Positions 1-64,000 of a stretch of DNA of 64,000 nucleotides are shown here, piece after piece. The position numbers were made by a program, and so were the translations under genes. The DNA comes from Bacteroidia bacterium. GTDB lineage: Bacteria; Bacteroidota; Bacteroidia; UKL13-3. Below the pieces are notes generated by a model. That model saw only the letters and a list, made by a program, of their open reading frames with translations. It had not been told where the DNA came from and ran no database searches. Numbering within the stretch: position 1 is the first letter of the stretch; the number at the start of each line of letters is the position of its first letter. The DNA is taken from positions 12,452 to 76,451 of the forward strand of contig JBILVK010000003.1 of the NCBI GenBank assembly GCA_044370475.1, given 5' to 3'.

Positions 1-3000
1 AGTTAGCCGGACTAGGAACACTGCTACCCAATTGTCCGGTTGCAAGTACCATAGTACCATTTGGACTAAACACCACTCCCGCAGGGAAAGTTACAGTATG
101 TTGTAAGGTAGTACCATCCCACTCTTCCATGGTATAACCAGCAATACTGCTATTTGGAACACCTGTTAACTCAACATAATCATCGGCTACTAAATAACTA
201 GGCCATCCACCTACAGGTGCACCTGTGGCCACTTTATAATGCGCTATTTCACTAAAGAAAACACCGCCATTTGGAAACATTGGCGAGAACGCCTCAAGAG
301 AAACAGTATCTGTATTACTAATTACCGTTCTGGTTTTTGGCAACACAGAAAGAATCGGTTTAACTTCAAATGGCACCAACATATTGAGTGAATCATTTGA
401 TAAAATGGAATTGATAGTTGAAGCTCTAATAAATGCACTTGCGCCATATATTCCAGGCTGCATCATGTTAACCGTATTTGCAAAAAAGGTACTGCTCGAA
501 CCAACGCCTAATACCCCAGAATTGATTTGAATGCTATCGGTTTGCGGCGATGAACCCGTTTTACTCCATACAATGGTAATTGGATCTACACTAAAATCAA
601 TGGACGCTCCAATAACATTTTGCAAAGTAACTTTAATGGTATCAGCGGTATTATAACACGGACTACTTTTCACTAATTCTACCTTACTAATTCCAATATC
701 ACCCGCCACTGCCACAAACTCTACAGAACCAACATCAGGCGTAGTTGCAGAACGAGCTGCTCCAAAAATATCAGTGGTTACAGAAGCTATTGGATTTCCA
801 ATATTGTCTACGTTGAAAGAAAGCGGACTAAAATTACCACCCGCTAAATTGATATAAACTGGGTTTGCATTAACTGAGTTCAAATCCCCACCAGAAGCAG
901 TTCTCCAATTTGCCAATGTAGTATTGTTTGCTCCCCAATAACCAACACTGTTGGTTCCTGCAGTAGCTCCCATATACAAATCATTGTAATCAGAGGTAAA
1001 AGAAGTAGAAACCGTTGTAACATAAATACAATGTTTGGTACCTGTTCCAGAGCCAGAAATACTAAATATATTGTTTTTCAAATCATGGTTATCTGGAGCT
1101 GTACTCGCAAATACACATCTAATGGTACCAGTTCCATTACTAACCAAAGCGATTGTATTGTGGTATATTTTTATATAGGTGCGCGCACCTAATAAATACA
1201 TACCGTAAATGGTTCCTGTAGTACTAATATTATATACCGAATTGTTTGTAAACTCAGTTTCAAATCCAGTAATATTTGCAGAAACACTCACATAAATTGG
1301 GTAAGCAGTATAACTTCCAACCCCAGCATCATGAACTTTATTGTTCCTAACTTTAATATTTCTTGAAGTGGTTAAATAGATTCCGTAAAATGTGCTTAAC
1401 ACCGGTCTATTCATTCTATGCACATCATTGTTTAATAAGTTAACAGAATCTGCATTAGAAAGGTAAATTCCATATAAGTAGAAATCACGTACCACATTGT
1501 TCTGAACCAAATGTCTGCTATTATTTAAATAAGAAGTATTACCCATTAAAGTAATTCCATAATACCCACCAATAACTTCATTGTTAGTTATAACAAGGTT
1601 TTGCGCATTGTTACCAGCCGTGGTGGCAGAAGAGGTAGAACCAGAAACAACTATTCCTGCATTGGTAGTTAAAGTTGAACTAGTGCCTACATCTATCTTA
1701 CAATTATTAATTGTAATGTTTTCAGATTGGTTGTTAATCAAAATTCCAAATCCACTGTAATTAGCGCCTGTTCCAACAATCCTTAAACTATCTAGGGTAA
1801 TGAATTTTGAACCCGAAAAAGATACTACTGGAGAAACAGCACTTGTAACAGTATTGCCATTTCCATTTATAGTAACCGTGTTTGTAGCAGATGCTCCTAA
1901 AATATTTCCAAATACCATATTTTCATTAAAAGTAGCTGCACCAGGTGCAATGTTTATGGTAACTGGACCCGTTAATCCAACGCAATTAACTTCAGATGTA
2001 AAGTAACTTAAAGAATGATAATTGGTAGAAGAAATAGGCAATGAAGGATTTACAGTATAAGTACCAGAAAGTGGCGTAGTACTTGTTGCCACATAGGTTG
2101 AAAGTGAAGTATCACTATTTACCGCATTACAAGTAACAATACACCTATACCAATTAGAGCTGCTTTGCACCTTAGAAATAACCCTAAAGGTATCTCCTGC
2201 CATATTGCTAAAAGAACCAGATAAACCAGTTGAAGAAGATTGCCATTGGTAGCTTAAACCAGCTCTTAACGAATCATTCTTCAAGGTTAAATTAAATGAT
2301 GTAGCTGAACAAGCATATAAAGTAGAGCTCGATGCCGCTCCAGAAACCGGGGTACCAGAACAAGGCACTGTGGTAAATTCAACAGCCCCCATATCAGGTG
2401 TGGTAGCCGATCTTGTAGCTCCATTGATATCTGTAGTTACACCCAATGGCGTTCCTAAATTATCCATGGCAGATGAACTAGGAGTAATATTCCCTGCAGT
2501 TAAATTCCCATAAAGAGGAGCTGTGCTCACCGAATTAGCATCTTTTCCAGAAGCGGTAATCCAATTTGCCAAGGTTAAATTATTAGCTCCCCAGTAACCA
2601 ACATTGTTGGTTCCTGCCGAAGCTCCCATATGGAAATTATTAAAATTAGAAGTAAAGGTTGTAGAGGTAGTTGTTATATAAATATTGAATTTAGCGCCTG
2701 TTCCCGTTCCAGATATGCTAAAAATATTGTTCTTTAAATCATGATTATCTGGTGCGGTACTTGCAAAAAAGCAACGAACCGCTCCTGTACCATTGGTTAC
2801 TAATGCAACCGTATTGTGATACACTTTCATATTGGTTCTTGCACCCAAGAAATACATTCCATAAATGGTACCTGTTGAATTAATATTATAAATAGCATTA
2901 TTAATAAACTCAGTTTCATATCCAACCGAATTAGCCGAAACTGTTACATATACAGGATAAGCTGTATAAGAACCTGTTCCTGCATCATGTATTCTATTGT

Positions 3001-4609
3001 TCCTAACTTTTATGTTTCTGCTGGTTCCTAAATAAATACCATAAAAGGTACTTATTGTTCCCCTATTCAACCTATGTATATCATTGTTTGCAACCAGCGC
3101 AGTATCTGCATTCACTAAATAAATACCATATAAATAGAAATCCCTTACAATATTATTTTGAATAATATGTCCGGTATTATTTAAATATGATGCAACTCCA
3201 AGAGCTGTAATTCCATAATATCCTCCTACTACCTCATTATCGGTTATAATTATGTTTATGGCATTACTCCCGGCTGTAGTTGGTGAGGTAACCGACCCCG
3301 AAATCACAATACCAGCATTGCTAGTGGCTGTGGCTGTTGACCCTACATCCACCTTATTTTTCCTTATGATAATATTCTGAGCCTGATTGCTAATATAAAT
3401 CCCAAAACCACTTAAGGTAGTTCCTGTTGCAACAATATTAAAACTGTCTAATATAAAATGCTTCGTTCCCAAAAAGGAAATTATTGGTGATAATGGTGTT
3501 GCTATCGTATTTCCATTACCATTCAATGTCACGGTATTGGTAGCAGAGGTACCAGGTATGTTTCCAAATGTTAATTGCTCATTATAGGGATTCGCGCCGC
3601 TCACCACATTTATGGTAACCGGACCACTTACTCCCACACAACTCAATTCGGTTGATAAGGCATTTAAACTCCAATAATTGGTTGAGGATTGCGGCGAGGC
3701 CGGATCAACTGTATATATTCCAGACAAAGGTGCTGTACTCGTTGCAACAAATACAGCGGTAGAGGTATCAGAATTAGTTCCATTGCATGTCACCAAACAC
3801 CTATACCAAGTACTTACAGATTGAGTATCTATAGTGCTTCTATTTGTATCATTAACAATTATTGAATAAGGTCCATTTGCAGAAAAGGTAGAACGCAACC
3901 ACTGATAGGTAATTCCAGTTCTGATAGAATCATTCGCTAAACTTAAACCAATATTTTGTCCGGCACATGCATAACTTAAATTTGCAACCGCATTACCCGC
4001 TGTAGGTGTTCCACTACATGCAATGGCAGGTGCAAAAACTATTTGGCCAATCCATCCCCTAGGTGTAATCGTTGGGGCAACAGGCGGAATACCCGTGCCA
4101 CCATAACCAATACTGGTTCCTGTTATAAGGTTTACACCAGATTGAGAAACCGTTGTGGTTCCTGCAGATAAAGTAAAATATCTTTGGTTCAATGCATAAA
4201 CCAATATGCCATAGGTGGTATTTGCAGGAACAATAAAACTTAAACCACTCAGCAAAGTTTGTGTGGTGGTGGTAGTAGTATTTCCTGTAGCACTTACCGA
4301 CCCAGAGGCAACTAAATTCCAGCCATTGGCCGAAGTTATGGTAGATGGTGCACCACTCACAGGTGTTGTATTGTAATACATAGAAACAGGAGAAGTTCCT
4401 GTTGTTCCTATCACACCTCTTATCTCAGAAATAATAATTGGATAACTATTGGTGTTTTGTAAGTTAAAAGTAACCCCTCCAGAACCATTATTATTCAAAA
4501 ACGTTGATGTGGTGCTCAAAGTCTGCGCTTGCGCAAAAAAGCCTCCAAATAGTACAAGGAAAAACAGCAAACTGATTTGCCATCTTTTTGTCTGTGTAGA
4601 TATATGCAT
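1..4609 (-). CDS. Large secreted right-handed parallel beta-helix repeat protein (N-terminal ~1536 aa; C-terminus beyond window start). It contains two ~550-aa tandem internal repeats.
   Basis: Minus-strand frame is open across the region (only short antisense ORFs in the track). My translation from the ATG at 4609 gives MHISTQTKRWQISLLFFLVLFGGFFAQAQT (signal peptide, AQA cleavage site), then beta-helix-like repeats (NNIVRDFYLYGIYL, GGYYGITALG, NNIFSISGTGTG). The DNA shows a ~1660-bp internal duplication. Confidence 0.7.
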   Translation of the reverse strand, partial: MHISTQTKRWQISLLFFLVLFGGFFAQAQTLSTTSTFLNNNGSGGVTFNLQNTNSYPIIISEIRGVIGTTGTSPVSMYYNTTPVSGAPSTITSANGWNLVASGSVSATGNTTTTTTQTLLSGLSFIVPANTTYGILVYALNQRYFTLSAGTTTVSQSGVNLITGTSIGYGGTGIPPVAPTITPRGWIGQIVFAPAIACSGTPTAGNAVANLSYACAGQNIGLSLANDSIRTGITYQWLRSTFSANGPYSIIVNDTNRSTIDTQSVSTWYRCLVTCNGTNSDTSTAVFVATSTAPLSGIYTVDPASPQSSTNYWSLNALSTELSCVGVSGPVTINVVSGANPYNEQLTFGNIPGTSATNTVTLNGNGNTIATPLSPIISFLGTKHFILDSFNIVATGTTLSGFGIYISNQAQNIIIRKNKVDVGSTATATSNAGIVISGSVTSPTTAGSNAINIIITDNEVVGGYYGITALGVASYLNNTGHIIQNNIVRDFYLYGIYLVNADTALVANNDIHRLNRGTISTFYGIYLGTSRNIKVRNNRIHDAGTGSYTAYPVYVTVSANSVGYETEFINNAIYNINSTGTIYGMYFLGARTNMKVYHNTVALVTNGTGAVRCFFASTAPDNHDLKNNIFSISGTGTGAKFNIYITTTSTTFTSNFNNFHMGASAGTNNVGYWGANNLTLANWITASGKDANSVSTAPLYGNLTAGNITPSSSAMDNLGTPLGVTTDINGATRSATTPDMGAVEFTTVPCSGTPVSGAASSSTLYACSATSFNLTLKNDSLRAGLSYQWQSSSTGLSGSFSNMAGDTFRVISKVQSSSNWYRCIVTCNAVNSDTSLSTYVATSTTPLSGTYTVNPSLPISSTNYHSLSYFTSEVNCVGLTGPVTINIAPGAATFNENMVFGNILGASATNTVTINGNGNTVTSAVSPVVSFSGSKFITLDSLRIVGTGANYSGFGILINNQSENITINNCKIDVGTSSTLTTNAGIVVSGSTSSATTAGNNAQNLVITNNEVIGGYYGITLMGNTSYLNNSRHLVQNNVVRDFYLYGIYLSNADSVNLLNNDVHRMNRPVLSTFYGIYLTTSRNIKVRNNKVHDAGVGSYTAYPIYVSVSANITGFETEFTNNSVYNISTTGTIYGMYLLGARTYIKIYHNTIALVSNGTGTIRCVFASTAPDNHDLKNNIFSISGSGTGTKHCIYVTTVSTSFTSDYNDLYMGATAGTNSVGYWGANNTTLANWRTASGGDLNSVNANPVYINLAGGNFSPLSFNVDNIGNPIASVTTDIFGAARSATTPDVGSVEFVAVAGDIGISKVELVKSSPCYNTADTIKVTLQNVIGASIDFSVDPITIVWSKTGSSPQTDSIQINSGVLGVGSSSTFFANTVNMMQPGIYGASAFIRASTINSILSNDSLNMLVPFEVKPILSVLPKTRTVISNTDTVSLEAFSPMFPNGGVFFSEIAHYKVATGAPVGGWPSYLVADDYVELTGVPNSSIAGYTMEEWDGTTLQHTVTFPAGVVFSPNGTMVLATGQLGSSVPSPAN

Positions 4610-4699
4610 AATTTGTATAATTATTTTAATACAAATTTAGGAGAATTATAAGTCAATACATGTAATTCTCTTGTAAAAATACATCAAAGGTAGAATTAC

Positions 4700-5008
4700 C
4701 TATTCCAACCTAAAACTTAGGCCCTTTTCAGCCAGAAATTTATGCAATTTGGGCATACTACTTTTACCCATTCCATGAAAGCTCAACACCTCTTTTTCGC
4801 TATATTCTGCCAATTGCGCCAAGCTTTGTATGCCATTATTCTCCAAAGCACGCCTAGCAGGGGCAGCTAGGTCAGCCAAAAAACCATTCTCAGGTCTTTC
4901 ATTTAAATCACAAATGGGACAAACCAAACAATCAGAACTCTTATAAAATCGGTGTCCCTTTTCACAAATTTTCAAGTGTTTTTTTGTTTCCATATCCTTT
5001 GCATTCAT
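4700..5008 (-). CDS. Small hypothetical protein with a CxxC...CxxC zinc ribbon and a C-terminal helix-hairpin-helix segment that resembles RNA polymerase alpha CTD.
   Basis: ORF of 102 aa. Motifs CEKGH...CLVCPIC and HGMGKSSMPKLHKFLAEKGLSF. No confident family assignment. Confidence 0.4.
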   Translation of the reverse strand: MNAKDMETKKHLKICEKGHRFYKSSDCLVCPICDLNERPENGFLADLAAPARRALENNGIQSLAQLAEYSEKEVLSFHGMGKSSMPKLHKFLAEKGLSFRLE

Positions 5009-5063
5009 GCTTTTTTATTTCGGTTTGAACCAATACAACAAGTGTAATAAATTTAGTCCTAAA

Positions 5064-5681
5064 TTAGAATATTCTTGGCCAAAACATAGGCACATTCATT
5101 TGATAGTTTTGATAAGCACTGCCAAATTGTTTAAGCAATTTTTTCTCTTCCCATCTTGCCCCAACATATAAATATACGCAGCCAATAAAGCTAAAGATAA
5201 AACTTCCCCAGCAAGGTTTATACATTAAATAACCAAACAATAAAAGATAGCTCGCGGTATACAATGGGTGTCGCATCAATTGGTTCAGACCGTTAATTTT
5301 TAACTCCTCCGAAATGGCCGCATTAAACGTTTTATTGCGCCATTGCATCAATCCCAAAAACTCGCTCATTTGATAATTTCTAAAACTTAAATAAGCCATT
5401 ACCAAACCCAATATCATAAGCACCAAGCCCAATATAAACAATACCTGCGAGCTATACCACCTTTCTTCTTCTATTTCGGTTTGAACCCAAACAGCCATGA
5501 AAAATAAAAGCAACGAAACGCCATTATACATAAACCGATAATAAGGCACACTCCCTTTTGCATGCTGGCTAACCCAATCCTTTGCCCGCGTAGATGCCAT
5601 AGCACTGTGCACGCCATAAAACAATAGCCAATGGATGATTAAATGAAGGTATGGATTCATTATTTTTATACTATGGACCAT
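5064..5681 (-). CDS. Membrane methyltransferase of the isoprenylcysteine carboxyl methyltransferase / PEMT / NnrU-like family.
   Basis: 205 aa, multiple predicted TM segments. Contains the C-terminal motif MRHPLYTASYLLLFG...GARWEEKKLLKQFGSAYQNYQMNVP typical of the ICMT/PEMT family. The start may instead be M8 (MNPY). Confidence 0.65.
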   Translation of the reverse strand: MVHSIKIMNPYLHLIIHWLLFYGVHSAMASTRAKDWVSQHAKGSVPYYRFMYNGVSLLLFFMAVWVQTEIEEERWYSSQVLFILGLVLMILGLVMAYLSFRNYQMSEFLGLMQWRNKTFNAAISEELKINGLNQLMRHPLYTASYLLLFGYLMYKPCWGSFIFSFIGCVYLYVGARWEEKKLLKQFGSAYQNYQMNVPMFWPRIF

Positions 5682-5712
5682 GGTCTATGGTCTATGGACG
5701 ACTTCTCATCAA

Positions 5713-6543
5713 CTAAATCACCACCTGCTCCAACAACCTAATTCCCTTCTCTGTCTGCTGCACCGTGCAAGCTGCGTGAAATGGGTCATGCTCAAAAAAC
5801 AAAATATCACCACGCTCAGCAGCAGTTGCTAAAATCGCACTCTTCTCCTGCATGGTGTCGAGCGGACGAACATCATAACCCATCACATAAGCCGTAGGAA
5901 TATGCGCTTGTGTTGGAATAACGTCTGCCAAATATACCACACGCTTTCCTTGATAAGGAATAATGGGATGAATCATTTGATTGGTATGGCCTTTAGAATA
6001 AATCAAATCAATCTCTGGATGAAACAACTCCCCTTCCTTCAATAATTTTAACTGTCCGCTCTCTTGTATTGGCAAAATATTGTCGCGCAAGAAACTCGCC
6101 TTCTCACGTGCATTGGGCTTCTGACTCTCATTCCAATGCGCCTCAGCAACCCAATAGGTAGCATTGGGAAAGGCCGTTTGAAAAGCTGTCCTATCCTTAT
6201 TCCACTCAATACTTCCGCCACAATGATCAAAATGCAAATGGGTTAAAACCATATCGGTAATATCTGCCTTGGTAAAGCCATGTTTGTTCAACGATTTCTC
6301 CAAACTATCATCGCCATGCAAAAAGTAAAATCCTAAAAATTTATCATCCTGCTTATTGCCAATACCATTGTCTATTAAGATTAATCTTTTTCCGTCCTGA
6401 ACCAACAAACAACGCATGGCCAAACGAATCATATTGTTCTCATCTGCAGGATTGGCCTTGTTCCAAATGCTCTTAGGAACCACGCCAAACATGGCTCCAC
6501 CATCCAACTTAAAATACCCCGTATCTATTGTAAATAATTCCAT
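5713..6543 (-). CDS. MBL-fold metallo-hydrolase (lactonase-like).
   Basis: 276 aa with the THLHFDHCGG (HxHxDH) metal-binding motif and downstream His/Asp residues. Confidence 0.8.
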   Translation of the reverse strand: MELFTIDTGYFKLDGGAMFGVVPKSIWNKANPADENNMIRLAMRCLLVQDGKRLILIDNGIGNKQDDKFLGFYFLHGDDSLEKSLNKHGFTKADITDMVLTHLHFDHCGGSIEWNKDRTAFQTAFPNATYWVAEAHWNESQKPNAREKASFLRDNILPIQESGQLKLLKEGELFHPEIDLIYSKGHTNQMIHPIIPYQGKRVVYLADVIPTQAHIPTAYVMGYDVRPLDTMQEKSAILATAAERGDILFFEHDPFHAACTVQQTEKGIRLLEQVVI

Positions 6544-6589
6544 GGAACAAGTTTAATAAAAAAATCAATCTGCCAAACTATAAAATTTT

Positions 6590-6940
6590 TGCTGGGACTT
6601 ACATTGCCTTTGGCCATTTTGTAAAAGTTCGGATTACAAATCCGAACTAGCACTGTTTTGTTTAATTAGCTGGAATGGTTAGCTGGGTTCGGATTACAAA
6701 TCCGAACTAGCCACTGTTTTGGTAGCTGGAAAGGATTTGTAATCCTTTCCTTAATTAACTCGCTTGCATAAAAATAGCTGGAAAGGATTTGCAATCCTTT
6801 CCTTAATCAACTCGCTTGCATAAAAATAGCTGGAAAGGATTTGTAATCCTTTCCTTAATTAACTCGCTTGCATAAAAATAGCTGGAAAGGATTTGCAATC
6901 CTTTCCTTAATCAACTCGCCTGCATAAAAACTAATCAACA
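6590..6940. repeat. Intergenic tandem repeat array. It has two ~57-bp units carrying the GTTCGGATTACAAATCCGAAC hairpin and four 60-bp units carrying the GGAAAGGATTTG(T/C)AATCCTTTCC hairpin.
   Basis: The periodicity and perfect palindromes were read directly from the sequence. The TGT and TGC loops alternate. Confidence 0.85.
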
Positions 6941-6941
6941 A

Positions 6942-7625
6942 CTACTTTTCCTTATTAAACATCTTACTCATACTATCAAACAAGATGCTAACATTAAAAT
7001 ATACCGCCTCTATACCTTCGTCGTTTTTCTTCACTTTTAATCGATCACATTGCATAGCAGTTAAACTTTGCATACCTGCAGATTCTAAATCCATCCAATT
7101 CAACATTGTATATTCATTACCTACATTAATCACCCAAAAGGCGGTTTCCTCCGTTTTACCATCACCCGTAGAATAAATCGTTTCCATAATTCCCCTAAAC
7201 ATCGCTATCGCATTTCTCCGCTCTGCATCCCTATCCAACATTTTATATGCGTAGGCAAGGTAAAGCCAATTGTCAACATCAAAGGGCATTTCCTTCAGCA
7301 CTTTCTCACTTAAGGTAATAATCTTCTCCAAGTCCTTTTCACTGTGCTTCTCTTTACTGTTTAAAATTTCCTTCAATTTTTTATCATCTCCACTTCCGTA
7401 CGGACTGTATTTTTCTTGCACTGCCCCACCATAATACAAATAGAAAAAATCATCTTCTAGCAGCATAGTATCTTTTTTTAAATACCTATTCATCAAACCC
7501 GAATAGTTATATTTTGCGCTATCTGCTAGCACCAGTTTAACTTCCTTTAAGTTTACTTTCCTAAAGGAATCCTGTCCAAAACATAAGCTTGGCAACAAAA
7601 AAAGTAGGCTAATTAATTTCATCAT
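6942..7625 (-). CDS. Hypothetical secreted protein (possibly DUF4919-like).
   Basis: 227 aa with the N-terminal signal peptide MMKLISLLFLLPSLCFGQ. Confidence 0.5.
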   Translation of the reverse strand: MMKLISLLFLLPSLCFGQDSFRKVNLKEVKLVLADSAKYNYSGLMNRYLKKDTMLLEDDFFYLYYGGAVQEKYSPYGSGDDKKLKEILNSKEKHSEKDLEKIITLSEKVLKEMPFDVDNWLYLAYAYKMLDRDAERRNAIAMFRGIMETIYSTGDGKTEETAFWVINVGNEYTMLNWMDLESAGMQSLTAMQCDRLKVKKNDEGIEAVYFNVSILFDSMSKMFNKEK

Positions 7626-7697
7626 ATAAAATTATAAAAAAGCAGGTTCGAACCAACAATTTTTATCAAAAAATCTTAAAAAAATGCAACTCAAAAA

Positions 7698-8141
7698 TCA
7701 ATTGAGTGCAAACCTAATTGGCAAAGTAAACTTTACCGTAACTGGCTTTCCATTTATCATACCTGGATTCCATCTAGGCATTGCCTTCACAACCCTAATA
7801 GCCTCCTCCTCTATTCCATAACCAATTGGCTCATTAACTGACATTATATCTGTAATTTCACCCGATTGAGTTACAACAAAATTCAACACAACCTTACCTT
7901 GCTTTTTCTTCTTTCTTGCCTCCATAGGGTATACAACATTACTACTTAGGTATTCATACATTTTGTCTACCCCACCTGGAAAGTCAGGCATTTGTTCAGT
8001 TTGATAGGGGATATCATTTGCTTTTGACCCTTTCACAGAAGAAGCAGAATCTTTTTTTTCTGAAACTTGTGCAACTGCATCAAAACCAAGAAATCCAAAA
8101 GCAAATAGAACCAAAAACTTAAAGTAGATTGTATTTTTCAT
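7698..8141 (-). CDS. TonB C-terminal domain protein (short energy-transducer TonB paralog).
   Basis: C-terminal MPDFPGGVDKMYEYLSSNVVYP...GKPVTVKFTLPIRFALN matches the TonB C-terminal domain. The track ORF extends to 8207, but the signal-peptide start MKNTIYFKFLVLFAF at 8141 is more plausible. Confidence 0.6.
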   Translation of the reverse strand: MKNTIYFKFLVLFAFGFLGFDAVAQVSEKKDSASSVKGSKANDIPYQTEQMPDFPGGVDKMYEYLSSNVVYPMEARKKKKQGKVVLNFVVTQSGEITDIMSVNEPIGYGIEEEAIRVVKAMPRWNPGMINGKPVTVKFTLPIRFALN

Positions 8142-8224
8142 AGTAAACAATAATAAATAAAATATAGGAAAAATAGATGGAATTCCAGTTAATGTTAAAT
8201 TCACCATTCTGGTAAAATTTAATA

Positions 8225-11200
8225 TTAACGAAGCAAGGTAACATTACCTTTTAGCGTTGCAAATTTACCTTTACGACCATACCCTGTGGCAACAAATACA
8301 TAAACATCTGAGGGCGCGGGAGCGCCATTAAACGTGCCATCCCAAGCGGCATACAAGTCAGTGGTTTCATAAACCGTTTCGCCCCACCTATTGTAAATGC
8401 GCAACTCAAAACTCTTGATAAAAACACCTTGTATCAAAAAACCATCATTCAGCAAATCTCCATTGCAGGTAAAGGCATTGGGTGCATACAACCTCGGCGC
8501 GGTATTCATGCAAGCGAGGTTCGACCAACTTTCAACCCAATTGCTGTCTTTCTGATAAGCCACCACCTGATAACAATAATCATCTTGATTAAAACTCAAA
8601 TAATTGTGCTTCACCGCAAAGGTATCTCCCATCATTTTTGTGGCTATCAATTGGTCAATTCCCAAACTATCATTCCTAAAAAATAACTCATACAGCTCCA
8701 CCCCAGAAGCCCATTCCTTGTAGGGATTCCAGCTCAACACAGGATCTGCCACCAACTTATCATTCTTCTCCATATCTATTTGCAACAACAAACTTTTAGC
8801 CATATTAGAGGGTTCTCCTAAACCACCACAAGCGTCTTCAATAAATACCAAATATTCATATGCGTAATTTTGTACATCCACGTCTGCATCCAAAAATGCA
8901 GTTTCGGTCTGATCCAAAACAATGCGCTTGAACATGCGATTAGGATCTAAACTCCTCTTTTCTATCACAAACTTATACGGAAATTTATGATTCCTCTTTT
9001 GCCATTGAACCAATACCTGCCTATTGTTTTCTACTGTAGCTCTCACCGTTCTGGTATGCGGTGTATTAGCCAAAAATAGTGGTATGGCCGCTGCAGTATC
9101 ACTCATAGAAACTTGTCCACCATAACTAGCCATTACCTTATAAAAAGTGAGCTTATGACAATACACCAAACTATCTACATAAGCTAAATTTGAACCAGGA
9201 ACTTCGCCAATCTTCTCAAATAAGTTCAGCTGCTCATTCAACCTATAAACCACATAAGTATTCACAGAATCCCAGCCCACATAAGGCGTCCAGTTCAGCT
9301 GTACCGCGTTCACCACACCATTTGCCTTAAGCTCAACTGTGGTATGTCTACGACTTGGTTCAGACCGATTATTACATACATCTACAGCCTGCATTTCATA
9401 AGAATAGTTATAGAAGCGTGTACTTAAATTGTTAAAATATTGAAAGGTATCGTTCAAGTTATTTACCGGCCTTTGTTGGCCAAAACTCACCCCATTCCAA
9501 TTGTAATGGATAAGGTAATAATCAAAATCTACCTCCGTATTTGATGGAAAGGAAAAGGATACCATCTCATCGGTTTCTACACTTGCTCTATAGGCAGTAG
9601 GCTTTTGGGGCGGAATAGTATCTTTAAAAACACTCACTGCTACAGAATCTATTTTTTGCCCCACACATCCTTGGTCGTCAATAACCTTAAACATCACTGG
9701 AATATTGCCCAAACGATTGCATAAGTAGGTGTGCGGACCAATTGAATAATGCAAAACTCCATCTATATTCCATACATGATAATTAACCGGAAATGGGTGT
9801 ACAACATCTCCCGTAAGTGTTATGCTTGCCCCCAAACATGCCTTCTTTTTACTGGCAAAAAAATCTACTTGTGGATTGGGAAAAACAGAAATCGAATCAA
9901 TAGGAGGCAATCCAACTTTACATCCTGCCGAATCAGTTAACGTTAAGTTTGGAATATACCTACCTGCTTGGGTATAGGTGTGTTTTGTATTGGCATTGGT
10001 ATCTATGGTTCCATCTCCCATATCCCATTCAAACTTTATAACATTGGTGGCAGTAGCACTAAAATCAACGGTTAAGGGTACACAACCATAATTGGGTGCA
10101 AGTGTAAAATTACCTTGTGGACCACCAATAACAATCATATCGGGAATGCTTTTAAATGAGGTGCATCCTATACTATCTGTAAGGGTAAGCTTAACAGAAT
10201 AAGACCCAGGCAAAAGATAAATACGGGTGGGATTTTGCAAACTTGATTGTCCGCCATCGCCAAACTCCCAATACCAATTCTTGATGGGTGTAGTGCCTGC
10301 TTTTGAATAATCGGTAAAATAAATTGGTGGTCCCGGACAGTTGATTTTCTTTGGGTTCGCATCAAAATCTACTTTAGGCGGACCCGTTACAATATGAAAA
10401 GTTTGGGCAAAAGAATCCTTGCAATTATAGGCATCCGTTGCTATCAATTTCACTAAAATGGAGGTATCTGCGCTATACACTTTTTTAAGGGTGCGGGCAG
10501 TAGAAATATGATTATCTATATTCCAAGTATAGTTCATTGGAGTTAATCCTACCAAATCATCAGCAATGGGCGTAAAGACAAATGTATCTGCTATACAATT
10601 CTTTTCTTGTTTAAAGGTAAACAGTGGCTTTGGTTTAGATATAAACAGTTTTCTATTTAATGAAAACCTGCATCCCATGCTATCCTCCACCACCAATTTC
10701 AAAGTAAATCCACTGTTCTGATAGGCAGGTGGAAGTTGATAAATATACCTAGAATAAATTGAATCGGGGTGCCCATAAACTGTTGAATCTCCTGTCCCCC
10801 AATACCATATTCTTTTGCGTATCGGTAAGTCGGTTCTAGATGAATCAACCACCTGCATGAGCATGGGCGCACAACCAAAAAAGGAACTTGCATTTAACTT
10901 CACTTGGCCTCCACTTACCAAAATAGAATCGGTTTTAAGTAAAGTGTACGAACACCCATTTTTATCCCTAATATTCATGGTAACAGAATACTTTCCAGGA
11001 TTAACCAAAAGCGCATTTACTTTATTTCCAGTATAGGTATTTCCACCTACCGTAAATTCACAAAATACAAAATCTGATGCAGGCTGTGTGGTATTGGTTA
11101 AGGTTAAGGTATGCGGCATACAAGCAACCTTTTCCGACATAGTAAAACTAGGTTTTATACCCGTTTGTATGTTTACACTTAAGGAGTGAACAGAGCTACA

Positions 11201-13231
11201 ACCTGTAAGGGTGTCTATGGCCAAAAGGGTAACCAAATATGTCCCACTGCTGTCATAATCATGGGTAACATTTCTAGAAGAAGATGTCCAACCATCACCA
11301 AAATTCCAAATAAATTTGTTCCCCCCACGGGTAAGGTTATTAAATGTCACAAACGACTTGGAGCAACCTGCTAAACTGGTAGTAAAACGTGCAATTGGAC
11401 CAAGAATTCGAATGTATTTTTGCTTAACCGTATCAGAGAGACAACCATGATGGTTTGCCACCAAACCAACATCAAAGGTGCCGGTATCTTTAAACACAAT
11501 TTGATTCTCGTTTTGTGATAAAATGATACTCGTATCAATTGGCGTCCAGGTATACTTTAAATTGGGTAAATTAGGAATGCTATTCTTGGTAAAAACCACG
11601 GGTTGTTCACTGTAACAATAAACCCTTTTAAGACTAGAAAAATCAAGCTTTACAGGCATTCCTACCTTCACCGTATCCACTTTTGAAAAGCTGCAACCTT
11701 CTACCGTAGTAGCCAATAATGTTACCAAATAAATACCTGTATCTAAATACGTATAATTTGCATTTTTACTCGTTGCATTTGCACCTACCTTCCCAAAATT
11801 CCAGTTAAACTGTGTAAAAGGTGGAGTATTGGTATCATTCACAAAAAATTGAACCGCCAAAGGAAAGCAACCAGATCTTGGCTGAATAAGAGTTCCAAGC
11901 ATTGCTGGCTTTACCACTATATAGGCAGGCCTCACCAAAGTATCCTTGCATCCATTTGCATGTGTGGTTATCAATGAAACAGTATAGGTACCATTTTGCA
12001 GGTAATTGGCGCTTGGATTTTTTTGGCTTGAACTTGTACTATTTCCAAAGTTCCATTGCCAAGAAACAGCATTGATGCTAGAGTCGCGAAAATTAACGTT
12101 TGCGGGCGTTTTGCAAAACCACAATCTATTGGCATCAAAATTACTTTTAGAAGAAGGCAATACCGTAAAAAAGGAAGGCTTCAAGGCATTTACTATGCAA
12201 TTTCCAATCTTAACCTTGAGTTCCAATGAGTAGGTGCCTGCTGCCAAATTATTTAAAACGGGATGTTTAAAATTTGAAACCAAAGCCCCATTTAAATACC
12301 ACTCATAGGTTATGCCAAAAGTGTCGAAATTGGTAGTATTGAATAGGGCAATTTTTCCAGGCGCACATAAATCTGGAGTACCACTTATGATAAAATTGGG
12401 AACCACATCTACTACCTTAATAAAGGCTGGCTTCACCACATTTACCGTACATTGAGCCGCATTTGTAACCCGCAATGAAACATTAAATTGTCCGTGCGCT
12501 GCATAATTTGCCGCAGGATCTTTAGCGGTGCTCTGGTTGCCATTGCCAAAGTCCCATTTGTAACTGTAGACCGATGCCGGAGAAACGCTACTAGTAAATT
12601 GTGTTGCAAAGGGTGCGGTACAACCAAAGAAAGGGCTGGCCGTAAAATCAACTATAGGTTTGGTCTGAACCAATATATAATTATTTTTAATCAATGCTTT
12701 TTTACACCCGTTGCCATCCGTAACCATCAAACTGATATGGTAAGAACCTCCATTGCTAAATGTGTTAAAAGGATTCTTAAGATTAGAAACCTGACCATCT
12801 CCAAAGTCCCACGACCAAGCAGAAATGGTACTTAATGGCGAGCTGCTTATATCAGTAAAACCAATCTTAAGAGGAGCACAACCAGAGGTACTTGTAACTT
12901 GAAAATCAACGCTAGGTAAAGGATAAACAGTGATATAATCAACCATTGTTTTGATATTGGTACCTAAAGAATTACTTACGGTTAATTTTACGGTATATTT
13001 TCCAGCAGTAACAAAAGAAGCCGATGGATTTTGAAGGGTAGATTTATTTCCATTGCCAAAATCCCATAAATAATTAATGGGATTATTGGTAGAAAGGCTG
13101 GTAAACTGCACCAGCATGGGCGCACAGCCATACGTTTGATTCGCAGAAAAATTGGCAACAGGTTGTGTAAATCCTTTAAAACTAATTAAAAGAAGCACAA
13201 AATATAGCAATTTCCTGGGTATGATAGGCAC
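8225..13231 (-). CDS. Giant PKD-repeat surface protein with a gliding-motility-associated C-terminal domain (T9SS type B sorting domain).
   Basis: 1668 aa. Signal peptide present, many PKD-like repeats (WDFGDG, YTVKLTVSN, GCxxxxxxxI), and FN3-like segments. C-terminal ...YNRWGETVYETTDLYAAWDGTFNGAPAPSDVYVFVATGYGRKGKFATLKGNVTLLR is typical of the CHU_C / T9SS type B domain. Confidence 0.8.
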   Translation of the reverse strand: MPIIPRKLLYFVLLLISFKGFTQPVANFSANQTYGCAPMLVQFTSLSTNNPINYLWDFGNGNKSTLQNPSASFVTAGKYTVKLTVSNSLGTNIKTMVDYITVYPLPSVDFQVTSTSGCAPLKIGFTDISSSPLSTISAWSWDFGDGQVSNLKNPFNTFSNGGSYHISLMVTDGNGCKKALIKNNYILVQTKPIVDFTASPFFGCTAPFATQFTSSVSPASVYSYKWDFGNGNQSTAKDPAANYAAHGQFNVSLRVTNAAQCTVNVVKPAFIKVVDVVPNFIISGTPDLCAPGKIALFNTTNFDTFGITYEWYLNGALVSNFKHPVLNNLAAGTYSLELKVKIGNCIVNALKPSFFTVLPSSKSNFDANRLWFCKTPANVNFRDSSINAVSWQWNFGNSTSSSQKNPSANYLQNGTYTVSLITTHANGCKDTLVRPAYIVVKPAMLGTLIQPRSGCFPLAVQFFVNDTNTPPFTQFNWNFGKVGANATSKNANYTYLDTGIYLVTLLATTVEGCSFSKVDTVKVGMPVKLDFSSLKRVYCYSEQPVVFTKNSIPNLPNLKYTWTPIDTSIILSQNENQIVFKDTGTFDVGLVANHHGCLSDTVKQKYIRILGPIARFTTSLAGCSKSFVTFNNLTRGGNKFIWNFGDGWTSSSRNVTHDYDSSGTYLVTLLAIDTLTGCSSVHSLSVNIQTGIKPSFTMSEKVACMPHTLTLTNTTQPASDFVFCEFTVGGNTYTGNKVNALLVNPGKYSVTMNIRDKNGCSYTLLKTDSILVSGGQVKLNASSFFGCAPMLMQVVDSSRTDLPIRKRIWYWGTGDSTVYGHPDSIYSRYIYQLPPAYQNSGFTLKLVVEDSMGCRFSLNRKLFISKPKPLFTFKQEKNCIADTFVFTPIADDLVGLTPMNYTWNIDNHISTARTLKKVYSADTSILVKLIATDAYNCKDSFAQTFHIVTGPPKVDFDANPKKINCPGPPIYFTDYSKAGTTPIKNWYWEFGDGGQSSLQNPTRIYLLPGSYSVKLTLTDSIGCTSFKSIPDMIVIGGPQGNFTLAPNYGCVPLTVDFSATATNVIKFEWDMGDGTIDTNANTKHTYTQAGRYIPNLTLTDSAGCKVGLPPIDSISVFPNPQVDFFASKKKACLGASITLTGDVVHPFPVNYHVWNIDGVLHYSIGPHTYLCNRLGNIPVMFKVIDDQGCVGQKIDSVAVSVFKDTIPPQKPTAYRASVETDEMVSFSFPSNTEVDFDYYLIHYNWNGVSFGQQRPVNNLNDTFQYFNNLSTRFYNYSYEMQAVDVCNNRSEPSRRHTTVELKANGVVNAVQLNWTPYVGWDSVNTYVVYRLNEQLNLFEKIGEVPGSNLAYVDSLVYCHKLTFYKVMASYGGQVSMSDTAAAIPLFLANTPHTRTVRATVENNRQVLVQWQKRNHKFPYKFVIEKRSLDPNRMFKRIVLDQTETAFLDADVDVQNYAYEYLVFIEDACGGLGEPSNMAKSLLLQIDMEKNDKLVADPVLSWNPYKEWASGVELYELFFRNDSLGIDQLIATKMMGDTFAVKHNYLSFNQDDYCYQVVAYQKDSNWVESWSNLACMNTAPRLYAPNAFTCNGDLLNDGFLIQGVFIKSFELRIYNRWGETVYETTDLYAAWDGTFNGAPAPSDVYVFVATGYGRKGKFATLKGNVTLLR

Positions 13232-13249
13232 AAAATTCTAATTGCTAGC

Positions 13250-14215
13250 AATTTAATACTTTATCTATTTTATTCTAATCCCAAAGGGATAACTTGTATT
13301 AAATCCCGAAGGGATAACACAATCATAATCCCGTAGGGATGACACAACTATAATCCCGTAGGGATAACACCATCATAATCCCAGAGGGATGGCCACATAT
13401 TTAATCCCAGAGGGATGGCATATATATAATTAACTAGATTGCCTAGACAATCATAATCCCGAAGGGATAACACAATCATAATCCCAGAGGGATAACACCA
13501 CCATAATCCCGGAGGGATAACAAAACTATAATCCCGAAGGGATAACACAACTATAATCCCGGAGGATGACATAAACATAATCCCGGAGGGATGGCACGTA
13601 TATAATCCCCAAGGGATAACACAAACATAATCCCAGAGGGATGATATGTATATAACACCCGATGGATAAAACGAATATAACCCTGTAGGGGTGGCATATT
13701 AATAATGCCTTAGAGAATACATTGTCTTGTCCCCTCTATGGTTATATTTATGCCACCCCTCTGGGGTTATAACTAGTTGTTATATTCTCTGAGCTAGATA
13801 CATAGCACCCCTCCGGGGTTATAATTTGTTTATATATATCACCGCAGGGCTCACACAATCATAACCCCAGAGGGGTGGCACTGTCTTGCCCCTTCTATGG
13901 TTATATTTATGCCACCCCTCTGGGGTTATAATTTGTTGGTATATATATTCGAACTAGATATATGCCACCCCTCCGGGGTTATAATTTGTTGGTATATCCA
14001 TCTAACTAGATACATGACACCCCTCCGGGGTTATGGTTTTAGTGATGCATTGGAATTTATAATCATTTCAGCCATAACATTTGTCCCAAGAATGACGTCA
14101 CGATTTTACCCCAAAGGGGTAAAATAATTATAATCCCGGAGGGATGACATATATATAATTCACTAGATTGCCTATAAAATCATAACCCCAGAGGGGTGAC
14201 ATATATATATACCCC
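13250..14215. repeat. Array of about 15 units with 25-bp period (ATAATCCCNNAGGGATRRCAC..., short ATCCC-NNN-GGGAT hairpin), then about 5 units of ~62 bp carrying the ACCCC-TCT-GGGGT hairpin, then a ~160-bp unique-like segment that recurs at 17912-18076.
   Basis: Direct reading. The conserved portion is about 20 bp with only about 5 bp variable per unit. Confidence 0.85.
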
Positions 14216-17200
14216 CTAATCCTTTTTGATATAGATTTTCTTCATCACTTTCACATCATCACCAAAGGTGAAATCCATAAAATATATCCCTTCACTGAAT
14301 GCAGACAAGTCAACATCCATCTCAGTATTTCCTATTTCAAATTTCTGACTAAGCACCACTTTTCCAAAAACATCAAATGCCTTTATCTCTTTCAAATCAT
14401 TACCCTTGTAACTCATGGTAAACCTACCATTGTTAGGATTGGGATATAAATGAATATTTCTATCACCCAAATTATCGTCAATCCCATTGACCTTATTAAT
14501 GGTTATATCCTTATAAACCGTATCACCTTTACATCCATTATTCGCAAGTTCCACCAATTTAATTTGGTCAACACCCACTGTGGTCCATTTAATTTGAATG
14601 CTATTAGAAGTACTGTTTCCCAAACCGTTATTAAAATACCAACTATACGTAGAACCATTACGCGCAGGAACTTGATAAACCACTGTACTAAAATAATCAA
14701 TTACAGAATCTCCAATGATTGGTTTGGTAACAGGATTGTTTACTATATAAACCGTATTGGCAAAAGAATCCATGCAATTACCGGCAATAGAACCATACAA
14801 CTTAATTGGATAGCTATTTTCTACGCTAGCCGGAAAACTAATCACCAAACTTGCACTGGTTGAAGTATCACCATTGCCATATTTCCACAATCTATTGGTA
14901 TTACCAACTGTTGTATCGGTAAAGATAAACTGGTTACCATTTAAACATTGAATCTGTTTATTGATGGTAAAACCCACCTTTAATTTAGGAAGAACATTTA
15001 TAAAAATAAAATTGGAAGTATCCAAAGCAGTTCCAGAATAAACAAGCCTACGATACCAAACAGAACCATTAAGTATTGGAGGAGCATAATTTTGGTTTGT
15101 ATTTAAACCAACTGCAGCTGTATAAGGCCCTGTAGCAGCTGCTGTAGCCTGTATCCACAAATAAGTAAAAATACCATTGCCATTGGTAGGAACCGACCCT
15201 GCCAATGAAATTGGACTTGAACCGGCACATATCGTTTGGTCTGAACCAATAGTATTGTTACCAATATTTGGATTGGATGTTTGCGTAGAACTTTCGGCAA
15301 TTGCAAAATCACTGAATCCTGTTAGGCCACTTCTTGAAACATAAAAGGAATCATTCTTCCCAACTGGCGCAACATGCACACCTGGGATAGTCCAGGGTGA
15401 TGTTGAATTAACTCTTTTAAGCAAGGCCAATTTTTGGTACTGACTCACACCAGTAACATTGTTACCAAAAGCCTTAACAGTATAGGTGCCGCCATTTAGG
15501 CCATTGCCACTGCTAATTTTCCAATAGCCGTCGTCAATGGTTTTAAAAATTGAATCTGTGCCTTGTATCAAAGGTAAGCCACTGTTTCCTGGAAGCGCAC
15601 TCACATAGCTTCCACTTAATGTACCTCCTAAAGTTGGTGCATTGGTGTATTGAACTTGTATCGTTTTTAATTTACTGTTTGAACCAACTGGAAATAGAAA
15701 AACGCCGTTGCCTGCTCCTATCCAAAGGCTCATTTTGCCCCGGATACGTCCGGTGCCAGTTTGCACTACTACCGCTGGATTGCTTGAGTTACCTATGGTT
15801 AATGAATCGGTTGTTGCTATATCTAAAACACCCTGACCAACTGTTAACGACCTACTAATTAATCGGCTGCCAGGAAGTGTTATGGGTGCTGTATTGTTTA
15901 AAGTTACATTGAAGGGCACAAGGGTGTTCGACCATAAATAACTACTTGGTGTGGTTGCAACAGTATTGGCGAACATCAACGTTGAATTAGGACTTGAATA
16001 AACAACACTACCCGCTCCGCTAAATGCACCACTGATATAATTTACTGTGCTTCCTGTTCCAACAACCAAGTTACTATCCAAAACAAAACCAGCAGCATTG
16101 TTAAATACAAAAGTAATGCTATCATCAACATTGGAACGCAAACGCAAGGTTTGAGCGGTATTGCCATTGAATACAATTTGCGGATACAAAGAGCCACTGG
16201 TATTTTTTACCAAACCACCATATTGAAAAAAGTTACCGCCTACAAATAATTGCCCAACTTTTGGATGCGCTCCAATAAAATTTAAGGTCCCACCATTTTG
16301 CAAATAATTACCTTTAACATATAGTCGCGAACCTAAATCGTTGGCATTATTAGAATAATTGCGAATCTGCAAGCCACCTCCGTTTAAGGTTAAGTTGCCT
16401 TCAATGGTGGCAGTCCTATTGCTATCAGGATGGTTAAATTCAACATAACTAGAACCAGTATTGTTGATGGTTACGTTTCCTTTTATTAAAACAGGCACAA
16501 GTGAATTTGTATAATTCGACCTAGCAATAAAATGCAGCGGTCTACTATTTCCATTGGTATTCACCACTAAATTAGAAATACTATCAGGCAAGGTAATAAG
16601 CGCTGTATCCGACCCTGGATGTCCGTTAATAACAACTTGCGAACCCGGCAGAAAAATTCCTTTTAAACTATGCTCTGTTGCATTTGCTGGGAAGTTTAAG
16701 ATCACCCGCCCACTTGGTTGAACTTGTAAAATTGAATCTCTAAAGTCGGCATTTCCTCTACCTCCAGTATAAATAAAATCCCCATTCAAAACTACTTTTG
16801 AACGCAAACTACTTGTTCGGTGAAAGTAAATTTTGTTTGGATAATTTGTTAAATTTATCTGATCAGAAAGTATTTCAAAAGTCCCATTTATTGTAACCAG
16901 ACATTTTTGAAAATGCACAGTTAAAGAATTTTGATATGGTTCAAAAGCACCTTTTTTTGCTGTAATACTATTGACTGTAAACTTACCATTAATAATTGCT
17001 TCACTAGCATTGGATTGGTTCCCAACATCAAAAAAAGCATAAAAACCTGGTATCCATAAATTCCCATTTCCGTAAACATTTAACTCACAATTAGTATCTA
17101 CCTGTAATGAAATTCCACCAACCCCATTTATAGCAAAACAACTTGTGTAGCTATTAGTATTTGATTTACAATGAAGAGTTACTTTCCTGCCATTTGTAAT

Positions 17201-17461
17201 TCTAAGTGTCCCCATTTGAAAAAAGTAATAGTTTGGATTAGAAACATAAATTGCATTTGCAACAATTGTATCTCCACCCAATCCAGAGGTAATAATAATG
17301 GTATCTGTAACAGTAGAAATATTTCTAGAAGGGCTAAAATTTGATGGTGTATAAAAGTTCTCATTATTTGCCCCAATCCAAGTATAAACTGCTGCGTTTA
17401 CCTTTGGTTGAAAAATGAAAAAGATCGCTAAAATGGCAAAGGCTTTAAAAAAAATTTTCAT
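14216..17461 (-). CDS. Secreted adhesin-like repeat protein with a T9SS type A (Por) C-terminal sorting domain.
   Basis: Track ORF is 14216..17500. The signal-peptide start MKIFFKAFAILAIFFIFQPKVNA lies at 17461. The C-terminus ...NIHLYPNPNNGRFTMSYKGNDLKEIKAFDVFGKVVLSQKF...GIYFMDFTF matches the T9SS CTD. Confidence 0.75.
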   Translation of the reverse strand: MKIFFKAFAILAIFFIFQPKVNAAVYTWIGANNENFYTPSNFSPSRNISTVTDTIIITSGLGGDTIVANAIYVSNPNYYFFQMGTLRITNGRKVTLHCKSNTNSYTSCFAINGVGGISLQVDTNCELNVYGNGNLWIPGFYAFFDVGNQSNASEAIINGKFTVNSITAKKGAFEPYQNSLTVHFQKCLVTINGTFEILSDQINLTNYPNKIYFHRTSSLRSKVVLNGDFIYTGGRGNADFRDSILQVQPSGRVILNFPANATEHSLKGIFLPGSQVVINGHPGSDTALITLPDSISNLVVNTNGNSRPLHFIARSNYTNSLVPVLIKGNVTINNTGSSYVEFNHPDSNRTATIEGNLTLNGGGLQIRNYSNNANDLGSRLYVKGNYLQNGGTLNFIGAHPKVGQLFVGGNFFQYGGLVKNTSGSLYPQIVFNGNTAQTLRLRSNVDDSITFVFNNAAGFVLDSNLVVGTGSTVNYISGAFSGAGSVVYSSPNSTLMFANTVATTPSSYLWSNTLVPFNVTLNNTAPITLPGSRLISRSLTVGQGVLDIATTDSLTIGNSSNPAVVVQTGTGRIRGKMSLWIGAGNGVFLFPVGSNSKLKTIQVQYTNAPTLGGTLSGSYVSALPGNSGLPLIQGTDSIFKTIDDGYWKISSGNGLNGGTYTVKAFGNNVTGVSQYQKLALLKRVNSTSPWTIPGVHVAPVGKNDSFYVSRSGLTGFSDFAIAESSTQTSNPNIGNNTIGSDQTICAGSSPISLAGSVPTNGNGIFTYLWIQATAAATGPYTAAVGLNTNQNYAPPILNGSVWYRRLVYSGTALDTSNFIFINVLPKLKVGFTINKQIQCLNGNQFIFTDTTVGNTNRLWKYGNGDTSTSASLVISFPASVENSYPIKLYGSIAGNCMDSFANTVYIVNNPVTKPIIGDSVIDYFSTVVYQVPARNGSTYSWYFNNGLGNSTSNSIQIKWTTVGVDQIKLVELANNGCKGDTVYKDITINKVNGIDDNLGDRNIHLYPNPNNGRFTMSYKGNDLKEIKAFDVFGKVVLSQKFEIGNTEMDVDLSAFSEGIYFMDFTFGDDVKVMKKIYIKKD

Positions 17462-17558
17462 GTTTGTTTTTTTTGAATTTAGGCTAAATATTAATTGCAA
17501 TTTATTGGCTACTTAGTGAAAATAAATAGAGGCAAATTAAGGCATTAGGCTTAGTAAA

Positions 17559-17626
<68 letters not shown>

Positions 17627-17739
17627 CTCAGTAAAATCAGGCAGTTTCAGCCTCTATAAAAAACAAACCAACGCCAAATATTTCCTCATAAAACTGAACA
17701 CATTTTGCCATCATGTTCAGTTTTTCAATAAAAATTGAA

Positions 17740-18190
17740 CATGATTATTTGAATTATATAATCCCTTCACCCGGCTAAAGAAATGTCACCTCTCTGGTAG
17801 TATATATATTCCACCCCTCTGGGGTTATAATTTGTTGTTATATTCTTCGAACTAGATATATGACACCCCTCTGGGGTTATAGTTTTTTGTTATACTCTTC
17901 GAACTAGATACATGACACCCCTCTGGGGTTATGGTTTTAGTGATGCATTGGTATTTATATTTATCTCAGCCAAAACATTTGTCACAAGTATGACGTCACG
18001 ATTATACCCCAAAGGGGTAAAATCGTGATAATCCCGGAGGGATGGCATATATATCAATCACTAGATTGCCTAAACAATAATAATCCCGGAGGGATGACAC
18101 ATATTTAATCCCGGAGGGATGGCATATATATATATCACCGGAGGGTGACACATATATATTCAGTTCAGACCTCCAAAGAATAGCAATTAG
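17740..18190. repeat. Second hairpin-repeat block (ACCCC-TCT-GGGGT units and ATCCCGGAGGGAT units). It includes a ~160-bp segment about 85-90% identical to 14018-14176 and in the same orientation.
   Basis: Direct reading and comparison with the 13900-14200 region. Confidence 0.85.
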
Positions 18191-18208
18191 CAAGAAAAAA
18201 ATATAATT

Positions 18209-18661
18209 TTGTTGCTAATGAAAAACACCTTATACATTAAATCCTTACTGCTTTTATTAATGGGATTTTTGCTTTTTAATCATCAAACTCAAGCCCAAGA
18301 TATTCAAGATTCTAGTGTTGAAAATGAAGTTATTGTTGAAGGAGAAATCATGACTTATGTGGAGCAAATGCCCGAATTTTATGGGGGCAACGAGCAACTT
18401 TATACATATGTAGTTAAAAATTTAAAATACCCAAACCTAGCCAAAGAAAACAAAATTGAAGGCACTGTTTATGTTGGCTTTGTTATAACCAAAGAAGGCA
18501 AGGTAACCAACATCACCCAATTAGGGAAAGCTCAAGGTTGGGGATTAGATGAAGAAGCCATTAGGCTTGTAAAATCAATGCCAGATTGGAGACCTGCCAA
18601 ACAAAATGGCAAACCTGTAAATTGTAAATTCACCTTACCTATCAAATTCAAACTCAATTAA
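18209..18661 (+). CDS. TonB C-terminal domain protein (short paralog).
   Basis: 150 aa with a signal peptide. MPEFYGGNEQLYTYVVKNLKYP...GKPVNCKFTLPIKFKLN parallels the other two TonB-CTD proteins in the window. The start may instead be M5. Confidence 0.6.
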   Translation: MLLMKNTLYIKSLLLLLMGFLLFNHQTQAQDIQDSSVENEVIVEGEIMTYVEQMPEFYGGNEQLYTYVVKNLKYPNLAKENKIEGTVYVGFVITKEGKVTNITQLGKAQGWGLDEEAIRLVKSMPDWRPAKQNGKPVNCKFTLPIKFKLN

Positions 18662-20007
18662 TGCGTATACATTTCATTTCTATTGGCGGTGCTGTAATGC
18701 ACAATATGGCCATCGCTCTTCATAAAAAAGGATATCAAGTAACAGGTACCGACGACGAAATTTATGAGCCTGCCTTATCTCGCTTAAACAAATACGGAAT
18801 TCTACCCAAAGAGTTTGGCTGGAAACCAGAACTTATTACCAAAGATCTAGATGCGGTAATCTTGGGAATGCACGCCCGCAAAGACAATCCAGAGATTGCA
18901 CGTGCGCAAGAACTCGGACTAAAAATATATTCCTTCCCAGAATATATGTATGAGCAAACCAAAGATAAACTTAGAATTGTGGTAGGTGGCAGTCACGGTA
19001 AAACCACCACCACCGCCATGATATTGCATGTATTAAACTACCACAATATGGAGTTTGATTACTTGGTAGGCTCACAATTAGAAGGCTTTGAAACCATGGT
19101 AGGCTTTAGCAATACCTCCAAAATTGCCGTTTTTGAAGGCGATGAATACCTCACTTCTGCCCTCGATTTACGTCCCAAATTTCACTTATACCACGCCAAT
19201 ATTGGCATCATAACTGGCATTGCTTGGGATCATATCAACGTGTTTCCAACCTTTGAAAACTATGTTTGGCAGTTCCAAAAATTTATCACCGATATTCCCA
19301 AAGATGGCGCCATCATTTACTGTGCAGCCGATTCAGAAGTCGAAAAATTATTGGTTCAGACCGAAACGCTTTGCGAAAAAATTGCCTATACCACACCCAA
19401 ATTTTCTGTAGAAAACGGTCAGTTTATTTTACCTCCAGAAAGCACCGGCGCCTCTGCTCCTATTGCACTTTCTTTCTTTGGCACGCACAACTTACAAAAC
19501 ATGATGGCCGCCAAACATGCTTGTATAAAAGCCGGTCTGAACCAAGCACAATTTTACGAGGCCATACAAAGTTTTAAAGGCACTGCCAAGCGTTTAGAAA
19601 CCATCAAAGAAACGCACAATTGCCTAGTGATTCGCGACTTTGCACATGCGCCATCCAAACTAAAAGCAACGGTGAATGCCGTGCGCGAATTATACCCTTC
19701 ACGCAAGCTCATTGCTGCTTATGAATTGCATACTTTTAGCAGTCTCAACAAGGACTTTTTACCACATTACAAAGACACTTTAGACAAGGCAGATATCAGG
19801 GCCGTTTTGTTTAGCAAACATGCCCTAGAAATTAAAAAAATGCCCATGCTTTCTGTTTCAGAAGTAGCCAAAGGATTTGGCGAAAACGTACAAGTATTTA
19901 CCGACAAAAACGAGCTACGCGCCTTTATAGACAGCCATTTCACAGGCAACGAAAACCTACTCCTCATGAGCAGCGGAACCTTTGATGGCATGAGTTTGGA
20001 GTTTTAA
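18661..20007 (+). CDS. mpl: UDP-N-acetylmuramate:L-alanyl-gamma-D-glutamyl-meso-diaminopimelate ligase (murein peptide ligase, Mur ligase family).
   Basis: 448 aa. The N-terminus MRIHFISIGGAVMHNMAIAL...VTGTD and the ATP-binding VGGSHGKTTTTAMILHVL closely resemble E. coli Mpl. Confidence 0.75.
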   Translation: MRIHFISIGGAVMHNMAIALHKKGYQVTGTDDEIYEPALSRLNKYGILPKEFGWKPELITKDLDAVILGMHARKDNPEIARAQELGLKIYSFPEYMYEQTKDKLRIVVGGSHGKTTTTAMILHVLNYHNMEFDYLVGSQLEGFETMVGFSNTSKIAVFEGDEYLTSALDLRPKFHLYHANIGIITGIAWDHINVFPTFENYVWQFQKFITDIPKDGAIIYCAADSEVEKLLVQTETLCEKIAYTTPKFSVENGQFILPPESTGASAPIALSFFGTHNLQNMMAAKHACIKAGLNQAQFYEAIQSFKGTAKRLETIKETHNCLVIRDFAHAPSKLKATVNAVRELYPSRKLIAAYELHTFSSLNKDFLPHYKDTLDKADIRAVLFSKHALEIKKMPMLSVSEVAKGFGENVQVFTDKNELRAFIDSHFTGNENLLLMSSGTFDGMSLEF

Positions 20008-20016
20008 ACTTTAACC

Positions 20017-23000
20017 ATGAAAAACATTTCAATAAAATTAAAGGCAATTTTAACATTCCTATTATTTACAGGGCTTAACCAAGGCTTTGTTTTTGCTCAA
20101 GGAATTATTCCCAGCTATCCACAAACCACTGGAATGGTCTACAACATGGTCTCTAAAAATGATACGGTGTTTATGACTGGCAATTTCTCGAGTGTTTATT
20201 ATGCTGATAGTATTGCAAGTTATGGCACAATTATCAATAAGGTAACTGGAAAACCCGCTGCATCTTGGGATCAACCAAATGGTGTGGTGAATGCAAGTAC
20301 ACCAGATGGAAATGGAGGTGTTTTTATTGGAGGTGACTTTTCTAAAGTTGGAGGGCAAAATGCAGGAAGAATTGCTCATTTAAATAACCAAGGACAACTA
20401 TCAAATTTATTAACCAACAGTAATGTTAATGGCGTGGTAAAAGCAATGGCCACACTAGGTGATACTTTGTTTGTGGGTGGACAATTTTCTTTGGTGGGTG
20501 AGTTTCTAGAATCTGCTGGCGCACCTGCATTTAGGCATACCAATTGGGTTAGTTTAAATTTTCCAACTATTAATGGAGATGTAGATTGCGCCATTCCAGA
20601 TGGACTAGGGGGTTGGTACGTAACAGGCAATTTTACAAGTGTGGGCGGAATATTGCGCAATAGGGCTGCAAGAATTGATGGGAATGGAAATGTACTTGCT
20701 TGGAATCCCAATATTAATGGCAGAACACTTACCATGACAACTTTCCAAGATAAAGTTTACTTGGGTGGATCATTTTCAAATGTTGGAGGTATTGTTAGAT
20801 CGGGAATTGCCTCGGTAGATACCGCTACTGGCGCTGTAAGCACTTGGAATCCTGGCACTCCTTCAATGGTTATTAGGTCGTTTAGCAAAATAGGAAATAT
20901 ACTTTATGTAGCAGGGGCATTTAATAGCATAGCAGCCACTAGCAGAGCTAATATTGCCTCCTTTAATCTACCTTTAGGCACACTCACAACTTTTAATACA
21001 ACCATGGCCAGTTCTGGTGCAAGTCTTTTTTCTGTAGTAGCGGTAGGCAATAAAGTTTTTGTGGGAGGATCTTTTAACATAATAGGAGGAATAACTCGTA
21101 ACAATTTAGCTTGTCTAGATGCTGGCACGGGCAATACCAATAACACATGGAATGCAAACACAGATAATAGGGTAAATAAAATTCTTTACTTCAATGGCCG
21201 CATATATGTGGGTGGCACCTTTAATTTAATAAAAGGTTTATCTAGGACCTACCTTGCCGCCGCAGATACAAACACTGGAATAATTCACTCCTTCACGCCA
21301 AATTTAACGGGGGAAGTAGTTGCAATGGAAATTGGAGAAACAGATTCTAATTTGTACATTTCTGGAAATTTTACTAATTTTTACTATTCTTATAACCTGC
21401 TCAATCACTCGGGTAGTGCTTGGCCGTTAAAATCAAATTACTATGCCAATACCCTTTCTTTAGTTGGTTCAAGGCTATTTGTTGGGGGCGCATTTAATAC
21501 CATTGGAGGCGCCTACCGCAACAATCTAGCGGCATTTAGCAAGTCCACTGGAGCACTTTTCAATTGGAACCCAGATGTAAACGCGCGCGTTGAAGCAATT
21601 TGCAATGTAAAAGACTCTTTTATTTTTGTGGCCGGTTATTTTAGTCAAGTTGGCTCATCTAATAGAGATAAACTTGCAAGTTTCAATAGATCAGGGAATT
21701 TAACCAATTTCTCATGGGGATTTGGATTTAGCTCTTATTTAAAGGCTTTAGCATTTGGTGGTGATTCTATATTATATGTAGGAGGTAATTTCTCAAGCGC
21801 AAGCACCGCAACTCCAGTTCTAATACCATCTATTAATGCAGGAGAAATTGCAGCCCTAAACTTTAGAACAGGCAGATTTCAACCAACTTGGAACCCCAAT
21901 GCAAATTATGAGGTGAATGTGCTTTTAGTTGATAGTAATATTGTTTATGCCGGCGGAACCTTTTCAAATCTTGGTGGGCAAAGTAGAAATTGTTTAGGAG
22001 CCATATATAGGAACAATGCCCTAGCAACAAATTTTAATGTTGGACTAGTGCCTGCTGATATTGTAAATGCACTATCCAAAGACGGAAATAATCTGATTGT
22101 TGGAGGTGTTTTTAACTATGCACCCGTCAGCACAATTATTAGAAAAAATCTTGCCTCCTTTAATGTTAACACCAATGGCCTTAATAAATTTATTAGCGAG
22201 CCAAATTTGGCCGTAAATTGCCTAACAAAACTTGGCAATCAAATTTATTGTGGAGGAAATTTTACTGTTTTGGGGGCATTGAGCAGAAACAATATGGCAG
22301 CCTTTTTAGCTAGCAATGGTTCCCTCCTAGATTTTGATATTAGTATTGCAAATACAACTGGAAATTTAGGCCTAGGAGGTCTTGAATGGGTTGATGATTA
22401 CCTTTTTGTAGGAGGCCAATTCAACAGAGTTGGCGATTCTATTAGAACTAATCTTGGGATGATTCATATCCCAACTCAAACAATAATGCCCTTTAATCCA
22501 ATACCAAATGGCATAATCTATTCAATTTATTACCATCAAAACTACCTTTATATTGGGGGGCAATTTACCAATATAGCAGGCAATACACGCAACAGATTAG
22601 CCATTTTTAATTATCCCAGCTTAACCATAAACGCTATTAATCCTAACTTTAGTGGTTGGCCTTTAACTTATGCGGCAATCAATAATAGTAAATTAATATT
22701 GGGAGGCGGCTTTACAACAATTGGCGGAATAAGTGCCGCCAATTGTGCCACTTTTAATCTTCCAGCTTTTACAAGAATTACAAGCGCTCCGCTCTATACT
22801 AACCCTTTGTTAAATGCCTCAGTTGTTCAAACAAGCTTAATTAAAAATCAAATATTTGTGGCTGGCGGTTTTAACTTAATTGGAGGAATATCAAAACCAC
22901 ATTTTGCCATTATTGATACTGCCACCTTATTACCTACCAGCTTTGTTTCTAATATATCGGGTGGTAGTGTTTCTAAATTTGATATTTCTGAGGGAGGGAA

Positions 23001-24477
23001 TGCTTATTTATCGGGGTCATTTACCACATTAGGTGGAGCCTCCAGATCTATCATAGGATCCATCTCCACTATAACTGGCCTAGCTAATAATTGGGCGCCC
23101 TCTATCCAAAATATAAATTCCATAAATCCTACTCAAGTTAATAAAATTTTAACCTTTGGAAATAAAGTAATTGTGGCTGGTAGATTTAATAGAATAAATG
23201 GCATACCAATGAATAATTTGGTAGTGCTTTATGGCGCAGATACAGCTATAACTGTAACAAGCCTCAGCGCTTCGGGCAATGTTTGCCTGGGTGCTAACTT
23301 AACTGCAAATTACTCTGTAAACAAAAATTTTGGTTCAGGCAACCAATTTTTTGTTGAACTCGTAGATACTGGTTTTCCATTTAAACCTGCCATTCAAATT
23401 GGCTCATTATCTTCATCTGTAGGTGGCGCAATTTCATGCACCATTCCACGAACCATATCAAGCAACACGAGCTATTTACTTCAAATTAGGTCGACCAACC
23501 CAGTTAGTATTTCTACTCCAGCTTCTTCGTTAATAAGGCCCACAGATTGTACTCCAAATATTGGACCATTTAATTTTATTATTACGAATTTAACCAACCA
23601 AAGTGCCTCTTTTACTTGGACCAGAGGTAATGGTCAAAAATGCTTGGTAATTGCCAAATTAGGAAGCATTGTAAACAAACTTCCAACCAATGGAATTGTG
23701 TACAATGCCAATTCAAATTTTGCACAGGGCGATTCTCTTGGCGATGGAAATTTTGTTGTATATAATGGTACAGGAAATTCCCTTACCGTTAACAATTTAA
23801 ATATAGCAAGCAATTACCATTTTGCCGTCATAGAATTTAATGGAGTCACCTCAAGTACCTCCTATTTAAACACTCAAGTATTATATGGTAATGCCCTTAC
23901 TTTACCCGTGAGTTGGTTGGATTTTAAAGCAGAAAAATCAGGTTCAAACCAAGCTATTTTATGGTGGTCTACTGCCTCCGAAACAAATAATTCTCATTTC
24001 ATAATAGAAAGGAAATATTCTGAAAAAATGAATTGGGAAAATATTGGCAGAACAGAAGGAAATGGAAATACTTCTGCCAAATCTAACTACCTTTTTGTGG
24101 ATGAAATTCCAAAAGAATTATTGAAAGAACCTGTATTCTTTTACCGAATAAAACAAGTCGACTTTAACGGTAAATATGACTATTCCAAAATGGTGATTTT
24201 GTATTTCCAAAACCAAGGAGAAAATAACCTTTTAGTCATGCCAAATCCATTTTCAGAAAACCTATCAATTTCTTTCGGTCTGAACCAAATACATGGTTAT
24301 AAAATATACAACCTCAATGGCAAATTGGTGCAAGAAGAAAGCTTCAATAAAGGGCTTACATCAGGCAAACAAACATCACCCATTTCCATCTCAACAGAAA
24401 CCCTCCATTCTGGCATTTTCTTCATAGAAATAGACACTTCATTGGGTAAAATTAGAAGAAAAATGGTAAAGAATTAA
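20017..24477 (+). CDS. Large secreted protein with about 20 tandem ~55-60-aa repeats (GGxFxxIGGxxRNxLA..D, delta-60/beta-propeller-like), an FN3-like segment and a T9SS type A C-terminal domain.
   Basis: 1486 aa with signal peptide MKNISIKLKAILTFLLFTGLNQGFVFAQ. The repeats were read directly from the translation. C-terminus LLVMPNPFSENLSISF...GIFFIEID. Confidence 0.7.
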   Translation: MKNISIKLKAILTFLLFTGLNQGFVFAQGIIPSYPQTTGMVYNMVSKNDTVFMTGNFSSVYYADSIASYGTIINKVTGKPAASWDQPNGVVNASTPDGNGGVFIGGDFSKVGGQNAGRIAHLNNQGQLSNLLTNSNVNGVVKAMATLGDTLFVGGQFSLVGEFLESAGAPAFRHTNWVSLNFPTINGDVDCAIPDGLGGWYVTGNFTSVGGILRNRAARIDGNGNVLAWNPNINGRTLTMTTFQDKVYLGGSFSNVGGIVRSGIASVDTATGAVSTWNPGTPSMVIRSFSKIGNILYVAGAFNSIAATSRANIASFNLPLGTLTTFNTTMASSGASLFSVVAVGNKVFVGGSFNIIGGITRNNLACLDAGTGNTNNTWNANTDNRVNKILYFNGRIYVGGTFNLIKGLSRTYLAAADTNTGIIHSFTPNLTGEVVAMEIGETDSNLYISGNFTNFYYSYNLLNHSGSAWPLKSNYYANTLSLVGSRLFVGGAFNTIGGAYRNNLAAFSKSTGALFNWNPDVNARVEAICNVKDSFIFVAGYFSQVGSSNRDKLASFNRSGNLTNFSWGFGFSSYLKALAFGGDSILYVGGNFSSASTATPVLIPSINAGEIAALNFRTGRFQPTWNPNANYEVNVLLVDSNIVYAGGTFSNLGGQSRNCLGAIYRNNALATNFNVGLVPADIVNALSKDGNNLIVGGVFNYAPVSTIIRKNLASFNVNTNGLNKFISEPNLAVNCLTKLGNQIYCGGNFTVLGALSRNNMAAFLASNGSLLDFDISIANTTGNLGLGGLEWVDDYLFVGGQFNRVGDSIRTNLGMIHIPTQTIMPFNPIPNGIIYSIYYHQNYLYIGGQFTNIAGNTRNRLAIFNYPSLTINAINPNFSGWPLTYAAINNSKLILGGGFTTIGGISAANCATFNLPAFTRITSAPLYTNPLLNASVVQTSLIKNQIFVAGGFNLIGGISKPHFAIIDTATLLPTSFVSNISGGSVSKFDISEGGNAYLSGSFTTLGGASRSIIGSISTITGLANNWAPSIQNINSINPTQVNKILTFGNKVIVAGRFNRINGIPMNNLVVLYGADTAITVTSLSASGNVCLGANLTANYSVNKNFGSGNQFFVELVDTGFPFKPAIQIGSLSSSVGGAISCTIPRTISSNTSYLLQIRSTNPVSISTPASSLIRPTDCTPNIGPFNFIITNLTNQSASFTWTRGNGQKCLVIAKLGSIVNKLPTNGIVYNANSNFAQGDSLGDGNFVVYNGTGNSLTVNNLNIASNYHFAVIEFNGVTSSTSYLNTQVLYGNALTLPVSWLDFKAEKSGSNQAILWWSTASETNNSHFIIERKYSEKMNWENIGRTEGNGNTSAKSNYLFVDEIPKELLKEPVFFYRIKQVDFNGKYDYSKMVILYFQNQGENNLLVMPNPFSENLSISFGLNQIHGYKIYNLNGKLVQEESFNKGLTSGKQTSPISISTETLHSGIFFIEIDTSLGKIRRKMVKN

Positions 24478-24655
24478 CATCATTTTTTGCCTACTTATTT
24501 GAATAATATTGATTTGAAATATTTAAAAATTGATTGGGACATTGAATAGCAAATTGGCAAAACAATTAATCCGTTAAATCAATATCAACCTTTCTTGCTT
24601 TATGCTCACTTCACCCCTTTGTCGACATTCAGCACATTGGAATTAAATCAGGATT

Positions 24656-25285
24656 TTAAAATTGGTACTTTGAAAGAATTTCATCTATTGACTTATCACC
24701 ATCATTTTGATATATTTCATTGTGAAATTTCTCAAGATATACCAAGGACGATTTTAATTGAACCTTTTCTTCTTCAGACAAATTTCCTGCTTTTAGTAAC
24801 AAGTCCTTTTTCGACTGTTCTAAAATGTTCTCTCTTGTTCGTTTACCTTTCGCTGTAAGTTCTACTCGTTTGATTCGCTTATCTTTCTTATCCACAATTT
24901 CTTTAACCATACCAATTTCAATCAGTCGTTTCATCATCTGAGTACCAGTAGTAAGTTCAGAAATAGTGTCCTTGTATACTTCATTTTTAGCTGGAGTTCC
25001 TCTGTTGTTTATGGATACTAAAAAGAAATATTCATCCATACTGTTTAAGCCATTGGTATTTAAAACGCTTTTTGCATACCAACGAAAATACTTAGATAGA
25101 CGATGGATATTCCAAACAATAAAGCGATTGTCGTCAACAGTTTTACCAATCTTACCTTTTTGTTTTTCAGGTTCATGCATTCTTCGATTAAGCCAAACCG
25201 AAAACTCTTTAACATCATCGCTTCCCGTTTCACTATGAAATGCATCAAACAGGTTAACCAATTCGACTATTTTTTTACCCTCCAT
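24656..25285 (-). CDS. MarR-like winged-helix transcriptional regulator with an N-terminal extension.
   Basis: 209 aa. The C-terminal half (LVSINNRGTPAKNEVYKDTISELTTGTQMMKRLIEIGMVKEIVDKKDKRIKRVELTAKG) fits a MarR wHTH. It is divergent from the T9SS cargo genes. Confidence 0.5.
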   Translation of the reverse strand: MEGKKIVELVNLFDAFHSETGSDDVKEFSVWLNRRMHEPEKQKGKIGKTVDDNRFIVWNIHRLSKYFRWYAKSVLNTNGLNSMDEYFFLVSINNRGTPAKNEVYKDTISELTTGTQMMKRLIEIGMVKEIVDKKDKRIKRVELTAKGKRTRENILEQSKKDLLLKAGNLSEEEKVQLKSSLVYLEKFHNEIYQNDGDKSIDEILSKYQF

Positions 25286-25400
25286 TGAATTTCATTTAAA
25301 ATACTTCACAAATGTAGTAAAAATTTTACTTTACTTCTGTATTGTTATATATAATTTTTAGTGTAGTTTTGTAGTATTAAAAATTATTCATACTACAGAA
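25286..25400. promoter_or_regulatory. AT-rich divergent intergenic region between the MarR-like gene and the T9SS cargo genes. It presumably carries both promoters.
   Basis: Position only. No motif was verified. Confidence 0.3.
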
Positions 25401-26369
25401 ATGAAGCAACTCATCCTAACAATAATAATGGCTAGTGCCATTTTAATGCAAACAAAAGCACAGCTACCCCTTGAGGTTAATTTCGATAATGGTAGTTATT
25501 TGCCATTACAATTAAGGTATGGTCCAAACGACAATCCAAGCCAGCAAGACACAAGTTATACTGTAAAGGTGCAAGGTGGCAAGGCACATCTTATTTGCCC
25601 GACTTCAACTGCCCAAATTCGTTTAAGTGGGTTTTTAGATTTACCCCAAGCCGTAAATGGCATATCAGGTAACTTGAACCACCGATGGACATTCACAAAT
25701 GTTTCTGATTTTAATGTATTAGGAACAAATGCTATTGCTGGATGCTATATACGAGGCGAAATGAATCACTGGGTTGGAGGCATGTTTGGTGATTATTGGT
25801 TTGGGATGATAGTGACTTCCGCTGGAAAGGTTTCAGTCATTAGGCAAGGTACCAATAATTTACAAACTGAACCTTTTACAGCAATTGATAGTGTAAGCTA
25901 CGAGATTAGAAAAATTGGTGATAGTAAATTGCAACTGTGGGCAAAATATGATAATGCTGCCTGGCATCAGGTGGGTAACGAAATTACTATTACTTTAAAC
26001 ACATCAACATCCGGCGCCAATTATAATGTTGCCGTAACGCATGTGAGAATTCTAAATAATAATGGGAATAAAGTAGATGTAGCTATAGATAATATGTTAT
26101 GGTGGCAACCTTCAACTACCTCTTTGATAGAGGCGAATGCCTCGAAAAAAATAGATGCATATCCAAACCCGGCGTCAAACTACATATACTTTTCAAACCT
26201 TTTACCTCAGCATAAAATTTATTTTTTTGATGCAATGGGAAGACAAGTTATTTTTTTTAATGAACCTTCTGAAATTGACATTACCAGTCTAAGCAACGGG
26301 ATATATTTCGTAAAGATTTTTGATGGTCAGGATAAGGTTGTAGGTTCAACTAAAATACTAAAGCAATAA
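25401..26369 (+). CDS. Secreted protein with a T9SS type A C-terminal sorting domain.
   Basis: 322 aa with a signal peptide. C-terminus IDAYPNPASNYIYFSNLLP...GIYFVKIFDGQDKVVGSTKILKQ. Confidence 0.65.
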   Translation: MKQLILTIIMASAILMQTKAQLPLEVNFDNGSYLPLQLRYGPNDNPSQQDTSYTVKVQGGKAHLICPTSTAQIRLSGFLDLPQAVNGISGNLNHRWTFTNVSDFNVLGTNAIAGCYIRGEMNHWVGGMFGDYWFGMIVTSAGKVSVIRQGTNNLQTEPFTAIDSVSYEIRKIGDSKLQLWAKYDNAAWHQVGNEITITLNTSTSGANYNVAVTHVRILNNNGNKVDVAIDNMLWWQPSTTSLIEANASKKIDAYPNPASNYIYFSNLLPQHKIYFFDAMGRQVIFFNEPSEIDITSLSNGIYFVKIFDGQDKVVGSTKILKQ

Positions 26370-26380
26370 TAAATATTAAT

Positions 26381-28147
26381 ATGAGAACATTATTTTTACT
26401 AGCTGTATTAACCTTTTGTGGTAAAAACCCATTAATTGCTCAAAACAACCTTGCCATCTTATATGGAAGTGTAGGAATGGAATACGGCAAAGCAAGTGCA
26501 GTTGATGCAGATACCAACTATATCAATGGTTCACTTTTTCAAAATACCATAAATGTTAATCCGTATGGAACAACAAATTTGACTGCACCAGGTGCAACAA
26601 CTGAAATTGCCTTAACTAAATACGATAGACATGGTCAATTGATTTGGGCTAAAAGCTTTGGCGGGAATACAACAAGCGAAGCACCACACGGAATTGATTG
26701 CGATGCTGCAAAAAACATTTATGTAACAGGTTATTTTGGTAGCACCACTGCATCAGGTCCTTTAAATGCTGCCTTCAACCCCTCAGGTGGAGGTACAGTT
26801 TCCACCCAAGGAAACGAAGATTGCTTTGTTGCCAAGTACGACCAAAATGGAATTTACCAATGGGCATTCGGACTTGGAAATACAGGTGCAAATACACAAG
26901 AAAGAGCTTGGGATATTGCAACAGATGCAAATGGAAATTCATACGTAGTTGGTGGTTTTCATGGAACAATAAACTTCAATCCATTAGGAACAGCAATGAA
27001 TTATACTTTACCCGACACTCTTGCAGGATTATTTATTGCTAAATACAATTCAACAGGTATTTGCCAATGGGTTGTAATGTTAGATGCACAATGTACGAAT
27101 GTATTTACCGAAGCTTATGCTACTTGTGATTTAGACGCAAATGGAAATTTATATGTAGCTGGAAATTTTCGAGGCAATAACATCAATTTTAATCCACTTG
27201 GTACTTCAACAACCCTAACAAGCAGCGGACTTACAGATATGTTTATTGCTAAATACAATACATCAAGCGGAGTAATGAGTTGGGTAAAAAAAATTGGTGG
27301 AGCCGCACAGGACATTGTTTCGCCTGGTTCCTTGCGCTGTGACAATAATGGAAATCCATATTTTACGGGACGACTTAGTGGCACAGGTACTGTTGACTTT
27401 GACCCTTCGGCAGGTACAAGCAACATTATAAATTCGTCGTTGTATTTGGCAACTTATGACACAAACGGAAATTTGCGATATGCTGTAGGAATGAATAGCG
27501 GTATTGGTGATGGCGGACACAGAGTTAGTTTTGATGGCAACAATGACGTTTTTATAACTGGTTGGATGAATGGCACAGCAACTTTCGGAACAATTTCGCG
27601 ATCAGCCAACTCTACAACTGCCGATGTATTTATAGCAAAATATAACAATAATCTAACAAACTGCTATTGGGCTTTCAACTTTGGTGGCACTGGTAGCACT
27701 GCAAATAGCATTTGCGCCGGACTTTCTATTGACCAAGAAAATAATGCAATTATAACAGGACAACTATATGGTACAAACGCTGACATTGACCCAACAGCTG
27801 CAACGCTTAATTTTTCAAGCATTGGCAATAATGACTGCTTTATAATTAAATATACCAATATGGGTCAATTATGGGTTAAAGATTCGACCACCACCACTGG
27901 AATTAAAGAACAATTTCTAAGCCAACTTCATATTTTTCCAAATCCATCAACAGACATAATTCATATCCAAAGCACGTACAATGAACAATTATTGTACGAC
28001 ATTTACAATTCATTGGGAGAAATAGTTAGTACAGGAAATTGTTTTAATCAGATTGACGTTTCAAAATTACCAATTGGTCCTTACTTGTTATTTTTGAAAG
28101 ATAAAAACAATAGAAAACTAACAACTAATAAGTTTTTAAAAGAATAA
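26381..28147 (+). CDS. SBBP (beta-propeller) repeat protein with a T9SS type A C-terminal sorting domain.
   Basis: 588 aa with a signal peptide. Repeated NIYVTGYFGS / NSYVVGGFHGTINFNP / NLYVAGNFRGNNINFNP motifs. C-terminus LHIFPNPSTDIIHIQ...PYLLFLKD. Confidence 0.7.
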   Translation: MRTLFLLAVLTFCGKNPLIAQNNLAILYGSVGMEYGKASAVDADTNYINGSLFQNTINVNPYGTTNLTAPGATTEIALTKYDRHGQLIWAKSFGGNTTSEAPHGIDCDAAKNIYVTGYFGSTTASGPLNAAFNPSGGGTVSTQGNEDCFVAKYDQNGIYQWAFGLGNTGANTQERAWDIATDANGNSYVVGGFHGTINFNPLGTAMNYTLPDTLAGLFIAKYNSTGICQWVVMLDAQCTNVFTEAYATCDLDANGNLYVAGNFRGNNINFNPLGTSTTLTSSGLTDMFIAKYNTSSGVMSWVKKIGGAAQDIVSPGSLRCDNNGNPYFTGRLSGTGTVDFDPSAGTSNIINSSLYLATYDTNGNLRYAVGMNSGIGDGGHRVSFDGNNDVFITGWMNGTATFGTISRSANSTTADVFIAKYNNNLTNCYWAFNFGGTGSTANSICAGLSIDQENNAIITGQLYGTNADIDPTAATLNFSSIGNNDCFIIKYTNMGQLWVKDSTTTTGIKEQFLSQLHIFPNPSTDIIHIQSTYNEQLLYDIYNSLGEIVSTGNCFNQIDVSKLPIGPYLLFLKDKNNRKLTTNKFLKE

Positions 28148-28510
28148 GCTATTTCCTTTGACCAACTCGCCAAAAGAGATTTTGAAGTATCAAGACATTA
28201 GACTATTGAAGATTTTTTGACCAAAAACAATTACAAGTAATTATATCTACATTTCTTATAGATAAATATATGGTCTATTAGAAAAGGACAACTATTTAAC
28301 TTAATGATGAAGGCTGGTCTTGAAAAAATAGGTTAATGTAGAAACAACAAGCTAACCACGATATTGGCTATACTTTATCAATTCTACCACACCTCAAATT
28401 TTTCATTTAAAAGCTTCAATTGGCGATTATCAACTAAACAGTCCAAATAGAGCCCTGCTCCCCATAAAACCATGAGGCTAAAAAACAAATTTGAAGAATA
28501 AAAATTAGTA

Positions 28511-28543
28511 GAAAAGTTCGGGTTTTAAATACCCAAACTTTTC
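28511..28543 (-). terminator. Probable rho-independent terminator of valS (hairpin GAAAAGTTCGGGT/ACCCAAACTTTTC overlapping the stop codon, followed by a U-rich tract on the minus strand).
   Basis: Inverted repeat read from the sequence. The T-rich run lies at 28490-28508 on the minus strand. Confidence 0.4.
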
Positions 28544-31239
28544 TTTAACACAGCAATTTTGGCGGCGGCATCGGCCTTTTTCTGACGCTCTTTCTCTACC
28601 AAATCGGGCTTGGCATTGGCCACAAATTTCTCGTTACTCAATTTGGCATCCACCGACTTCATAAAACCTTCCAAGTACACAATTTCCTTCTCCATTTTTT
28701 CGCGCTCTGCGGTTTCATCCACCTGTAGGTTCAGCACAACAAAAACCTCATCTGTATCTACAGGCAATAAAGTACTGCCTTCAGGCTGCGTTTGAACAAA
28801 CAAAATGCTACTTACATTGGCCAACTTCTTAATTAAAAATGCATAAGGTGCATACAAACTTTCATCCTTGGCTTTGATAAAAATTTCAAAGGCCTCTTTC
28901 GGACTTAATCCTTTGGCATTTCTTAGGTTTCTAATTTGTTGAATGGTCTCAAACACCCTTGATAAATCTGGTGAAACCAGCTTACTTGCAACTGGATATG
29001 GGGCAATACAAATTGAATCTCCTGCTTTACGTTCACCAATATTTTGCCAAATTTCTTCGGTAATAAATGGCATATAAGGATGCAATAACTTCATTAAACC
29101 CTCAAAATAAGCTATGGTATGGTTGTAGGTACTTTCATTCATCGGTTCACCAAAAACAGGCTTCACCATTTCCAAATACCAAGCACAAAAATCGTCCCAA
29201 ATAAGCTTATAAATACTCATTAAGGCCTCACTCAATCGATACCCTTTAAACTTCTCTTCAATGTCTATTAATGCAGCAGATAACCTACCCGCAAACCAAT
29301 CTGCATTGAGCTTATTTGCTGAAAGAATCTCTGGGCTGAACCCATTATCTGGCTTCACTTCCCAGCCTTTTACCAACCTAAAAGCATTCCATATTTTGTT
29401 GGCAAAATTTCTTCCTTGCTCAACCTGACTTTCATCAAACAAGATATCATTACCCGCAGGAGAACACAACAACATGCCCATGCGCACACCATCTGCACCA
29501 AACTGCGCAATTAAATCCAATGGATCTGGCGAATTACCCAAAGATTTGCTCATCTTCCTGCGCTGTTTATCGCGCACAATGCCGGTATAATATACATTGC
29601 TAAAAGGCTTCTCCCCTCTCCACTCATAACCCGCCATAATCATACGCGCCACCCAGAAAAACATAATCTCTGGAGCAGTTACCAAATCATTGGTTGGATA
29701 AAAATGCTTGATATCTTCATTCTCTGGATTCTCAAAACCATCAAAAACAGAGATAGGCCACAACCACGAACTGAACCAAGTATCTAGTACGTCTTCGTCT
29801 TGGTGCAAGCGAAGAGGCTGGGTAGGCTTCTGGCCGCTGGCTTCTGGCTGCTGGCTATTTGAAGTTGGCTGCTGGCTGTTGCTTGCTGGCTGCTGGCTAT
29901 TTCTAGATTCTGCAATTTGCAAAGCTTCTGCTTCTGTTTTAGCTACTGCTACAAATTGATTGTTTTCGTCGTACCAGGCTGGGATACGCTGGCCCCACCA
30001 CAATTGCCTACTAATGCACCAATCTTTTATATTGTCGATCCAATGCTTGTAGGTGTTCTTCATTTTGGCCGGATGAAACTGAATTTCATCACTCATCACC
30101 GCATCCAAAACCTGCGGATTACGCTCCATGAATTTCTTCATGTCAATCCACCATTGAAGACTCAACCTTGGCTCAATAACAGCACCTGTGCGCTCACTTG
30201 TTCCAACCTGATTCTTATATTCTTCAATCTTTACAATATGTCCAGCCTCCTCTAAATCGATGGCTATTTGTTTGCGCACCGCAAAGCGATCCTTGCCAAT
30301 ATAGCGTTCATCCTTAGCCTCTGCGTTTAAAAACCCACTTTCATCTAAGATGTCAATTACAGGCAAGCCGTATTTCTGACCCAATGCATAATCGTTTACA
30401 TCATGCGCAGGAGTAACCTTGAGACAACCCGTACCAAAATCTGTAGCCACATACTCATCCGCAATAATTGGAATTTCGCGGTTCAAAAACGGCACCAATG
30501 CCTTTTGACCAACCAAGTGCTTAAAGCGCTCATCTGTTGGATTTACACAAATGGCAACATCCGCCAAAATGGTCTCCGGACGCGTAGTAGCGATGGTTAC
30601 AAACGCACCACTACCATCAGCCATAAAATACTTTATATAGTATAATTTTGATTGAACCTCCTTGTGAATTACCTCCTCATCACTCAAGGCAGTTTTGCCA
30701 AGCGGATCCCAATTTACCATGCGCAAACCACGGTAGATAAGTCCCTTATTATAAAGATCTATAAACACCTCAATAACCGCTTCGCTCAATTTTGGCTCCA
30801 TGGTAAAACGCGTTCTATCCCAATCGCAACTCGCACCTAATTTCTTAAGCTGATCCAAGATAATGCCGCCATATTTTTCTTTCCATTCCCAAGCATACTT
30901 CAAAAAATCCTCCCTACTCAAATCAGACTTCTTGATACCACGCTCACGCAACATTTGCACCACCTTGGCCTCGGTTGCAATAGACGCATGGTCTGTTCCA
31001 GGCACCCAGCATGCATTCTTACCCTCCATACGCGCTTTTCTAACCAAGACATCCTGTATGGTATTATTAAGCATGTGACCCATGTGTAAAACACCCGTAA
31101 CATTAGGTGGCGGAATTACTATGGTAAAAGGCTCCTTATCTGGATTTGGTTCAGCATGAAAAAACTTTTGGTCGATCCAATACTGATACCACTTATTTTC
31201 AAAATCCTGTGGTGAATATGTTTTTGCTAGTTCGGTCAT
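28525..31239 (-). CDS. valS: Valine--tRNA ligase. It carries an unusual in-frame low-complexity insert SQQPASNSQQPTSNSQQPEASGQKPTQP.
   Basis: 904 aa. Class I aaRS motifs PNVTGVLHMGH (HIGH) and KMSKS. DTWFSSWLWP is present and the C-terminal coiled-coil is characteristic of ValS. Confidence 0.9.
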   Translation of the reverse strand: MTELAKTYSPQDFENKWYQYWIDQKFFHAEPNPDKEPFTIVIPPPNVTGVLHMGHMLNNTIQDVLVRKARMEGKNACWVPGTDHASIATEAKVVQMLRERGIKKSDLSREDFLKYAWEWKEKYGGIILDQLKKLGASCDWDRTRFTMEPKLSEAVIEVFIDLYNKGLIYRGLRMVNWDPLGKTALSDEEVIHKEVQSKLYYIKYFMADGSGAFVTIATTRPETILADVAICVNPTDERFKHLVGQKALVPFLNREIPIIADEYVATDFGTGCLKVTPAHDVNDYALGQKYGLPVIDILDESGFLNAEAKDERYIGKDRFAVRKQIAIDLEEAGHIVKIEEYKNQVGTSERTGAVIEPRLSLQWWIDMKKFMERNPQVLDAVMSDEIQFHPAKMKNTYKHWIDNIKDWCISRQLWWGQRIPAWYDENNQFVAVAKTEAEALQIAESRNSQQPASNSQQPTSNSQQPEASGQKPTQPLRLHQDEDVLDTWFSSWLWPISVFDGFENPENEDIKHFYPTNDLVTAPEIMFFWVARMIMAGYEWRGEKPFSNVYYTGIVRDKQRRKMSKSLGNSPDPLDLIAQFGADGVRMGMLLCSPAGNDILFDESQVEQGRNFANKIWNAFRLVKGWEVKPDNGFSPEILSANKLNADWFAGRLSAALIDIEEKFKGYRLSEALMSIYKLIWDDFCAWYLEMVKPVFGEPMNESTYNHTIAYFEGLMKLLHPYMPFITEEIWQNIGERKAGDSICIAPYPVASKLVSPDLSRVFETIQQIRNLRNAKGLSPKEAFEIFIKAKDESLYAPYAFLIKKLANVSSILFVQTQPEGSTLLPVDTDEVFVVLNLQVDETAEREKMEKEIVYLEGFMKSVDAKLSNEKFVANAKPDLVEKERQKKADAAAKIAVLKKSLGI

Positions 31240-31500
31240 TTTGGTCTTTGGTCGTTGGTCTTTGGTCGTTAGTCGTTGGTCTTTAGTCGTTGGGAAGGCC
31301 TCTGGCTGCTGGCAACTGGCTTCTGGCTGTTAGCTTTTAATTTGAGTATTTTGGCAAATTGGTCGTTAGTCTTTGGTCGTTAGTCTTTGGGAAGGGCCTC
31401 TATCTGCTGGCTTTGTCAGCCGTAGCTTAAGCGAAGGCTGAGCTTATGGCTATGAGCTTAGGAATTTAACAAAGCTTGTTCTTTGGACAAATTTCATATT
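31240..31500. repeat. Low-complexity oligomer-repeat spacer (GGTCTTTGGTCGTT..., CTGGCTGCTGGC..., AGCTTAAGCGAAGGCTGAGC) immediately 5' of valS.
   Basis: Direct reading. Related modules occur at 5682-5712, 34741-34816, 53075-53211 and 59268-59500. Confidence 0.8.
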
Positions 31501-31517
31501 AATTATAGCATTGACTA

Positions 31518-31870
31518 TCATAAGCGAGTTTTAAAATTCAATATTATAAAATACTTAATAAAGCCCAAAGGACAATTTACCAAATTATCAATATTCCTGA
31601 CCCCGCGAAGCCGAAGGCCAGCAACCAAATGGTATTCATTTACGAAGTAAATCATTACCATCCCCCTCAACCTCAAGCGAAGCCGAAGGCCAGCAAACCC
31701 TACCTCAAGCGAAGCCGAAGGCAAAGCACCCAAATGGTATTCATTTACGAAGTAAATTAATACCATCCCCCTCAAGCGAAGCCGAAGGCCAAGCACCCAA
31801 ATGGTATTCATTTACGAAGTAAATCAATACCATCCCCCTCAACCTCAAGCGAAGCCGAAGGCCAGCGCCC
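31518..31870. repeat. Three copies of a ~66-bp unit, each with a 15-bp-stem hairpin ATGGTATTCATTTAC-GAA-GTAAAT(C/T)AATACCAT. GCGAAGCCGAAGGCCA motifs are interspersed.
   Basis: Direct reading. The track ORFs 31518..31811 and 31741..31956 are artefacts of this repeat. Confidence 0.85.
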
Positions 31871-32010
31871 CCCAGCACCATTTTCGCGTGCTTAGGTAGT
31901 TTTTGGCAAGGCATGCAAGGGATAAAAATGCGAAGTTTACTCGTGTAAATGAGCATTTCTTATCCCGCGCATAACGCCGCCAAAAGCTACCTAAGCGCGC
32001 GAAAACAAAG

Positions 32011-32039
32011 GCCCCGACTCAAGTGAATGAGCCGGGGCC
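32011..32039 (-). terminator. Probable rho-independent terminator of rplS. GC-rich stem GGCCCCG...CGGGGCC followed by TTTGTTTTC on the minus strand.
   Basis: Inverted repeat plus a T-tract immediately downstream of the rplS stop. Confidence 0.55.
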
Positions 32040-32060
32040 AGAGTTTAAGTTATGAAATTT

Positions 32061-32408
32061 TTACCCTCTTTTTTCTTTAATCTTGGCATTTTTACCCTTG
32101 GCTTCACGTAAATAGAATAAACGTGCCCTGCGGACCTTACCACGGGTTACCAATTCAATTTTGTCAATGTTTAAGCTGTATAAAGGAAAGATTCTTTCTA
32201 CACCAACACCATTAGAAATTTTACGTACGGTGATGGTTTCGCTTAAACCAGCATTCCTACGTTGGATTACAACGCCTTGGTATTGCTGAATGCGCTCTTT
32301 TGCACCTTCACGAATTTTATAATGTACATTAATAGTATCTCCAGCTGCGAAAGTTGGAAAACTTTTTCCTTGTGTAAATTCTTGCTCTACAAATTTTATT
32401 GCGTCCAT
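32061..32408 (-). CDS. rplS: 50S ribosomal protein L19.
   Basis: [10 protein letters not shown]...[13 protein letters not shown]...RVQ.FEGVVI-like L19 sequence. The track ORF extends to 32456, but the conserved N-terminus begins at M17 (32408). Confidence 0.85.
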
Positions 32409-32716
32409 GTTGCTATTCTTTTCTAAAAATCGGACTGCGAAAATAGCTTTTTTCAACTAAATACAAAAGCGGGGCGCAAAAAATTTATTTTTTATCACAG
32501 CCCCTCTCACTTTTTACAGCCTATAACCCTTGTTATTACTAGCTTATCAAGCATTTACACTTACCTCATTTCAAAAAAAAACACGCAAAAAACCAACAGT
32601 TATTGGTCAACTTCATCGGTCAAAATGCCCATACCCCAATTTTCAATGCAAAAATATCAGTTGCCAGCTACCAAAAGTTAAGGCTCCTAAGCACAAATAT
32701 AGTTGCTATATTTCCT

Positions 32717-33394
32717 TCATTTTTTCCCCAGAAGTAATATAATGATGAGGATAATTACAGCTGTTGCAGTTACTGCCTTGTCAATACTTATTAAAGGTTT
32801 GCCCTTTATAAAACCATAAGGCAACATGACTAAACCAAGAATTACCAAACCGTACATCCATTTGCTGTCTTTGTCGGTCAATTCTGTTCGCAACTCAATG
32901 TCAATATAACTATTCCCATTTTTACTCAATCCATAAAAATCATTGTATGTATCCCAAAAAGAATTTTCGTCTAAGTTATCTAGGTCAGATTTTTTCACTT
33001 TAAGCTCTACCCTATCCCCAGCAAAAATGTTCGACTTCAAAGCATTATGGTCTGTCGCCCTATAGGTATTACCAGTAATTCTAAATTCGCGATTAAATTC
33101 TTTCGTTGTCACAATGATGTCTCGGTGAGTTGTCGATTTTATTGAATATTCATGATACTTTGGTGCATCTTTAAGTGTGACATGAATGGTGCTTAACTCA
33201 TTGTTTGGTATCGAATTGTCACGATTAGCTAAATAAAAAAACAGAAAAATAAATGTCAATGAAAAAGCAATAACAAAAATTCTTGTTCCTTTCGAAACGG
33301 GCTCATTAGACTCCTTTTTTATATTTTTTTTCAGCCTTTCCTGTTTTATTTTTCGTTTTTCTTGTCGGCTCATAAAATTATAGCTAACATTCAA
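32717..33394 (-). CDS. Hypothetical membrane protein with a basic N-terminus, one N-terminal and one C-terminal TM segment.
   Basis: 225 aa ORF. Hydrophobic segments FVIAFSLTFIFLFFYL and MYGLVILGLVMLPYGF...AVIILIIILLLG. Confidence 0.45.
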   Translation of the reverse strand: MNVSYNFMSRQEKRKIKQERLKKNIKKESNEPVSKGTRIFVIAFSLTFIFLFFYLANRDNSIPNNELSTIHVTLKDAPKYHEYSIKSTTHRDIIVTTKEFNREFRITGNTYRATDHNALKSNIFAGDRVELKVKKSDLDNLDENSFWDTYNDFYGLSKNGNSYIDIELRTELTDKDSKWMYGLVILGLVMLPYGFIKGKPLISIDKAVTATAVIILIIILLLGKK

Positions 33395-33472
33395 ATATAG
33401 AAAAGATCCTGTAAAATGATGTCACAATTGAGTGAATAAAAAGGCTCAATTACCCTATAAAAACCTAGCACC

Positions 33473-33961
33473 TTAACTCAAAGCATCTATCTTCTTTTCA
33501 AAGCAAATGCTACTTGCAACATTTGAGTATTGCCCATAATTAGCAATTATTTTGAAGTTACTTTTATGATATAAACCTATTGCCTCAGGCATTTTATCCC
33601 CTGTTTCTAAAACCAATTTGGCATACCCTAATTCTATTGCCCACTTCTCAAGCTCCAACAAAACCAAAGAAGCCAAGCCCCTTCCCCTCTTATCCATGGG
33701 CACAAACATCCTCTTTATTTCCATGGTGGACTCATCAAATTCCTTCATGGCCCCACACGCCACAGCTTGCTCATTTTCAAATACCACCACCACATTCTTT
33801 ATCTGATCTATTTTATTAAATTGAGCAAAAAAATCGTTCGCCTCACCATTACGTATGGCCAAATCCTTATCCAATTCCGCAACCAATTGTTGGAAATCAA
33901 TATTCTCAGAGTCTGTTCTCACAATTGAAATCATTATTGAAACATTTAATTTACCAATCAA
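33473..33961 (-). CDS. GNAT family N-acetyltransferase.
   Basis: 162 aa. Acetyl-CoA-binding region MFVPMDKRGRGLASLVLLELEKWA (R/Q-x-x-G-x-G/A pattern). Confidence 0.75.
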   Translation of the reverse strand: MIGKLNVSIMISIVRTDSENIDFQQLVAELDKDLAIRNGEANDFFAQFNKIDQIKNVVVVFENEQAVACGAMKEFDESTMEIKRMFVPMDKRGRGLASLVLLELEKWAIELGYAKLVLETGDKMPEAIGLYHKSNFKIIANYGQYSNVASSICFEKKIDALS

Positions 33962-34015
33962 ATTTCAATTTTATTTCGGTTCGAACCAATAAAGCGACTG
34001 AAAGGATTCTCACAA

Positions 34016-34234
34016 CTACTCCGTTTTGCCTTTAAAAGTAGCATAAATTTCCATGGCATGTCCGTGACCCAATTCAAAATCTTCCTTAAGCCAATTGGTG
34101 ATTTCTGTAGCTTTAATTTTTGGATTCAATTTACCACCCACCAAAAACCCTTTTCCCTCGGCTAATTTTTTAAAATCCTCAGGTGATTTGCCTGTCTTGG
34201 CTTTAATATTATCTATATATGCTTGAAACGACAT
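34016..34234 (-). CDS. DUF4287-family small protein.
   Basis: 72 aa. MSFQAYIDNIKAKTGKSPEDFKKLAEGKGF... matches my memory of the DUF4287 N-terminus. Confidence 0.55.
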   Translation of the reverse strand: MSFQAYIDNIKAKTGKSPEDFKKLAEGKGFLVGGKLNPKIKATEITNWLKEDFELGHGHAMEIYATFKGKTE

Positions 34235-34329
34235 TGCTCTTATTTTTTAGTTCAATAATACACAAAACATTTTTTGCAACAAAAATTGGAAATGCTTTAC
34301 TCCAAATGCCTTCGCACAAAGACTATCGA

Positions 34330-34700
34330 CAAACGACCAAAGACCTTCCCGCCACAGATGCACAGATTAACTTTTAAAAAAAGCCAAAAAAACATCTGCG
34401 AAATCTCCCCTAACCTAAAAAACCTGCGCTAGAGAGGATTTGCAATCCTCACCATTCCTGTTCTAGGTGTGGATTACAAATCCACACCAGATAATTCTTT
34501 TAGCTATTGGCTTTTAGAAATCTGTGAATCTGTGGCCCTGCGCTGGTGTGGATTTTCAATCCTCACCAGATAGGCAAAATAGCCACAGATGCACAGATTA
34601 ACTTTTATAAAAAAAAGCAAAAAAAACATCTGCGAAATCTCCCCTAATCCAAAAAATCTGCGTGAAATTTAAACTAACGGCCAAAACCTTTCCGCCACAA
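34330..34700. repeat. Intergenic direct repeats. A ~110-bp unit (GCCACAGATGCACAGATTAACTTTTA(A/T)AAAAAAGC(C)AAAAAAACATCTGCGAAATCTCCCCTAA) occurs 2.5 times, and hairpins GAGGATTTGCAATCCTC and GTGTGGATTACAAATCCACAC are present.
   Basis: Direct reading. Confidence 0.8.
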
Positions 34701-34816
34701 ATGCACAGATTAATCTTATAAAAAAAATAAAAGCTAAAGGCCAACAGCTAACGGCTAACAGCCAGGAGCCAGTTGCCAGGTGCCAGTAGCCTCCCCCAAA
34801 GACCAACGACCAAAGA

Positions 34817-35491
34817 CTAAAGACCTAATTCCGGTCTCCGCTCCTTAGTCCGCTCCAAACTTTGCTCATGACGCCATTCATCTATTTTGGCTTGGTGACC
34901 AGATAACAAAACCTCAGGCACCTTCCATCCTTTATACTCCGCTGGACGGGTGTAGACTGGCGGACTAATTAAATCGTCTTGAAAAGAATCGCTTAAGGCA
35001 GATGTTTCATCATTTAATGCACCCGGAATTAACCGAACCACTGCATCTACCATGGCGGCGGCAGCCAACTCACCACCTGTTAATACAAAATCGCCTAAGC
35101 TCAATTCACGCGTTACTAAGTGCTCACGCACGCGCTCATCAACTCCTTTATAATGTCCGCACAGGAAAGCAATATTCTTTTTAGTGCTTAATTCATTCGC
35201 AATTTTCTGCGTAAATGGCTCGCCATCCGGACTCATATAAATGATTTCATCGTAGCTTACCTTTTCTTTTAATTGGTTCAGACAGCGGTCTATGGGTTCT
35301 ATGCTCATCACCATGCCCGCCCCACCACCAAAGGGGTAATCATCTACGTTTTTATGTTTAGACAGCGAATAATCTCTAATATTATGCAATTCGATCTGAA
35401 CCAATTCACGCTCAATGGCACGTTTGATAATGGATTGCGAGAAGGGTCCATCAAAAATTTGGGGAAACAAAGTTAAAATGTCAATTTGCAT
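34817..35491 (-). CDS. trmD: tRNA (guanine37-N1)-methyltransferase.
   Basis: [13 protein letters not shown]...[13 protein letters not shown] is classic TrmD. The conserved start is at 35491 (the track ORF extends to 35539). Confidence 0.85.
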
Positions 35492-35539
35492 ATGTTTCAC
35501 AAAAATAAGCTTATAATTCAGAACAAAATATTCCATCAC

Positions 35540-36223
35540 ATGAAAAAGTATGTATTCCTCTCTTATTTAGGCTTAGTTTCTATCTTCTCTTGGGCGCAAG
35601 GAACAGGCATGCAGACTTCCCAACAAGAGTTAATTGGCAAATTAAGTAGCCTACAAAACCCTACTTTCCAAATAGGCGGTTTGCAAGGTGCAGATAAAGG
35701 AAAACCCATTAAATACAATGCTTTTGGCATGGGACTCATTCCCACAGATTATTTAATGGTGGGGGGAAATCATGTAAGCTTTCGCAAATTTGGTGCTGGA
35801 CTAAGTTGGCGATTGGGCATTAACAATATGCAAATTAATAAAGAAGGATTTAGTGAGGTAAATTTTGATACTGCCAAGAATAATGGATGGCTTACAGGTA
35901 AATCTAAACTCACTTATTCGTATGGAGCCAACCTAAATTTTGTATTTGCCATCACTAAAAAAATCCCAGGCTATTTTGGAATTGGCGCGATTAGACAAAG
36001 AGGATTTTCAGAACTGCAAACTCCTTTTGCAAACCCAGGTGAAACGGAATGGCAATTAGACCCCAATAAAACAAAATTTGTATTCAACTTTGGAGCGGGC
36101 GTCTTCATTCCATTAGCAAGCAGGGTTGTCTTAAACTTATCTTACGACCATATGCCACAAACCGTATTTGTGGGCATCGCCATCTCAGGGCCCTTTAACT
36201 ACGAAGACATCGATATGTGGTAG
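35540..36223 (+). CDS. Hypothetical outer-membrane (beta-barrel-like) protein.
   Basis: Signal peptide [20 protein letters not shown]. Alternating hydrophobic pattern with a C-terminal aromatic residue. The start was chosen at the internal Met. Confidence 0.45.
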
Positions 36224-36313
36224 AAAATACCCCCACAAATCGATGTCTTCAATTAGTTAATTTCGGATGGCGCTTTTTAAAGAACTGCCATTTATTTTCT
36301 TAAATAAATGTTC

Positions 36314-37948
36314 CTATTTATCAGCCATTACAGCCTTAGCTTTTACATTGGCAGGATCTAATTCCAAAACCTTTTTGTAATACTCTTTTGCCTCCGCTTT
36401 TTTATCCTTGTTTAAGAAATAAAAACCAAGGTATCCATAAGCATTTATCAATCCAGCTTTGTTCTTTTGCTTTAAATTAGACTCAAATTTTTCTGGGTCG
36501 GCACTCAACAATTGAATATACTTTTCGTAGAATGGCTTAGGTAGGTCAGATTCAAAATCTGGGTCCATAGAAGAATTACAATTTCCTCTCCACAAATAAG
36601 CATCTGGGTAATCAGGCTTCAATTCATTTACTTTCATAAAAGCAGAATCTGCTTTATTGTATTGCTTAGCATAGTATAAAGCTTTTCCATATAGGAAATA
36701 ATCAGCAGCAGTCACCTTTTTAGCACGAGCAATATATACCTCATAACTTGCAGCAGCGCTATCAAACTGCTTCATTTTATTGTAGATTTTAGCCAAATCA
36801 ATATACATATCGGTATTGTATGGATTCAATTCCATGGCCTTTTTCAAAGTAGAAACCGCCAATGAATCTTTGCCACCCACTTTAGATTGCAACCTACCTA
36901 AATACTCATAATCTGAAGCGGTAAGTTTCTTAGCATCTTGCTTAGAGAAATAGTATTCCAAAGAACCTAAACCGCTTTTTGCCAACTCTTGATCTACCTT
37001 GGTCTCTAACACCTCACAAACAGAAAATGCACGCAAACGATACAACAACAAAGTAGTTTTATCCTCTTTCTGAATCTCATCAATTTTCTCTAAAGACTCG
37101 TCATAAGCCTTACTCAAAAACAAGATTCTAGCAAACCTAATTTGATTGGCTAAACTAGGCTCAGAATTAGCAAGATATTTTCCATACGCTTCTTTTGCCA
37201 AAGTGAACTTTCTTTGTGCATAGTACAATTCAGCTTGGTATTTCCATGCTGGTGCATAATTAGGGTCCTTCTCAAACGCACGGTTCAAATCACTTTGTGC
37301 CTGTTCGTAATTTTTAACCCTTATCCAAATAACAGAAACACGGGTATAAGCTTTAGGGTTTTTCGGTTCGATCCCAATCGCGCGCTCGTAAAAAGTAGCG
37401 GCATTACCACCATCGTTCTTTTCAAGATAAACATCGCCACCGGCTATCAATAAATCATAATTCTTTTTGTCTTGATCGTATCCCATTTTAATGAGCGCTT
37501 CCGCCTCATCTAACATTTTTACAATGGCATTATTAACCATGCTAGATGCTACCACAGTAATGGCCTTTATATCGCTAATGATACCAGAGCGGGTCTTGCT
37601 AAACGACAATGCTTTGTCAAAATGCTCCTTTGCTTTTTCCTTATTCTCAACTAACAATTCCAACTCACCTAATCCTGCATAGTTGCTTGGATTGGCAGGA
37701 GCCACTTTTACTCCCTCATTGTAGCAAAAAGTTGCAGAGTCGGTATTTAATAAATTGAGGTACGATTGACCCAAGTAATACCAGTAATCGCCATTGCTTG
37801 GCTCTTTGGCCACCAATTGCTTAAAAACATCACGAGAGGCTTCGTACTTTTCAAAATCAATATTACGTAACCCCTCAGAAAAAGATTGTGCCTGAGCAAA
37901 GCCCGACATCAACAAAAATCCTACTAAACTTAAAATTCTATTTTTCAT
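36314..37948 (-). CDS. Tetratricopeptide (TPR) repeat protein, secreted.
   Basis: 544 aa. Signal peptide and multiple TPR-like W-LG-Y/A-F-A-P repeats. Confidence 0.7.
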   Translation of the reverse strand: MKNRILSLVGFLLMSGFAQAQSFSEGLRNIDFEKYEASRDVFKQLVAKEPSNGDYWYYLGQSYLNLLNTDSATFCYNEGVKVAPANPSNYAGLGELELLVENKEKAKEHFDKALSFSKTRSGIISDIKAITVVASSMVNNAIVKMLDEAEALIKMGYDQDKKNYDLLIAGGDVYLEKNDGGNAATFYERAIGIEPKNPKAYTRVSVIWIRVKNYEQAQSDLNRAFEKDPNYAPAWKYQAELYYAQRKFTLAKEAYGKYLANSEPSLANQIRFARILFLSKAYDESLEKIDEIQKEDKTTLLLYRLRAFSVCEVLETKVDQELAKSGLGSLEYYFSKQDAKKLTASDYEYLGRLQSKVGGKDSLAVSTLKKAMELNPYNTDMYIDLAKIYNKMKQFDSAAASYEVYIARAKKVTAADYFLYGKALYYAKQYNKADSAFMKVNELKPDYPDAYLWRGNCNSSMDPDFESDLPKPFYEKYIQLLSADPEKFESNLKQKNKAGLINAYGYLGFYFLNKDKKAEAKEYYKKVLELDPANVKAKAVMADK

Positions 37949-37951
37949 TAC

Positions 37952-38890
37952 CTAATCTAAATTAATTGTCCTTATTGACGAGCGAAAAGGAACCAATCCG
38001 CCCTTCAAAATAATTTTCTGTCCAGGCTCACTTTCCATAAAGCCAGCAAAGCCTGTGCCAAGTCCGGTTCTCATCTCCCTACTCGCCACTTTTATCTGCC
38101 TCCAATAAGGATATTGCTTCAACGCAATATTACCTTGCATAGGCTTATTATTAATACCTGCAACTCGCATCAAGATAGGCTCTACCTCTGCTACCTTCAC
38201 CTTGTCTAAGAATTGTCTTGATTGCACATCATCGGTATCACTTATCCAACTCACGCCAATAATTCCTATGGCATTTTTATTTTTCTCCACATGCGCCAAA
38301 ACGGCTTCATTGCCTTTTAAGGCAAAGCAATTTTTGCCCAATGGCAAACCTTTCAGAGAACTATCTTGTAGCAACCTAATGGCACCAGATTTTGGATCAT
38401 CAAATACCACTTGAATTTCTCCCGAAGTATTGTTTGGATTAATTTGGTTCCAATTGCTAATTTCACCACTTAACAATCCACGAACTTGCTTCAATGTTAA
38501 ACTAGTGTCTTTACAACTTGAATGCATGATAAAAGCGATGGCATCATATCCAATTTTATGGTACCTAGCTTTACTAATTTGTTGTGATTTTAACACAGCC
38601 AATTCTTCCTCATTTAATTCGCGCGTTACTATGGCCAATCTGGCGCTATCCTTCAACATAAATTGAATAGCATCAAACTCGCTCATAAAAACCATATTTA
38701 TCTTGGCTTTAGGATATAGCTGCTCAAATACCATACGCTCAGCATCCATTATAGGCTTAAGACTTTCATCACAAGCCACTGTAATCTCACCACTGCTTGG
38801 GGTATCTTTCACCTCATTGTTGTTCGGTGAATCAGAACAAGCTGCCACAAAAAAGAATAAGGCAACTAAAAATAGAATGTTTCTTACCAT
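37952..38890 (-). CDS. PstS/PhoT-family periplasmic substrate-binding protein (PBP-like).
   Basis: 312 aa with an N-terminal lipoprotein-like signal (LVALFFFVAAC). The conserved context downstream of exbBDD-tonB in Bacteroidota is from memory. Confidence 0.5.
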   Translation of the reverse strand: MVRNILFLVALFFFVAACSDSPNNNEVKDTPSSGEITVACDESLKPIMDAERMVFEQLYPKAKINMVFMSEFDAIQFMLKDSARLAIVTRELNEEELAVLKSQQISKARYHKIGYDAIAFIMHSSCKDTSLTLKQVRGLLSGEISNWNQINPNNTSGEIQVVFDDPKSGAIRLLQDSSLKGLPLGKNCFALKGNEAVLAHVEKNKNAIGIIGVSWISDTDDVQSRQFLDKVKVAEVEPILMRVAGINNKPMQGNIALKQYPYWRQIKVASREMRTGLGTGFAGFMESEPGQKIILKGGLVPFRSSIRTINLD

Positions 38891-39102
38891 AATGCGCGTT
38901 TTACCCTAAACAAACCATAAGCCAAAAGCATCAAACTAACGGTCACCTTTGCCCATTCATCAATGCCCTCAATAAAAGGATTGAAATAAAAAACAAAAGA
39001 AAAAACCACGTAAAAAACACCCATAATGGTGTTAAAATACTTAAGTACCCCAGTAACCTTCCCTTCTCTTTTCTCGCGAATTTCTTCTAATTGATCATTC
39101 AT
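38884..39102 (-). CDS. Small hypothetical membrane protein.
   Basis: 72 aa ORF with two hydrophobic helices. It overlaps the downstream gene start by 7 bp. Confidence 0.3.
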   Translation of the reverse strand: MNDQLEEIREKREGKVTGVLKYFNTIMGVFYVVFSFVFYFNPFIEGIDEWAKVTVSLMLLAYGLFRVKRALW

Positions 39103-39183
39103 GATGTTAACAAATAAGGCCCGAATCTTCCTTGAAGCCTAACAAAAATAAGGCTACAACAAAGATTCAGGCCTTGTTATAAT

Positions 39184-39987
39184 TTAGTTTAATTGGAAAC
39201 GAATAGGTAAAGTAAACTTCACTGTTACTGGCTTACCATTTTGCTTTCCTGGTGTCCAACTTGGCATACCTTTCACAACCCTCACAGCTTCTTCATCACA
39301 ACCCCAACCCAACTTCTTTCCTACCTGCTCAATTTGCGAAATTTTACCGTCTGAACCAACCACAAAAGTTAATACAACCTTTCCTTCAACGCCGTTTTCT
39401 CTGGCCAAAGGAGGGAAAGCTATATTCTTACTTAAGTATTTGTACATTTCTTCGGTACCACCACTAAACTCTGGCATTTGCTCTGCAAAGGTCAAAATTT
39501 CTGGCGCATCACCGTCTCCATCTCCACCTTCTGTTAAGCTTGCATCAACCCCGTTTGGATCTCCCTCAACCGTGGTAACACCCGCATCTTTATCCTTCAT
39601 CTCTTCTTGAATTGGAGGTGGTTCATCATCTGGAACCTCTTCATCAGGTTTAATTTCTGGCGGAGTAAATTTCACCGTACTTTTTAAAGGTGGCGGTGGC
39701 TCCGTTGGTGGTGGTGGTGGCTCGTTCTTGTCTATTGGTGGTGGTTCTTCTAAGGTAGTTACATCTGTAACCTTAACCTCATTCTCCTTTGGAATTTTTG
39801 ATTCAATATAGTTTACAATTACTGGTGCAGATATACTGGCAGTAAACAAAACTACGGCAAACACAATTCCTTTTATAGTATACTCATCGCCTTTTTTACG
39901 CAATACATAAGCTCCATAAGCCTTGTTGCGGTGGTTAAAAATAAGCTCAACCCATTTGCTATCAAAAATATCTAATTTTGCTGCCAT
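39184..39987 (-). CDS. tonB: Energy transducer TonB.
   Basis: N-terminal TM anchor, proline-rich spacer EPPPIDKNEPPPPPTEPPPPLK, and C-terminal TonB domain ...GKPVTVKFTLPIRFQLN. Confidence 0.85.
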   Translation of the reverse strand: MAAKLDIFDSKWVELIFNHRNKAYGAYVLRKKGDEYTIKGIVFAVVLFTASISAPVIVNYIESKIPKENEVKVTDVTTLEEPPPIDKNEPPPPPTEPPPPLKSTVKFTPPEIKPDEEVPDDEPPPIQEEMKDKDAGVTTVEGDPNGVDASLTEGGDGDGDAPEILTFAEQMPEFSGGTEEMYKYLSKNIAFPPLARENGVEGKVVLTFVVGSDGKISQIEQVGKKLGWGCDEEAVRVVKGMPSWTPGKQNGKPVTVKFTLPIRFQLN

Positions 39988-39988
39988 G

Positions 39989-40645
39989 TTAATTCGATTT
40001 AACGGTCATTGCGGTCTTAATTAACTCTTGCTCTACTGGCGTAATGTCAACAATGGCATAACGTCCAATATTACAAATCAACATTTCATCCAAAATATCA
40101 ACTAGGTTTCTGTATTTGGCTTTATCATCAGCTTTTATCACAACAATCAAAGCATCTTTATTCGCCTTAATTCCAGCAATACGCTTTTTCATTTCGTCCT
40201 CCGGAATTTGATTGAGTTTATACATCTCCTTCAAAATTGGAATAGAATCGTAATTGTTGTTGTTGGCTTTATTTAACAACTCCCTGTTTCTAGTTAACAG
40301 CGTAGCACGAATTCCACCAGCGCTATAATTTGTTATAACAGGTGTCTCAGGCTCTCCTGTTGTTTCATTGATATAGTAGTAAACAATGGTATCGCCTGCT
40401 GCTAACAGCACCGTAATAGCTTGCGATGCTTTCACCTTTTGCTTATCTATCTCGTTAACTTCCTTCACAGGCATGTTAATCTCCATGGTTTTTGGCTTGC
40501 TCATGGAAGTAGTTAACATAAAGAAGGTAATGAGCAAAAAGCCCAAATCTACCATGGGAGTAAAGTCAACACGTGTCGACATTTTCTTCCCTTTTGGTTT
40601 CCCACCTTTTTTATGGCCACCCCCGCCGCCTTCTATTTCTGCCAT
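39989..40645 (-). CDS. exbD: Biopolymer transport protein ExbD/TolR.
   Basis: 218 aa. TM segment MVDLGFLLITFFMLTTS and ExbD fold. Confidence 0.8.
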   Translation of the reverse strand: MAEIEGGGGGHKKGGKPKGKKMSTRVDFTPMVDLGFLLITFFMLTTSMSKPKTMEINMPVKEVNEIDKQKVKASQAITVLLAAGDTIVYYYINETTGEPETPVITNYSAGGIRATLLTRNRELLNKANNNNYDSIPILKEMYKLNQIPEDEMKKRIAGIKANKDALIVVIKADDKAKYRNLVDILDEMLICNIGRYAIVDITPVEQELIKTAMTVKSN

Positions 40646-40651
40646 TTTCGT

Positions 40652-41260
40652 TTATTTTTTTTCAACTGTCTCGGTAGACATGTTGGTGATAAAATTAAAT
40701 CTATTTACTTTCTTCTCCTGTAGCGTAGCAATTACTTGCTTTATCACAGGAAAATTCGAGTTTTGATCGCCTTTAATAGCAACCCTTACTTTATTGTTCG
40801 ACAAACGAGCCTGCCATATCCAATCACCCAATTCATTGTTCAACGAATCGTATGGAATTCCACTTTGGTTAAATTTTGCACGGTCTTCAGATTTTACAGC
40901 CAAAAGTTCTTTGAGTTGACTAAATGGAACACCAAAACTCGACATTAAAGAGAATGCTTTAATTTCATCATTGGTGAACGGCACTTGTTTTAAAGCACTC
41001 ATTTTTTGAATCAACTCTTGTTTGTACTGTTGTCCTTCCATACTAAAAAACACCCTGCTATCCTCACTTATGGTGATAGTCATGATATCTACGTCTGGAA
41101 TAGGAACCTCTGCTACCGATGAAGGTGCATTAACCGTTACAGGCTCATCAGGTTTGAATTGGGTAGCCAACATAAAGAACGTAAGTAGAAGGAAAGCCAC
41201 ATCCGTCATGGCCGTCATATCTACCGAGGTACTTTTACGTGGTACTTTAACCTTTGGCAT
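40652..41260 (-). CDS. exbD: Biopolymer transport protein ExbD/TolR (second copy).
   Basis: 202 aa. MTAMTDVAFLLLTFFMLATQF TM segment. Confidence 0.8.
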   Translation of the reverse strand: MPKVKVPRKSTSVDMTAMTDVAFLLLTFFMLATQFKPDEPVTVNAPSSVAEVPIPDVDIMTITISEDSRVFFSMEGQQYKQELIQKMSALKQVPFTNDEIKAFSLMSSFGVPFSQLKELLAVKSEDRAKFNQSGIPYDSLNNELGDWIWQARLSNNKVRVAIKGDQNSNFPVIKQVIATLQEKKVNRFNFITNMSTETVEKK

Positions 41261-41332
41261 AGTATTTTATTTAAAAATTATAATTTAAAATCAATTGTAT
41301 CCTTAGCAATTTGGTTCGAACCAAAAAACTAA

Positions 41333-42157
41333 TTATTTATGCTTCTCAGCAAATGTTTGAACAATGCTATATCCAGCTTCATCAATTGTAAAGGTAATCT
41401 TGTCAATTTTTGTAGTGAATACATTGTACATAATAATAGCTACAGCAGAGTTACCAATACCCAAGGCTGTATTAATCAAAGCCTCAGAAATACCATTCGC
41501 CAAACCTACTGAATCTGGAGCTCCACCAGTACCCAAGGCCGAGAACGCCTTGATCATACCAATTACCGTTCCTAATAGTGCAATCAAAGTAGATACTGAA
41601 GCCATGGTTGCTATAATAACCAAGTTCTTTTCTAACATTGGCAATTCTAAAGTAGTTGCTTCTTCTAATTCTTTTTGAATAGCAATGATTTTATGGTCGG
41701 TATCCATTTCAGTTTTACTTTCCATTTCCTTGTACTTAATTAGGGCAGCACGAACTACATTTGCTACTGATCCTTTTTGCTTATCGCACTCAGAAATTGC
41801 AGCATCTACGCTACCTGCGTTTAAATGACCTTGTACCTTGCGAACAAAAGCTTCAGCGTTTGAAGTACCTTGAGCTTTGCCAATAGTTAAGAAACGCTCA
41901 ATGGAAAAGGTAATACTCATTAATACCAACGACAATAGAATAGGTACAATAAATCCACCTTTGTAAATTAATCCTAAAACGTGACCAACACCCTCTGCTA
42001 CCGGGTGATTTGCTGAATCTCCTCCTTCAAAATTGGAAGGATTTCCCAAAACAAACTTGTAAATTAAGATACCAGTGATAACCAAAATTGGAATTGTGAA
42101 AGCTGCAAAATTGCTTTTTAATGAGCTTTCTTTTTGAGGTGTTGCTACCTTGTTCAT
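41333..42157 (-). CDS. exbB: MotA/TolQ/ExbB proton-channel protein.
   Basis: 274 aa with three TM segments and the ...LGTVIGMIKAF... motif. Confidence 0.8.
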   Translation of the reverse strand: MNKVATPQKESSLKSNFAAFTIPILVITGILIYKFVLGNPSNFEGGDSANHPVAEGVGHVLGLIYKGGFIVPILLSLVLMSITFSIERFLTIGKAQGTSNAEAFVRKVQGHLNAGSVDAAISECDKQKGSVANVVRAALIKYKEMESKTEMDTDHKIIAIQKELEEATTLELPMLEKNLVIIATMASVSTLIALLGTVIGMIKAFSALGTGGAPDSVGLANGISEALINTALGIGNSAVAIIMYNVFTTKIDKITFTIDEAGYSIVQTFAEKHK

Positions 42158-42283
42158 GTGAATTTATTTTTATAGTTTAATTAGTTACAAAAAAAGTCAA
42201 TATTTACTAATATGCAAGTTGCATCACATATTAAATAATTGTGAAGCTCTTGCCCCGCAATATAAAGCAAAACGAAAATAAAA

Positions 42284-43660
42284 TTAAAAAATGTTTAAGA
42301 TAGGTGCAGGATACAAGCCAAACACCAAGCTTAAAGCCAAACAAACCCATATAACCAGCTTAAAATTGAATGGAATCACCAAATTTGCCTCATTTTGTGG
42401 TTTTCCATACATGGCAATAATTACCTTAAAATAATAGTAAACTCCTATCATAGAGGCAAATATGGCCACCAAGGTGGTATAGAAAAAATTGCTATGTAAA
42501 GCTTCTGTAAAAATGTAATATTTACCCAAAAATCCAGCAAATGGAGGTATCCCTGCTAAGCCCAACATCGCAATACTCATGCCTGCTGCTGCCATTGGAT
42601 TTTTCTTTCCTAAGCCATTAAATGAGTCAATATCCTCCGATTTACTTGCCTGAAACATCGGTATTGCAATCGCAAATGCCGCAATCGTACTTAATGCATA
42701 GGCCAAAGAATAGTAAAATAAAGCCCCTGCTGGTTGATTTTTAGCACTCAATACAATCAACATCATATATCCAGCATGCGATATCCCAGAGTATGCCAAA
42801 AGTCGCTTAAAATTGGTCTGAGCCAATGCCATTAAGTTACCAACCGCCAATGTTAATATGGCCGCCACATTTAAAATTAACTCTGCTTTGTCTGAGGTGT
42901 AAAAGAAAGTAACACTCATAAGCTTATAAAATGCCCCAAATGCTGCAATCTTTACCAAAGTACTCATATAAGCTGTAACCAATGCTGGCGAACCTTCATA
43001 TACATCTGGTGCCCAGAAATGAAAAGGTGCTGCAGATACTTTAAACAACATAGCAAAAACCACCAATACCATTCCTGTATAAAACAAAGGCGAAATGTTC
43101 TGTTGGTTCTGTATGGTATAATCAGCAATCTTAGCCAAATCAAATGATCCTGTGGCTCCAAAAATCAATGCTATTCCAAACAACAAAAAACAAGAAGCAA
43201 AACTTCCCATCAAGAAATATTTAAATCCGGCCTCGTTCGACCTAATATCAAATCGCTTGCTGCCTGCCATTACATATAAGGAAATAGACAAGGTCTCAAT
43301 TCCTAAAAACAACATGGTTAAATTAGCATACGAAAACATCATCAATGCACCCACCAAAATAAAGGTTAAGATGGTCATGTAATCACTGATGTGGTTCTGT
43401 TGGTTCTCATAGTAATCAGAACTCAATATAAATACCAACAGAGTAACAAATATAGCTAGTCCGCTAAAGGCAACAGAAAAATTGTCTACCTTCAACATAT
43501 TGTTAAAATACGACTGATTGAGGTTCCAATCATTCATATTCAAGCCAAAAATTACGGCCAATCCCAAAACCAATACTGGTATGATCAGCTTTCTTAGGTT
43601 CAAAATTTCTGCCAACATGCAGAAAAATCCTAACACAGATGTATATATAAGCGTATTCAC
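42284..43660 (-). CDS. nuoN: NADH-quinone oxidoreductase subunit N.
   Basis: 458 aa polytopic antiporter-like subunit. Last gene of the nuo operon. Confidence 0.85.
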   Translation of the reverse strand: MNTLIYTSVLGFFCMLAEILNLRKLIIPVLVLGLAVIFGLNMNDWNLNQSYFNNMLKVDNFSVAFSGLAIFVTLLVFILSSDYYENQQNHISDYMTILTFILVGALMMFSYANLTMLFLGIETLSISLYVMAGSKRFDIRSNEAGFKYFLMGSFASCFLLFGIALIFGATGSFDLAKIADYTIQNQQNISPLFYTGMVLVVFAMLFKVSAAPFHFWAPDVYEGSPALVTAYMSTLVKIAAFGAFYKLMSVTFFYTSDKAELILNVAAILTLAVGNLMALAQTNFKRLLAYSGISHAGYMMLIVLSAKNQPAGALFYYSLAYALSTIAAFAIAIPMFQASKSEDIDSFNGLGKKNPMAAAGMSIAMLGLAGIPPFAGFLGKYYIFTEALHSNFFYTTLVAIFASMIGVYYYFKVIIAMYGKPQNEANLVIPFNFKLVIWVCLALSLVFGLYPAPILNIF

Positions 43661-43670
43661 TTTGGTTCTT

Positions 43671-45104
43671 TTATTTGATGATGGTTTTTAAAACAGGTTC
43701 TGTTAACTCAATAATTGGGTTAGGGAAAATACCCAAGGCAAAAATCAAAAGGCCTATGCTTACCAAGACCACTTTTTCATTCCACATTAAATCTGGAAAC
43801 ACCATATTCTCTTTAACTGCCTTTCCCAAGACTACCTTTTGGTACATTCTTAACATATAAACTGCTCCCAAAATAATGGTCAATCCGGCAAATGCTCCAA
43901 GCCAAGTATTGTATTCGTACACGCCAAACAACAACATAAACTCTCCCACAAATCCACTGGTTAATGGCAAGGCAATTGATCCCAATACAATGATTAAGAA
44001 CCATGCAGCAAAGCTCGGTGCAAGCAACCTAATGCCGCCCAAACCTTCTACTTCTTCATGCTGTGTGCGGTTAAACACGATATCGGCACAGAAGAATAAT
44101 CCCACCACCGTTAAGCCATGTGATACCATCTGAACCAAACTTCCTTGCAATCCACTCATGTTTAAGGCAAATACACCTGCACTTATTAAACCCACGTGGG
44201 CAATAGATGAATAGGCCAATAACCTCTTCATATCCCTTTGCATAATAGCAATGATGCTGGCATAAACCACGCCTGCAACAGACAATGCAATTACCCAAGG
44301 CTGCCACTCTGCTACGCCAGCAGGCAATACAGGCAATAACCACCTAATTAAACTGTAAGTACCCATCTTCAACATAATACCAGATAACAACATCGTTCCC
44401 TGGGTTGGTGCAGAATGATAGGTATCTGGCTGCCAAGTATGAAATGGAATAATTGGAATCTTAATGGCAAAAGCAATAAAGAACAACCAAAACAACCACG
44501 ACTGATTGCAGCTGCATGCTGGATTTGCCACCAAGGATGCCCAATCTAATGAGTTAGCCGGACTTCCATTATACAAGAACAAGAAGCCAAACAACATCAG
44601 CAAACTGCCCGCCAAGGTGTATATAAAGAACTTCAAGGTAACCTTAGCCCTATCTTCTCCGCCCCAATTAAAGGCAATAAAATAAATAGGAATTAAAGCC
44701 AACTCCCAAAAGATATAATAGATAAATCCATCAAAGGAAATAAACACCCCATTCAAGGCAAATTGCATAAACAACATCAAGCTGTAAAATACATGCATGC
44801 GGTTTGTTTCACGGTTGTAGCCACTTAACACAATTAATGGCAACAATAAATTGGTGAGTAAAACCATTAACATACTCATGCCATCCATTGATAAATGAAC
44901 GTTAATGAGCGGCTTGGCCGACCAATTCTGAAGGTAATCAAATGGCCCAGCACCTTCTGCTTTAAACACAGTGTAGGCAAATACAGTGAAACCAAATTGT
45001 ACCAAGGTGAACACCAAGGCCAGGTTTCTGCTCATGGCTCCTCTGCTAAATAATAGCAATATAGAAGCGATTAGCGGTATGGATAAAAGAGTTAAGCTAA
45101 GCAT
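43671..45104 (-). CDS. nuoM: NADH-quinone oxidoreductase subunit M.
   Basis: Antiporter-like subunit. The start was placed at the internal Met MLSLTLLSIP (45104), which abuts the nuoL stop. The track ORF extends to 45227 and would overlap nuoL. Confidence 0.85.
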   Translation of the reverse strand: MLSLTLLSIPLIASILLLFSRGAMSRNLALVFTLVQFGFTVFAYTVFKAEGAGPFDYLQNWSAKPLINVHLSMDGMSMLMVLLTNLLLPLIVLSGYNRETNRMHVFYSLMLFMQFALNGVFISFDGFIYYIFWELALIPIYFIAFNWGGEDRAKVTLKFFIYTLAGSLLMLFGFLFLYNGSPANSLDWASLVANPACSCNQSWLFWLFFIAFAIKIPIIPFHTWQPDTYHSAPTQGTMLLSGIMLKMGTYSLIRWLLPVLPAGVAEWQPWVIALSVAGVVYASIIAIMQRDMKRLLAYSSIAHVGLISAGVFALNMSGLQGSLVQMVSHGLTVVGLFFCADIVFNRTQHEEVEGLGGIRLLAPSFAAWFLIIVLGSIALPLTSGFVGEFMLLFGVYEYNTWLGAFAGLTIILGAVYMLRMYQKVVLGKAVKENMVFPDLMWNEKVVLVSIGLLIFALGIFPNPIIELTEPVLKTIIK

Positions 45105-45106
45105 TT

Positions 45107-47035
45107 TTAGTACACCAATTGAATAAACATTAATACCATCATTCCAATAACCATTGCAAATATATAAACCCCTGTATTTCCGGTCTGAACCAAACGTATG
45201 GTTCTGCCAGTAAATCCAACGATCCATGCTGTTGCCATTACTACTAAATCAATAACCAATTTGTCTATCACAACAAATAAAACATCACTCAAAATGGTTA
45301 ATGGACGAACAACAATTCTATCATAAAACTCATCAACATAAAACTTATTAGCAGCCCATTTGGCCAAACCAGTAGTTTCTGCATCTGCCTCAGGCATGGT
45401 TTTGTTTTTAATATACATCACATATGCAATTCCAAAACTCACCGCTGCTAATCCCAAAGCCAATGCCATCAACATAATCTCTGTTCCATGATCCATATGA
45501 TGGGCCTCTCCCAAATAAGCTTTCGAGCCTTCAAATACAGGAGCCAAATACGTTCCGAACCAATGCGTTTGCGCCATTACAGCCGGCATACCCCAAAATC
45601 CTGCAATGGTAGAAAACACCGCCAAAATACTCAATGGCAAAGTCATGGTCCACGGCGATTCATGCAAATGGTGCTTCTGTTCTTCGGTACCTCTAAAAGA
45701 ATTTTGAAAGGTTAAGAACATTACCCTAAACATATAGAAGGCTGTCAACATAGAACTCACACTCACCAATACCCACACCAATTTGTGGTTGCTAAATGCG
45801 GCTGCCAAAATCTCATCTTTAGAGAAGAAACCGGCAAATGGAAATATTCCAGAAATAGCTAAAGTGGCAATCAAGAAAGTATAGAAGGTAATCTTAATAT
45901 ATTTAGCCAAACCTCCCATGTTTCTGATGTCTTGCTCTCCGCCCATGGCATGTATTACACTACCTGCGCCTAAGAACAATAAAGCTTTAAAGAATGCATG
46001 GGTAACCACATGAAACATGCCGCTCGAAAATGCACCTAATCCCAAAGCCACAAACATTAATCCCAATTGAGATACCGTAGAGTATGCCAATACTTTCTTG
46101 ATATCATTTTGTTTCATGCCAATAAAGGCTGCAAACAAGGAGGTAGCAACACCCACCCACATCACCACTTCCATGGTAAAGGGTGCCATCGCATATAAAA
46201 TATTAGAACGAGCAATCATATAGATACCTGCGGTAACCATGGTTGCAGCGTGTATCAAGGCTGATACTGGAGTTGGACCCGCCATAGCATCTGGCAACCA
46301 AGTGTACAATGGAATTTGTGCACTCTTACCCATAGCTCCTACAAACAATAACAAGGTAATGGTAACCAATAATGTGCTACCCACTTCTAGGCCTTGAGCT
46401 CCTGCATTTACCGTGGCAAAATCTAATCCGCCAAAATAAAATAGCATGAAAAACATTCCTACCAAAAAGCCCAAATCACCAATTCGGTTCATCACAAATG
46501 CCTTTTTAGCGGCATCGTTATAGGCATCATTTTTGAACCAAAAACCAATTAATAAATAAGAGCATAAGCCTACGCCTTCCCAACCAATAAACATTACCAT
46601 GTAGCTATTACCTAATACCAATAACAACATGAAAAATATAAATAGGTTCAGATAGGAAAAGAATCTTGCAAAGCCTTCATCGTGGTGCATGTAACCAATA
46701 GAATATAGGTGTATCAAGAATCCTATACCCGTTACCACCAATAACATAATCAAAGATAGGTGGTCAATTAAAAAACCAAACGATAAGGTAATATTGCCAA
46801 ATTTAATCCAATCGAAAAGCGTGAAATTTAAGTCTGCATTGGCAGGCAAATTCATAAATAAATAGGTAGATAAAAGGAATGAAATCAATATCATTCCACT
46901 GGCTAACCAGCCTGCTGCATGCTTGAGTGTTTTACCAAATAATGCAGTCAATAAAAACCCCAGCAACGGAAATAAAGGTATTAACGAAGCAGGTGTAATT
47001 AATTTTGTGAGTTCTAAAAAGTTGTCCATGTTCAT
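45107..47035 (-). CDS. nuoL: NADH-quinone oxidoreductase subunit L.
   Basis: 642 aa with a long C-terminal amphipathic helix region. Confidence 0.9.
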   Translation of the reverse strand: MNMDNFLELTKLITPASLIPLFPLLGFLLTALFGKTLKHAAGWLASGMILISFLLSTYLFMNLPANADLNFTLFDWIKFGNITLSFGFLIDHLSLIMLLVVTGIGFLIHLYSIGYMHHDEGFARFFSYLNLFIFFMLLLVLGNSYMVMFIGWEGVGLCSYLLIGFWFKNDAYNDAAKKAFVMNRIGDLGFLVGMFFMLFYFGGLDFATVNAGAQGLEVGSTLLVTITLLLFVGAMGKSAQIPLYTWLPDAMAGPTPVSALIHAATMVTAGIYMIARSNILYAMAPFTMEVVMWVGVATSLFAAFIGMKQNDIKKVLAYSTVSQLGLMFVALGLGAFSSGMFHVVTHAFFKALLFLGAGSVIHAMGGEQDIRNMGGLAKYIKITFYTFLIATLAISGIFPFAGFFSKDEILAAAFSNHKLVWVLVSVSSMLTAFYMFRVMFLTFQNSFRGTEEQKHHLHESPWTMTLPLSILAVFSTIAGFWGMPAVMAQTHWFGTYLAPVFEGSKAYLGEAHHMDHGTEIMLMALALGLAAVSFGIAYVMYIKNKTMPEADAETTGLAKWAANKFYVDEFYDRIVVRPLTILSDVLFVVIDKLVIDLVVMATAWIVGFTGRTIRLVQTGNTGVYIFAMVIGMMVLMFIQLVY

Positions 47036-47048
47036 TTGTTCAATGCTC

Positions 47049-47372
47049 CTACCATTTCAATTTACTTAGAATGTCGATATCGGTAGTGGCCATGTTTCGG
47101 TAAATGCTTACCAATAATGCCAAGCCTACCGCAACTTCTGCTGCTGCTACCACCATGATAAAAAATACAAAAACCTGTCCCTCGGTATTTCCTGCGTATG
47201 CAGAAAAACTAACCAATAATAGGTTTACAGAATTTAACATCAATTCTACACACATAAGAATGATTAAGGCATTTCTACGCATTAATACACCCATTACACC
47301 AATAGAAAATAAAATGGTGCTCAATACCAAATACCAATTTTGTGGATGAGCTTGTAATAATTGCTGTTCCAT
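47049..47372 (-). CDS. nuoK: NADH-quinone oxidoreductase subunit K.
   Basis: 107 aa, three TM segments. Confidence 0.85.
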   Translation of the reverse strand: MEQQLLQAHPQNWYLVLSTILFSIGVMGVLMRRNALIILMCVELMLNSVNLLLVSFSAYAGNTEGQVFVFFIMVVAAAEVAVGLALLVSIYRNMATTDIDILSKLKW

Positions 47373-47872
47373 TAATTAACCTCCTTTTTTGCTAATACCA
47401 CTGCACCTACCATCGCTCCTAAAAATAATACTGCTGTCATCTCAAATGGCAACAAGAAATCGGTAAACAATTTCATGCCCACTTTTTGCACAAACCCAAC
47501 ATCCGAAGCCATTGGAGCTGCGTATGGTCCTAATTCTGTTGACCTCATAGCTGCCAATAAAACCAAGAGCATCATGCCGCCTGTTACAATAGCGGCACCC
47601 TTAAATAACATTGATTTATGAGGCTCCGATTCTTTGTTTAAATTCAATAGCATCACTGTAAATAACATCAAAACCATAATGGCTCCTGCATACACAATGA
47701 TATGTACCACTGCCAAAAATTGCGCATTCAACATCACATAATGGCCGGCAATGGAAAAAAAGCAAACAATCAACCACAGCACGCTGTAAATTGGATTCTT
47801 TGAAAACACCACAAACAGGGCACTCAATATAGAGAGCGCTGCAAGCATAAAAAATATTAACTGACTACTCAT
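47372..47872 (-). CDS. nuoJ: NADH-quinone oxidoreductase subunit J.
   Basis: 166 aa membrane subunit in operon position. Confidence 0.8.
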   Translation of the reverse strand: MSSQLIFFMLAALSILSALFVVFSKNPIYSVLWLIVCFFSIAGHYVMLNAQFLAVVHIIVYAGAIMVLMLFTVMLLNLNKESEPHKSMLFKGAAIVTGGMMLLVLLAAMRSTELGPYAAPMASDVGFVQKVGMKLFTDFLLPFEMTAVLFLGAMVGAVVLAKKEVN

Positions 47873-47905
47873 CGCTTTTGTCTTTAGTTAGCTTCTGTTA
47901 AAAGC

Positions 47906-48439
47906 TTAAATGGTATAATCCTTTTTCCTTTTGTTTATATCTATACGTTGGTCAACCTTCTCCACCAACATATCTTTTCCAAACACAAATTCTCCGCGGG
48001 AGAACTCAGAAGGAACAATTCTATCGGTAAGGTAAATGGCATCTTTTGGACAAGCTTCTTCGCACAATCCACAGAAAATGCAACGCAACATGTTAATTTC
48101 ATATTTGGCTGCATACTTCTCTTCGCGGTACAAATGCTCCTCCCCTTTCTTGCGCTCAGCTGCATCCATAGTAATGGCTTCGGCCGGACAAGATACTGCG
48201 CATAATCCGCAGGCGGTACAATTTTCCCTTCCTTGCTCATCGCGCTTCAATACATGCATACCACGGTATACAGGCGCAAACTCGCGGGTTACTTCAGGAT
48301 ATTTTAAAGTAGCCTTTTTCTTAAACAAATGCTTTATTGTAATTCTAAGTCCGCCCAAAATTGCAGGCAAGTATAACTTTTCTGCAAAGGTCATCTCTGG
48401 CTTAGAAACTACTTTAGATCTATTGGTTAATTGTGTCAT
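47906..48439 (-). CDS. nuoI: NADH-quinone oxidoreductase subunit I (2x[4Fe-4S] ferredoxin).
   Basis: CTACGLCAVSCP and CIFCGLCEEACP cluster motifs. Confidence 0.9.
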   Translation of the reverse strand: MTQLTNRSKVVSKPEMTFAEKLYLPAILGGLRITIKHLFKKKATLKYPEVTREFAPVYRGMHVLKRDEQGRENCTACGLCAVSCPAEAITMDAAERKKGEEHLYREEKYAAKYEINMLRCIFCGLCEEACPKDAIYLTDRIVPSEFSRGEFVFGKDMLVEKVDQRIDINKRKKDYTI

Positions 48440-48458
48440 TACTGCTTAGTCCTAATTA

Positions 48459-49490
48459 TTAATTTCCAAAAAAAGTTAAAATCGCACCGGTTACCAAAAC
48501 ATTGATAATGGCCAATGGCATTAATACTTGCCATCCCAAGCGCATCAATTGGTCGTAACGGAATCTCGGGATCGTCCAACGCACCCACATAAAGAAGAAT
48601 ATAAAGAAGAATATTTTAGAGAATAAAACGCCTACACTTATTAAGCTCACCAAATTTCCAGGTAAGATAGTTCCCAAATACTCTAATCCAGGGAAGTTAT
48701 ATCCACCTAAGAACAAGCAAGAAATAATAGCAGAAGAAATAAACATATTGATGTACTCACCAAACAAATACAAACCAAGCTTCATGGAAGAATACTCGGT
48801 ATGAAAACCACCAATTAGTTCCGACTCAGATTCAGGTAAATCAAAAGGAGTACGGTTGGCTTCGGCAAAAGAACAAACCAAGAAAATAATAAAAGCAACA
48901 GGCTGGTAGAACATATTCCAATTCAATCCTTTTTGTCCCTCTACAATGGCATTTAAGCTTAAAGAACCATCTGTCATAAGCAATACCGCCACTACACTCA
49001 TACCCATGGCCAATTCATAAGAAATCATCTGACTGCTGGCACGAATGGCACCCAATAAAGCGTATTTGTTATTAGACGACCAGCCACCAATCATAATGCC
49101 ATAAACGCCCAAAGAAAGCACGCCCATCACATACAAGATACCAATATTTACATCGGCAATTTGCAATACATAGGTAACACCTCCAAACTCCATTGGCATT
49201 CCCCAAGGAATAACTGCAGAAGTCATTAAGGCTGTCACCATAAACATACTTGGTGCCAGAATAAACAACAATTTATCAGAAACATTCGGAATAATTTCTT
49301 CCTTTAAGAACATCTTGGTTCCATCTGCAATAGGCTGCAACAAACCAAAAGGACCCGCTCTATCTGGACCAATACGGTCTTGTAAGAAGGCGGCTACTTT
49401 ACGCTCTGCGTAGGTGCTATAGGCTGCAATACCCAAACTAGCCACAAACACAAAAAGCACTAATATGGCTTTAAATATAAGTATACTCAT
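48459..49490 (-). CDS. nuoH: NADH-quinone oxidoreductase subunit H.
   Basis: 343 aa membrane subunit with the conserved RIGPDRAGPFGLLQP motif. Confidence 0.9.
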   Translation of the reverse strand: MSILIFKAILVLFVFVASLGIAAYSTYAERKVAAFLQDRIGPDRAGPFGLLQPIADGTKMFLKEEIIPNVSDKLLFILAPSMFMVTALMTSAVIPWGMPMEFGGVTYVLQIADVNIGILYVMGVLSLGVYGIMIGGWSSNNKYALLGAIRASSQMISYELAMGMSVVAVLLMTDGSLSLNAIVEGQKGLNWNMFYQPVAFIIFLVCSFAEANRTPFDLPESESELIGGFHTEYSSMKLGLYLFGEYINMFISSAIISCLFLGGYNFPGLEYLGTILPGNLVSLISVGVLFSKIFFFIFFFMWVRWTIPRFRYDQLMRLGWQVLMPLAIINVLVTGAILTFFGN

Positions 49491-50470
49491 GATTGCTCTC
49501 CTTTTTCAATTGCCATAGGTTTTACATCGTTCAATTTAAACTCATTTGGCTTTTTAAATACCTCGTAATGGTTAGCAGATATAACAGAATGCCTGTGAAC
49601 AGGTGTAGGCGCTTCTATGGTCCAATCTGCAGTTTTTTTCTTGTCGAACCTACATGTATTACAAATAAATTCTTCAACCTCACCCCACTGATCTTTTCTA
49701 CCCGTAACACGCAATACCTCCTCACCTTTATACCACAAGTTTACCTTGCCGCTGCACTTCTCACAATCTCTATGGGCCGTCATAGGTTTGGTAAACCAAA
49801 CCCTGCTCTTAAACCTAAAAGTCTTATCGGTTAAGGCACCAACTGGACAAACATCAATTACATTACCAGAGAAATCATTGTCAACTGCCTGCTCTACATA
49901 GGTAGAGATTTCAGAATGATCGCCACGGTTAATTACACCATGCACCCTGCCATCAGTAATTTGATTGGCTACTTTTACACAGCGGTAGCAAAGGATGCAA
50001 CGCGTCATGTGTAATTGAATTTTATCGCCAATGTTTATTTTATCAAAAGTTCTGCGTTCAAAATCTGTGCGAGTTTTGCTTGAGCCGTGCTCATAAGATA
50101 AATCTTGCAAATGGCATTCGCCTGCTTGATCGCAAATAGGGCAATCTAATGGATGGTTCAAAAGCAAAAATTCAACCACACCTTTTCTTGCCTCAGTAAC
50201 TTTGGCCGAGGTGTTGTTTCCAACTTCCATTCCATCCATTACATTGGTTCGGCAAGAAGCCACCAACTTTGGCATTGGACGCGGATCTTTCTCGGAGCCT
50301 TTGGTTACCTCAACCAAACAAGTGCGGCAATAACCACCGCTGGTTTTTAGCTTGCTGTAATAGCACATGGTTGGGGGAGCTACCTCCGGACCAATCATTC
50401 TTGCTGCTTGAAGAATTGTGGTGCCATCTGGTACCTCAATTGTTCTGCCGTCTATCGTTACTTTTGCCAT
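49487..50470 (-). CDS. nuoG: NADH-quinone oxidoreductase subunit G (short Bacteroidota form, Fe-S binding N-terminal domains only).
   Basis: 327 aa. N-terminal 2Fe-2S ferredoxin-like domain and cysteine clusters (CYYSKLK...C..C, CPICDQAGEC, CILCYRC). Confidence 0.85.
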   Translation of the reverse strand: MAKVTIDGRTIEVPDGTTILQAARMIGPEVAPPTMCYYSKLKTSGGYCRTCLVEVTKGSEKDPRPMPKLVASCRTNVMDGMEVGNNTSAKVTEARKGVVEFLLLNHPLDCPICDQAGECHLQDLSYEHGSSKTRTDFERRTFDKINIGDKIQLHMTRCILCYRCVKVANQITDGRVHGVINRGDHSEISTYVEQAVDNDFSGNVIDVCPVGALTDKTFRFKSRVWFTKPMTAHRDCEKCSGKVNLWYKGEEVLRVTGRKDQWGEVEEFICNTCRFDKKKTADWTIEAPTPVHRHSVISANHYEVFKKPNEFKLNDVKPMAIEKGEQS

Positions 50471-50540
50471 ATCATATTATTCCTCTTTGTCGAAAAATTC
50501 TTTTATTTTTAATCAAATCTTTTATAATCACATTGAAGCG

Positions 50541-50882
50541 CTACTCAAACTTTGATATCTCCGATTTAATCTCTAAAATCAATACATCCAAATGATTATA
50601 CACAACACCCCAAATAATTTCATAATTTGTATTTGAGTAATCATGTACTATCCTATTTCTTAATCCAATTATTTGCCTTTTTGCAGAAATGTTTAATGTA
50701 TAATTCTCCTTTTCTATTTTAATTAATGCCTCAGCAATAATCTCCAACTCCTTTTCTACAGCCCTCAAAACTATTTTCCTGGCAATAAAATCATTATACA
50801 TTTTTATTCCTGAAGTATACTCTTTAATAGACAGTGCTGATTCGAGCATATCTGCAAGTAAAACGGCTACTTTAGGCTTCAT
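50541..50882 (-). CDS. hepT: HepT-like HEPN/DUF86 toxin (type VII TA RNase).
   Basis: 113 aa. The Rx4HxY motif RNRIVHDY lies near the C-terminus. It overlaps the upstream nucleotidyltransferase gene by 11 bp. Confidence 0.7.
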   Translation of the reverse strand: MKPKVAVLLADMLESALSIKEYTSGIKMYNDFIARKIVLRAVEKELEIIAEALIKIEKENYTLNISAKRQIIGLRNRIVHDYSNTNYEIIWGVVYNHLDVLILEIKSEISKFE

Positions 50883-51180
50883 AAATTAGCTTTTTTGTCT
50901 CCTCTATATTCTCGTTTAAAAATTTATTAGTTATCACTTTTTTAACCATCAAATCAACTTTCCTATTTAAAAGCAATTCAAGGTTATCTGCTAAATCAAA
51001 ATAAAGGTCGGCATAAGATTCAACTGGAATATTTTCATTGAATTTAACAATTAAATCTACGTCGCTTTCTTTATTAAACTTATTTGAATCAACCACACTT
51101 CCAAAAGCAAATAGCTCTTTTACATGATGCTGTTGGCATATGTTTGAGATTTCCTTTTTATGTTGATTGATAAAATTCAT
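50872..51180 (-). CDS. mntA: MntA-like minimal nucleotidyltransferase antitoxin.
   Basis: 102 aa with the motif FGSVVDSNKFNKESDVDLIV (GS...DxD nucleotidyltransferase signature). Confidence 0.7.
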   Translation of the reverse strand: MNFINQHKKEISNICQQHHVKELFAFGSVVDSNKFNKESDVDLIVKFNENIPVESYADLYFDLADNLELLLNRKVDLMVKKVITNKFLNENIEETKKLIYEA

Positions 51181-51186
51181 TTGCTA

Positions 51187-52533
51187 CTAATTGGCAGGTG
51201 TTACTTGATAAACGTTATCGTAATGTCTTACTTTTTTAACGTTGTTTGGATTACTTACGTAGGCTTCAAACTCTGGGCGGAAGTGGCGTATAGCACTAGC
51301 CACAGGCCATGCAGCTGCATCACCTAGTGGACAAATGGTATTGCCTTCAATTTTTGCTTGAATCTCCCACAACAAATCAATGTCTTCCATAGTGCCATGT
51401 CCGTCCATCATCTTGTGCAACAATTTCTCCATCCATGCTGTTCCTTCACGGCAAGGCGAACATTGTCCGCAGCTTTCATGGTGGTAAAAACGGGCAAAAG
51501 TGAATAGATTTTCTACAATGCTGGTAGTCTCATCCATCACAATAAATCCGCCAGAACCCAACATGGTACCACCACCAAAACCGCCATCTGCCAAACTTTC
51601 GTAAGACATTAAGCGCTTTTCGCCATTGGCCAAAGTCAATATTTTATCGGCAGGCAAAATAGGCACTGAAGAACCTCCAGCCACTACAGCCTTTAGTTTC
51701 TTGCCATGTAAAATACCACCACAATACTCGTCGCTATAAATAAAATCTTCTACCGTAATGCCCATCTCAATCTCGTAAACACCCGGCTTATTGATATGTC
51801 CAGATGCCGAAATCAACTTAGTTCCAGCAGATTTTCCAATGCCTATCTGAGCATATGCATCACCTCCATTGTTCACAATAAATGGAACAGCAGCCAAGGT
51901 TTCAACGTTATTTACAACGGTTGGACAACCATATAAACCAGCGATAGCTGGGAATGGTGGCTTTATGCGTGGGTTACCACGTTTGCCCTCCAAACTTTCT
52001 AACAAAGCTGTTTCCTCGCCACAGATATAAGCACCTGCACCTATATGTACAAATAAATCCAAGTTATAGCCTGAACCAAGGATATTTTTACCCAACCAAC
52101 CATTGGCATAAGCTTCGGCAATGGCTTTCTCAAGGATATTGGCTATATAATAATACTCACCACGGATGTATATATAGGCAGTGTTAACACCCAAAGCAAA
52201 GCTAGATGCTATCATTCCTTCAATCAATATATGTGGAATGCGCGACATTAAATACCTATCTTTAAAAGTACCCGGCTCGCTTTCATCTGCATTGCATACC
52301 AAGTAACGAGGAACACCCTCTGGTTTTGCTAAGAAGCTCCATTTCATTCCGGTAGGGAACCCTGCGCCCCCACGGCCTCTTAAACCCGATTTTTTTACTT
52401 CTTCAACCAAAGCCTCACAACTCATGGTCTTGATGGCTTTTTCTACCGAGGCATATCCTCCGTTATTACGGTAAACTTCATACCCTTGAATGCCGGGCAC
52501 ATGATCGTGCGCTAATAATATCTTTTTGCCCAT
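51187..52533 (-). CDS. nuoF: NADH-quinone oxidoreductase subunit F (FMN and NADH binding, 4Fe-4S).
   Basis: 448 aa. GRGGAGFPTG (FMN site) and CGQCSPCREG cluster motif. Confidence 0.9.
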   Translation of the reverse strand: MGKKILLAHDHVPGIQGYEVYRNNGGYASVEKAIKTMSCEALVEEVKKSGLRGRGGAGFPTGMKWSFLAKPEGVPRYLVCNADESEPGTFKDRYLMSRIPHILIEGMIASSFALGVNTAYIYIRGEYYYIANILEKAIAEAYANGWLGKNILGSGYNLDLFVHIGAGAYICGEETALLESLEGKRGNPRIKPPFPAIAGLYGCPTVVNNVETLAAVPFIVNNGGDAYAQIGIGKSAGTKLISASGHINKPGVYEIEMGITVEDFIYSDEYCGGILHGKKLKAVVAGGSSVPILPADKILTLANGEKRLMSYESLADGGFGGGTMLGSGGFIVMDETTSIVENLFTFARFYHHESCGQCSPCREGTAWMEKLLHKMMDGHGTMEDIDLLWEIQAKIEGNTICPLGDAAAWPVASAIRHFRPEFEAYVSNPNNVKKVRHYDNVYQVTPAN

Positions 52534-52537
52534 GGGA

Positions 52538-53074
52538 TTAATATTTATCTACCACTACATTATCTAAATACGTTTTTCTACTTCCCTCCCCTTTACATTG
52601 ATCCAAAATGGTATCAACCTTATCGTGGGTGAGGTTCTCATGATACTGAGCACCAATCATCATCATAGGCGCGGTACCACAGCTTCCAAGGCACTCTACA
52701 GTTTTTAGGGTAAACATGCCATCGGCAGTAGTTTCACCCTCTTTTATGCCTAATTTCTTTTCTATATGCTCTATTACCTCATTTGCCCCGCGTAACCAAC
52801 AACTGCTGGTTCTGCAAACTTCTATTAAACACTTGCCTACAGGCTTAAGGTTAAACATAGAATAAAATGATGCCACCTCGTATACTTCTATCGACTGAAT
52901 TTTTAACAAAGAAGCTACATAGTCCATTGCAGCCGGACTTAACCATCCATCGAATTCGGCTTGAGCCAAATGCAATAAAGGAATCAAAGCAGATTTCTGC
53001 TTTCCTTCTGGGTAACGCGCAATGATTTTATTGGCAACTGCTAATGTATCATCACTGAATTTTATATCACTCAT
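52538..53074 (-). CDS. nuoE: NADH-quinone oxidoreductase subunit E (thioredoxin-like 2Fe-2S).
   Basis: 178 aa with cysteines CRTSSC...CLGSCGTAP. Confidence 0.85.
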   Translation of the reverse strand: MSDIKFSDDTLAVANKIIARYPEGKQKSALIPLLHLAQAEFDGWLSPAAMDYVASLLKIQSIEVYEVASFYSMFNLKPVGKCLIEVCRTSSCWLRGANEVIEHIEKKLGIKEGETTADGMFTLKTVECLGSCGTAPMMMIGAQYHENLTHDKVDTILDQCKGEGSRKTYLDNVVVDKY

Positions 53075-53211
53075 CTTTTGGTCTTTGGTCTTTGGTCTTT
53101 AGCTGTTAGCTGTTAGCTGTTAGCTGTTGGCTATTGGCTTATACTATTCTTCATTTTTTAATCTGTGCAACTGGGCCTTTTTTCTTACTATGGTCTATGG
53201 ACCATGGACTA
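53075..53211. repeat. 137-bp oligomer-repeat spacer between nuoD and nuoE: (GGTCTTT)3, (AGCTGTT)4, GGCTATTGGC, CTATGGTCTATGGACCATGG.
   Basis: Direct reading. Same module family as 31240-31500 and 5682-5712. Confidence 0.85.
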
Positions 53212-54423
53212 CTAAGCATCTAGCTCTCCAGCAATTACATTCATGCTACTCATCGTTACAATGGCATCACTTAGGGTTGAGCCTTTGATCATCTCTGGGT
53301 AACCTTGGTAATAAATAAAACTTGGTCGGCGGAAATGCAATCTGTATGCAGCCCTACCGCCATCACTTACCAAATAGAAACCCAATTCTCCATTGCCACC
53401 TTCAACCGAATGGTAAACCTCTCCTACTGGAACATCTCCCTCTCCCATTACAATTTTAAAGTGCCAGATTAATGCTTCCATGTTATTGTAAACTTCTTGT
53501 TTTGGAGGCAAGTAAAACTCAGGAACCTCTGCAAAGAATTTACCTTCAGGCAAGTTTTCTAAGGCTTGGGTAATGATTTTATGGCTCTCCCACATTTCTT
53601 GCTGACGAACCATAAAACGATCGAAGGTATCGCCATTAATCCCTACAGGAATGATAAAATCAAAATCTTCATAACTGCAATACGGACTCATTACACGTAC
53701 ATCGTAATCTAAGCCCGTAGCCCTAAGGTTTGGACCCGTAAATCCATAATTCAAGGCACGCTCTGTGCTTATTGGTCCGGTTCCTATGGTTCTATCCATA
53801 AAAATACGGTTGCGTTCTAATAAGTCGGTAAACTCATTTAACACACGTGGAAACTCTTTTAAAAACTCCCTAATTTTTTGGAAACAAGCTGGTGAGAAAT
53901 CACGTTCCATTCCGCCAATTCTTCCGATATTGGTAGTTAAACGTGCACCACAAACTTCTTCAAAAATATCATAGATTTTTTCGCGCCATTGAAACACGTA
54001 AGTAAATCCTGTTAAGGCACCAATGTCCACTCCAATTACAGAGTTACATACCAAATGGTCTGATATACGCGCAAGTTCCATAATGATGATGCGCATATAA
54101 TCTACCCTTTTAGGTGTTTTAACCCCTAAAAGTTTCTCAACTGTCATATGCCATCCCATATTATTAATAGGAGAAGAGCAATAGTTTAACCTATCGGTTA
54201 ATGGTGTTATTTGGTAGAACGGACGGTGTTCGGCAATCTTTTCAAAAGCACGGTGAATGTATCCGCAAGTTTGCTCTGTATCCACAATAATCTCACCATC
54301 CATGGTAAGAATATTTTGAAAGATACCATGCGTTGCTGGGTGTGTTGGCCCTAGGTTTAGCTTGGTATATTCTGTTTTGTGATCGTATTGACTTATCGTA
54401 TTTTCCATGCTGTTACCTTCCAA
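53212..54423 (-). CDS. nuoD: NADH-quinone oxidoreductase subunit D.
   Basis: 403 aa 49-kDa subunit with the conserved GPTHPATHG-like N-terminal region. Confidence 0.9.
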   Translation of the reverse strand: MEGNSMENTISQYDHKTEYTKLNLGPTHPATHGIFQNILTMDGEIIVDTEQTCGYIHRAFEKIAEHRPFYQITPLTDRLNYCSSPINNMGWHMTVEKLLGVKTPKRVDYMRIIIMELARISDHLVCNSVIGVDIGALTGFTYVFQWREKIYDIFEEVCGARLTTNIGRIGGMERDFSPACFQKIREFLKEFPRVLNEFTDLLERNRIFMDRTIGTGPISTERALNYGFTGPNLRATGLDYDVRVMSPYCSYEDFDFIIPVGINGDTFDRFMVRQQEMWESHKIITQALENLPEGKFFAEVPEFYLPPKQEVYNNMEALIWHFKIVMGEGDVPVGEVYHSVEGGNGELGFYLVSDGGRAAYRLHFRRPSFIYYQGYPEMIKGSTLSDAIVTMSSMNVIAGELDA

Positions 54424-54919
54424 AATAAGTATCGTCTTTGTCTGTTCTTGTTTGGTCTTCTAAAGGATATTCTTTCCTCATTGGGAAGTATTCCATTTCC
54501 TCTACATTTAATATGCGTTTGAGGTTGGGGTGACCCACAAACTCAATTCCAAAGAAATCGAAGGTTTCTCTTTCTTGCCAATTTGCGCCATTAAACAGAG
54601 CACTTACCGTATCTATTTTTGGATCAGACAGAGGCATATAACATTTAATTCTAAGCCTAATGTTCTGGGTAAAACTGTGTAAATGGTAAATGGTAGAAAG
54701 CTCCTTGCCTGGGTTGTTAGGAAAATGTGCCCCACATACATCTGTTAAAAAATTAAACTTTAAAACAGGATGATTGATTAAATATTCAAACATAGGAACT
54801 ATGTCTTTTCTATCTAGCTCAATGGTTAACATGCCATATGGCTCTTCCACCGAATAGATGGATGCTGCAAATTGTTCCTGCAATTCTTTCAGCAAATATG
54901 CATTGTTTACTTCGCTCAT
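54413..54919 (-). CDS. nuoC: NADH-quinone oxidoreductase subunit C.
   Basis: 168 aa 30-kDa subunit in operon position, separate from nuoD. Confidence 0.85.
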   Translation of the reverse strand: MSEVNNAYLLKELQEQFAASIYSVEEPYGMLTIELDRKDIVPMFEYLINHPVLKFNFLTDVCGAHFPNNPGKELSTIYHLHSFTQNIRLRIKCYMPLSDPKIDTVSALFNGANWQERETFDFFGIEFVGHPNLKRILNVEEMEYFPMRKEYPLEDQTRTDKDDTYFGR

Positions 54920-55461
54920 TATTGTATACCGTAACTGGCCATTAATGCTTTGTATTCTGGAGACTCCCTGCGTGTTAATGCTTCTGTTTTTACCAACTCT
55001 TGTATCTTAATGATACCATCTATAATTTGTTCTGGACGTGGCGGACAGCCAGGAACATAAACATCTACAGGAATTACTTTATCTATGCCTTGCAATACAG
55101 AGTAGGTATCAAAAATACCACCGCTAGATGCGCAAGCACCTACAGCGATAACCCATCTTGGTTCGGCCATTTGCAAATAAACTTGTCTTAAAACCGGACC
55201 CATTTTCTTAGAAATTGTTCCCGTTACCATTAACAAATCTGCTTGGCGTGGAGAGAAAGAAATTCGTTCTGAACCAAAGCGCGCTAAATCGTAATTAGAT
55301 GCCATGGTAGCCATAAACTCAATGCCACAACATGATGTGGCAAAGGGCAAAGGCCAAATTGAATTGGCGCGTGCTAAACCTATTGCTTTATCAAGACTTG
55401 TAGCAAAAAAACCCTGCCCTTCTAGGCCTGGAGGTGCTTGTGTGATTTTTACAGACGACAT
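54919..55461 (-). CDS. nuoB: NADH-quinone oxidoreductase subunit B.
   Basis: CCGIEFMA...GACASSGG...PGCPP cluster-N2 motifs. Confidence 0.9.
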   Translation of the reverse strand: MSSVKITQAPPGLEGQGFFATSLDKAIGLARANSIWPLPFATSCCGIEFMATMASNYDLARFGSERISFSPRQADLLMVTGTISKKMGPVLRQVYLQMAEPRWVIAVGACASSGGIFDTYSVLQGIDKVIPVDVYVPGCPPRPEQIIDGIIKIQELVKTEALTRRESPEYKALMASYGIQ

Positions 55462-55492
55462 AAAAAAACTTTAGATTTTATTGGTTTCAAAA

Positions 55493-55876
55493 TTACTCCC
55501 ACTTTAAAGCGCCCTTTTTTAGGATGTAGAAAAATCCCAATAATAAGGTGCTTATAAATATCAACATTTCATAGAATCCTAATGGACCCAATGCTTTAAA
55601 ATTAACTGCCCATGGATACATGAAGATTACCTCCACATCAAACATCACAAACAAAATGGCAGTTAAAAAATAACGAATAGAAAATGGCATACGCGCATTT
55701 CCCTGCGGCTCAATTCCACACTCAAACACATCGAGCTTGTCACTTGTCTTTCGTTTTGGTCCAACCATATGCGAAACAACGATGGCAAAAACCACAAAAC
55801 CTACAGCTACTAAGAACTGCATAAAAATGGCGAAATAATCAACGCTTGTAGACATAATATTATATAATAAAGCCAC
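55493..55876 (-). CDS. nuoA: NADH-quinone oxidoreductase subunit A.
   Basis: 127 aa with three TM segments. First gene of the operon. Confidence 0.85.
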   Translation of the reverse strand: MALLYNIMSTSVDYFAIFMQFLVAVGFVVFAIVVSHMVGPKRKTSDKLDVFECGIEPQGNARMPFSIRYFLTAILFVMFDVEVIFMYPWAVNFKALGPLGFYEMLIFISTLLLGFFYILKKGALKWE

Positions 55877-56251
55877 GCAAAAATAGATTTTTACCCTTAA
55901 TGGAAGCTGATTTTAGTCAGAAAAAAATGTAATTTCTTTCAACAATTTTAACTCAATGAAATAGAGTTCATTACAAGTATAAAAAAGCAAGAAATGTTAG
56001 AAAATGTTTATGTATTGTCATTTTCTTGCGTTTTGGCCTGGTTTTTTGACCTTAAATTCTGCTAAAAATGGGCGCAGAATCTCAAAAATCATTCTCCTAA
56101 GCTTTGAGTTATTTTTGCCTTTTTAGCCCCTTATTTTCATTTGTTTTTTCAGCCTTATTAATTTGCTTTTGCTAGCTTTTAAATATGCAACAACAAATAC
56201 CCAAACTTGTTTGAAGTTTGGCATAATGTTACAATCAACAAACAAGAAAAT
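55877..56251 (-). promoter_or_regulatory. 375-bp AT-rich leader and promoter region of the nuo operon.
   Basis: Position upstream of nuoA. No specific -33/-7 elements were verified. Confidence 0.3.
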
Positions 56252-57037
56252 TTATTTGGATTTAGCTTCGTTCCAAATGCCATCCATCTCCTCAAGGCTC
56301 ATGTCGGTAAGCAATTTGCCCATAGATTTGGCACGCTCTTCAATGAACATAAATCGGGTGATAAACTTTTGGTTGGTATATTCTAAGGCATCGTCTGGAT
56401 TAAGGCCAGATTTACGTGCTAAATTGATTAAGGCAAACAATAAATCACCAAACTCCTGTTCAGATTTTAATTTATTATCGGGCTGAACCAACTCCTCTTT
56501 CAACTCTTCCAACTCCTCATGAACCTTGCCCCACACCTGTTCGCTGGTCGCCCAATCGAAACCTACTTGCGATGCCTTATCTTGTATGCGCAGTGCCTTC
56601 ACCAAAGATGGCGCTCCTTTGGTTACTCCACTTAGAACAGATTTATTGCCTTCTTTAAGCTTAATCTGTTCCCAGTTTTCTTTTACCTGTTGTTCATTCT
56701 CCACCTTAACATCACCATAAATATGTGGGTGCCGCACAATCAACTTTTCGCACAAGGTATGTATCACATGCGAGATATCGTACTCACCCATTTCACTGGT
56801 GATGCGGGCATAAAAAACAATATGCAACAACACATCGCCAAGTTCTTTTTGAAGCTCTTTGAGGTCGTTTTTGATGATGGCATCTGTAAGTTCGTAAGTC
56901 TCCTCTATGGTTAGATGCCTGAGGCTTTCCAAGGTTTGCTTTTTATCCCACGGACATTTCTCACGCAGCTCATCCATGATATCGAGGAGGCGCGAAAATG
57001 CTTGTAATTTTTCTTCCTTGCTACTTAAATTATCCAT
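56252..57037 (-). CDS. mazG: Nucleoside triphosphate pyrophosphohydrolase MazG.
   Basis: 261 aa with two MazG EExxE-type motifs (IEETYELTDAI and EELEELKEEL regions). Confidence 0.8.
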   Translation of the reverse strand: MDNLSSKEEKLQAFSRLLDIMDELREKCPWDKKQTLESLRHLTIEETYELTDAIIKNDLKELQKELGDVLLHIVFYARITSEMGEYDISHVIHTLCEKLIVRHPHIYGDVKVENEQQVKENWEQIKLKEGNKSVLSGVTKGAPSLVKALRIQDKASQVGFDWATSEQVWGKVHEELEELKEELVQPDNKLKSEQEFGDLLFALINLARKSGLNPDDALEYTNQKFITRFMFIEERAKSMGKLLTDMSLEEMDGIWNEAKSK

Positions 57038-58277
57038 GGTCTAAAATGATTAAGCCCGTGCGAATTTTGGGTTCAATCCAAGTTGATTTTGGCGGCATAA
57101 TTAAGTTCTCCTCTGCCACTGCTTTTACCTCTTCTATGCTGGTTGGATATAAGGTAATAGCCACATCAAAATCTCCTTTATCTACGGCCTCTTGCAAGTG
57201 TCCAATTCCCTTACCGCCATCCATAAAACTTAAGCGGTGATCGGTCTTACTATCTGTAATATTAAAGATGCGTTTTAAGATGTATTCTTCTACAATGCTT
57301 ACATCTAAATTATCAAGGGTTCCACTTAGGCTTTCTTCTATCTCTGGTTTTAATTGTAAGAGATAAGCTTTGCCATGGTAATACAAGCCAAACTCCTTTT
57401 TGTTTAGCGGCTGCACAGGTAAATGTCCGCTCGGAATTTTGATAAAATACTTCTTAATTTCTTCAATGAAATTAGGGGCATCAACCACCGACTTATCGCG
57501 CACCAATCTATGGTATTCAAAAATACTTAACTTGCTAAATGGGATCAGACAGACAGGAAAAAAATTAAAGGTTTCTTCGCCTGTATAACCGGGATTTTCT
57601 TTGCGCATAATTTCGCAAAATGCTGCCGACCCAGCAGAGCGATGATGTCCGTCTGCTATATACAATTGTGGAATGGCCTCAAATCTTGTTTCTAGGAGCT
57701 CAATATCTTTCTCTTCAGTTACCACCCAGAGGTTATGTTTTACCTGGTCGGCACTAATAAAATTATACTCTGGAATATGTTTTACAATGTACTGATTAAT
57801 GAGTAAATCTATGGATTGATCATCTGGGTAAGTAAGCAATACAGGATTGCCCAAGTTGTTGTAAAACCTAATGTGTTCGGCAATTTCGTTTTGCTTATCG
57901 GTGAGCGTATTTTCGTGCTTTAGGATATTATTATTGAGGTAATCATCTACACTGGCCATGGCAATAATTCCGGCATAAGCCTGGTGCCCTTTGATGAGCC
58001 TATAAATATAAAATGCTGGGGCTTCATCTTTAATAAGCAAGCCTTGCTCCCTAAACTTCTTGAGGTATTCTAAGCCAATTGGAAAGTGCTTTTCTGGGTT
58101 CTTCTTCTCACCTTTAAAGTGCAAATAGGGCTTCACCACATGCAAATATGAAACCGGATTATGGGTAACTTCATACAATGCTTGGTCTTTAGAACCACCA
58201 TCAAATGGGGGTGCACTCACCTCTCCTGCCCGCTCTTTACAAGGGCGCAGGGCTGCAAATGGTTTTACTTTTGCCAT
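57030..58277 (-). CDS. DUF1015 family protein.
   Basis: 415 aa. The N-terminus MAKVKPFAALRP matches the DUF1015 signature from memory. It is adjacent to serA/serC, as in other Bacteroidota. Confidence 0.55.
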   Translation of the reverse strand: MAKVKPFAALRPCKERAGEVSAPPFDGGSKDQALYEVTHNPVSYLHVVKPYLHFKGEKKNPEKHFPIGLEYLKKFREQGLLIKDEAPAFYIYRLIKGHQAYAGIIAMASVDDYLNNNILKHENTLTDKQNEIAEHIRFYNNLGNPVLLTYPDDQSIDLLINQYIVKHIPEYNFISADQVKHNLWVVTEEKDIELLETRFEAIPQLYIADGHHRSAGSAAFCEIMRKENPGYTGEETFNFFPVCLIPFSKLSIFEYHRLVRDKSVVDAPNFIEEIKKYFIKIPSGHLPVQPLNKKEFGLYYHGKAYLLQLKPEIEESLSGTLDNLDVSIVEEYILKRIFNITDSKTDHRLSFMDGGKGIGHLQEAVDKGDFDVAITLYPTSIEEVKAVAEENLIMPPKSTWIEPKIRTGLIILDHG

Positions 58278-58301
58278 GAATAAGGGTTTATTTTAAGGAA
58301 A

Positions 58302-59267
58302 CTACTTCTTTAAAAACTCAATCACTTTTTCTGCCAATTCAATGCTAATTCTGTTTTGTGCTTCTTTGGTGCTACCTCCTACGTGCGGACTTAACGACAC
58401 GTGTGGATGTTGCAAGATATCCATATTTACAGGTGGTTCTTTTTCGAACACATCTAAACCAGCAAATGAAACTTGTCCGCTATTTAATGCAGCCAATAAA
58501 TCGCTTTCACTAATTACACCGCCTCTTGAGCAATTTACTAAGCCTACTCCGTGTTTCATCTTAGCAATAACTTCAGCATTTATAGGAGCTTTATCACCTT
58601 CGTTAAAAGGAATATGGAAAGTAATAAAATCACTTTGTGTAATCACAGATTGCTCACTTACGGTGTTTATGGCAACCTTAATTCTTGAATTGGCACCCAA
58701 CATAGGCAGGTTTAAAACCAACTCCATTTGGTCAACATAAGGATCAAATGCAAGCACCTTCATCCCTAATCCGATGGCTATTTTAGCTACTTCCTGACCA
58801 ATTCTACCAAAGCCATAAATACCCATGGTTTTGCCTTGTAGTTCTATGGCATTTGAAGCTGTTTTCTTGAGTTCAGCAAAACGCGCATTGCCTTCTGATG
58901 GCATAATGCGGTTGGTATGTTGTAAGAACCTAATGCCAGAAAACAAATGGGCAAATACCAATTCTGCCACACTAATAGAAGAAGAGGCAGGAGTATTAAT
59001 TACCTTAATTCCTTTTTGCTTGGCATGTTCAACGTCTATATTATCCATGCCTACGCCACCGCGACCTATGAGCTTAAGGTTGGGACAAGCATCTATTAAT
59101 TCTTTGCGCACTTTTGTAGCGGATCGAACCAATATAGCGTCGAAGTTATTAAGCTCAGTCATTAACTGATCTTGTGGTATTTTTTGGGTGATTACTTCAA
59201 ATCCTGCTGATTCTAAAATCAGTTTTCCACTTGAGTCGATTCCGTCGTTTGCTAGTATTCTTATCAT
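58302..59267 (-). CDS. serA: D-3-phosphoglycerate dehydrogenase-like 2-hydroxyacid dehydrogenase.
   Basis: 321 aa. NAD-binding GIYGFGRIGQEVA and catalytic region GRGGVGMDNIDVEHA. It is adjacent to serC. Confidence 0.7.
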   Translation of the reverse strand: MIRILANDGIDSSGKLILESAGFEVITQKIPQDQLMTELNNFDAILVRSATKVRKELIDACPNLKLIGRGGVGMDNIDVEHAKQKGIKVINTPASSSISVAELVFAHLFSGIRFLQHTNRIMPSEGNARFAELKKTASNAIELQGKTMGIYGFGRIGQEVAKIAIGLGMKVLAFDPYVDQMELVLNLPMLGANSRIKVAINTVSEQSVITQSDFITFHIPFNEGDKAPINAEVIAKMKHGVGLVNCSRGGVISESDLLAALNSGQVSFAGLDVFEKEPPVNMDILQHPHVSLSPHVGGSTKEAQNRISIELAEKVIEFLKK

Positions 59268-59500
59268 TTTTTTTTAGTTATGCTGTTGGCTATTAGCTTT
59301 TGGCTTTTGCTTTGTTTACCGACTTTGTTTACAGAAGCCTTGGCGTAAGTTAAAGTTATTAATTATGAATTATGAGGTAAGAGTTAAGAGTTATGCTTCT
59401 GGCAGCTGGCCTCCGGCTTGTCTGCCAAAGCTTAAGCGAATGCTGAGCCTCTGGCTCTTTCTGTTTCTCTTTCTGTTTCTATTCTACTGTTTTTTTTAAT
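59268..59500. repeat. Oligomer-repeat spacer between serA-like and serC (GCTGTTGGCTATTAGC, TTATGAATTATGAGGTAAGAGTTAAGAGTTATG, AGCTTAAGCGAATGCTGAGC, CTTTCTGTTTCTCTTTCTGTTTC).
   Basis: Direct reading. It shares modules with 31400-31450 and 53110-53130. Confidence 0.75.
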
Positions 59501-60571
59501 CTATGCGTTGCTTTTTTCGAAATCTTGCATGGCATCTACTAGGGCTTGTACACTTTCTATGTCTAATGCATTATATAAAGAAGCACGTAATCCACCTACC
59601 GAACGATGTCCTTTTAATCCGCTTAAGTTTCTGTCTTTACACAACTTTAAGAAAGCCTCTTCGTGGTCTTTGTTGGTAAGCACAAAGTTTACATTCATGC
59701 GGCTGCGGTCTTCTACTACAACTGTACCCACAAACAAAGGATTGCGGTCTATTTCTGCATACAATAAATCTGCTTTTGCTTTGTTTCTTACCTCCATGGC
59801 CTCTAGGCCAATTTCTTTGATCCAACGCAAAGTATGCATACATACAAAGATGGCAAACACACTTGGCGTATTGTACATACTACCATTCTCAACATGCACC
59901 TTATAATTTAACATGGTAGGCACTTTTGCATTGGCTTTCTCTAAGAATGATTTCTTAATAATAACCAAGGTAGTACCTGCAGGACCCATATTTTTTTGAG
60001 CACCCGCGTATATCATATCAAATTGAGTAGCATCAAAAGGCCTGCTAAAAATATCAGAACTCATGTCGCATATTAATGGAACAGGTGAGCTAGGAAAGCT
60101 AAACATTTCTGTTCCGTAAATGGTATTGTTGCTGGTGCAATGGTAATAAGCAGCATCTGCTGGAATGGCATAATCCTTTGGAATATAGTTGAAGTTTTTG
60201 TCCTCACCAGACGCCAATACATTTACCTCACCAAACATTTTGGCCTCCTTAATGGCTCTACCTGCCCAAACACCTGTGTTTACATAAGCAGCAGATTTGC
60301 CAGCAGGCAAGAAGTTCATAGGAATCATATCAAATTGAAGACTTGCTCCACCTTGTAAAAAGATTACCTCATAGTCGTTGCCTAAATTCAAAATTTCCTT
60401 CACCAATTGAGTGGCCTCAGAAACTACAGCTTCATACTCCTTGCTTCTATGCGAAACCTCGATGAGAGATAAGCCTGTTCCAGAAAAATTTTGTAGCGCA
60501 GAAATACTGGCATCAATTGCAGATTGGGGTAAAATTGCCGGACCTGCAGAGAAATTATGTACTTTGGTCAT
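59501..60571 (-). CDS. serC: 3-phosphoserine/phosphohydroxythreonine aminotransferase.
   Basis: N-terminus MTKVHNFSAGPAILPQSAI and a PLP-lysine region typical of SerC. Confidence 0.85.
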   Translation of the reverse strand: MTKVHNFSAGPAILPQSAIDASISALQNFSGTGLSLIEVSHRSKEYEAVVSEATQLVKEILNLGNDYEVIFLQGGASLQFDMIPMNFLPAGKSAAYVNTGVWAGRAIKEAKMFGEVNVLASGEDKNFNYIPKDYAIPADAAYYHCTSNNTIYGTEMFSFPSSPVPLICDMSSDIFSRPFDATQFDMIYAGAQKNMGPAGTTLVIIKKSFLEKANAKVPTMLNYKVHVENGSMYNTPSVFAIFVCMHTLRWIKEIGLEAMEVRNKAKADLLYAEIDRNPLFVGTVVVEDRSRMNVNFVLTNKDHEEAFLKLCKDRNLSGLKGHRSVGGLRASLYNALDIESVQALVDAMQDFEKSNA

Positions 60572-60643
60572 ATTGTTTAGCGTTAATAGCAGTGCGAATT
60601 AATAAAACCTTGACCGAATTTTATTCATATAATTGATTTATTT

Positions 60644-61225
60644 TTGCCCAACATGAAAAAACTATCCATATTATTACTCACCTTTCTTGTTTTAGGTCTG
60701 AACACAAAGGCCCAAAGAAAGCTGCAACAGCTAGACGAAGAGGAAGCTAAGAAGCAGGAACAGTTAAAAGCATATGAAGGTAAAAGAACTGGCTTTGATC
60801 CCGAAAAATTAACATACGGAGGAAATGTTGGCGGAGGATTTAGTGGAACATACGGCTATTTTTTGGCTCAGCCCATGGTTGGTTATAAGGTAAAACCAAA
60901 AACCATCTTGGGAACGGGCTTCACTTATATCTACGAATCACAAAAAATTAACAATAAAACCTATAGCTCCTCGGCTTATGGTCCAATTTTATTTGCCAGA
61001 CAAGGTTTAATAGGAAATTTCTTTGCACATGCAGAATGGGCTCCTATGAATTACGAAGTATTTAAAACACCTACTATTTCTGAAAGGCAATGGTTTAACC
61101 AATTATTTGTGGGCGGAGGAACGGGCGGACAAGGAGCGCAAGTATATGTATTATATAATGTATTGCACTACCAGAATCCTTATGCTACTAGTCCGTGGTA
61201 TTTTAGAATTGGCCTTATGTTCTAA
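60644..61225 (+). CDS. Hypothetical secreted or outer-membrane protein.
   Basis: 193 aa with signal peptide MKKLSILLLTFLVLGLNTKAQ. Confidence 0.4.
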   Translation: MPNMKKLSILLLTFLVLGLNTKAQRKLQQLDEEEAKKQEQLKAYEGKRTGFDPEKLTYGGNVGGGFSGTYGYFLAQPMVGYKVKPKTILGTGFTYIYESQKINNKTYSSSAYGPILFARQGLIGNFFAHAEWAPMNYEVFKTPTISERQWFNQLFVGGGTGGQGAQVYVLYNVLHYQNPYATSPWYFRIGLMF

Positions 61226-61238
61226 ATTTTGGGATAAT

Positions 61239-61847
61239 TTAGAATTGGTTCAGAAAGAATTTAAATACTTGAGGTTTAAAAACGAGGGTAAAAATGATGC
61301 CATAAATTGCTCCATATAAGTGAGCTTCATGGTTTACATTATCATTGTTTTTTTGCGAAGAATATTGCGAGTAAACTAAGTACAAAATTCCACCAATATA
61401 ACCTGGAATTCCAATGATGCCATAGAGGTAAATTTTGGCAGTAGGTTGAAATAAAATAGAAGCAAATACTACCGCGGAAACCGCTCCAGATGCTCCCAGC
61501 GCGTTATAACCTGGATTATTTTGCTGACGGTAATAGGTGCTTGCATTGGCAGCTACAATGCTACTTAAATACAATAATATATAGACCCAAATAGAAGCGC
61601 TTCCAAAGAAGTAAGCATAGTAGTGTTCTACCACGGGACCAAAGCTAAAAAGTACGAACATATTTACAAGGAGGTGCATCCAATCTGCGTGTAAAAATCC
61701 GGAGCTGAGAAACCTTATCCATTCATTTCTGTTTTTGATGGTATAGGGATTAAAAATTAATTTGTTCATCAATTGTGTGTTGCTAAAAGCTTGAATGCTT
61801 AAAATTGCAGTAACGGCAATGATGATGATGCTTATGCTAAAATTCAT
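61239..61847 (-). CDS. Rhomboid family intramembrane serine protease.
   Basis: 202 aa with the GASGAVSAVVFA (GxSG) motif and a downstream catalytic His in a TM helix. Confidence 0.75.
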   Translation of the reverse strand: MNFSISIIIIAVTAILSIQAFSNTQLMNKLIFNPYTIKNRNEWIRFLSSGFLHADWMHLLVNMFVLFSFGPVVEHYYAYFFGSASIWVYILLYLSSIVAANASTYYRQQNNPGYNALGASGAVSAVVFASILFQPTAKIYLYGIIGIPGYIGGILYLVYSQYSSQKNNDNVNHEAHLYGAIYGIIFTLVFKPQVFKFFLNQF

Positions 61848-61881
61848 GCCTCAAAACTAACAAAAATTTAGACGAATAGCG

Positions 61882-62376
61882 ATGAAACAAATTGGGATAC
61901 TAAGTGATACACATGGTTATTTGCCACCTGCCTTAAAAGAATTCTTTGCAAATTGTGATGAGATTTGGCATGCAGGAGATTGGGGAACTAAGGCGCTGGT
62001 GGAGGATTTGGAGCAGTTTAAACCCTTACGTGGTGTATATGGAAATATAGATGGAACAGAGATAAGGCAAATAGTTCCAGAAACAAATTATTTTGAGGTA
62101 GAAGGCCTTTGGGTTTTCATGATTCACATTGGTGGATACCCAGATCATTATGCCCCAAATTTTAAGAAATGGATAGGAAAGCAAAAAATTGACATTATGG
62201 TGTGCGGACATTCACATATTTTGCGGGTAATGAAAGATGTGAAGCATAATTGGCTTCATATAAACCCGGGAGCATGTGGAAATCATGGTTTTCAAAAGGT
62301 TAATACGGCGCTTAGGTTTAAAATACATGACAAAAAAATGACTGATTTAGAGGTCTGGGAGCAAAAAAGAGGATAA
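61882..62376 (+). CDS. Metallophosphoesterase (YfcE-like phosphodiesterase).
   Basis: 164 aa with motifs SDTHG, GD, GNID and GHSH. Confidence 0.75.
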   Translation: MKQIGILSDTHGYLPPALKEFFANCDEIWHAGDWGTKALVEDLEQFKPLRGVYGNIDGTEIRQIVPETNYFEVEGLWVFMIHIGGYPDHYAPNFKKWIGKQKIDIMVCGHSHILRVMKDVKHNWLHINPGACGNHGFQKVNTALRFKIHDKKMTDLEVWEQKRG

Positions 62377-62518
62377 ATCCACGCAACCTTGCTAAATATT
62401 GGATTGACTTATTTAAATAAAATATTATTTTGCTCACCAAATTATGGGCTGGTGCGGTTGGTATTTGTGAAAAAGTGCTTGGTTCGAACCGAAAAAAAAA
62501 GAAAAAAAGAGTAGATAT

Positions 62519-64000
62519 ATGAAAAAATTATTACTAGCTGGCGCCTTTATTCTTGCCGGAATGAGCGGTTTTGCTCAGGAAAAAAATCATTCATGTGGAA
62601 CTGATGAACATTTGCAAGCGCAAATAAAATCGAATCCAGAAATGAAGATTGCGAAAGATCGCTTTGAATCTAACATGCGTGCTGCAATGGCCAATTATAA
62701 CCCGGCCGATTACAGAACAAAAAGTGGATTAGGAAAAAAGGCAAATCCAAAGTACATTATTCCAGTGGTGGTGCATGTTTTTCATTCTAATGGAAGCGAA
62801 AACATTAGTGAGGCGCAAATTCAATCTGAGATTAATTACCTGAACAGAAGTTTCAGAAATACCAATGCGGATAGTATTTACAGAAGAAGTGGCATGTTTA
62901 TCACTTCAACTGGCGACACTCATTATTATGATTATAAAAACTTGGCAGCGGATTCAGAAATTGAGTTTCGTTTGGCGAGGAAAGACCCTAATGGAAAATG
63001 TACCAATGGTATTGTGCGCATTTACACTCCATTAACAAATAAGGGCAATGATGAGTTAAAGAAAACCAGTGTTTGGGATACCAAAAGGTATTTTAACATG
63101 TGGGTTGTAAAGCAAATTAACAAAGGTAATACCATTGGTATTGCTGGTTATGCGCAGTTTCCTTTTGGATTTGGTGGTGGTGCATCTACCGATGGTATCA
63201 TGGTTATGGCATCTTATTTTGGAACCAATGATGCAACGGTTACGCATGAGGCTGGGCATTGGTTTGGCTTATATCATCCCTTTCAGATTTCATCTGATAG
63301 TTGTGGTTTAGATGGTGATGGTGTATTAGATACCCCTCCTACTTATTTTAATCCAACCACTTCTGAGCCATTGCGCAACAAATGTAATAATAAGAGCTTT
63401 AATACTTGTTCTACAGAGAAGCCAGATGTACCAGATATGCAAGAAGCTTATATGGATTACTTTACGGGTGTTTGTTCTAGTAACATGTTTACCTTAGAGC
63501 AAAAAGCGCGTATGCATAAGGTATTAGACCAAATAAGAGTTACATTATGGCAACCAGAAAACTTGGAAAGAACAGGTGTTTTAGAAACTGGTCCAACCAC
63601 TTGCGAGCCTATTGCAGCATTTAATACACAAGCTAAAACTGTTTGTGCAGGAAACAAAGTTCAGTTTTTGGATTATTCTTATAGAGGAACCATTAGCTCA
63701 TATGAGTGGACATTTGAAGGTGGATCACCAGCGACCTTTACTGGCAAGACTCCTCCGCAAATTCAGTACGACGTAGCAGGAAACTACGATGTTACCTTAA
63801 AAGTAACTAATGCAAACGGAACCAACACGTCTACCTTAACTGATTATGTGAATGTATTACCTGCGGGCAGTTCATTGCCAGCCGGATATTATACAGCTGA
63901 TTGGTGGTACCAAAACAACTACGAAGAAAAAGGTTGGGTATTTACTTACGAGAATGAGTTTAACAAGTTTAAGCGTTATGGTATTTCATACAATCAAAAT
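62519..64000 (+). CDS. M43 (pappalysin-like) zinc metalloprotease with a C-terminal PKD domain. Partial, continuing beyond the window end.
   Basis: No stop before position 64000 in this frame. Signal peptide MKKLLLAGAFILAGMSGFAQ, metzincin motif HEAGHWFGLYH, and PKD-like region ...GNYDVTLKVTNANG. Confidence 0.7.
   Translation, partial: MKKLLLAGAFILAGMSGFAQEKNHSCGTDEHLQAQIKSNPEMKIAKDRFESNMRAAMANYNPADYRTKSGLGKKANPKYIIPVVVHVFHSNGSENISEAQIQSEINYLNRSFRNTNADSIYRRSGMFITSTGDTHYYDYKNLAADSEIEFRLARKDPNGKCTNGIVRIYTPLTNKGNDELKKTSVWDTKRYFNMWVVKQINKGNTIGIAGYAQFPFGFGGGASTDGIMVMASYFGTNDATVTHEAGHWFGLYHPFQISSDSCGLDGDGVLDTPPTYFNPTTSEPLRNKCNNKSFNTCSTEKPDVPDMQEAYMDYFTGVCSSNMFTLEQKARMHKVLDQIRVTLWQPENLERTGVLETGPTTCEPIAAFNTQAKTVCAGNKVQFLDYSYRGTISSYEWTFEGGSPATFTGKTPPQIQYDVAGNYDVTLKVTNANGTNTSTLTDYVNVLPAGSSLPAGYYTADWWYQNNYEEKGWVFTYENEFNKFKRYGISYNQN

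Follow-up and report, generated by a model that had tools for sequence, protein, structure and literature searches.

Why does one short DNA word recur, in genes and gaps alike, along a 64-kb stretch of a Bacteroidota genome (in the following: the window), and does whatever maintains it act on the DNA? The window belongs to an uncultured freshwater lineage with T9SS genes (rhodopsin was found on other contigs of the lineage). An earlier note had described the 10-mer family GGTYYGAACC in it as 20-30-fold over-represented and compared it to the DNA-uptake sequences of Neisseriaceae (DUS) and Pasteurellaceae (USS).

The word, its excess and its genome-wide distribution

All 15 exact-match loci were recovered (Table 1), one of them displaced by a single base (9357, not 9358). 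GGTYYGAACC yielded 19 strand matches at these 15 loci versus 0.30 expected from dinucleotide shuffling of the 64-kb window (maximum of 4 among 100 shuffles), i.e. one exact 10-mer per 4.3 kb; the excess is real, but with approximately 60-fold its size had been underestimated. TCTGAACCAA was counted 15 times. The comparison with synonymous-codon shuffles of the coding sequence, a control proposed in the earlier note, left the excess in place (GGTYYGAACC family: 13 versus 1.3 expected; CTGAACCAA: 22 versus 1.3; 12-mer GGTCTGAACCAA: 9 versus 0.06), and it held likewise against dinucleotide and Markov-3 null models. Sites with zero, one and two mismatches to GGTCTGAACCAA numbered 8, 9 and 20 (0, 0.27 and 4.5 simulated), a tail of variants that ends with the three-mismatch class at background level; in total, 37 strand matches at 36 loci lay within two mismatches (approximately 0.6 sites/kb). 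Among the seven one-mismatch sites previously listed, five were recovered with an offset of no more than 3 bases, 56474 matches the site at 56480, and 8526 was not found; one-mismatch sites number 19 in all.

The best-conserved part of the motif is not the 10-mer but the invariant core CTGAACCAA, the 3' half of a longer, asymmetric but quasi-palindromic unit of 12-16 nt (consensus in the window lineage tTyCGGTCTGAACCAA; 15-16 informative positions). The flanks, weaker than the core, are conserved as had been proposed, and the similarity among copies stops at approximately 16 nt.

Table 1. Copies of the word and its near-cognates in the window (window coordinates).
Form	Position	Strand	Location and reading
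GGTTTGAACC(AA), older dialect form	5022..5031	+	gap between ORFs 4700-5008(-) and 5064-5681(-)
GGTCTGAACC(AA)	5282..5291	-	within NnrU/PEMT-like membrane methyltransferase gene 5064-5681; N-G-L-N-Q
GGTTTGAACC(CA)	5478..5487	+	antisense within NnrU/PEMT-like gene 5064-5681
GGTTCGAACC, perfect palindrome	7645..7654	.	gap, DUF4919 gene / TonB_C gene
GGTCTGAACC(AA)	9357..9366	-	1668-aa PKD-type protein gene 8225-13231; frame R-S-E-P
GGTCTGAACC(AA)	12662..12671	+	antisense in PKD-type gene 8225-13231; L-V-Q-T; sequence of relative L018 unrelated here
GGTCTGAACC(AA)	15238..15247	+	T9SS-cargo gene 14216-17500; frame I-G-S-D
TTCGGTCTGAACCAA	19353..19362	-	mpl, L-V-Q-T-E; orthologous site GGTTTGAACC in L018, GGTTCGATCC in L020
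GGTCTGAACC(AA)	19534..19543	+	mpl, A-G-L-N-Q, Leu = rare CTG; GGTTTGAACCAA (TTG) in orthologues of L018, L020
GGTTTGAACC	23941..23950	-	1486-aa T9SS-cargo gene 20017-24477
TTCGGTCTGAACCAA	24277..24286	+	T9SS-cargo gene 20017-24477; F-G-L-N-Q
tttcGGTTCGAACCaa, palindrome	33978..33987	.	gap, GNAT gene 33473-33961 / DUF4287 gene 34016-34234
TTTGGTTCGAACCAAA, 16-nt perfect palindrome	41313..41322	.	between exbB (41333-42157) and exbD (40652-41260)
tccGGTCTGAACCAA	45182..45191	+	nuoL, C-terminal part; R-L-V-Q-T, Gln = CAG
GGTTCGAACC, palindrome	62481..62490	.	105 nt downstream of Metallophos_2 gene; 5' edge of M43-peptidase ORF
near-cognate TGTCTGAACCAA	35273..35284	-	trmD, R-C-L-N-Q
near-cognate GATCTGAACCAA	35393..35404	+	trmD, L-V-Q-I-E; relatives LVNID
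near-cognate GGGCTGAACCAA	56480..56491	+	MazG gene
further sites, ≤2 mismatches from GGTCTGAACCAA (span 1499..61256)	1499, 6394, 8906, 15676, 18160, 20071, 23330, 29333, 29768, 39348, 42815, 44127, 45552, 52068, 54619, 55266, 60695, 60863, 61245		

The extension beyond the window, as the earlier note had suggested, was based on a metagenome scan seeded with a 15-mer, the densities being computed without the seeds. Chance matches (GC 45-69%) carried the seed alone; approximately 20 contigs of GC 35-40%, none of them overlapping the window, contained many additional copies. Since site density was equal in these contigs and the window (0.61/kb versus 0.58/kb), the motif is genome-wide: the lineage carries hundreds of copies of a single 12-16-base word. 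Identical sites recurred in independent assemblies (JGI, ENA, Logan, NCBI).

Coding context and conservation among relatives

The motif is dispersed through unrelated housekeeping genes and not confined to one repeat family, with 31 of the 36 loci located in coding sequence; copies also occur in gaps. In coding DNA the word uses all five stop-free combinations of frame and strand, the sixth containing an in-frame TGA. The peptide readings given earlier (LVQT in the PKD protein, mpl and nuoL; GLNQ in three genes) were correct and are joined by xGSx, WF and xEPx in other frames. Inside the word leucine is encoded by CTG and glutamine by CAG, both the rarer choice (genome-wide, CTG makes up 10% of CTG+TTG and CAG 26% of CAG+CAA). 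The comparison with orthologues revealed not a single indel at the sites, and non-synonymous changes created sites in trmD, mazG and tonB: as relatives read RCLDA, RCLQH and others at the trmD site 35273, this site arose through amino-acid change. The sites originate as point substitutions in pre-existing unrelated sequence, made against codon preference and sometimes altering the protein. The use of all frames and both strands, the rare codons, the lack of indels and the excess over codon shuffles indicate that the DNA word itself is the target of selection or drive; a peptide, an RNA or a repeat element is not, and for the peptide this agrees with the earlier note.

The word is restricted to one small clade, and related species favour different central bases, in the manner of dialects. 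More distant Bacteroidota (1.23 Mb; 58-65% ValRS identity) showed no motif excess; close relatives were 15-50-fold enriched for the variant words GGTTTGAACC and CTGAACCTA, with GGATCGAACC possibly as a further variant (3 copies in 12 kb of L020). GGTTTGAACC was present 3-5 times per 22 kb in L018, L212, L215 and L217 (0.1 expected), the latter also containing seven copies of CTGAACCTA; L211 harbored one GGTTTGAACC and seven members of the GGNYYGAACC family (0.43 expected).

At orthologous positions, 73 of 136 site-pairs were conserved versus 16.8 expected (approximately 4-fold over background), and individual sites persisted between species only 71-77% identical. The central bases were altered in concert at independent sites of the window lineage: two mpl sites and one nuoL site share a synonymous T-to-C change. 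The nuoL site (45182) reads GGTTTGAACC (CAA) in six relatives; the C form is common to the sister MAGs (89% nucleotide identity; nuoL is the only one of the three sites covered in the sister species) and absent from the next relative, L270. The orthologous MazG site displays GGTTTGAACC in L212, GGGTTGAACC in L215 and GGTCTGAACC in L217, and is absent in L211.

Possible explanations: uptake sequence or chromosomal binding site

In statistical terms, the pattern is that of uptake sequences of the DUS/USS type and of the cyanobacterial HIP1; its quasi-palindromic structure and its conservation fit HIP1 equally well. Tentatively, an uptake and recombination drive by the DUS/USS mechanism is regarded as the leading explanation. 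We infer a trans-acting factor that would recognise the word in its double-stranded form, and a process by which the factor's preference would lead to fixation: The competence machinery would include a DNA receptor, at the surface or in the periplasm, that favours fragments with the word, and new copies would spread when the preferentially imported DNA of conspecifics recombines homologously (molecular drive), perhaps aided by selection for conspecific exchange. The dialects would result from drifting receptor specificity, and sites fitting only the old dialect would either be converted (GGTTTGAACC to GGTCTGAACC) or decay.

The Neisseriaceae DUS likewise measures 10-12 nt and has an invariant core; it occurs hundreds to thousands of times, on either strand and both within and between genes, a genome-wide hyper-abundance also seen here, and it forms lineage dialects that differ by 1-3 bases, with concerted conversion of orthologous sites (Frye et al. 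2013; bioRxiv 10.1101/2025.10.24.684340). With the Pasteurellaceae USS the word shares the strong core (9 nt in USS) with weaker flanks, the mutation-drive-like tail of 1-2-mismatch variants, and coding copies in several frames with point substitutions that sometimes alter the protein. The likeness claimed by the earlier note is borne out in these respects, but neither in sequence nor in arrangement: The consensus TTCGGTCTGAACCAA is not of the GCCGTCTGAA type or one of the described DUS dialects with their conserved CTG core (flanks, taxon and phylum differ; the common heptamer GTCTGAA is a coincidence), and the USS cores AAGTGCGGT or ACAAGCGGT are unrelated. AT-rich, helically phased flanks as in USS were not noticed. 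In contrast to DUS, the word is quasi-palindromic, and its exact-word density is approximately 4-fold lower. DUS and USS frequently occur as inverted pairs in terminators; in the window, spacing was random (7 pairs at less than 400 bp versus 7.1 expected), without an excess of close inverted pairs or a terminator arrangement, and the gaps held single palindromic copies only. The missing inverted pairing counts against the uptake model, as does the fact that no member of the lineage has been cultured or is known to be transformable. The same applies to the long conservation of individual sites, which in the case of HIP1 has been taken as an argument for cis selection over continual replenishment. 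The DUS receptor is the minor type IV pilin ComP; a ComP-like receptor, pilin or competence gene was not found in approximately 190 kb of the lineage. The search for competence genes or a cognate binding protein proposed earlier gave no competence, pilin, secretin or receptor gene in the window and just a weak HHH_3 domain in approximately 125 kb of other same-dialect contigs (a ComEA-type protein on one motif-rich contig, a weak match and a weak lead).

A less probable but serious alternative is that the word is a HIP1-like element, bound or modified by an abundant chromosomal DNA-binding protein, probably a dimer, or by an orphan methyltransferase: Its copies would be kept by cis selection, e.g. 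for nucleoid organisation or methylation-dependent repair or recombination, and the dialects would track changes in the protein. HIP1 (GCGATCGC) is hyper-abundant (15-300-fold, a range that includes the enrichment observed here), frame-independent and conserved at orthologous sites, as is the present word (approximately 4-fold above background), and has palindromic ancestry and lineage variants (PMC5861425, PMC4390886). The perfect palindrome GGTTCGAACC, a minority form, was found four times in the window versus 0.02 expected (five had been counted earlier, but site 5022 is GGTTTGAACC), and 11 of 48 TTCGAA sites occur in this context; its presumed restriction to gene-gene gaps does not extend beyond the window, as the palindromes in other contigs of the lineage lie deep within long ORFs. 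Between exbB and exbD the palindrome position is kept in three of four relatives, the flanks covarying yet remaining complementary (TTTGG..CCAAA, TTGGG..CCCAA, TTCGG..CCGAA). The quasi-palindrome together with the enriched perfect palindrome points, as for HIP1, to a methylase or a DNA-binding protein acting as a dimer rather than to a pilin that, like ComP, is monomeric. However, in the main form of the window species three of the eight symmetry-related pairs break the symmetry and the strongest constraint falls on one half only, TTCGAA itself is neither enriched nor avoided, and local spacing was random (64 kb contiguous sequence; HIP1 periodicity is reported on the 10-90 kb scale). Moreover, HIP1 is a perfect 8-nt palindrome with known methylase targets and phylum-wide occurrence, whereas the present word is 12-16 nt long, asymmetric in most copies and confined to a single small clade, and no methylase was found in approximately 190 kb. 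This alternative overlaps the uptake model if the mark enhances transformation: the function of HIP1, long obscure, has recently been linked to transformation (bioRxiv 10.64898/2026.06.24.733823).

Repair bias, polar signals and the absence of a DNA-level feature

The other main rival, although considered unlikely, is a sequence-specific bias in repair or gene conversion, e.g. by a Vsr-type very-short-patch (VSP) endonuclease or a nicking enzyme that would correct mismatches towards the word. The word would then be neutral and without a function of its own. The origin of sites by point substitution against codon preference would be consistent with such a bias, and deamination of the CpG in the palindrome turns GGTTCGAACC into GGTTTGAACC, precisely the ancestral dialect; GATC reaches only approximately 0.6 of its expected frequency, a hint at active restriction-modification systems. 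Known VSP-type biases (E. coli Dcm/Vsr), however, act on 4-6 bases and cause modest excesses, unlike the more than 100-fold excess of a 12-mer observed here; site persistence across the diverged species argues against simple replenishment, and a vsr gene was not seen in the approximately 190 kb either.

It is very improbable that the word is a polar signal for chromosome processing, comparable to Chi (RecBCD/AddAB) or KOPS (FtsK), with an excess on one replichore strand. Chi and KOPS are likewise over-represented short words, in their case read by a DNA-processing machine. The exact sites, approximately one per 4 kb, reach a density similar to that of E. coli Chi, and 25 sites in the window are oriented (+) versus 10 (-), the data including neither ori nor ter. 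Gene orientation and the loss of one sense frame to the in-frame TGA account for this skew (antisense to sense sites: 22:9 in the window and 20:9 in the other contigs; 60% antisense expected). Furthermore, polar signals are asymmetric, 5-8 nt long, strand-polar relative to replication and only few-fold enriched, in contrast to a near-palindromic word whose palindromic copies are identical on both strands.

It is hardly credible that no DNA-level feature exists and that the word reflects chance, the usage of codons or peptides, an assembly artefact or a dispersed MITE/REP repeat: TGAACC and GAACCAA do occur in some conserved coding contexts (e.g. nuoB AEP, ValRS WFS) and unrelated intergenic tandem repeats are present in the window, but this reading is contradicted by the excess over all three null models, the use of all usable frames on both strands, the recurrence of sites in independent assemblies and empty Rfam and tRNA scans, and REP/MITE elements (inserted stretches of at least 20 nt, mainly intergenic) were rejected on the approximately 16-nt limit of similarity, the predominantly coding location and the absence of indels.

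For the Bacteroidota, transformation in Riemerella columbina favours its own DNA, and an uptake motif was not found for this species (PMC7965970); in line with the earlier note, our literature search retrieved no comparable motif reported in the phylum. Outside this freshwater lineage, such a pattern is known for the uptake sequences of Neisseria and Haemophilus and for cyanobacterial HIP1.

A dispersed word acting at the DNA level

The decamer GGTYYGAACC was present at 15 loci of the window (19 strand matches, four sites being palindromes) against a mean of 0.30 and a maximum of 4 in dinucleotide-preserving shuffles; the excess claimed in an earlier note on this DNA is thereby borne out at all of its exact loci, one being moved from 9358 to 9357. 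A one-mismatch site reported at 8526 was not recovered on re-search, and the alleged palindrome at 5022 reads GGTTTGAACC. The perfect palindrome GGTTCGAACC occurred four times (0.02 expected). The top repeated non-trivial words in a k-mer census of the window were TCTGAACCAA (15 copies) and GGTCTGAACCAA (8 copies), which places the centre of gravity of the motif 3' of the decamer. All 27 TGAACCAA sites of the window align to the consensus tTyCGGTCTGAACCAA, in which the CTGAACCAA core hardly varies and conservation falls off by degrees to the left, in agreement with the conserved flanks described earlier. When the 12-mers of the window were binned by their distance from GGTCTGAACCAA and compared with a Markov-3 simulation, 8 were observed at zero mismatches (0 simulated), 9 at one (0.27), 20 at two (4.5) and 46 at three (48), i.e. 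approximately 33 sites above simulation per 64 kb.

The window is ordinary chromosomal DNA of T9SS-bearing Bacteroidota; among its genes are mpl, valS, rplS, trmD, the nuoA-N operon, exbBD-tonB, those of large Por_Secre_tail cargo proteins and those of a serine-cycle-type dehydrogenase and aminotransferase. Within such unrelated genes lie 31 of the 36 site loci; the antisense copies use all three frames (LVQ, xGSx, WF) and the sense copies both open ones (GLNQ, xEPx), as the third sense frame would give TGA. Shuffling of synonymous codons inside each gene of the window predicted 1.3 copies of GGTYYGAACC (13 observed), 1.3 of CTGAACCAA (22 observed) and 0.06 of GGTCTGAACCAA (9 observed). Leucine and glutamine are encoded in the word by CTG and CAG, which make up only 10% of CTG+TTG and 26% of CAG+CAA in the organism. 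Codon-by-codon comparison with orthologues revealed no indels at the sites, several of which arose by amino-acid replacement (trmD: RCLNQ versus RCLDA or RCLQH, LVQIE versus LVNID; mazG: LVQPD versus FNKDH; tonB: VGSDGK versus VNSDGS). In consequence, a peptide, an RNA, a repeat element and an artefact are all excluded as explanations, and the earlier proposal of selection on the word rather than the peptide is upheld by the five frames, the rare codons and the excess over a codon-shuffled background, the latter having been suggested there as a check. An origin from RNA or tRNA, suggested by a likeness of the word to a T-arm, was rejected, since Rfam and ARAGORN detected no RNA genes across the window.

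Site spacing matched a random distribution (7 neighbour pairs closer than 400 bp versus 7.1 expected in the window), which argues against paired sites, MITE ends and invertible segments (e.g. 19351/19534, 35273/35393). Intergenic loci amounted to 5 of 36 (3.0 expected). The palindromic form had been assigned to gene-gene gaps: this holds for the four palindromes of the window, whereas outside it six of seven same-lineage palindromes were located inside ORFs of 217-786 aa, so that palindromes do not mark intergenic gaps. The window also contains intergenic tandem arrays, unrelated to GGTYYGAACC, and a microsatellite (see Table).

Table. Coordinates of individual sites and accompanying features in the window and in fetched loci
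Sequence	Position	Feature	Details
Window	19351	mpl site	CAA in relatives, CAG in window
Window	19534	mpl site	TTG in relatives, CTG in window
Window	45182	nuoL site	CAA in relatives, CAG in window; T in six relatives
Window	6723-6930; 13276-13680; 13909-14034; 17804-17938; 18028-18158; 31606-31842	Intergenic tandem arrays	Units 25, 52/53, 67/105 bp, each with short GC-rich hairpin (AATCCCGGAGGGAT, ACCCCTCTGGGGT or GCGAAGCCGAAGGC); flank large T9SS-cargo gene 14216-17500, also near ORF 31518-31811
Window	17557-17623	Perfect (AAAT)x17 microsatellite	Directly upstream of start of minus-strand gene 14216-17500; could be a phase-variation tract
Window	50541-51180	Nucleotidyltransferase/HepT-type toxin-antitoxin pair	Inserted in nuo operon between nuoF and nuoG; also in some relatives (P0005 contig, L217), absent in others (L211, L212, L215)
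L108 (motif-rich contig)	1379-3397	673-aa protein	N-terminal ComEA-type helix-hairpin-helix (HHH_3) domain
L134 (metagenome contig)	4439-7256	Rhodopsin gene	Beside fused lycopene cyclase/beta-carotene dioxygenase
L233 (IMG/VR UViG_2974664081_000001)	5014-12895	TGAACCAA repeats	Viral/prophage contig, GC 0.55

Spread in the lineage and dialects of its relatives

Contigs of many lake metagenomes carry the gene for the Mpl of the window and are 99.85-100% identical to the window; among these near-identical same-species contigs, where only 0.2 variable motif positions were expected, 0 were found. A metagenome-contig scan with TTCGGTCTGAACCAA returned 120 loci including the built-in control: loci of GC 45-69% carried the seed only; approximately 20 loci of GC 35-40% contained many extra copies (L108: 7 CTGAACCAA in 13.6 kb; L188: 5 in 2.9 kb). 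None of the latter overlaps the window, the sole mutual overlap being L119/L152; their logo is the same as that of the window, and near-cognate sites (two mismatches or fewer to the 12-mer), seeds left out, reach 0.61 per kb compared with 0.58 per kb in the window. They encode unrelated functions (H+-PPase, LpxK, IspG, QueA, LeuRS-type and TyrRS-type synthetases, T9SS parts, rhodopsin with lycopene cyclase/Blh). The motif is genome-wide in the window lineage and, as presumed earlier, dispersed and not confined to one repeat family; all compared sequences are MAG or metagenome contigs. According to the rhodopsin and lycopene cyclase/dioxygenase genes on motif-rich contigs (for L134 see Table), the lineage is probably a photoheterotrophic lake bacterium.

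Phage carriage is weakly disfavoured: the 49 hits of an IMG/VR scan were essentially all seed-only and included no motif-rich viral contig, although the phages of this host may be missing from the collection. TGAACCAA occurs seven times within 13 kb of the viral or prophage contig L233; six of these copies read TGAACCAAG, and the left motif half is missing. These repeats may be an unrelated over-represented word.

Among 80 valS-region loci from GTDB species representatives, the word was not in excess in 69 with 58-65% ValRS identity (Pedobacter, Mucilaginibacter, Chitinophagales and others; 1.23 Mb; GGTTTGAACC: 3 versus 5.1 expected, GGTCTGAACC: 1 versus 1.8). The lake MAG MsE-30jul19-124 (L018, CAMDHZ01) contained TTGAACCAA nine times and GGTTTGAACC four times in 22.6 kb (0.1 expected). 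Syntenic nuo loci of four further species, reached via NuoL homologues, held 6-9 GGNYYGAACC each versus 0.42-0.44 expected, each species having its own favoured variant (L212: GGTTTGAACC; L217: CTGAACCTA(A), seven copies, plus TTGAACCAA). L020 (CANFHJ01, 85% ValRS identity) showed GGATCGAACC three times in 12 kb, which is little sequence; for each of L020, L211 and L215 the dialect call is based on 12-22 kb. Two syntenic loci from farther relatives, L267 and L268 (76% and 69% NuoL identity), were near background (2 versus 0.7-0.8). The motif is restricted to the clade of the window and exists in species dialects. The MAGs GCA_017998235.1, GCA_035910175.1 and GCA_020050275.1 have the window dialect; GCA_002256395.1 and GCA_027487835.1 also belong to the clade, and GCA_040960315.1 and GCA_023151275.1 are outgroups. 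Motif-rich species would be expected to hold about 1,500-2,000 near-cognate sites per genome. The closest ValRS relative (L011, 87% identity) possesses own repeated words, AGCTAAAGGCCAATAGC, in 4-7 copies; its 5 kb, too short for judgement, hold zero members of the GGNNNGAACC family.

The 22-kb nuo-exb region was aligned across five species (71-77% nucleotide identity): of 136 site-pairs, which are phylogenetically non-independent, 73 kept the family pattern in place, versus 16.8 predicted from the background at which equally degenerate patterns are conserved. At three sites conserved across species the relatives carry T where the window has C (see Table); all three changes are synonymous and lead to the rarer codon, and a general codon-usage shift was rejected, CTG and CAG still being minor codons. 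Sister MAGs (89% nucleotide identity) carry the nuoL site in its C form and share all five core sites of the region, and the next relative, L270 (76%), has T at the nuoL site, which brackets the dialect switch on the tree. A site in nuoN whose right flank is CCTA survives in four relatives and is degenerate in the window species, where CCAA is required. The site in the exbB-exbD gap kept its position with co-varying flanks (TTTGG..CCAAA, TTGGG..CCCAA, TTCGG..CCGAA), a sign that recognition has a symmetric component.

Candidate readers and competing explanations

These properties require a trans-acting reader and a genome-wide fixing process that re-tunes the sites when the reader changes. A Pfam scan of 20 window proteins and 95 ORFs of motif-rich contigs yielded only housekeeping, T9SS and rhodopsin genes and one HHH_3 protein; no competence, pilin or methylase genes were found in the approximately 190 kb of the lineage inspected. 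The HHH_3 protein of L108 is the only lead to a putative reader or competence factor: its gene holds a palindromic copy of the word; its score against NCBIfam comEA (18.8 bits) is far under the cut-off of 152, and it has no PDB relative. Restriction avoidance of TTCGAA was not seen. Within the window and same-dialect loci (190 kb), TTCGAA and TCGA are near their expected frequency; GATC is rare (466 versus about 770-816 expected), which may reflect restriction avoidance.

Only two described phenomena behave alike: the Neisseriaceae/Pasteurellaceae uptake sequences, which likewise have dialects, a core-plus-flank build and frame-independent coding copies, and cyanobacterial HIP1, likewise over-represented (15-300-fold) and conserved at orthologous sites. 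The DUS/USS-like signature proposed earlier stands in these three traits. The word does not have the sequence of DUS or USS, and its mainly asymmetric form differs from the perfect palindrome of HIP1: statistically alike, it is not a member of DUS or USS and probably not of HIP1. Our first-ranked, still tentative reading is that a putative receptor would read the word and an uptake/recombination drive would spread matching copies. In its favour, the dominant form is asymmetric, the mismatch spectrum resembles that of a mutation drive, the dialect sites were converted in concert, and Riemerella columbina, a transformable member of the Bacteroidota, has a documented, unexplained preference for self DNA (PMC7965970). 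The second-ranked reading, a cis function like that of HIP1 or a mark by methylation, appears doubtful: the palindromic ancestry of the word and its long site conservation are in its favour, and the lack of methylase genes in the inspected DNA speaks against a methylation mark; HIP1 itself is tied to methylases and was recently linked to transformation (PMC5861425, PMC4390886; bioRxiv 10.64898/2026.06.24.733823). Biased repair, ranked third, is improbable; a polar Chi/KOPS-type signal, ranked fourth, is very improbable, because the strand skew (25:10 in the window) follows gene orientation (antisense to sense 22:9 in the window, 20:9 on other contigs) and the TGA block, which by itself predicts approximately 60% antisense.

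Implications for freshwater Bacteroidota

To our knowledge, sequence-specific DNA uptake has in more than 40 years been confined to two proteobacterial families; cyanobacterial HIP1 is a recent further candidate. The latest comparative study lists uptake sequences only for two proteobacterial families, and our literature search returned no report of the word or of uptake sequences in Bacteroidetes/Bacteroidota, as the earlier note had supposed. It is conceivable, if speculative, that the word represents the first DNA-uptake-sequence system outside Proteobacteria: uncultured rhodopsin-bearing lake Bacteroidota would tag self DNA by a 12-16-nt word and a putative receptor, and specificity drift (GGTTTGAACC to GGTCTGAACC, CCAA versus CCTA flanks, others) would raise recombination barriers between co-occurring freshwater species. 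If true, this would be the third or fourth independent case of sequence-specific uptake, and self-DNA tagging a recurrent solution rather than an oddity of host-associated pathogens. The host clade is abundant and uncultured. The dialects would offer a ready marker with which gene flow and the limits of species could be traced in lake metagenomes, motif-rich versus motif-poor sister genomes a handle on the putative reader protein via phylogenetic profiling, and the word, added to donor DNA, could render these organisms genetically tractable. If it is a HIP1-like chromosomal mark instead, it would provide a second independent system for the role of hyper-abundant words.

Follow-up and report, generated by a model that had tools for sequence, protein, structure and literature searches.

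The window, the whole stretch of 64,000 nucleotides of a Bacteroidia bacterium that was analysed, carries two clusters of one short hairpin unit, 3.6 kb apart, which bracket a single gene. This gene (14216-17500, minus strand) encodes a 1094-aa T9SS protein with a Por_Secre_tail sorting domain, a rare protein represented by only 5 protein clusters in 5.8 billion sequences. The first cluster (array 1) separates it from a second T9SS gene (8225-13231, minus strand), whose 1668-aa product is of the PKD-repeat/CHU_C type and whose start codon lies ~40 nt from the first unit. The second cluster (array 2, 17806-18153) is followed by a diverging TonB_C gene (18209-18661, plus strand) and by mpl (18661-20007), which encodes a Mur ligase family protein (Mpl). 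The 37 further ORFs tested either lack a Pfam match or belong to the usual chromosomal complement (valS, rplS, trmD, exbBD, the nuo operon and similar). Pfam scans of 44 window ORFs, those of at least 100 aa, returned no Cas domain, no Y1 ORF was found in the 64 kb, and Rfam 15 gave no match at gathering thresholds, the sub-threshold ones being only miRNA-precursor-like matches to the long inverted doublets described below.

Array 1 is built from a polar unit, ATA-A[T/C]CCC-NNA-GGG[A/G]T-GRCA, found in ~30 copies at positions 13273-14204. The unit measures ~21-25 nt and comprises a hairpin with a 5-bp stem and a 3-nt loop, beside whose foot stands a conserved tag (G/A-R-C-A on one strand and TGYC on the other, not GTAG), unpaired as GRCA(T) 3′ of the hairpin or, on the opposite strand, as (A)TGYC on its 5′ side. 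The repeat block noticed in the preliminary description is real: exact copies of ATCCCNNNGGGAT and ACCCCNNNGGGGT occur 17 and 12 times in the window against 0.02 and 0.05 expected, all of them confined to 13278-14197 or 17813-18120, and Tandem Repeats Finder returned a 25-bp period with 13.6 copies at 13302-13642, together with a 53-bp period with 2.4 copies at 13909-14034. A covariance model run on the 64 kb with filters off placed 32 of 32 matches inside the two intergenic arrays and none in the remaining ~62 kb.

Fourteen units of array 1 stand head-to-tail with a 25-bp period, the remainder being reversed at ~52 bp or arranged as inverted pairs. The head-to-tail part, on the plus strand, begins with six units of 25/26 bp (block A1, 13273-13423; (C/T)ATA-ATCCC-NNA-GGGAT-RRCA plus a 4-nt linker; hairpins starting at 13278, 13303, 13328, 13353, 13378 and 13404). 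A linker with ACTAGATTGCCTAG (13424-13450), which recurs at 14153-14179 and 18051-18077, separates them from eight further units (block A2, 13451-13649; hairpins starting at 13456, 13481, 13506, 13531, 13580, 13605 and 13630), one of which, at 13551-13574, lacks one G. Two transitional units follow on the same strand (13650-13699), the first defective (13655) and the second, at 13675-13699, reading ACCCT-GTA-GGGGT with one wobble pair (hairpin at 13680). These three are the imperfect members of 16 successive 25-bp register positions (13273-13699), the other 13 being perfect hairpins.

The remainder of the array opens with an inverted, REPIN-like doublet (13676-13771; arms 13676-13705 and 13742-13771, 80% complementary; DNA fold ~ -23.7 kcal/mol), followed by a reversed unit (13800-13824, minus strand; TAGC-ACCCC-TCC-GGGGT-TAT on the plus strand) and by a second doublet (13861-13929; DNA fold -23.3 kcal/mol). 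The arms of the latter, at 13861-13880 and 13910-13929, match perfectly as an inverted repeat over 20 nt and are separated by 29 nt, and the flip of orientation reported for the block is thus genuine. The longer repeats, previously set apart as a separate kind of unit of ~62 bp, consist of the core unit reversed plus a linker containing CTAG, and their measured period is 52-53 bp; two of them, with hairpins at 13967 and 14019 and a linker with CTAGAT, occupy 13960-14036 on the minus strand. The array is completed by a non-hairpin module containing TGACGTCA (module M, 14037-14102), by the palindrome TTTTACCCCAAAGGGGTAAAA (14103-14127), with a 10-bp stem around an ACCCC/GGGGT core, and by two forward units (14128-14204, plus strand; hairpins at 14133 and 14185) with an ACTAGATTGCCTA linker between them.

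The cumulative GC skew declines from 1 to 60 kb, with a turn at ~60 kb. From the skew, a placement of the tag-5′ form of most units on the lagging-strand template was considered, and set aside: no dnaA or dnaN lies at the turn, and the skew may follow gene orientation.

Array 2, overlooked in the preliminary description, is homologous to array 1. It consists of three reversed units with a 52-bp period (17806-17934, minus strand; hairpins at 17813, 17865 and 17917), a copy of module M with the palindrome TATACCCCAAAGGGGTAAAA (17935-18025), and forward units (18026-18153, plus strand; hairpins at 18031, 18083 and 18108) that end in a variant TCACC-GGAG-GGTGA unit at 18130-18153. Common to both arrays is a direct repeat of 267 nt (13948-14214 and 17846-18112, plus strand, 87% identical), which brackets the T9SS gene between them.

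Conservation of the hairpin stem

Variation within the units spares the stem. Departures from the column majority were counted in 0 of 130 stem cells and in 57 of 195 cells of loops, flanks and linkers (Fisher p = 9e-15). All 135 stem cells pair, 10 of them with a double change from U-A to C-G, and no hybrid stem of the T..G or C..A type was found among 28 aligned units (27 distinct rows counted). In this alignment the forms ATCCC/GGGAT and ACCCC/GGGGT are set apart by one compensatory change of the stem, and the series formerly described as a progressive degeneration of the units is largely a switch between these two complementary variants. The 5-bp stem is weak (~ -3 kcal/mol as DNA). Because stems are invariant and loops, flanks and linkers drift, we read the hairpin as the selected feature, probably recognised by a protein, and the earlier proposal of a protein-recognised hairpin gains support in this form.

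The arrays in related genomes

Arrays are present at both orthologous positions in a different species (locus L194; gene 78% identical in protein and 79% in DNA). They hold 16 model matches with intact canonical hairpins, and differ from those of the window in copy number, in species-specific unit variants and in an IS inserted in one array. When linkers and module M were compared by BLAST with the fetched loci, only unit-level matches were obtained, save in L194, where an array has the start of module M in common with the window. The nearest neighbour of a unit belonged to the same genome for 20 of 28 units in the window and 13 of 16 in L194. The presence of arrays with intact hairpins at the same two positions suggests maintenance or regeneration rather than simple decay, and the two-array arrangement, being found in both species, is old and stable.

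No polymorphism of the arrays was detected within the population, 2 contigs having the same array 1 and 8 the same array 2; since each array is identical in all its contigs, no ongoing turnover is seen at the population time scale. The copy-number variation envisaged in the preliminary description therefore holds between species, as L194 differs, and is absent among the metagenome contigs of the population. A tendency of assemblies to break at the arrays was also considered and discarded, as the contig ends of L003-L010 are scattered. Three relatives (L191, L190 and L193) keep the PKD and mpl genes and have no array, synteny with L190 resuming at ~18163, past array 2.

Y1 genes beside the same hairpins

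The association of the hairpins with Y1/HUH genes was exposed by a genome scan whose pattern was the bare palindromic dimer, matched on both strands and mostly in unrelated phyla; neither it nor a metagenome scan recovered the population of the window. When loci were selected by two hairpins only, 12 of 91 from genomes and 10 of 73 from metagenomes carried an adjoining Y1 ORF. The Y---Q--HH signature and a C-terminal tail of the (F/Y)(D/N)E(K/R)Y type are present in all 22 adjoining ORFs, and the HUH motif [D/N]HxH in 21/21 full-length ones, a truncated 89-aa fragment (L106) stopping short of the motif. Homologues of 152-158 aa are 80-90% identical across Bacteroidota orders, and an alignment of the protein with IS608 TnpA extends over the HUH motif and the catalytic Tyr; the gene is highly conserved and, to judge by its motifs, catalytically intact. 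The protein resembles IS608 TnpA more than it does RAYT models: that of locus L011, the one protein to which these values refer, scored 19.3 bits with the NCBIfam RAYT model NF047646 (cut-off 80) and 60 bits with the NCBIfam IS200/IS605 transposase model (cut-off 55).

In a reverse test, six loci were selected by the protein alone (Emticicia, Phnomibacter, two Saprospiraceae, Tenuifilaceae and one more). All 28 of their 28 tagged hairpins lie at most 1 kb from the Y1 gene, and a covariance model made from window units only (R1) placed 43 of 44 matches around the Y1 genes, within ~1 kb; the same model gave no match in control loci of ~70 kb in total, nor in the controls L192 and L196. The tag of the window unit was also found on Y1-flanking units in other taxa. 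In one locus (L150) at least 22 AATCCC-GTA-GGGATGAACAT units stand head-to-tail over 1.5 kb, in an array that ends 40 nt before the Y1 start codon, and in two others (L175 and L168) the repeats bracket the Y1 gene. On sequence grounds, then, the window units are part of a REP-like hairpin family found around subclass-1.2 Y1/HUH genes in several phyla, the hairpin-associated genes belonging to Bacteroidota, Chloroflexota, Planctomycetota and other MAGs. The earlier picture of an isolated, decaying minisatellite has to be abandoned, as the same hairpin family surrounds Y1 genes elsewhere and the arrays are intact in another species. Since the hairpins of the six protein-selected loci are confined near Y1, remote dispersal is known only from the window and L194.

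The hairpin-adjoining genes fit subclass 1.2 of TnpA-Y1 in length (~148-155 aa), in the DH[IV]H, WQ and Y---Q--HH motifs and in the conserved C-terminal tail. This subclass, low-copy and present in Bacteroidetes, was surveyed as being without REP and generally without terminal IS200-type structures, with a REP detector that admitted only GTAG/GTGG tags and stem lengths from 7 nt upwards (Quentin et al., 2018; PMC6006769). In contrast to the subclass as published, 22 of the 22 genes examined here sit among mini-hairpins, and Chloroflexota, Planctomycetota and other MAGs are added to its range. These results suggest that subclass 1.2 (Bacteroidota, Cyanobacteria), published as being without repeats, has repeats after all, which may have escaped earlier detection because their 5-bp stem and non-GTAG tag made them too small for the detectors used. 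A literature search returned no paper tying Bacteroidota Y1 proteins to such hairpins, which is no proof of novelty.

Origin of the arrays and comparison with known systems

In our view the block is probably a BIME-like cluster of mini-REPs, multiplied by a Y1 enzyme that acts in trans. The hairpins would be the substrates of a subclass-1.2 enzyme encoded elsewhere in the host genome, which would bind the units as folded single-stranded DNA, presumably during replication, and cut beside the tag. Cutting and rejoining at equivalent sites of near or distant units would add or remove whole 25-bp units, possibly assisted by slippage or unequal recombination, and would account for the strictness of the period and the runs of head-to-tail units, as well as for the inverted doublets and the homogenisation within a genome. 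Several observations weigh against this reading: no Y1 ORF was found in the window, the hairpins of the six protein-selected loci keep close to the Y1 gene, head-to-tail order and a tag other than GTAG are unlike classical REPs, the L011 protein scores far below the RAYT cut-off, the 5-bp stem is weak, and the arrays do not vary within the population.

It is unlikely that the units are instead cis-regulatory or RNA elements of the T9SS genes, acting on the gene 14216-17500 as terminators, attenuators or 3′-end protectors, or controlling the PKD gene as an operator array or spacer, with an incidental link to the transposase. Their location would suit such a role, array 1 spanning the interval from the stop codon of one gene to just before the next start and both positions being conserved in L194, and the palindromic 13-mer resembles a dimeric protein-binding site. 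Terminator-like consensus sites are also in excess (15 vs. 4.5 +/- 2.2 expected), and one of them (14197-14185, minus strand) is correctly oriented directly past the stop codon of the gene 14216-17500, the hairpin 14185-14197 being the first to follow that codon and preceding a T-rich tail. However, the stems are only 5 bp and the U-tracts poor, most of the terminator-like matches oppose transcription, and no Rfam family matches. The PKD and mpl genes, moreover, persist in three loci that have no array, and the units found elsewhere surround a Y1 gene, unrelated to T9SS genes. Should the arrays be mini-REP clusters, secondary, exapted effects on the T9SS genes would still be possible, through 3′-end hairpins after the gene 14216-17500 and a long structured spacer before the PKD gene.

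A plain minisatellite, i.e., a short palindrome amplified by slippage or unequal crossing-over and subject to neutral drift, with no dedicated enzyme or function, seems distinctly unlikely. It would readily explain the strict 25-bp period with its higher-order periods of 50, 74 and 124 bp, the variation of copy number between species and the defective units at 13551, 13655 and 13680, but not the invariance of stems whose loops and linkers vary, nor two stem variants that are exactly complementary, nor a core present in both orientations and as inverted doublets. It also sits badly with a model of window units that matches hairpins around Y1 genes in distant taxa, and with hairpins that remain intact at ~79% DNA identity, where 10 neutral positions would all survive in only ~9% of units (0.79^10).

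We give little weight to a third possibility, that the arrays are remnant ends or MITE derivatives of an IS200/IS605 element, i.e., the decayed ends, left and right, of an element whose transposase gene was replaced. With a 267-nt direct repeat in common and one gene enclosed between them, the two arrays do recall the repeats on either side of Y1 in L175 and L168, inverted arms of 33 nt terminate the region 13902-14209, and NCBIfam assigns one Y1 protein, that of L011, to the IS200/IS605 transposases. In place of a tnpA between left and right hairpins, however, the window has a 1094-aa T9SS protein without Y1 domain, and the same arrangement recurs in L194. It also speaks against this possibility that each locus holds dozens of hairpins, where an IS would have one at each end, and the Y1 proteins, conserved across orders and low-copy (PMC6006769), behave as conserved genes in differing neighbourhoods and not as a multicopy IS of identical copies. 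A degenerate or orphan CRISPR array deserves next to no credence: regularly spaced, short palindromic and intergenic repeats give a superficial likeness, but CRISPR repeats of 23-47 bp alternate with unique spacers of similar length, whereas here one unit follows another every 25 bp, the 12 nt left between 13-nt hairpins are related stretches of conserved tag and linker, unit orientations are mixed and no cas gene was found among the 44 ORFs scanned, so that the non-CRISPR reading of the preliminary description was right.

If the mini-REP reading is confirmed, an orphan and very conserved enzyme family would gain a candidate substrate, and the arrays would offer a simple system in which to study the amplification of tandem units by HUH enzymes. 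It would also explain a repeat class that confuses CRISPR finders and breaks assemblies in Bacteroidota metagenomes, the present arrays suggesting that mini-REPs are able to form long head-to-tail arrays mimicking CRISPR. More speculatively, we would entertain a previously unrecognised, phylum-spanning system of the REPtron type, in which a subclass-1.2 Y1 enzyme serves 13-nt mini-hairpins and, by cutting whole units and joining them anew, creates head-to-tail arrays and keeps them in being; such arrays would outlast speciation beside fast-evolving surface-protein genes, and may promote gene insertion and rearrangement or tune expression.

Several known systems share part of these features. 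In IS608 and ISDra2 (IS200/IS605), too, a Y1/HUH enzyme recognises hairpins of single-stranded DNA, which are subterminal and have a guide or tag at the foot. Pneumococcal BOX (A-Bn-C) is, like the window arrays, composite, with internal modules in tandem whose number varies and a strong predicted secondary structure; we know of no sequence relationship between BOX and the window units, and of no dedicated HUH enzyme for BOX. The REPs tagged CGTC/TGTC, recorded in Bacteroidetes and elsewhere (Di Nocera et al., 2013; PMC3733652), resemble the window units in being extragenic and in the [C/T]G[T/C]C-type tag beside a stem that begins with A-T pairs. These families were described with stems of 8-9 bp, loops of 4-5 nt and a CCA tail, with clusters being rare and no transposase associated (PMC3733652), whereas by that description the window units have a shorter stem and loop, form clusters as a rule and are associated with a Y1 gene.

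There is a likeness to REP/BIME as well. The window units are short extragenic palindromes, all model matches being intergenic, with an unpaired tag at one foot; they stand singly, as inverted doublets or in clusters with linkers, and keep their pairing through compensatory change. To our knowledge, nearly all REPs and domesticated Y1 transposases described so far come from Proteobacteria. The Y1 loci resemble the REP/RAYT REPtrons of that group, in which the same hairpins stand on either side of a single HUH/Y1 gene (PMC3333891; PMC3116915; PMC8266576). They differ in detail, as REP stems typically have 7-20 bp and the tag is GTAG, against 5 bp with a 3-nt loop and GRCA/TGYC here. Head-to-tail dimers are rare or negligible among classical REPs (PMC3733652); in the window inverted dimers do not predominate, there being two doublets only, and most units besides the 14 of array 1 are likewise head-to-tail; unlike in REP families, a head-to-tail tandem arrangement dominates at a fixed period of 25 bp.

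Layout of the two arrays and constraint on their units

Two genes on the - strand border about 980 bp of repeats, a PKD/CHU_C gene (8225-13231, 1668 aa) with its start and a Por_Secre_tail gene (14216-17500, 1094 aa) with its stop. In a search of the whole window, exact copies of ATCCCNNNGGGAT (n = 17 vs. 0.02 predicted from dinucleotide shuffles) and ACCCCNNNGGGGT (n = 12 vs. 0.05) were confined to two intervals, 13278-14197 within array 1 (13273-14204) and 17813-18120 within array 2 (17806-18153). Tandem Repeats Finder detected a 25-bp period with 13.6 copies at 13302-13642 and a 53-bp period at 13909-14034, and, as a further pair of arrays, periods of 52 bp at 17804-17938 and of 25 bp at 18028-18158. 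The long units, estimated at about 62 bp in the preliminary description, have a measured period of 52-53 bp and consist of the same core reversed plus a CTAG-containing linker. When the units were aligned by orienting them on the purine-rich loop, one polar element, (C/T)ATA-A[T/C]CCC-NNA-GGG[A/G]T-GRCA, covered all of them, i.e., a mini-hairpin with a 5-bp stem, a 3-nt loop and an unpaired GRCA tag. An 87% identical copy of 13948-14214, the right-hand third of array 1, lies at 17846-18112; the arrays are therefore direct repeats bracketing the gene at 14216-17500. In both, reverse units are followed by module M (a non-hairpin segment, 14037-14102 in array 1), then by the palindrome and the forward units. 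Inverted doublets occur at 13676-13771 and at 13861-13880/13910-13929, the latter with 20 perfect pairs, and both give long hairpins (~-23 kcal/mol as DNA).

The hairpin is the constrained feature of the units. Across 13 in-register 25-bp units (three defective register positions set aside), the ten stem columns showed 0/130 departures from the majority, against 57/195 in the loop, flank, tag and linker columns (Fisher p = 9e-15). Every stem cell is paired in the whole set of 28 units, where U-A forms the second stem pair in 17 and C-G in 10, with no hybrids; a wobble pair occurs in a single unit. A single unit folds weakly (~-3 kcal/mol as DNA), while the structure of the whole array lies far above that of mononucleotide shuffles (z ~-14.6). 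The units thus form an extragenic family of polar mini-palindromes constrained for pairing, whose clusters include linkers, head-to-tail runs and inverted doublets.

A known RNA family was ruled out, as Rfam gave no match at gathering thresholds and a relaxed search returned only generic miRNA-precursor-like matches on inverted doublets. A CRISPR array, already rejected in the preliminary description, is ruled out by the 12-nt stretches between hairpins, which are conserved tag plus linker, by the mixed orientation of the units, whose flips within the block were confirmed, and by the absence of any Cas domain from the 44 ORFs across the window (Pfam), in line with the earlier statement that cas genes were missing. 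The surroundings are ordinary chromosome (valS, rplS, trmD, exbBD-tonB, nuo operon).

The locus in related genomes and other repeats of the window

Mpl, the neighbour on the array 2 side, is 85% identical to that of 'Bacteroidetes bacterium B1(2017)' and 71% to that of UKL13-3, a placement of the organism among uncultured Bacteroidia. The copy-number comparison proposed in the preliminary description gave different outcomes at two distances: within the population, ten metagenome contigs that are essentially identical (9 differences in 20.8 kb) showed no difference in either array, while array sizes differ from those of L194, an activated-sludge contig carrying the orthologous locus of another species. 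No hairpins were found in 4, 21 and 21 kb of relatives with Mpl 96, 86 and 85% identical, which have other gene content at the array spot, and the right edge of array 2 (~18163) is the exact point where synteny with the relative L190 resumes. The enclosed gene (14216-17500) is a rare one, 5.8 billion sequences yielding five protein clusters, and two loci with a 55%-identical homologue (L195, L196) were without hairpins.

The enclosed-gene orthologue of L194 is 78% identical and has the same architecture, in the order TonB-side flank, ~740-bp array, (TTTA)n microsatellite, gene, hairpin units, rve-family insertion sequence (4466-5826), further units and PKD gene, the insertion sequence splitting the counterpart of array 1 in two. 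R1, a covariance model built from the 28 window units only, found 16 matches there. At the DNA level the two species are 79% identical in the enclosed gene and 71% identical in the PKD gene; at the former value, a neutral stem would be expected to keep its ten positions in only ~9% of units (0.79^10), yet in both species the majority of units are intact. Array 1 spans ~965 bp in the window vs. ~300 bp in L194, and array 2 ~360 bp vs. ~740 bp. Units with GGGATAACAC occur only in the window and those with ATAGCCCC...GGGGTGGTAT only in L194, the nearest relative lying within the same genome for 20/28 window units and 13/16 L194 units. Such a pattern is that of in-lineage amplification and homogenization and not of passive decay, contrary to the decay in the expanding and decaying minisatellite initially proposed. 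The comparison of the two species thus indicates a unit class maintained with turnover at an orthologous site.

Other repeats accompany the arrays. An (AAAT)17 microsatellite (17557-17623) lies ~60-120 nt upstream of the start of the enclosed gene, and a 16-bp-stem inverted repeat (ATCATGTTCAGTTTTTCAAT/ATTGAACATGAT, 17710-17745) upstream of it; both are conserved in L194 (901-955 and ~775-815) and may serve in promoter spacing or phase variation and as operators. Two more intergenic hairpin-repeat families occupy 6630-6710 and 6723-6930, with GTTCGGATTACAAATCCGAAC present twice and four 52-bp tandem units, 95% identical, each with a 10-bp-stem hairpin GGAAAGGATTTGYAATCCTTTCC. In the valS-rplS spacer (31606-31860) a 33-nt hairpin ATGGTATTCATTTACGAAGTAAATNAATACCAT occurs three times, each copy preceded by CAAGCGAAGCCGAAGGC. 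Tandem heptamers (TTGGTCG, TTAGCTG, ACTATGG, AGCCAGG and others) fill the spacers 31241-31390, 34728-34825, 53077-53211 and 59282-59480, one of them being nuoE-nuoD inside the nuo operon; we take them to be reminiscent of cyanobacterial STRR heptamer repeats. The valS gene itself (28525-31239, - strand) holds a 21-nt tandem repeat of GGCTGCT-type heptamers (29825-29903), an in-frame insertion of ~25 aa (…NSQQPASNSQQPTSNSQQPEASGQKPTQP…) absent from ValRS of the relatives L191 and L193. The cumulative GC skew minimum and a gene-orientation switch fall at ~60-61 kb, among genes for an aminotransferase, a rhomboid protease and a phosphoesterase; as neither dnaA nor dnaN is nearby, a replication origin there is unsupported.

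Hairpins beside Y1/HUH genes

In a genome collection, pairs of ATCCCNNNGGGAT hairpins separated by 11-13 nt were found at 91 loci, spread over many phyla; 12 of these loci carry a Y1 (HUH) transposase-like ORF, usually with the hairpins as its immediate neighbours. Among 73 metagenome loci with head-to-tail dimers, 10 carry such an ORF. Like the window units, the Y1-flanking hairpins have an A preceding the stem, both stem variants (ATCCC/GGGAT and ACCCC/GGGGT), NNA loops and a G[A/G][C/T]A(T) tag. In L150, the closest analogue, a 1.5-kb higher-order array with 22 or more AATCCC-GTA-GGGATGAACAT units arranged head-to-tail stops 40 nt short of the Y1 start codon, and in L168 hairpins lie on both sides of the Y1 gene. 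In the reverse test, on six loci chosen by protein only, all 28 tagged hairpins lay no more than 1 kb from the Y1 gene, and the remaining ~90 kb had none; these loci add the compensated stem variants ACCCT/AGGGT and ACCTC/GAGGT. With filters off, R1 gave 32 matches in the window, all inside the two arrays. In ten test loci (168 kb) it gave 44, of which 43 surround the Y1 genes of those six loci and the last is a weak stray match (E = 0.52); the four test loci without Y1 and two further controls had no match. Since R1 matches cluster at Y1 genes, the window units belong to the class of hairpins found around subclass-1.2 Y1 genes, in which, in several phyla, a conserved Y1/HUH gene that is catalytically intact lies embedded.

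The Y---Q--HH signature and a conserved C-terminal tail were present in 22/22 hairpin-adjacent ORFs and the HUH motif [D/N]HxH in all 21 full-length ones, the truncated 89-aa fragment of L106 stopping short of it. Together with a length of ~150 aa, these are the defining features of "subclass 1.2" (Quentin et al., 2018, PMC6006769), a low-copy group of Cyanobacteria and Bacteroidetes that is listed as "REP: no" and in general lacks terminal structures of the IS200 type; the REP detector of that survey accepted only tags of the GTAG/GTGG kind and stems no shorter than 7 nt (PMC6006769). Among the papers searched, none links subclass-1.2 Y1 proteins with such hairpins. Of the solved structures, IS608 TnpA comes closest, the alignment running via the HUH motif and the catalytic Tyr. 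In a search clustered at 50%, 204 representatives had E <= 1e-30. Homologues show 80-90% identity among Saprospiraceae, Cyclobacteriaceae, Flavobacterium, Phnomibacter, Emticicia and Tenuifilaceae. Two-domain proteins of ~290 aa (P0246, P0262, P0273-P0275, others) each match the Y1 query in two stretches and are tandem-duplicated versions of the subclass-1.2-like Y1 protein. In two different taxa, the conserved Y1 genes of L175 (858-1319) and L183 (10001-10462) lie within a few kb of one and the same LptD/OstA, MlaD and Amidase_3 cluster, which hints at vertical inheritance within a conserved neighbourhood rather than IS-like mobility.

Proposed mechanism and known systems

The mechanism of IS200/IS605 TnpA and TnpA-REP is established (PMC6006769, PMC3333891, PMC8266576). 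By analogy, a Y1 enzyme acting in trans would recognize the hairpins in their folded, single-stranded form, with a guide or tag sequence at the hairpin foot, and would cut beside the tag; whole units would be gained or lost when equivalent sites are rejoined. Such cutting and rejoining would account for the exact 25-bp period and its multiples, and for the survival of intact stem-and-tag units only; a putative Y1 enzyme of this organism would then act on the window units. The hairpin with a T-rich tail directly after the stop codon of the gene at 14216-17500 may be a terminator, for which it is a weak candidate.

The window element would work like REP/BIME sequences and their RAYTs, from which it differs in that the classical GTAG tag is absent and inverted dimers are not predominant; moreover, the L011 Y1 protein, the only one tested, scores as IS200-like (NCBIfam IS200/IS605 transposase, 60 bits; RAYT model, 19 bits). 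In its tag the element is similar to CGTC-tagged REPs of the TGTC variant; CGTC-tagged REPs reportedly lack a dedicated transposase and only rarely form clusters or head-to-tail dimers (PMC3733652).

Follow-up and report, generated by a model that had tools for sequence, protein, structure and literature searches.

The window, by which we mean the entire 64,000-nucleotide stretch of DNA analyzed here, contains a complete nuoA-N operon of 14 genes (positions 42284 to 55876, reverse strand), identified from the list of open reading frames together with Pfam matches for every subunit. All 14 nuo genes run in one direction, each matches its expected Pfam family, and the gaps between neighboring genes range from -11 to 137 nt, with the sole exception of the junction between nuoF and nuoG, which is occupied by two additional small genes on the same strand. 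The upstream neighbor, nuoF (51187 to 52533, reverse strand; 448 aa), matches Complex1_51K (4.9e-48) and NADH_4Fe-4S (1.2e-33). It is followed by a spacer of only 6 nt (51181 to 51186, reverse strand), so that the nuoF stop, the spacer, and the start of the next gene read TAG-TAGCAA-ATG. The first of the two small genes (50872 to 51180, reverse strand; 102 aa) is mntA-like and encodes a minimal nucleotidyltransferase predicted to act as an AMPylating antitoxin (PF18765, PF01909, PDB 1wot). The second (50541 to 50882, reverse strand; 113 aa) is hepT-like and encodes an HEPN protein predicted, from PF01934, AlphaFold2, and Foldseek, to be an RNase toxin. The stop region of mntA lies over the start of hepT in an 11-nt overlap, ATGAAGCCTAA (50872 to 50882, reverse strand). 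An AT-rich spacer of 70 nt (50471 to 50540, reverse strand) then separates hepT from nuoG (49487 to 50470, reverse strand), a short form of 327 aa that matches Fer4_Nqo3 (5.9e-30), NADH-G_4Fe-4S_3, and Fer2_4. The GC content of the pair is 0.28 to 0.30, compared to 0.39 to 0.43 in the adjoining nuo genes, and no second copy (paralog) of the pair is present elsewhere in the 64-kb window. A preliminary description of this DNA had reported two small genes between nuoF and nuoG at spacings of 6 and 70 nt, in antitoxin-then-toxin order with an 11-nt overlap, among 14 co-directional nuo genes; the coordinates and Pfam matches bear this out exactly. It had also called the pair inserted, a word that is warranted because nuoF adjoins nuoG in the majority of related Bacteroidota, with a median gap of 61 bp.

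The protein encoded by the downstream gene scored 61.4 bits against Pfam PF01934 (8.8e-17), for which the cut-off is 23.5. The RNRIVHDY sequence (Rx4-6H) that had been picked out earlier in a DUF86/HEPN protein is present as R75, H80, and Y82. The codons of R75-N-R-I-V-H80-D81-Y82 (50637 to 50660, reverse strand) spell an RX4HXY motif, which in characterized HepT proteins comprises the RNase site and the tyrosine that becomes AMPylated. In a phmmer search against PDB sequences, residues 69 to 99 aligned with HepT of S. oneidensis (5yep_B and 6m6u_B), placing Y82 opposite Y104; this register was confirmed by the entry for the Y104A mutant, 6m6w. R75, N76, H80, D81, and Y82 are invariant across 10 homologs. 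The AlphaFold2 model of HepT (pLDDT 88.3) has five helices and is an all-alpha helical bundle like those of solved HEPN toxins. Comparison of the model to the PDB with Foldseek returned HepT or HEPN toxin chains for all of the top 25 matches, the best being 6m6u, 5yep, and 7ae8 (TM 0.71 to 0.75). A search of HepT against PADLOC gave no match at E <= 0.01.

The upstream protein matches the Pfam families Polbeta (PF18765; 4.7e-14) and NTP_transf_2 (PF01909; 1.5e-11) and, weakly, NTase-conflict. Given the Pfam E-values of MntA and HepT, we judge both family assignments to be far beyond chance. Among PDB sequences, MntA matches the minimal nucleotidyltransferase 1wot (E 0.002), and among PADLOC models it matches the phage-defense candidate PDC-S09 (PDLC04905; 2.8e-26). 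The alignment with 1wot and the invariant columns among homologs locate the nucleotidyltransferase active-site motif at G27-S28-x11-D40-x-D42 (codons at 51055 to 51102, reverse strand), and G27, S28, D40, D42, and D76 are invariant across 16 homologs. The GSx10DxD signature attributed to this protein by the preliminary description is thus present in its GS and DxD elements but not in its spacing, which is 11 residues rather than the canonical 10, with a one-residue insertion relative to 1wot.

Class I HepT/MntA pairs are defined by the motifs RX4HXY and GSX10DXD, with a toxin of PF01934 (or PF08780), an antitoxin of PF01909, and adjoining genes of which the MNT gene lies upstream (PMC7641770). 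In the prototype from S. oneidensis, Y104 of HepT is the residue that MntA tri-AMPylates, and MntA requires ATP for its action on HepT (PMC7641770). The pair described here combines a PF01934 toxin bearing RX4HXY with a PF01909 antitoxin whose gene lies upstream of and adjoins hepT; all of the catalytic residues of the antitoxin motif are there, while its literal spacing differs from the definition (x11). Neither protein reaches the 60-bit equivalog cut-off of its NCBIfam model (HepT, 34.0 bits against NF047751, HepT_toxin; MntA, 38.2 bits against NF047752, MntA_antitoxin), making both relatives, not equivalogs, by the NCBI criterion. Based on sequence comparison, the gene pair is likely a class I HepT/MntA (type VII toxin-antitoxin-type) module, and the Pfam matches, the catalytic motifs, and the predicted fold of HepT all uphold the identity originally proposed for it.

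Canonical autonomous toxin-antitoxin operons, such as that of S. oneidensis, have their own promoter immediately upstream, under autoregulation by the antitoxin (PMC4621449); here, mntA instead begins 6 nt after nuoF. In the related loci L098, L106, L100, and L192, the corresponding spacer is 1 to 12 nt, so short that a separate intergenic promoter for mntA has no room. The spacer between hepT and nuoG, 70 nt in the window, is only 1 to 3 nt in L098, L106, and L192, and nuoG must therefore be transcribed through the pair in these three lineages. A scan of the nuoF-mntA and hepT-nuoG spacers found no terminator-like hairpin. A sigma-70 scan gave 39 promoter-like matches compared to 51.5 in shuffled sequence, the sigma-70 consensus being different from that of Bacteroidota, for which such a scan is uninformative. 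One copy of the TAnnTTTG motif precedes nuoA, and the single copy inside hepT is at the background frequency of coding sequence. From this arrangement, the pair probably owes its transcription to read-through and is carried on the nuo mRNA, and a promoter within the 3' end of nuoF or within hepT is possible. We infer that the conserved 11-nt overlap would couple translation of hepT to that of mntA.

Within the species, a public assembly collection indexes HepT of exactly this sequence in 85 blocks and NuoF of exactly this sequence in 37, and every junction-spanning contig that was read has the order nuoF-mntA-hepT-nuoG. Protein searches yielded homologs at 58 to 77% identity for HepT and 55 to 93% for MntA. 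We looked up the genomic context of nine homologs at 58 to 77% identity (P0002, P0003, P0004, P0005, P0010, P0011, P0033, P0036, and P0043), and in every case the gene lies between nuoF and nuoG; the 11-nt overlap is kept in every nuo-embedded homolog with both genes called intact. A more distant homolog (P0014, 42% identity) lies in an unrelated genomic neighborhood. A scan of metagenome contigs with the HepT alignment, which did not recover the close clade and served as background, found 80 distant relatives at 33 to 48% identity. Only one of these, the best match (L112), has a nuo context, its nuoF and nuoG being separated by two MntA/HepT pairs in tandem. The same alignment found no relatives among viral contigs. 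The NuoF proteins of the pair-carrying lineages are 76 to 92% identical to that of the window, and the carriers look like a clade of freshwater Bacteroidota resembling Chitinophagales. The pair is an old, conserved resident of the operon and not a recent or strain-specific insertion. The preliminary description had asked whether related nuo operons lack the insert, which is true of most Bacteroidota but not of the carrier clade, where the pair is conserved. It had also named, as a finding that would refute it, conservation of the pair family-wide with no toxin-antitoxin-like properties; conservation does extend across the clade, but the toxin-antitoxin hallmarks are kept, which refines its interpretation without overturning it.

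Every lineage shows the low GC and GC3 of the pair, with values that partly follow host GC; in L192, for example, GC3 is 0.30 to 0.38 in the pair compared to 0.50 to 0.60 in its own nuo genes. Because it is recurrent and partly host tracking, the low GC is a property of these genes and not a sign of recent arrival. Recent transfer, as read from low GC, was rejected on the grounds that the same composition is present in all lineages despite saturated dS.

A neighbor-joining tree of NuoF and NuoG places the window, L106, L100, L101, L103, and L195 in one clade together with L017 (100% support). L017 sits within this carrier clade without any insert, and no remnant of the pair was found in its 44-bp nuoF-nuoG spacer. 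The slot is variable in the sister subclade: L192 has the pair and its 100%-supported sister, L019, a 554-aa protein; L112 has two pairs and its sister, L048, an ORF6N gene; L022 has a Pfam-less protein of ~280 aa; and in L020, L021, and L023 the slot is empty. The pair is thus fixed and co-diverging with its host in one subclade and patchy in the sister subclade. In a tree of concatenated MntA and HepT that includes at least 60 background pairs, the nuo-embedded pairs form one group, from which only those of L112 are missing and whose branching order largely mirrors that of the hosts; the deepest node of this group is weak (31% support with L192 and 59% without it). One incongruence stands out between L101 and L195, the latter of which carries two pairs: nuoF dN between them is 0.04, but hepT dN is 0.32. 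Because these distances disagree, it is probable that paralogs have sorted differently or that nuo operons have exchanged pairs by recombination. Our reading of the trees is that one old insertion was followed by mostly vertical inheritance and then by losses, replacements, and some exchange, with a separate gain of the pair in L112 being possible.

The seven clade sequences first compared have equal lengths and no indels. In the clearest comparison with unsaturated dS, that of L101 with L103, dN/dS (Nei-Gojobori) was 0.12 for mntA and 0.24 for hepT; in the others, synonymous sites were saturated and pN/pS was 0.2 to 0.5. The dN of the pair was usually ~2- to 3-fold that of nuoF and nuoG in the same comparisons and increased with host divergence, and no sign of positive selection on the pair was seen in the dN/dS comparisons. 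Both mntA and hepT are therefore under purifying selection, with dN/dS of about 0.1 to 0.25 where dS is unsaturated. In the lineage of L106 to L108, codon 21 of hepT is an in-frame stop, and mntA is intact. This stop was present in three contigs from three samples, and a truncated product is encoded in nine contigs overall. A toxin-antitoxin module would be expected to begin its decay in this way, with a nonsense mutation in the toxin gene beside an intact antitoxin gene. The purifying selection kept up on hepT across saturated synonymous divergence exceeds what pure "addiction" would predict and hints at some function at the level of the host.

Among the nuo junctions of Bacteroidota, the one between nuoF and nuoG stands out as an insertion hotspot for small accessory genes. 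We retrieved 39 Bacteroidota genome representatives with NuoF, 35 of which had both nuoF and nuoG detected, and nine of the 35 have an insert of >300 bp between the two genes. At the other eight nuo junctions, zero or one insert of this size was found per junction, amounting to 4 of 269 junction observations altogether. The occupants of the nuoF-nuoG junction are a GxxExxY/PDDEXK_3 protein (L047), an ORF6N protein (L048), a decayed four-helix-bundle gene (L028), a GDSL-type hydrolase (L042), uncharacterized secreted proteins (L019 and L045), and a conserved Pfam-less protein of ~280 aa (L022, L041, and L053).

Small genes also occur at other nuo junctions. In L101, a member of the carrier clade, a DhiT-like (DUF4160) gene paired with a DUF2442 gene lies between nuoE and nuoF, while L103 and the P0036 contig have PDDEXK_3 genes at that junction, and L195 has an HEPN/MNT pair of the PF05168 type between nuoD and nuoE. 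A AATCNGNG-repeat element is tied to the question of whether the nuoF-nuoG slot is a cassette array, and an Rfam search of the operon and the repeat-bearing related loci returned nothing relevant.

We think it likely that the pair is an ordinary type VII module that has lost autonomous transcription and persists in a safe-harbor slot, possibly with a general benefit. By analogy with the characterized family, HepT would be a small HEPN RNase with an R75-x4-H80 active site, and MntA (G27, S28, D40, D42, and D76) would use ATP to oligo-AMPylate HepT at Y82, beside that active site, leaving HepT inactive. On the comparisons above, the module was inserted long ago between nuoF and nuoG in an ancestor of the carrier clade, at a junction where small accessory genes of the phylum preferentially land or are retained, and has since passed largely vertically. 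The most likely reason for its persistence is that a promoterless, self-neutralizing module between indispensable genes would cost little to carry and could not easily be deleted; a general benefit may come on top, for example in abortive infection or a stress response. The preliminary description had offered coupling to respiratory-chain expression or a tolerated selfish insertion; the evidence speaks for a long stay, whether tolerated or beneficial, more than for a recent selfish hop. A strain-specific insertion by recent horizontal transfer would fit the lower GC content of the pair relative to its flanks and the typical mobility of toxin-antitoxin modules, but we regard it as highly improbable, since all contigs read from the species have the pair at one and the same site, as do lineages with only 76 to 92% NuoF identity and saturated dS, and since its composition recurs in all of them, partly tracking the host as in L192.

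Two further explanations accept the age of the pair and assign it a function. One is that it is an anti-phage (abortive infection) module, in which HepT would be released upon infection while the nuo operon supplies steady expression and protection from deletion. The PADLOC PDC-S09 match of MntA, together with its weak match to NTase-conflict, points in this direction, as do the selection maintained on the toxin, the turnover of the slot, and the tandem duplication or divergence of pairs in L112 and L195, as an arms race would give. We nevertheless consider it unlikely: HepT itself has no PADLOC match, the viral contig scan gave no relatives, no other defense genes are present in the immediate neighborhood of the pair, and its dN is higher than that of nuoF and nuoG only by a factor of ~2 to 3, with nothing to point to positive selection. 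The other is that the pair is a domesticated regulator, the HepT RNase being tied to complex I expression or ATP supply; in variants of this idea, HepT would process the nuo mRNA at the nuoE-F/nuoG boundary or stop translation when respiration fails. The long-conserved position, purifying selection on toxin as well as antitoxin, tight promoterless packing that would make the dosage of the pair follow nuo transcription, the occurrence of several MNT/HEPN-type pairs within one nuo operon (L195 and L112), and the known ATP dependence of MntA (PMC7641770) are all consistent with such a role. However, the slot is empty in the close relative L017 and filled by unrelated genes in others (the 554-aa protein of L019 and the ORF6N gene of L048), which shows that complex I can do without the pair. 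The loss of hepT to a nonsense mutation in one lineage also speaks against a regulator, the other toxin-antitoxin-like and selfish small genes (DhiT-like and GxxExxY) at further nuo junctions in the clade fit a permissive harbor better than a specific function, and the literature searched links no HEPN/MNT module to nuo. A dedicated role in complex I is thus less likely, and we rate domestication as a regulator as quite unlikely.

A more far-reaching possibility, which we regard as decidedly doubtful, is that the nuo-embedded pair has been co-opted as an energy-status switch and that the nuoF-nuoG junction is a cassette-like harbor exchanging small conflict modules. The pair would then be made in step with the nuo mRNA, ATP-dependent AMPylation by MntA would silence HepT, and a failure of respiration or ATP supply would leave unmodified HepT to cleave nuo or bulk mRNA. 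The slot, which is bordered by repeats in some lineages, would recruit and exchange small conflict modules. The evidence so far shows no new mechanism, and if only the ordinary module in a safe-harbor slot is real, what has been documented, however well, is a new setting of no great surprise for a toxin-antitoxin family that is very abundant. How chromosomal toxin-antitoxin modules benefit their hosts is a long-standing question, and most such modules are patchy and mobile, making selection on them hard to read. A module with a fixed position in the complex I operon of many species, no space for a promoter, and selection on both toxin and antitoxin offers a clean natural case for asking why modules persist, in which persistence by location alone, a defense benefit, and coupling to energy metabolism can be separated. 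The phylum-wide hotspot between nuoF and nuoG also aids annotation and provides natural "slot" variants for comparison.

The closest characterized system is the type VII prototype SO_3166/SO_3165 of S. oneidensis (PMC7641770, PMC4621449; PDB 5yep, 6m6u, and 7bxo). It shares with the pair described here the combination of PF01909 and PF01934, an antitoxin gene upstream of the toxin gene, an RX4HXY motif that agrees residue for residue (GLRNxxVHDY, with Y82 opposite Y104), and, in MntA, the GS...DxD motif and a third Asp. The S. oneidensis HepT structures are also the best structural matches (TM 0.71 to 0.73). In contrast, the HepT sequences align in the motif region only (E 0.002), HepT here is ~20 residues shorter (113 aa compared to 133 to 139 aa in the S. 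oneidensis chains), and 11 residues, not 10, separate GS from DxD in MntA. In S. oneidensis, moreover, the pair forms an autonomous bicistronic operon with an MntA-bound promoter ~30 nt upstream (PMC4621449), unlike the genes here, which follow nuoF so closely. A compact class I pair from Thermococcus cleftensis (CL1_0071/CL1_0070), whose AMPylated RX4HXY tyrosine likewise has the number Y82 (PMC7641770), is similar in overall size and motif position, judging by the description in that paper; it is archaeal and, as far as PMC7641770 describes, not embedded in an operon. HEPN/MNT modules of Aphanizomenon flos-aquae and Legionella pneumophila (7ae2, 7ae6, 7ae8, 7ae9, 8xdj, and 8xeh; PMC11586414) have toxins with the same HEPN fold as HepT here (TM up to 0.75, for 7ae8). 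The logic of neutralization by AMPylation, as given in the literature on them and in the PDB titles, would be common to these modules and the predicted pair. Their toxins, however, are larger and only 10 to 18% identical to HepT here, and the modules are free-standing.

The most direct parallels in genomic setting are the slot genes of other Bacteroidota (GxxExxY/PDDEXK_3, ORF6N, and four-helix-bundle), which have the same position, the same orientation, and a similarly small size and, like the pair here, are apparently promoterless passengers in the same operon. They belong to unrelated families, however, and none is a two-gene toxin-antitoxin pair. The literature searched contained nothing relevant on HEPN/MNT or toxin-antitoxin modules in nuo operons, or on toxin-antitoxin modules embedded in housekeeping operons generally. 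As proteins, MntA and HepT are new members of a very abundant and well-characterized family; the unusual part is their genomic lifestyle, which is operon embedded, apparently promoterless, and marked by long vertical inheritance.

The junction between nuoF and nuoG, where the predicted MntA/HepT toxin-antitoxin genes lie in the window, is a specific insertion hotspot in Bacteroidota. Across a sample of Bacteroidota genome loci (L017-L054 and L066), inserts longer than 300 bp were present at this junction in 9 of 35 genomes, and eight other nuo junctions each carried such an insert in at most one genome (0-1 each). The occupants include GxxExxY/PDDEXK_3, ORF6N, and GDSL hydrolase genes, along with a decayed four-helix-bundle gene and genes for secreted proteins of unknown kind. 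In three distant Bacteroidota, Riemerella columbina among them, a gene directly upstream of nuoG (L022:6345-7181, L041:6400-7269, and L053:9126-9941, as positions within each locus) encodes a conserved protein of ~270 to 290 amino acids with a signal peptide and the common motifs FLTFEHTDGLNYVNAEVE and GYINMPDI. Comparison of this protein with Pfam and NCBIfam gave no match, and its gene is perhaps an older accessory member of the nuo operon. The window's nuoG itself (49487-50470) is a short form whose product of 327 amino acids is limited to the N-terminal Fe-S domains (Fer2_4, NADH-G_4Fe-4S_3, and Fer4_Nqo3), and all aligned Bacteroidota relatives match it over ~300 to 320 residues.

In one sub-lineage, every small gene at the nuoF-nuoG junction is bordered by a same-strand repeat, AATCWGWG-WAATCTGYG...GGCTAA (L102:274-338 and 983-1047; L103:2811-2974 and 3654-3775; L101:5448-5473; L195:3095-3112), some copies of which contain nested hairpins. 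The element had no match in Rfam and is absent from the window. At L102 it forms a 65-nt direct repeat whose copies are 94% identical and lie 709 nt apart, one immediately upstream of mntA and the other immediately upstream of nuoG; the cassette therefore has duplicated leaders on both flanks. MntA/HepT pairs at this junction are also accompanied by a family of ~100-amino-acid proteins (L101:4355-4663; L103:2519-2821; L195:4599-4946, 5871-6179, and 7013-7333) that begin with a signal or anchor sequence (MKTKIILIAVITIIGISLFSAFKQS...) and have no Pfam match. Three copies of the companion gene are found at L195, and one L101/L195 copy pair is 96% identical despite the differing positions.

Some related nuo operons hold more than one MNT/HEPN-type pair. 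One nuo operon, at L195 (1677-2367 and 5001-6751), contains three such pairs. One of them, of the PF05168 type, separates nuoD from nuoE; the other two are MntA/HepT pairs at the nuoF-nuoG junction, and the HepT of the second is shortened to 76 amino acids. The nuoF-nuoG junction of L112 (1032-3830) holds a gene for a secreted 449-amino-acid protein and, after it, two MntA/HepT pairs in tandem. In the first of the two HepT proteins, the histidine of the predicted RNase motif Rx4H has been lost (RNFLAQ), and the N termini of the two MntA copies are nearly identical, which suggests a recent duplication or gene conversion. At L106 (4866-5207), L107, and L108, mntA is intact, and hepT is intact apart from an in-frame stop at codon 21. 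This stop was seen repeatedly, in contigs of several samples, and these hepT genes are therefore recent toxin pseudogenes.

Inserted genes also occupy the nuoD-nuoE junction in the related lineages L192 and L195; in the window, the 137-nt gap at that junction (53075-53211) is the largest spacer of the operon except for the one after hepT. A DUF4160 and DUF2442 protein pair between nuoE and nuoF at L101 (2385-2962) is a further toxin-antitoxin-like pair within a nuo operon, and its DUF4160 protein resembles the DhiT toxin, scoring 78.7 bits against a cutoff of 100.
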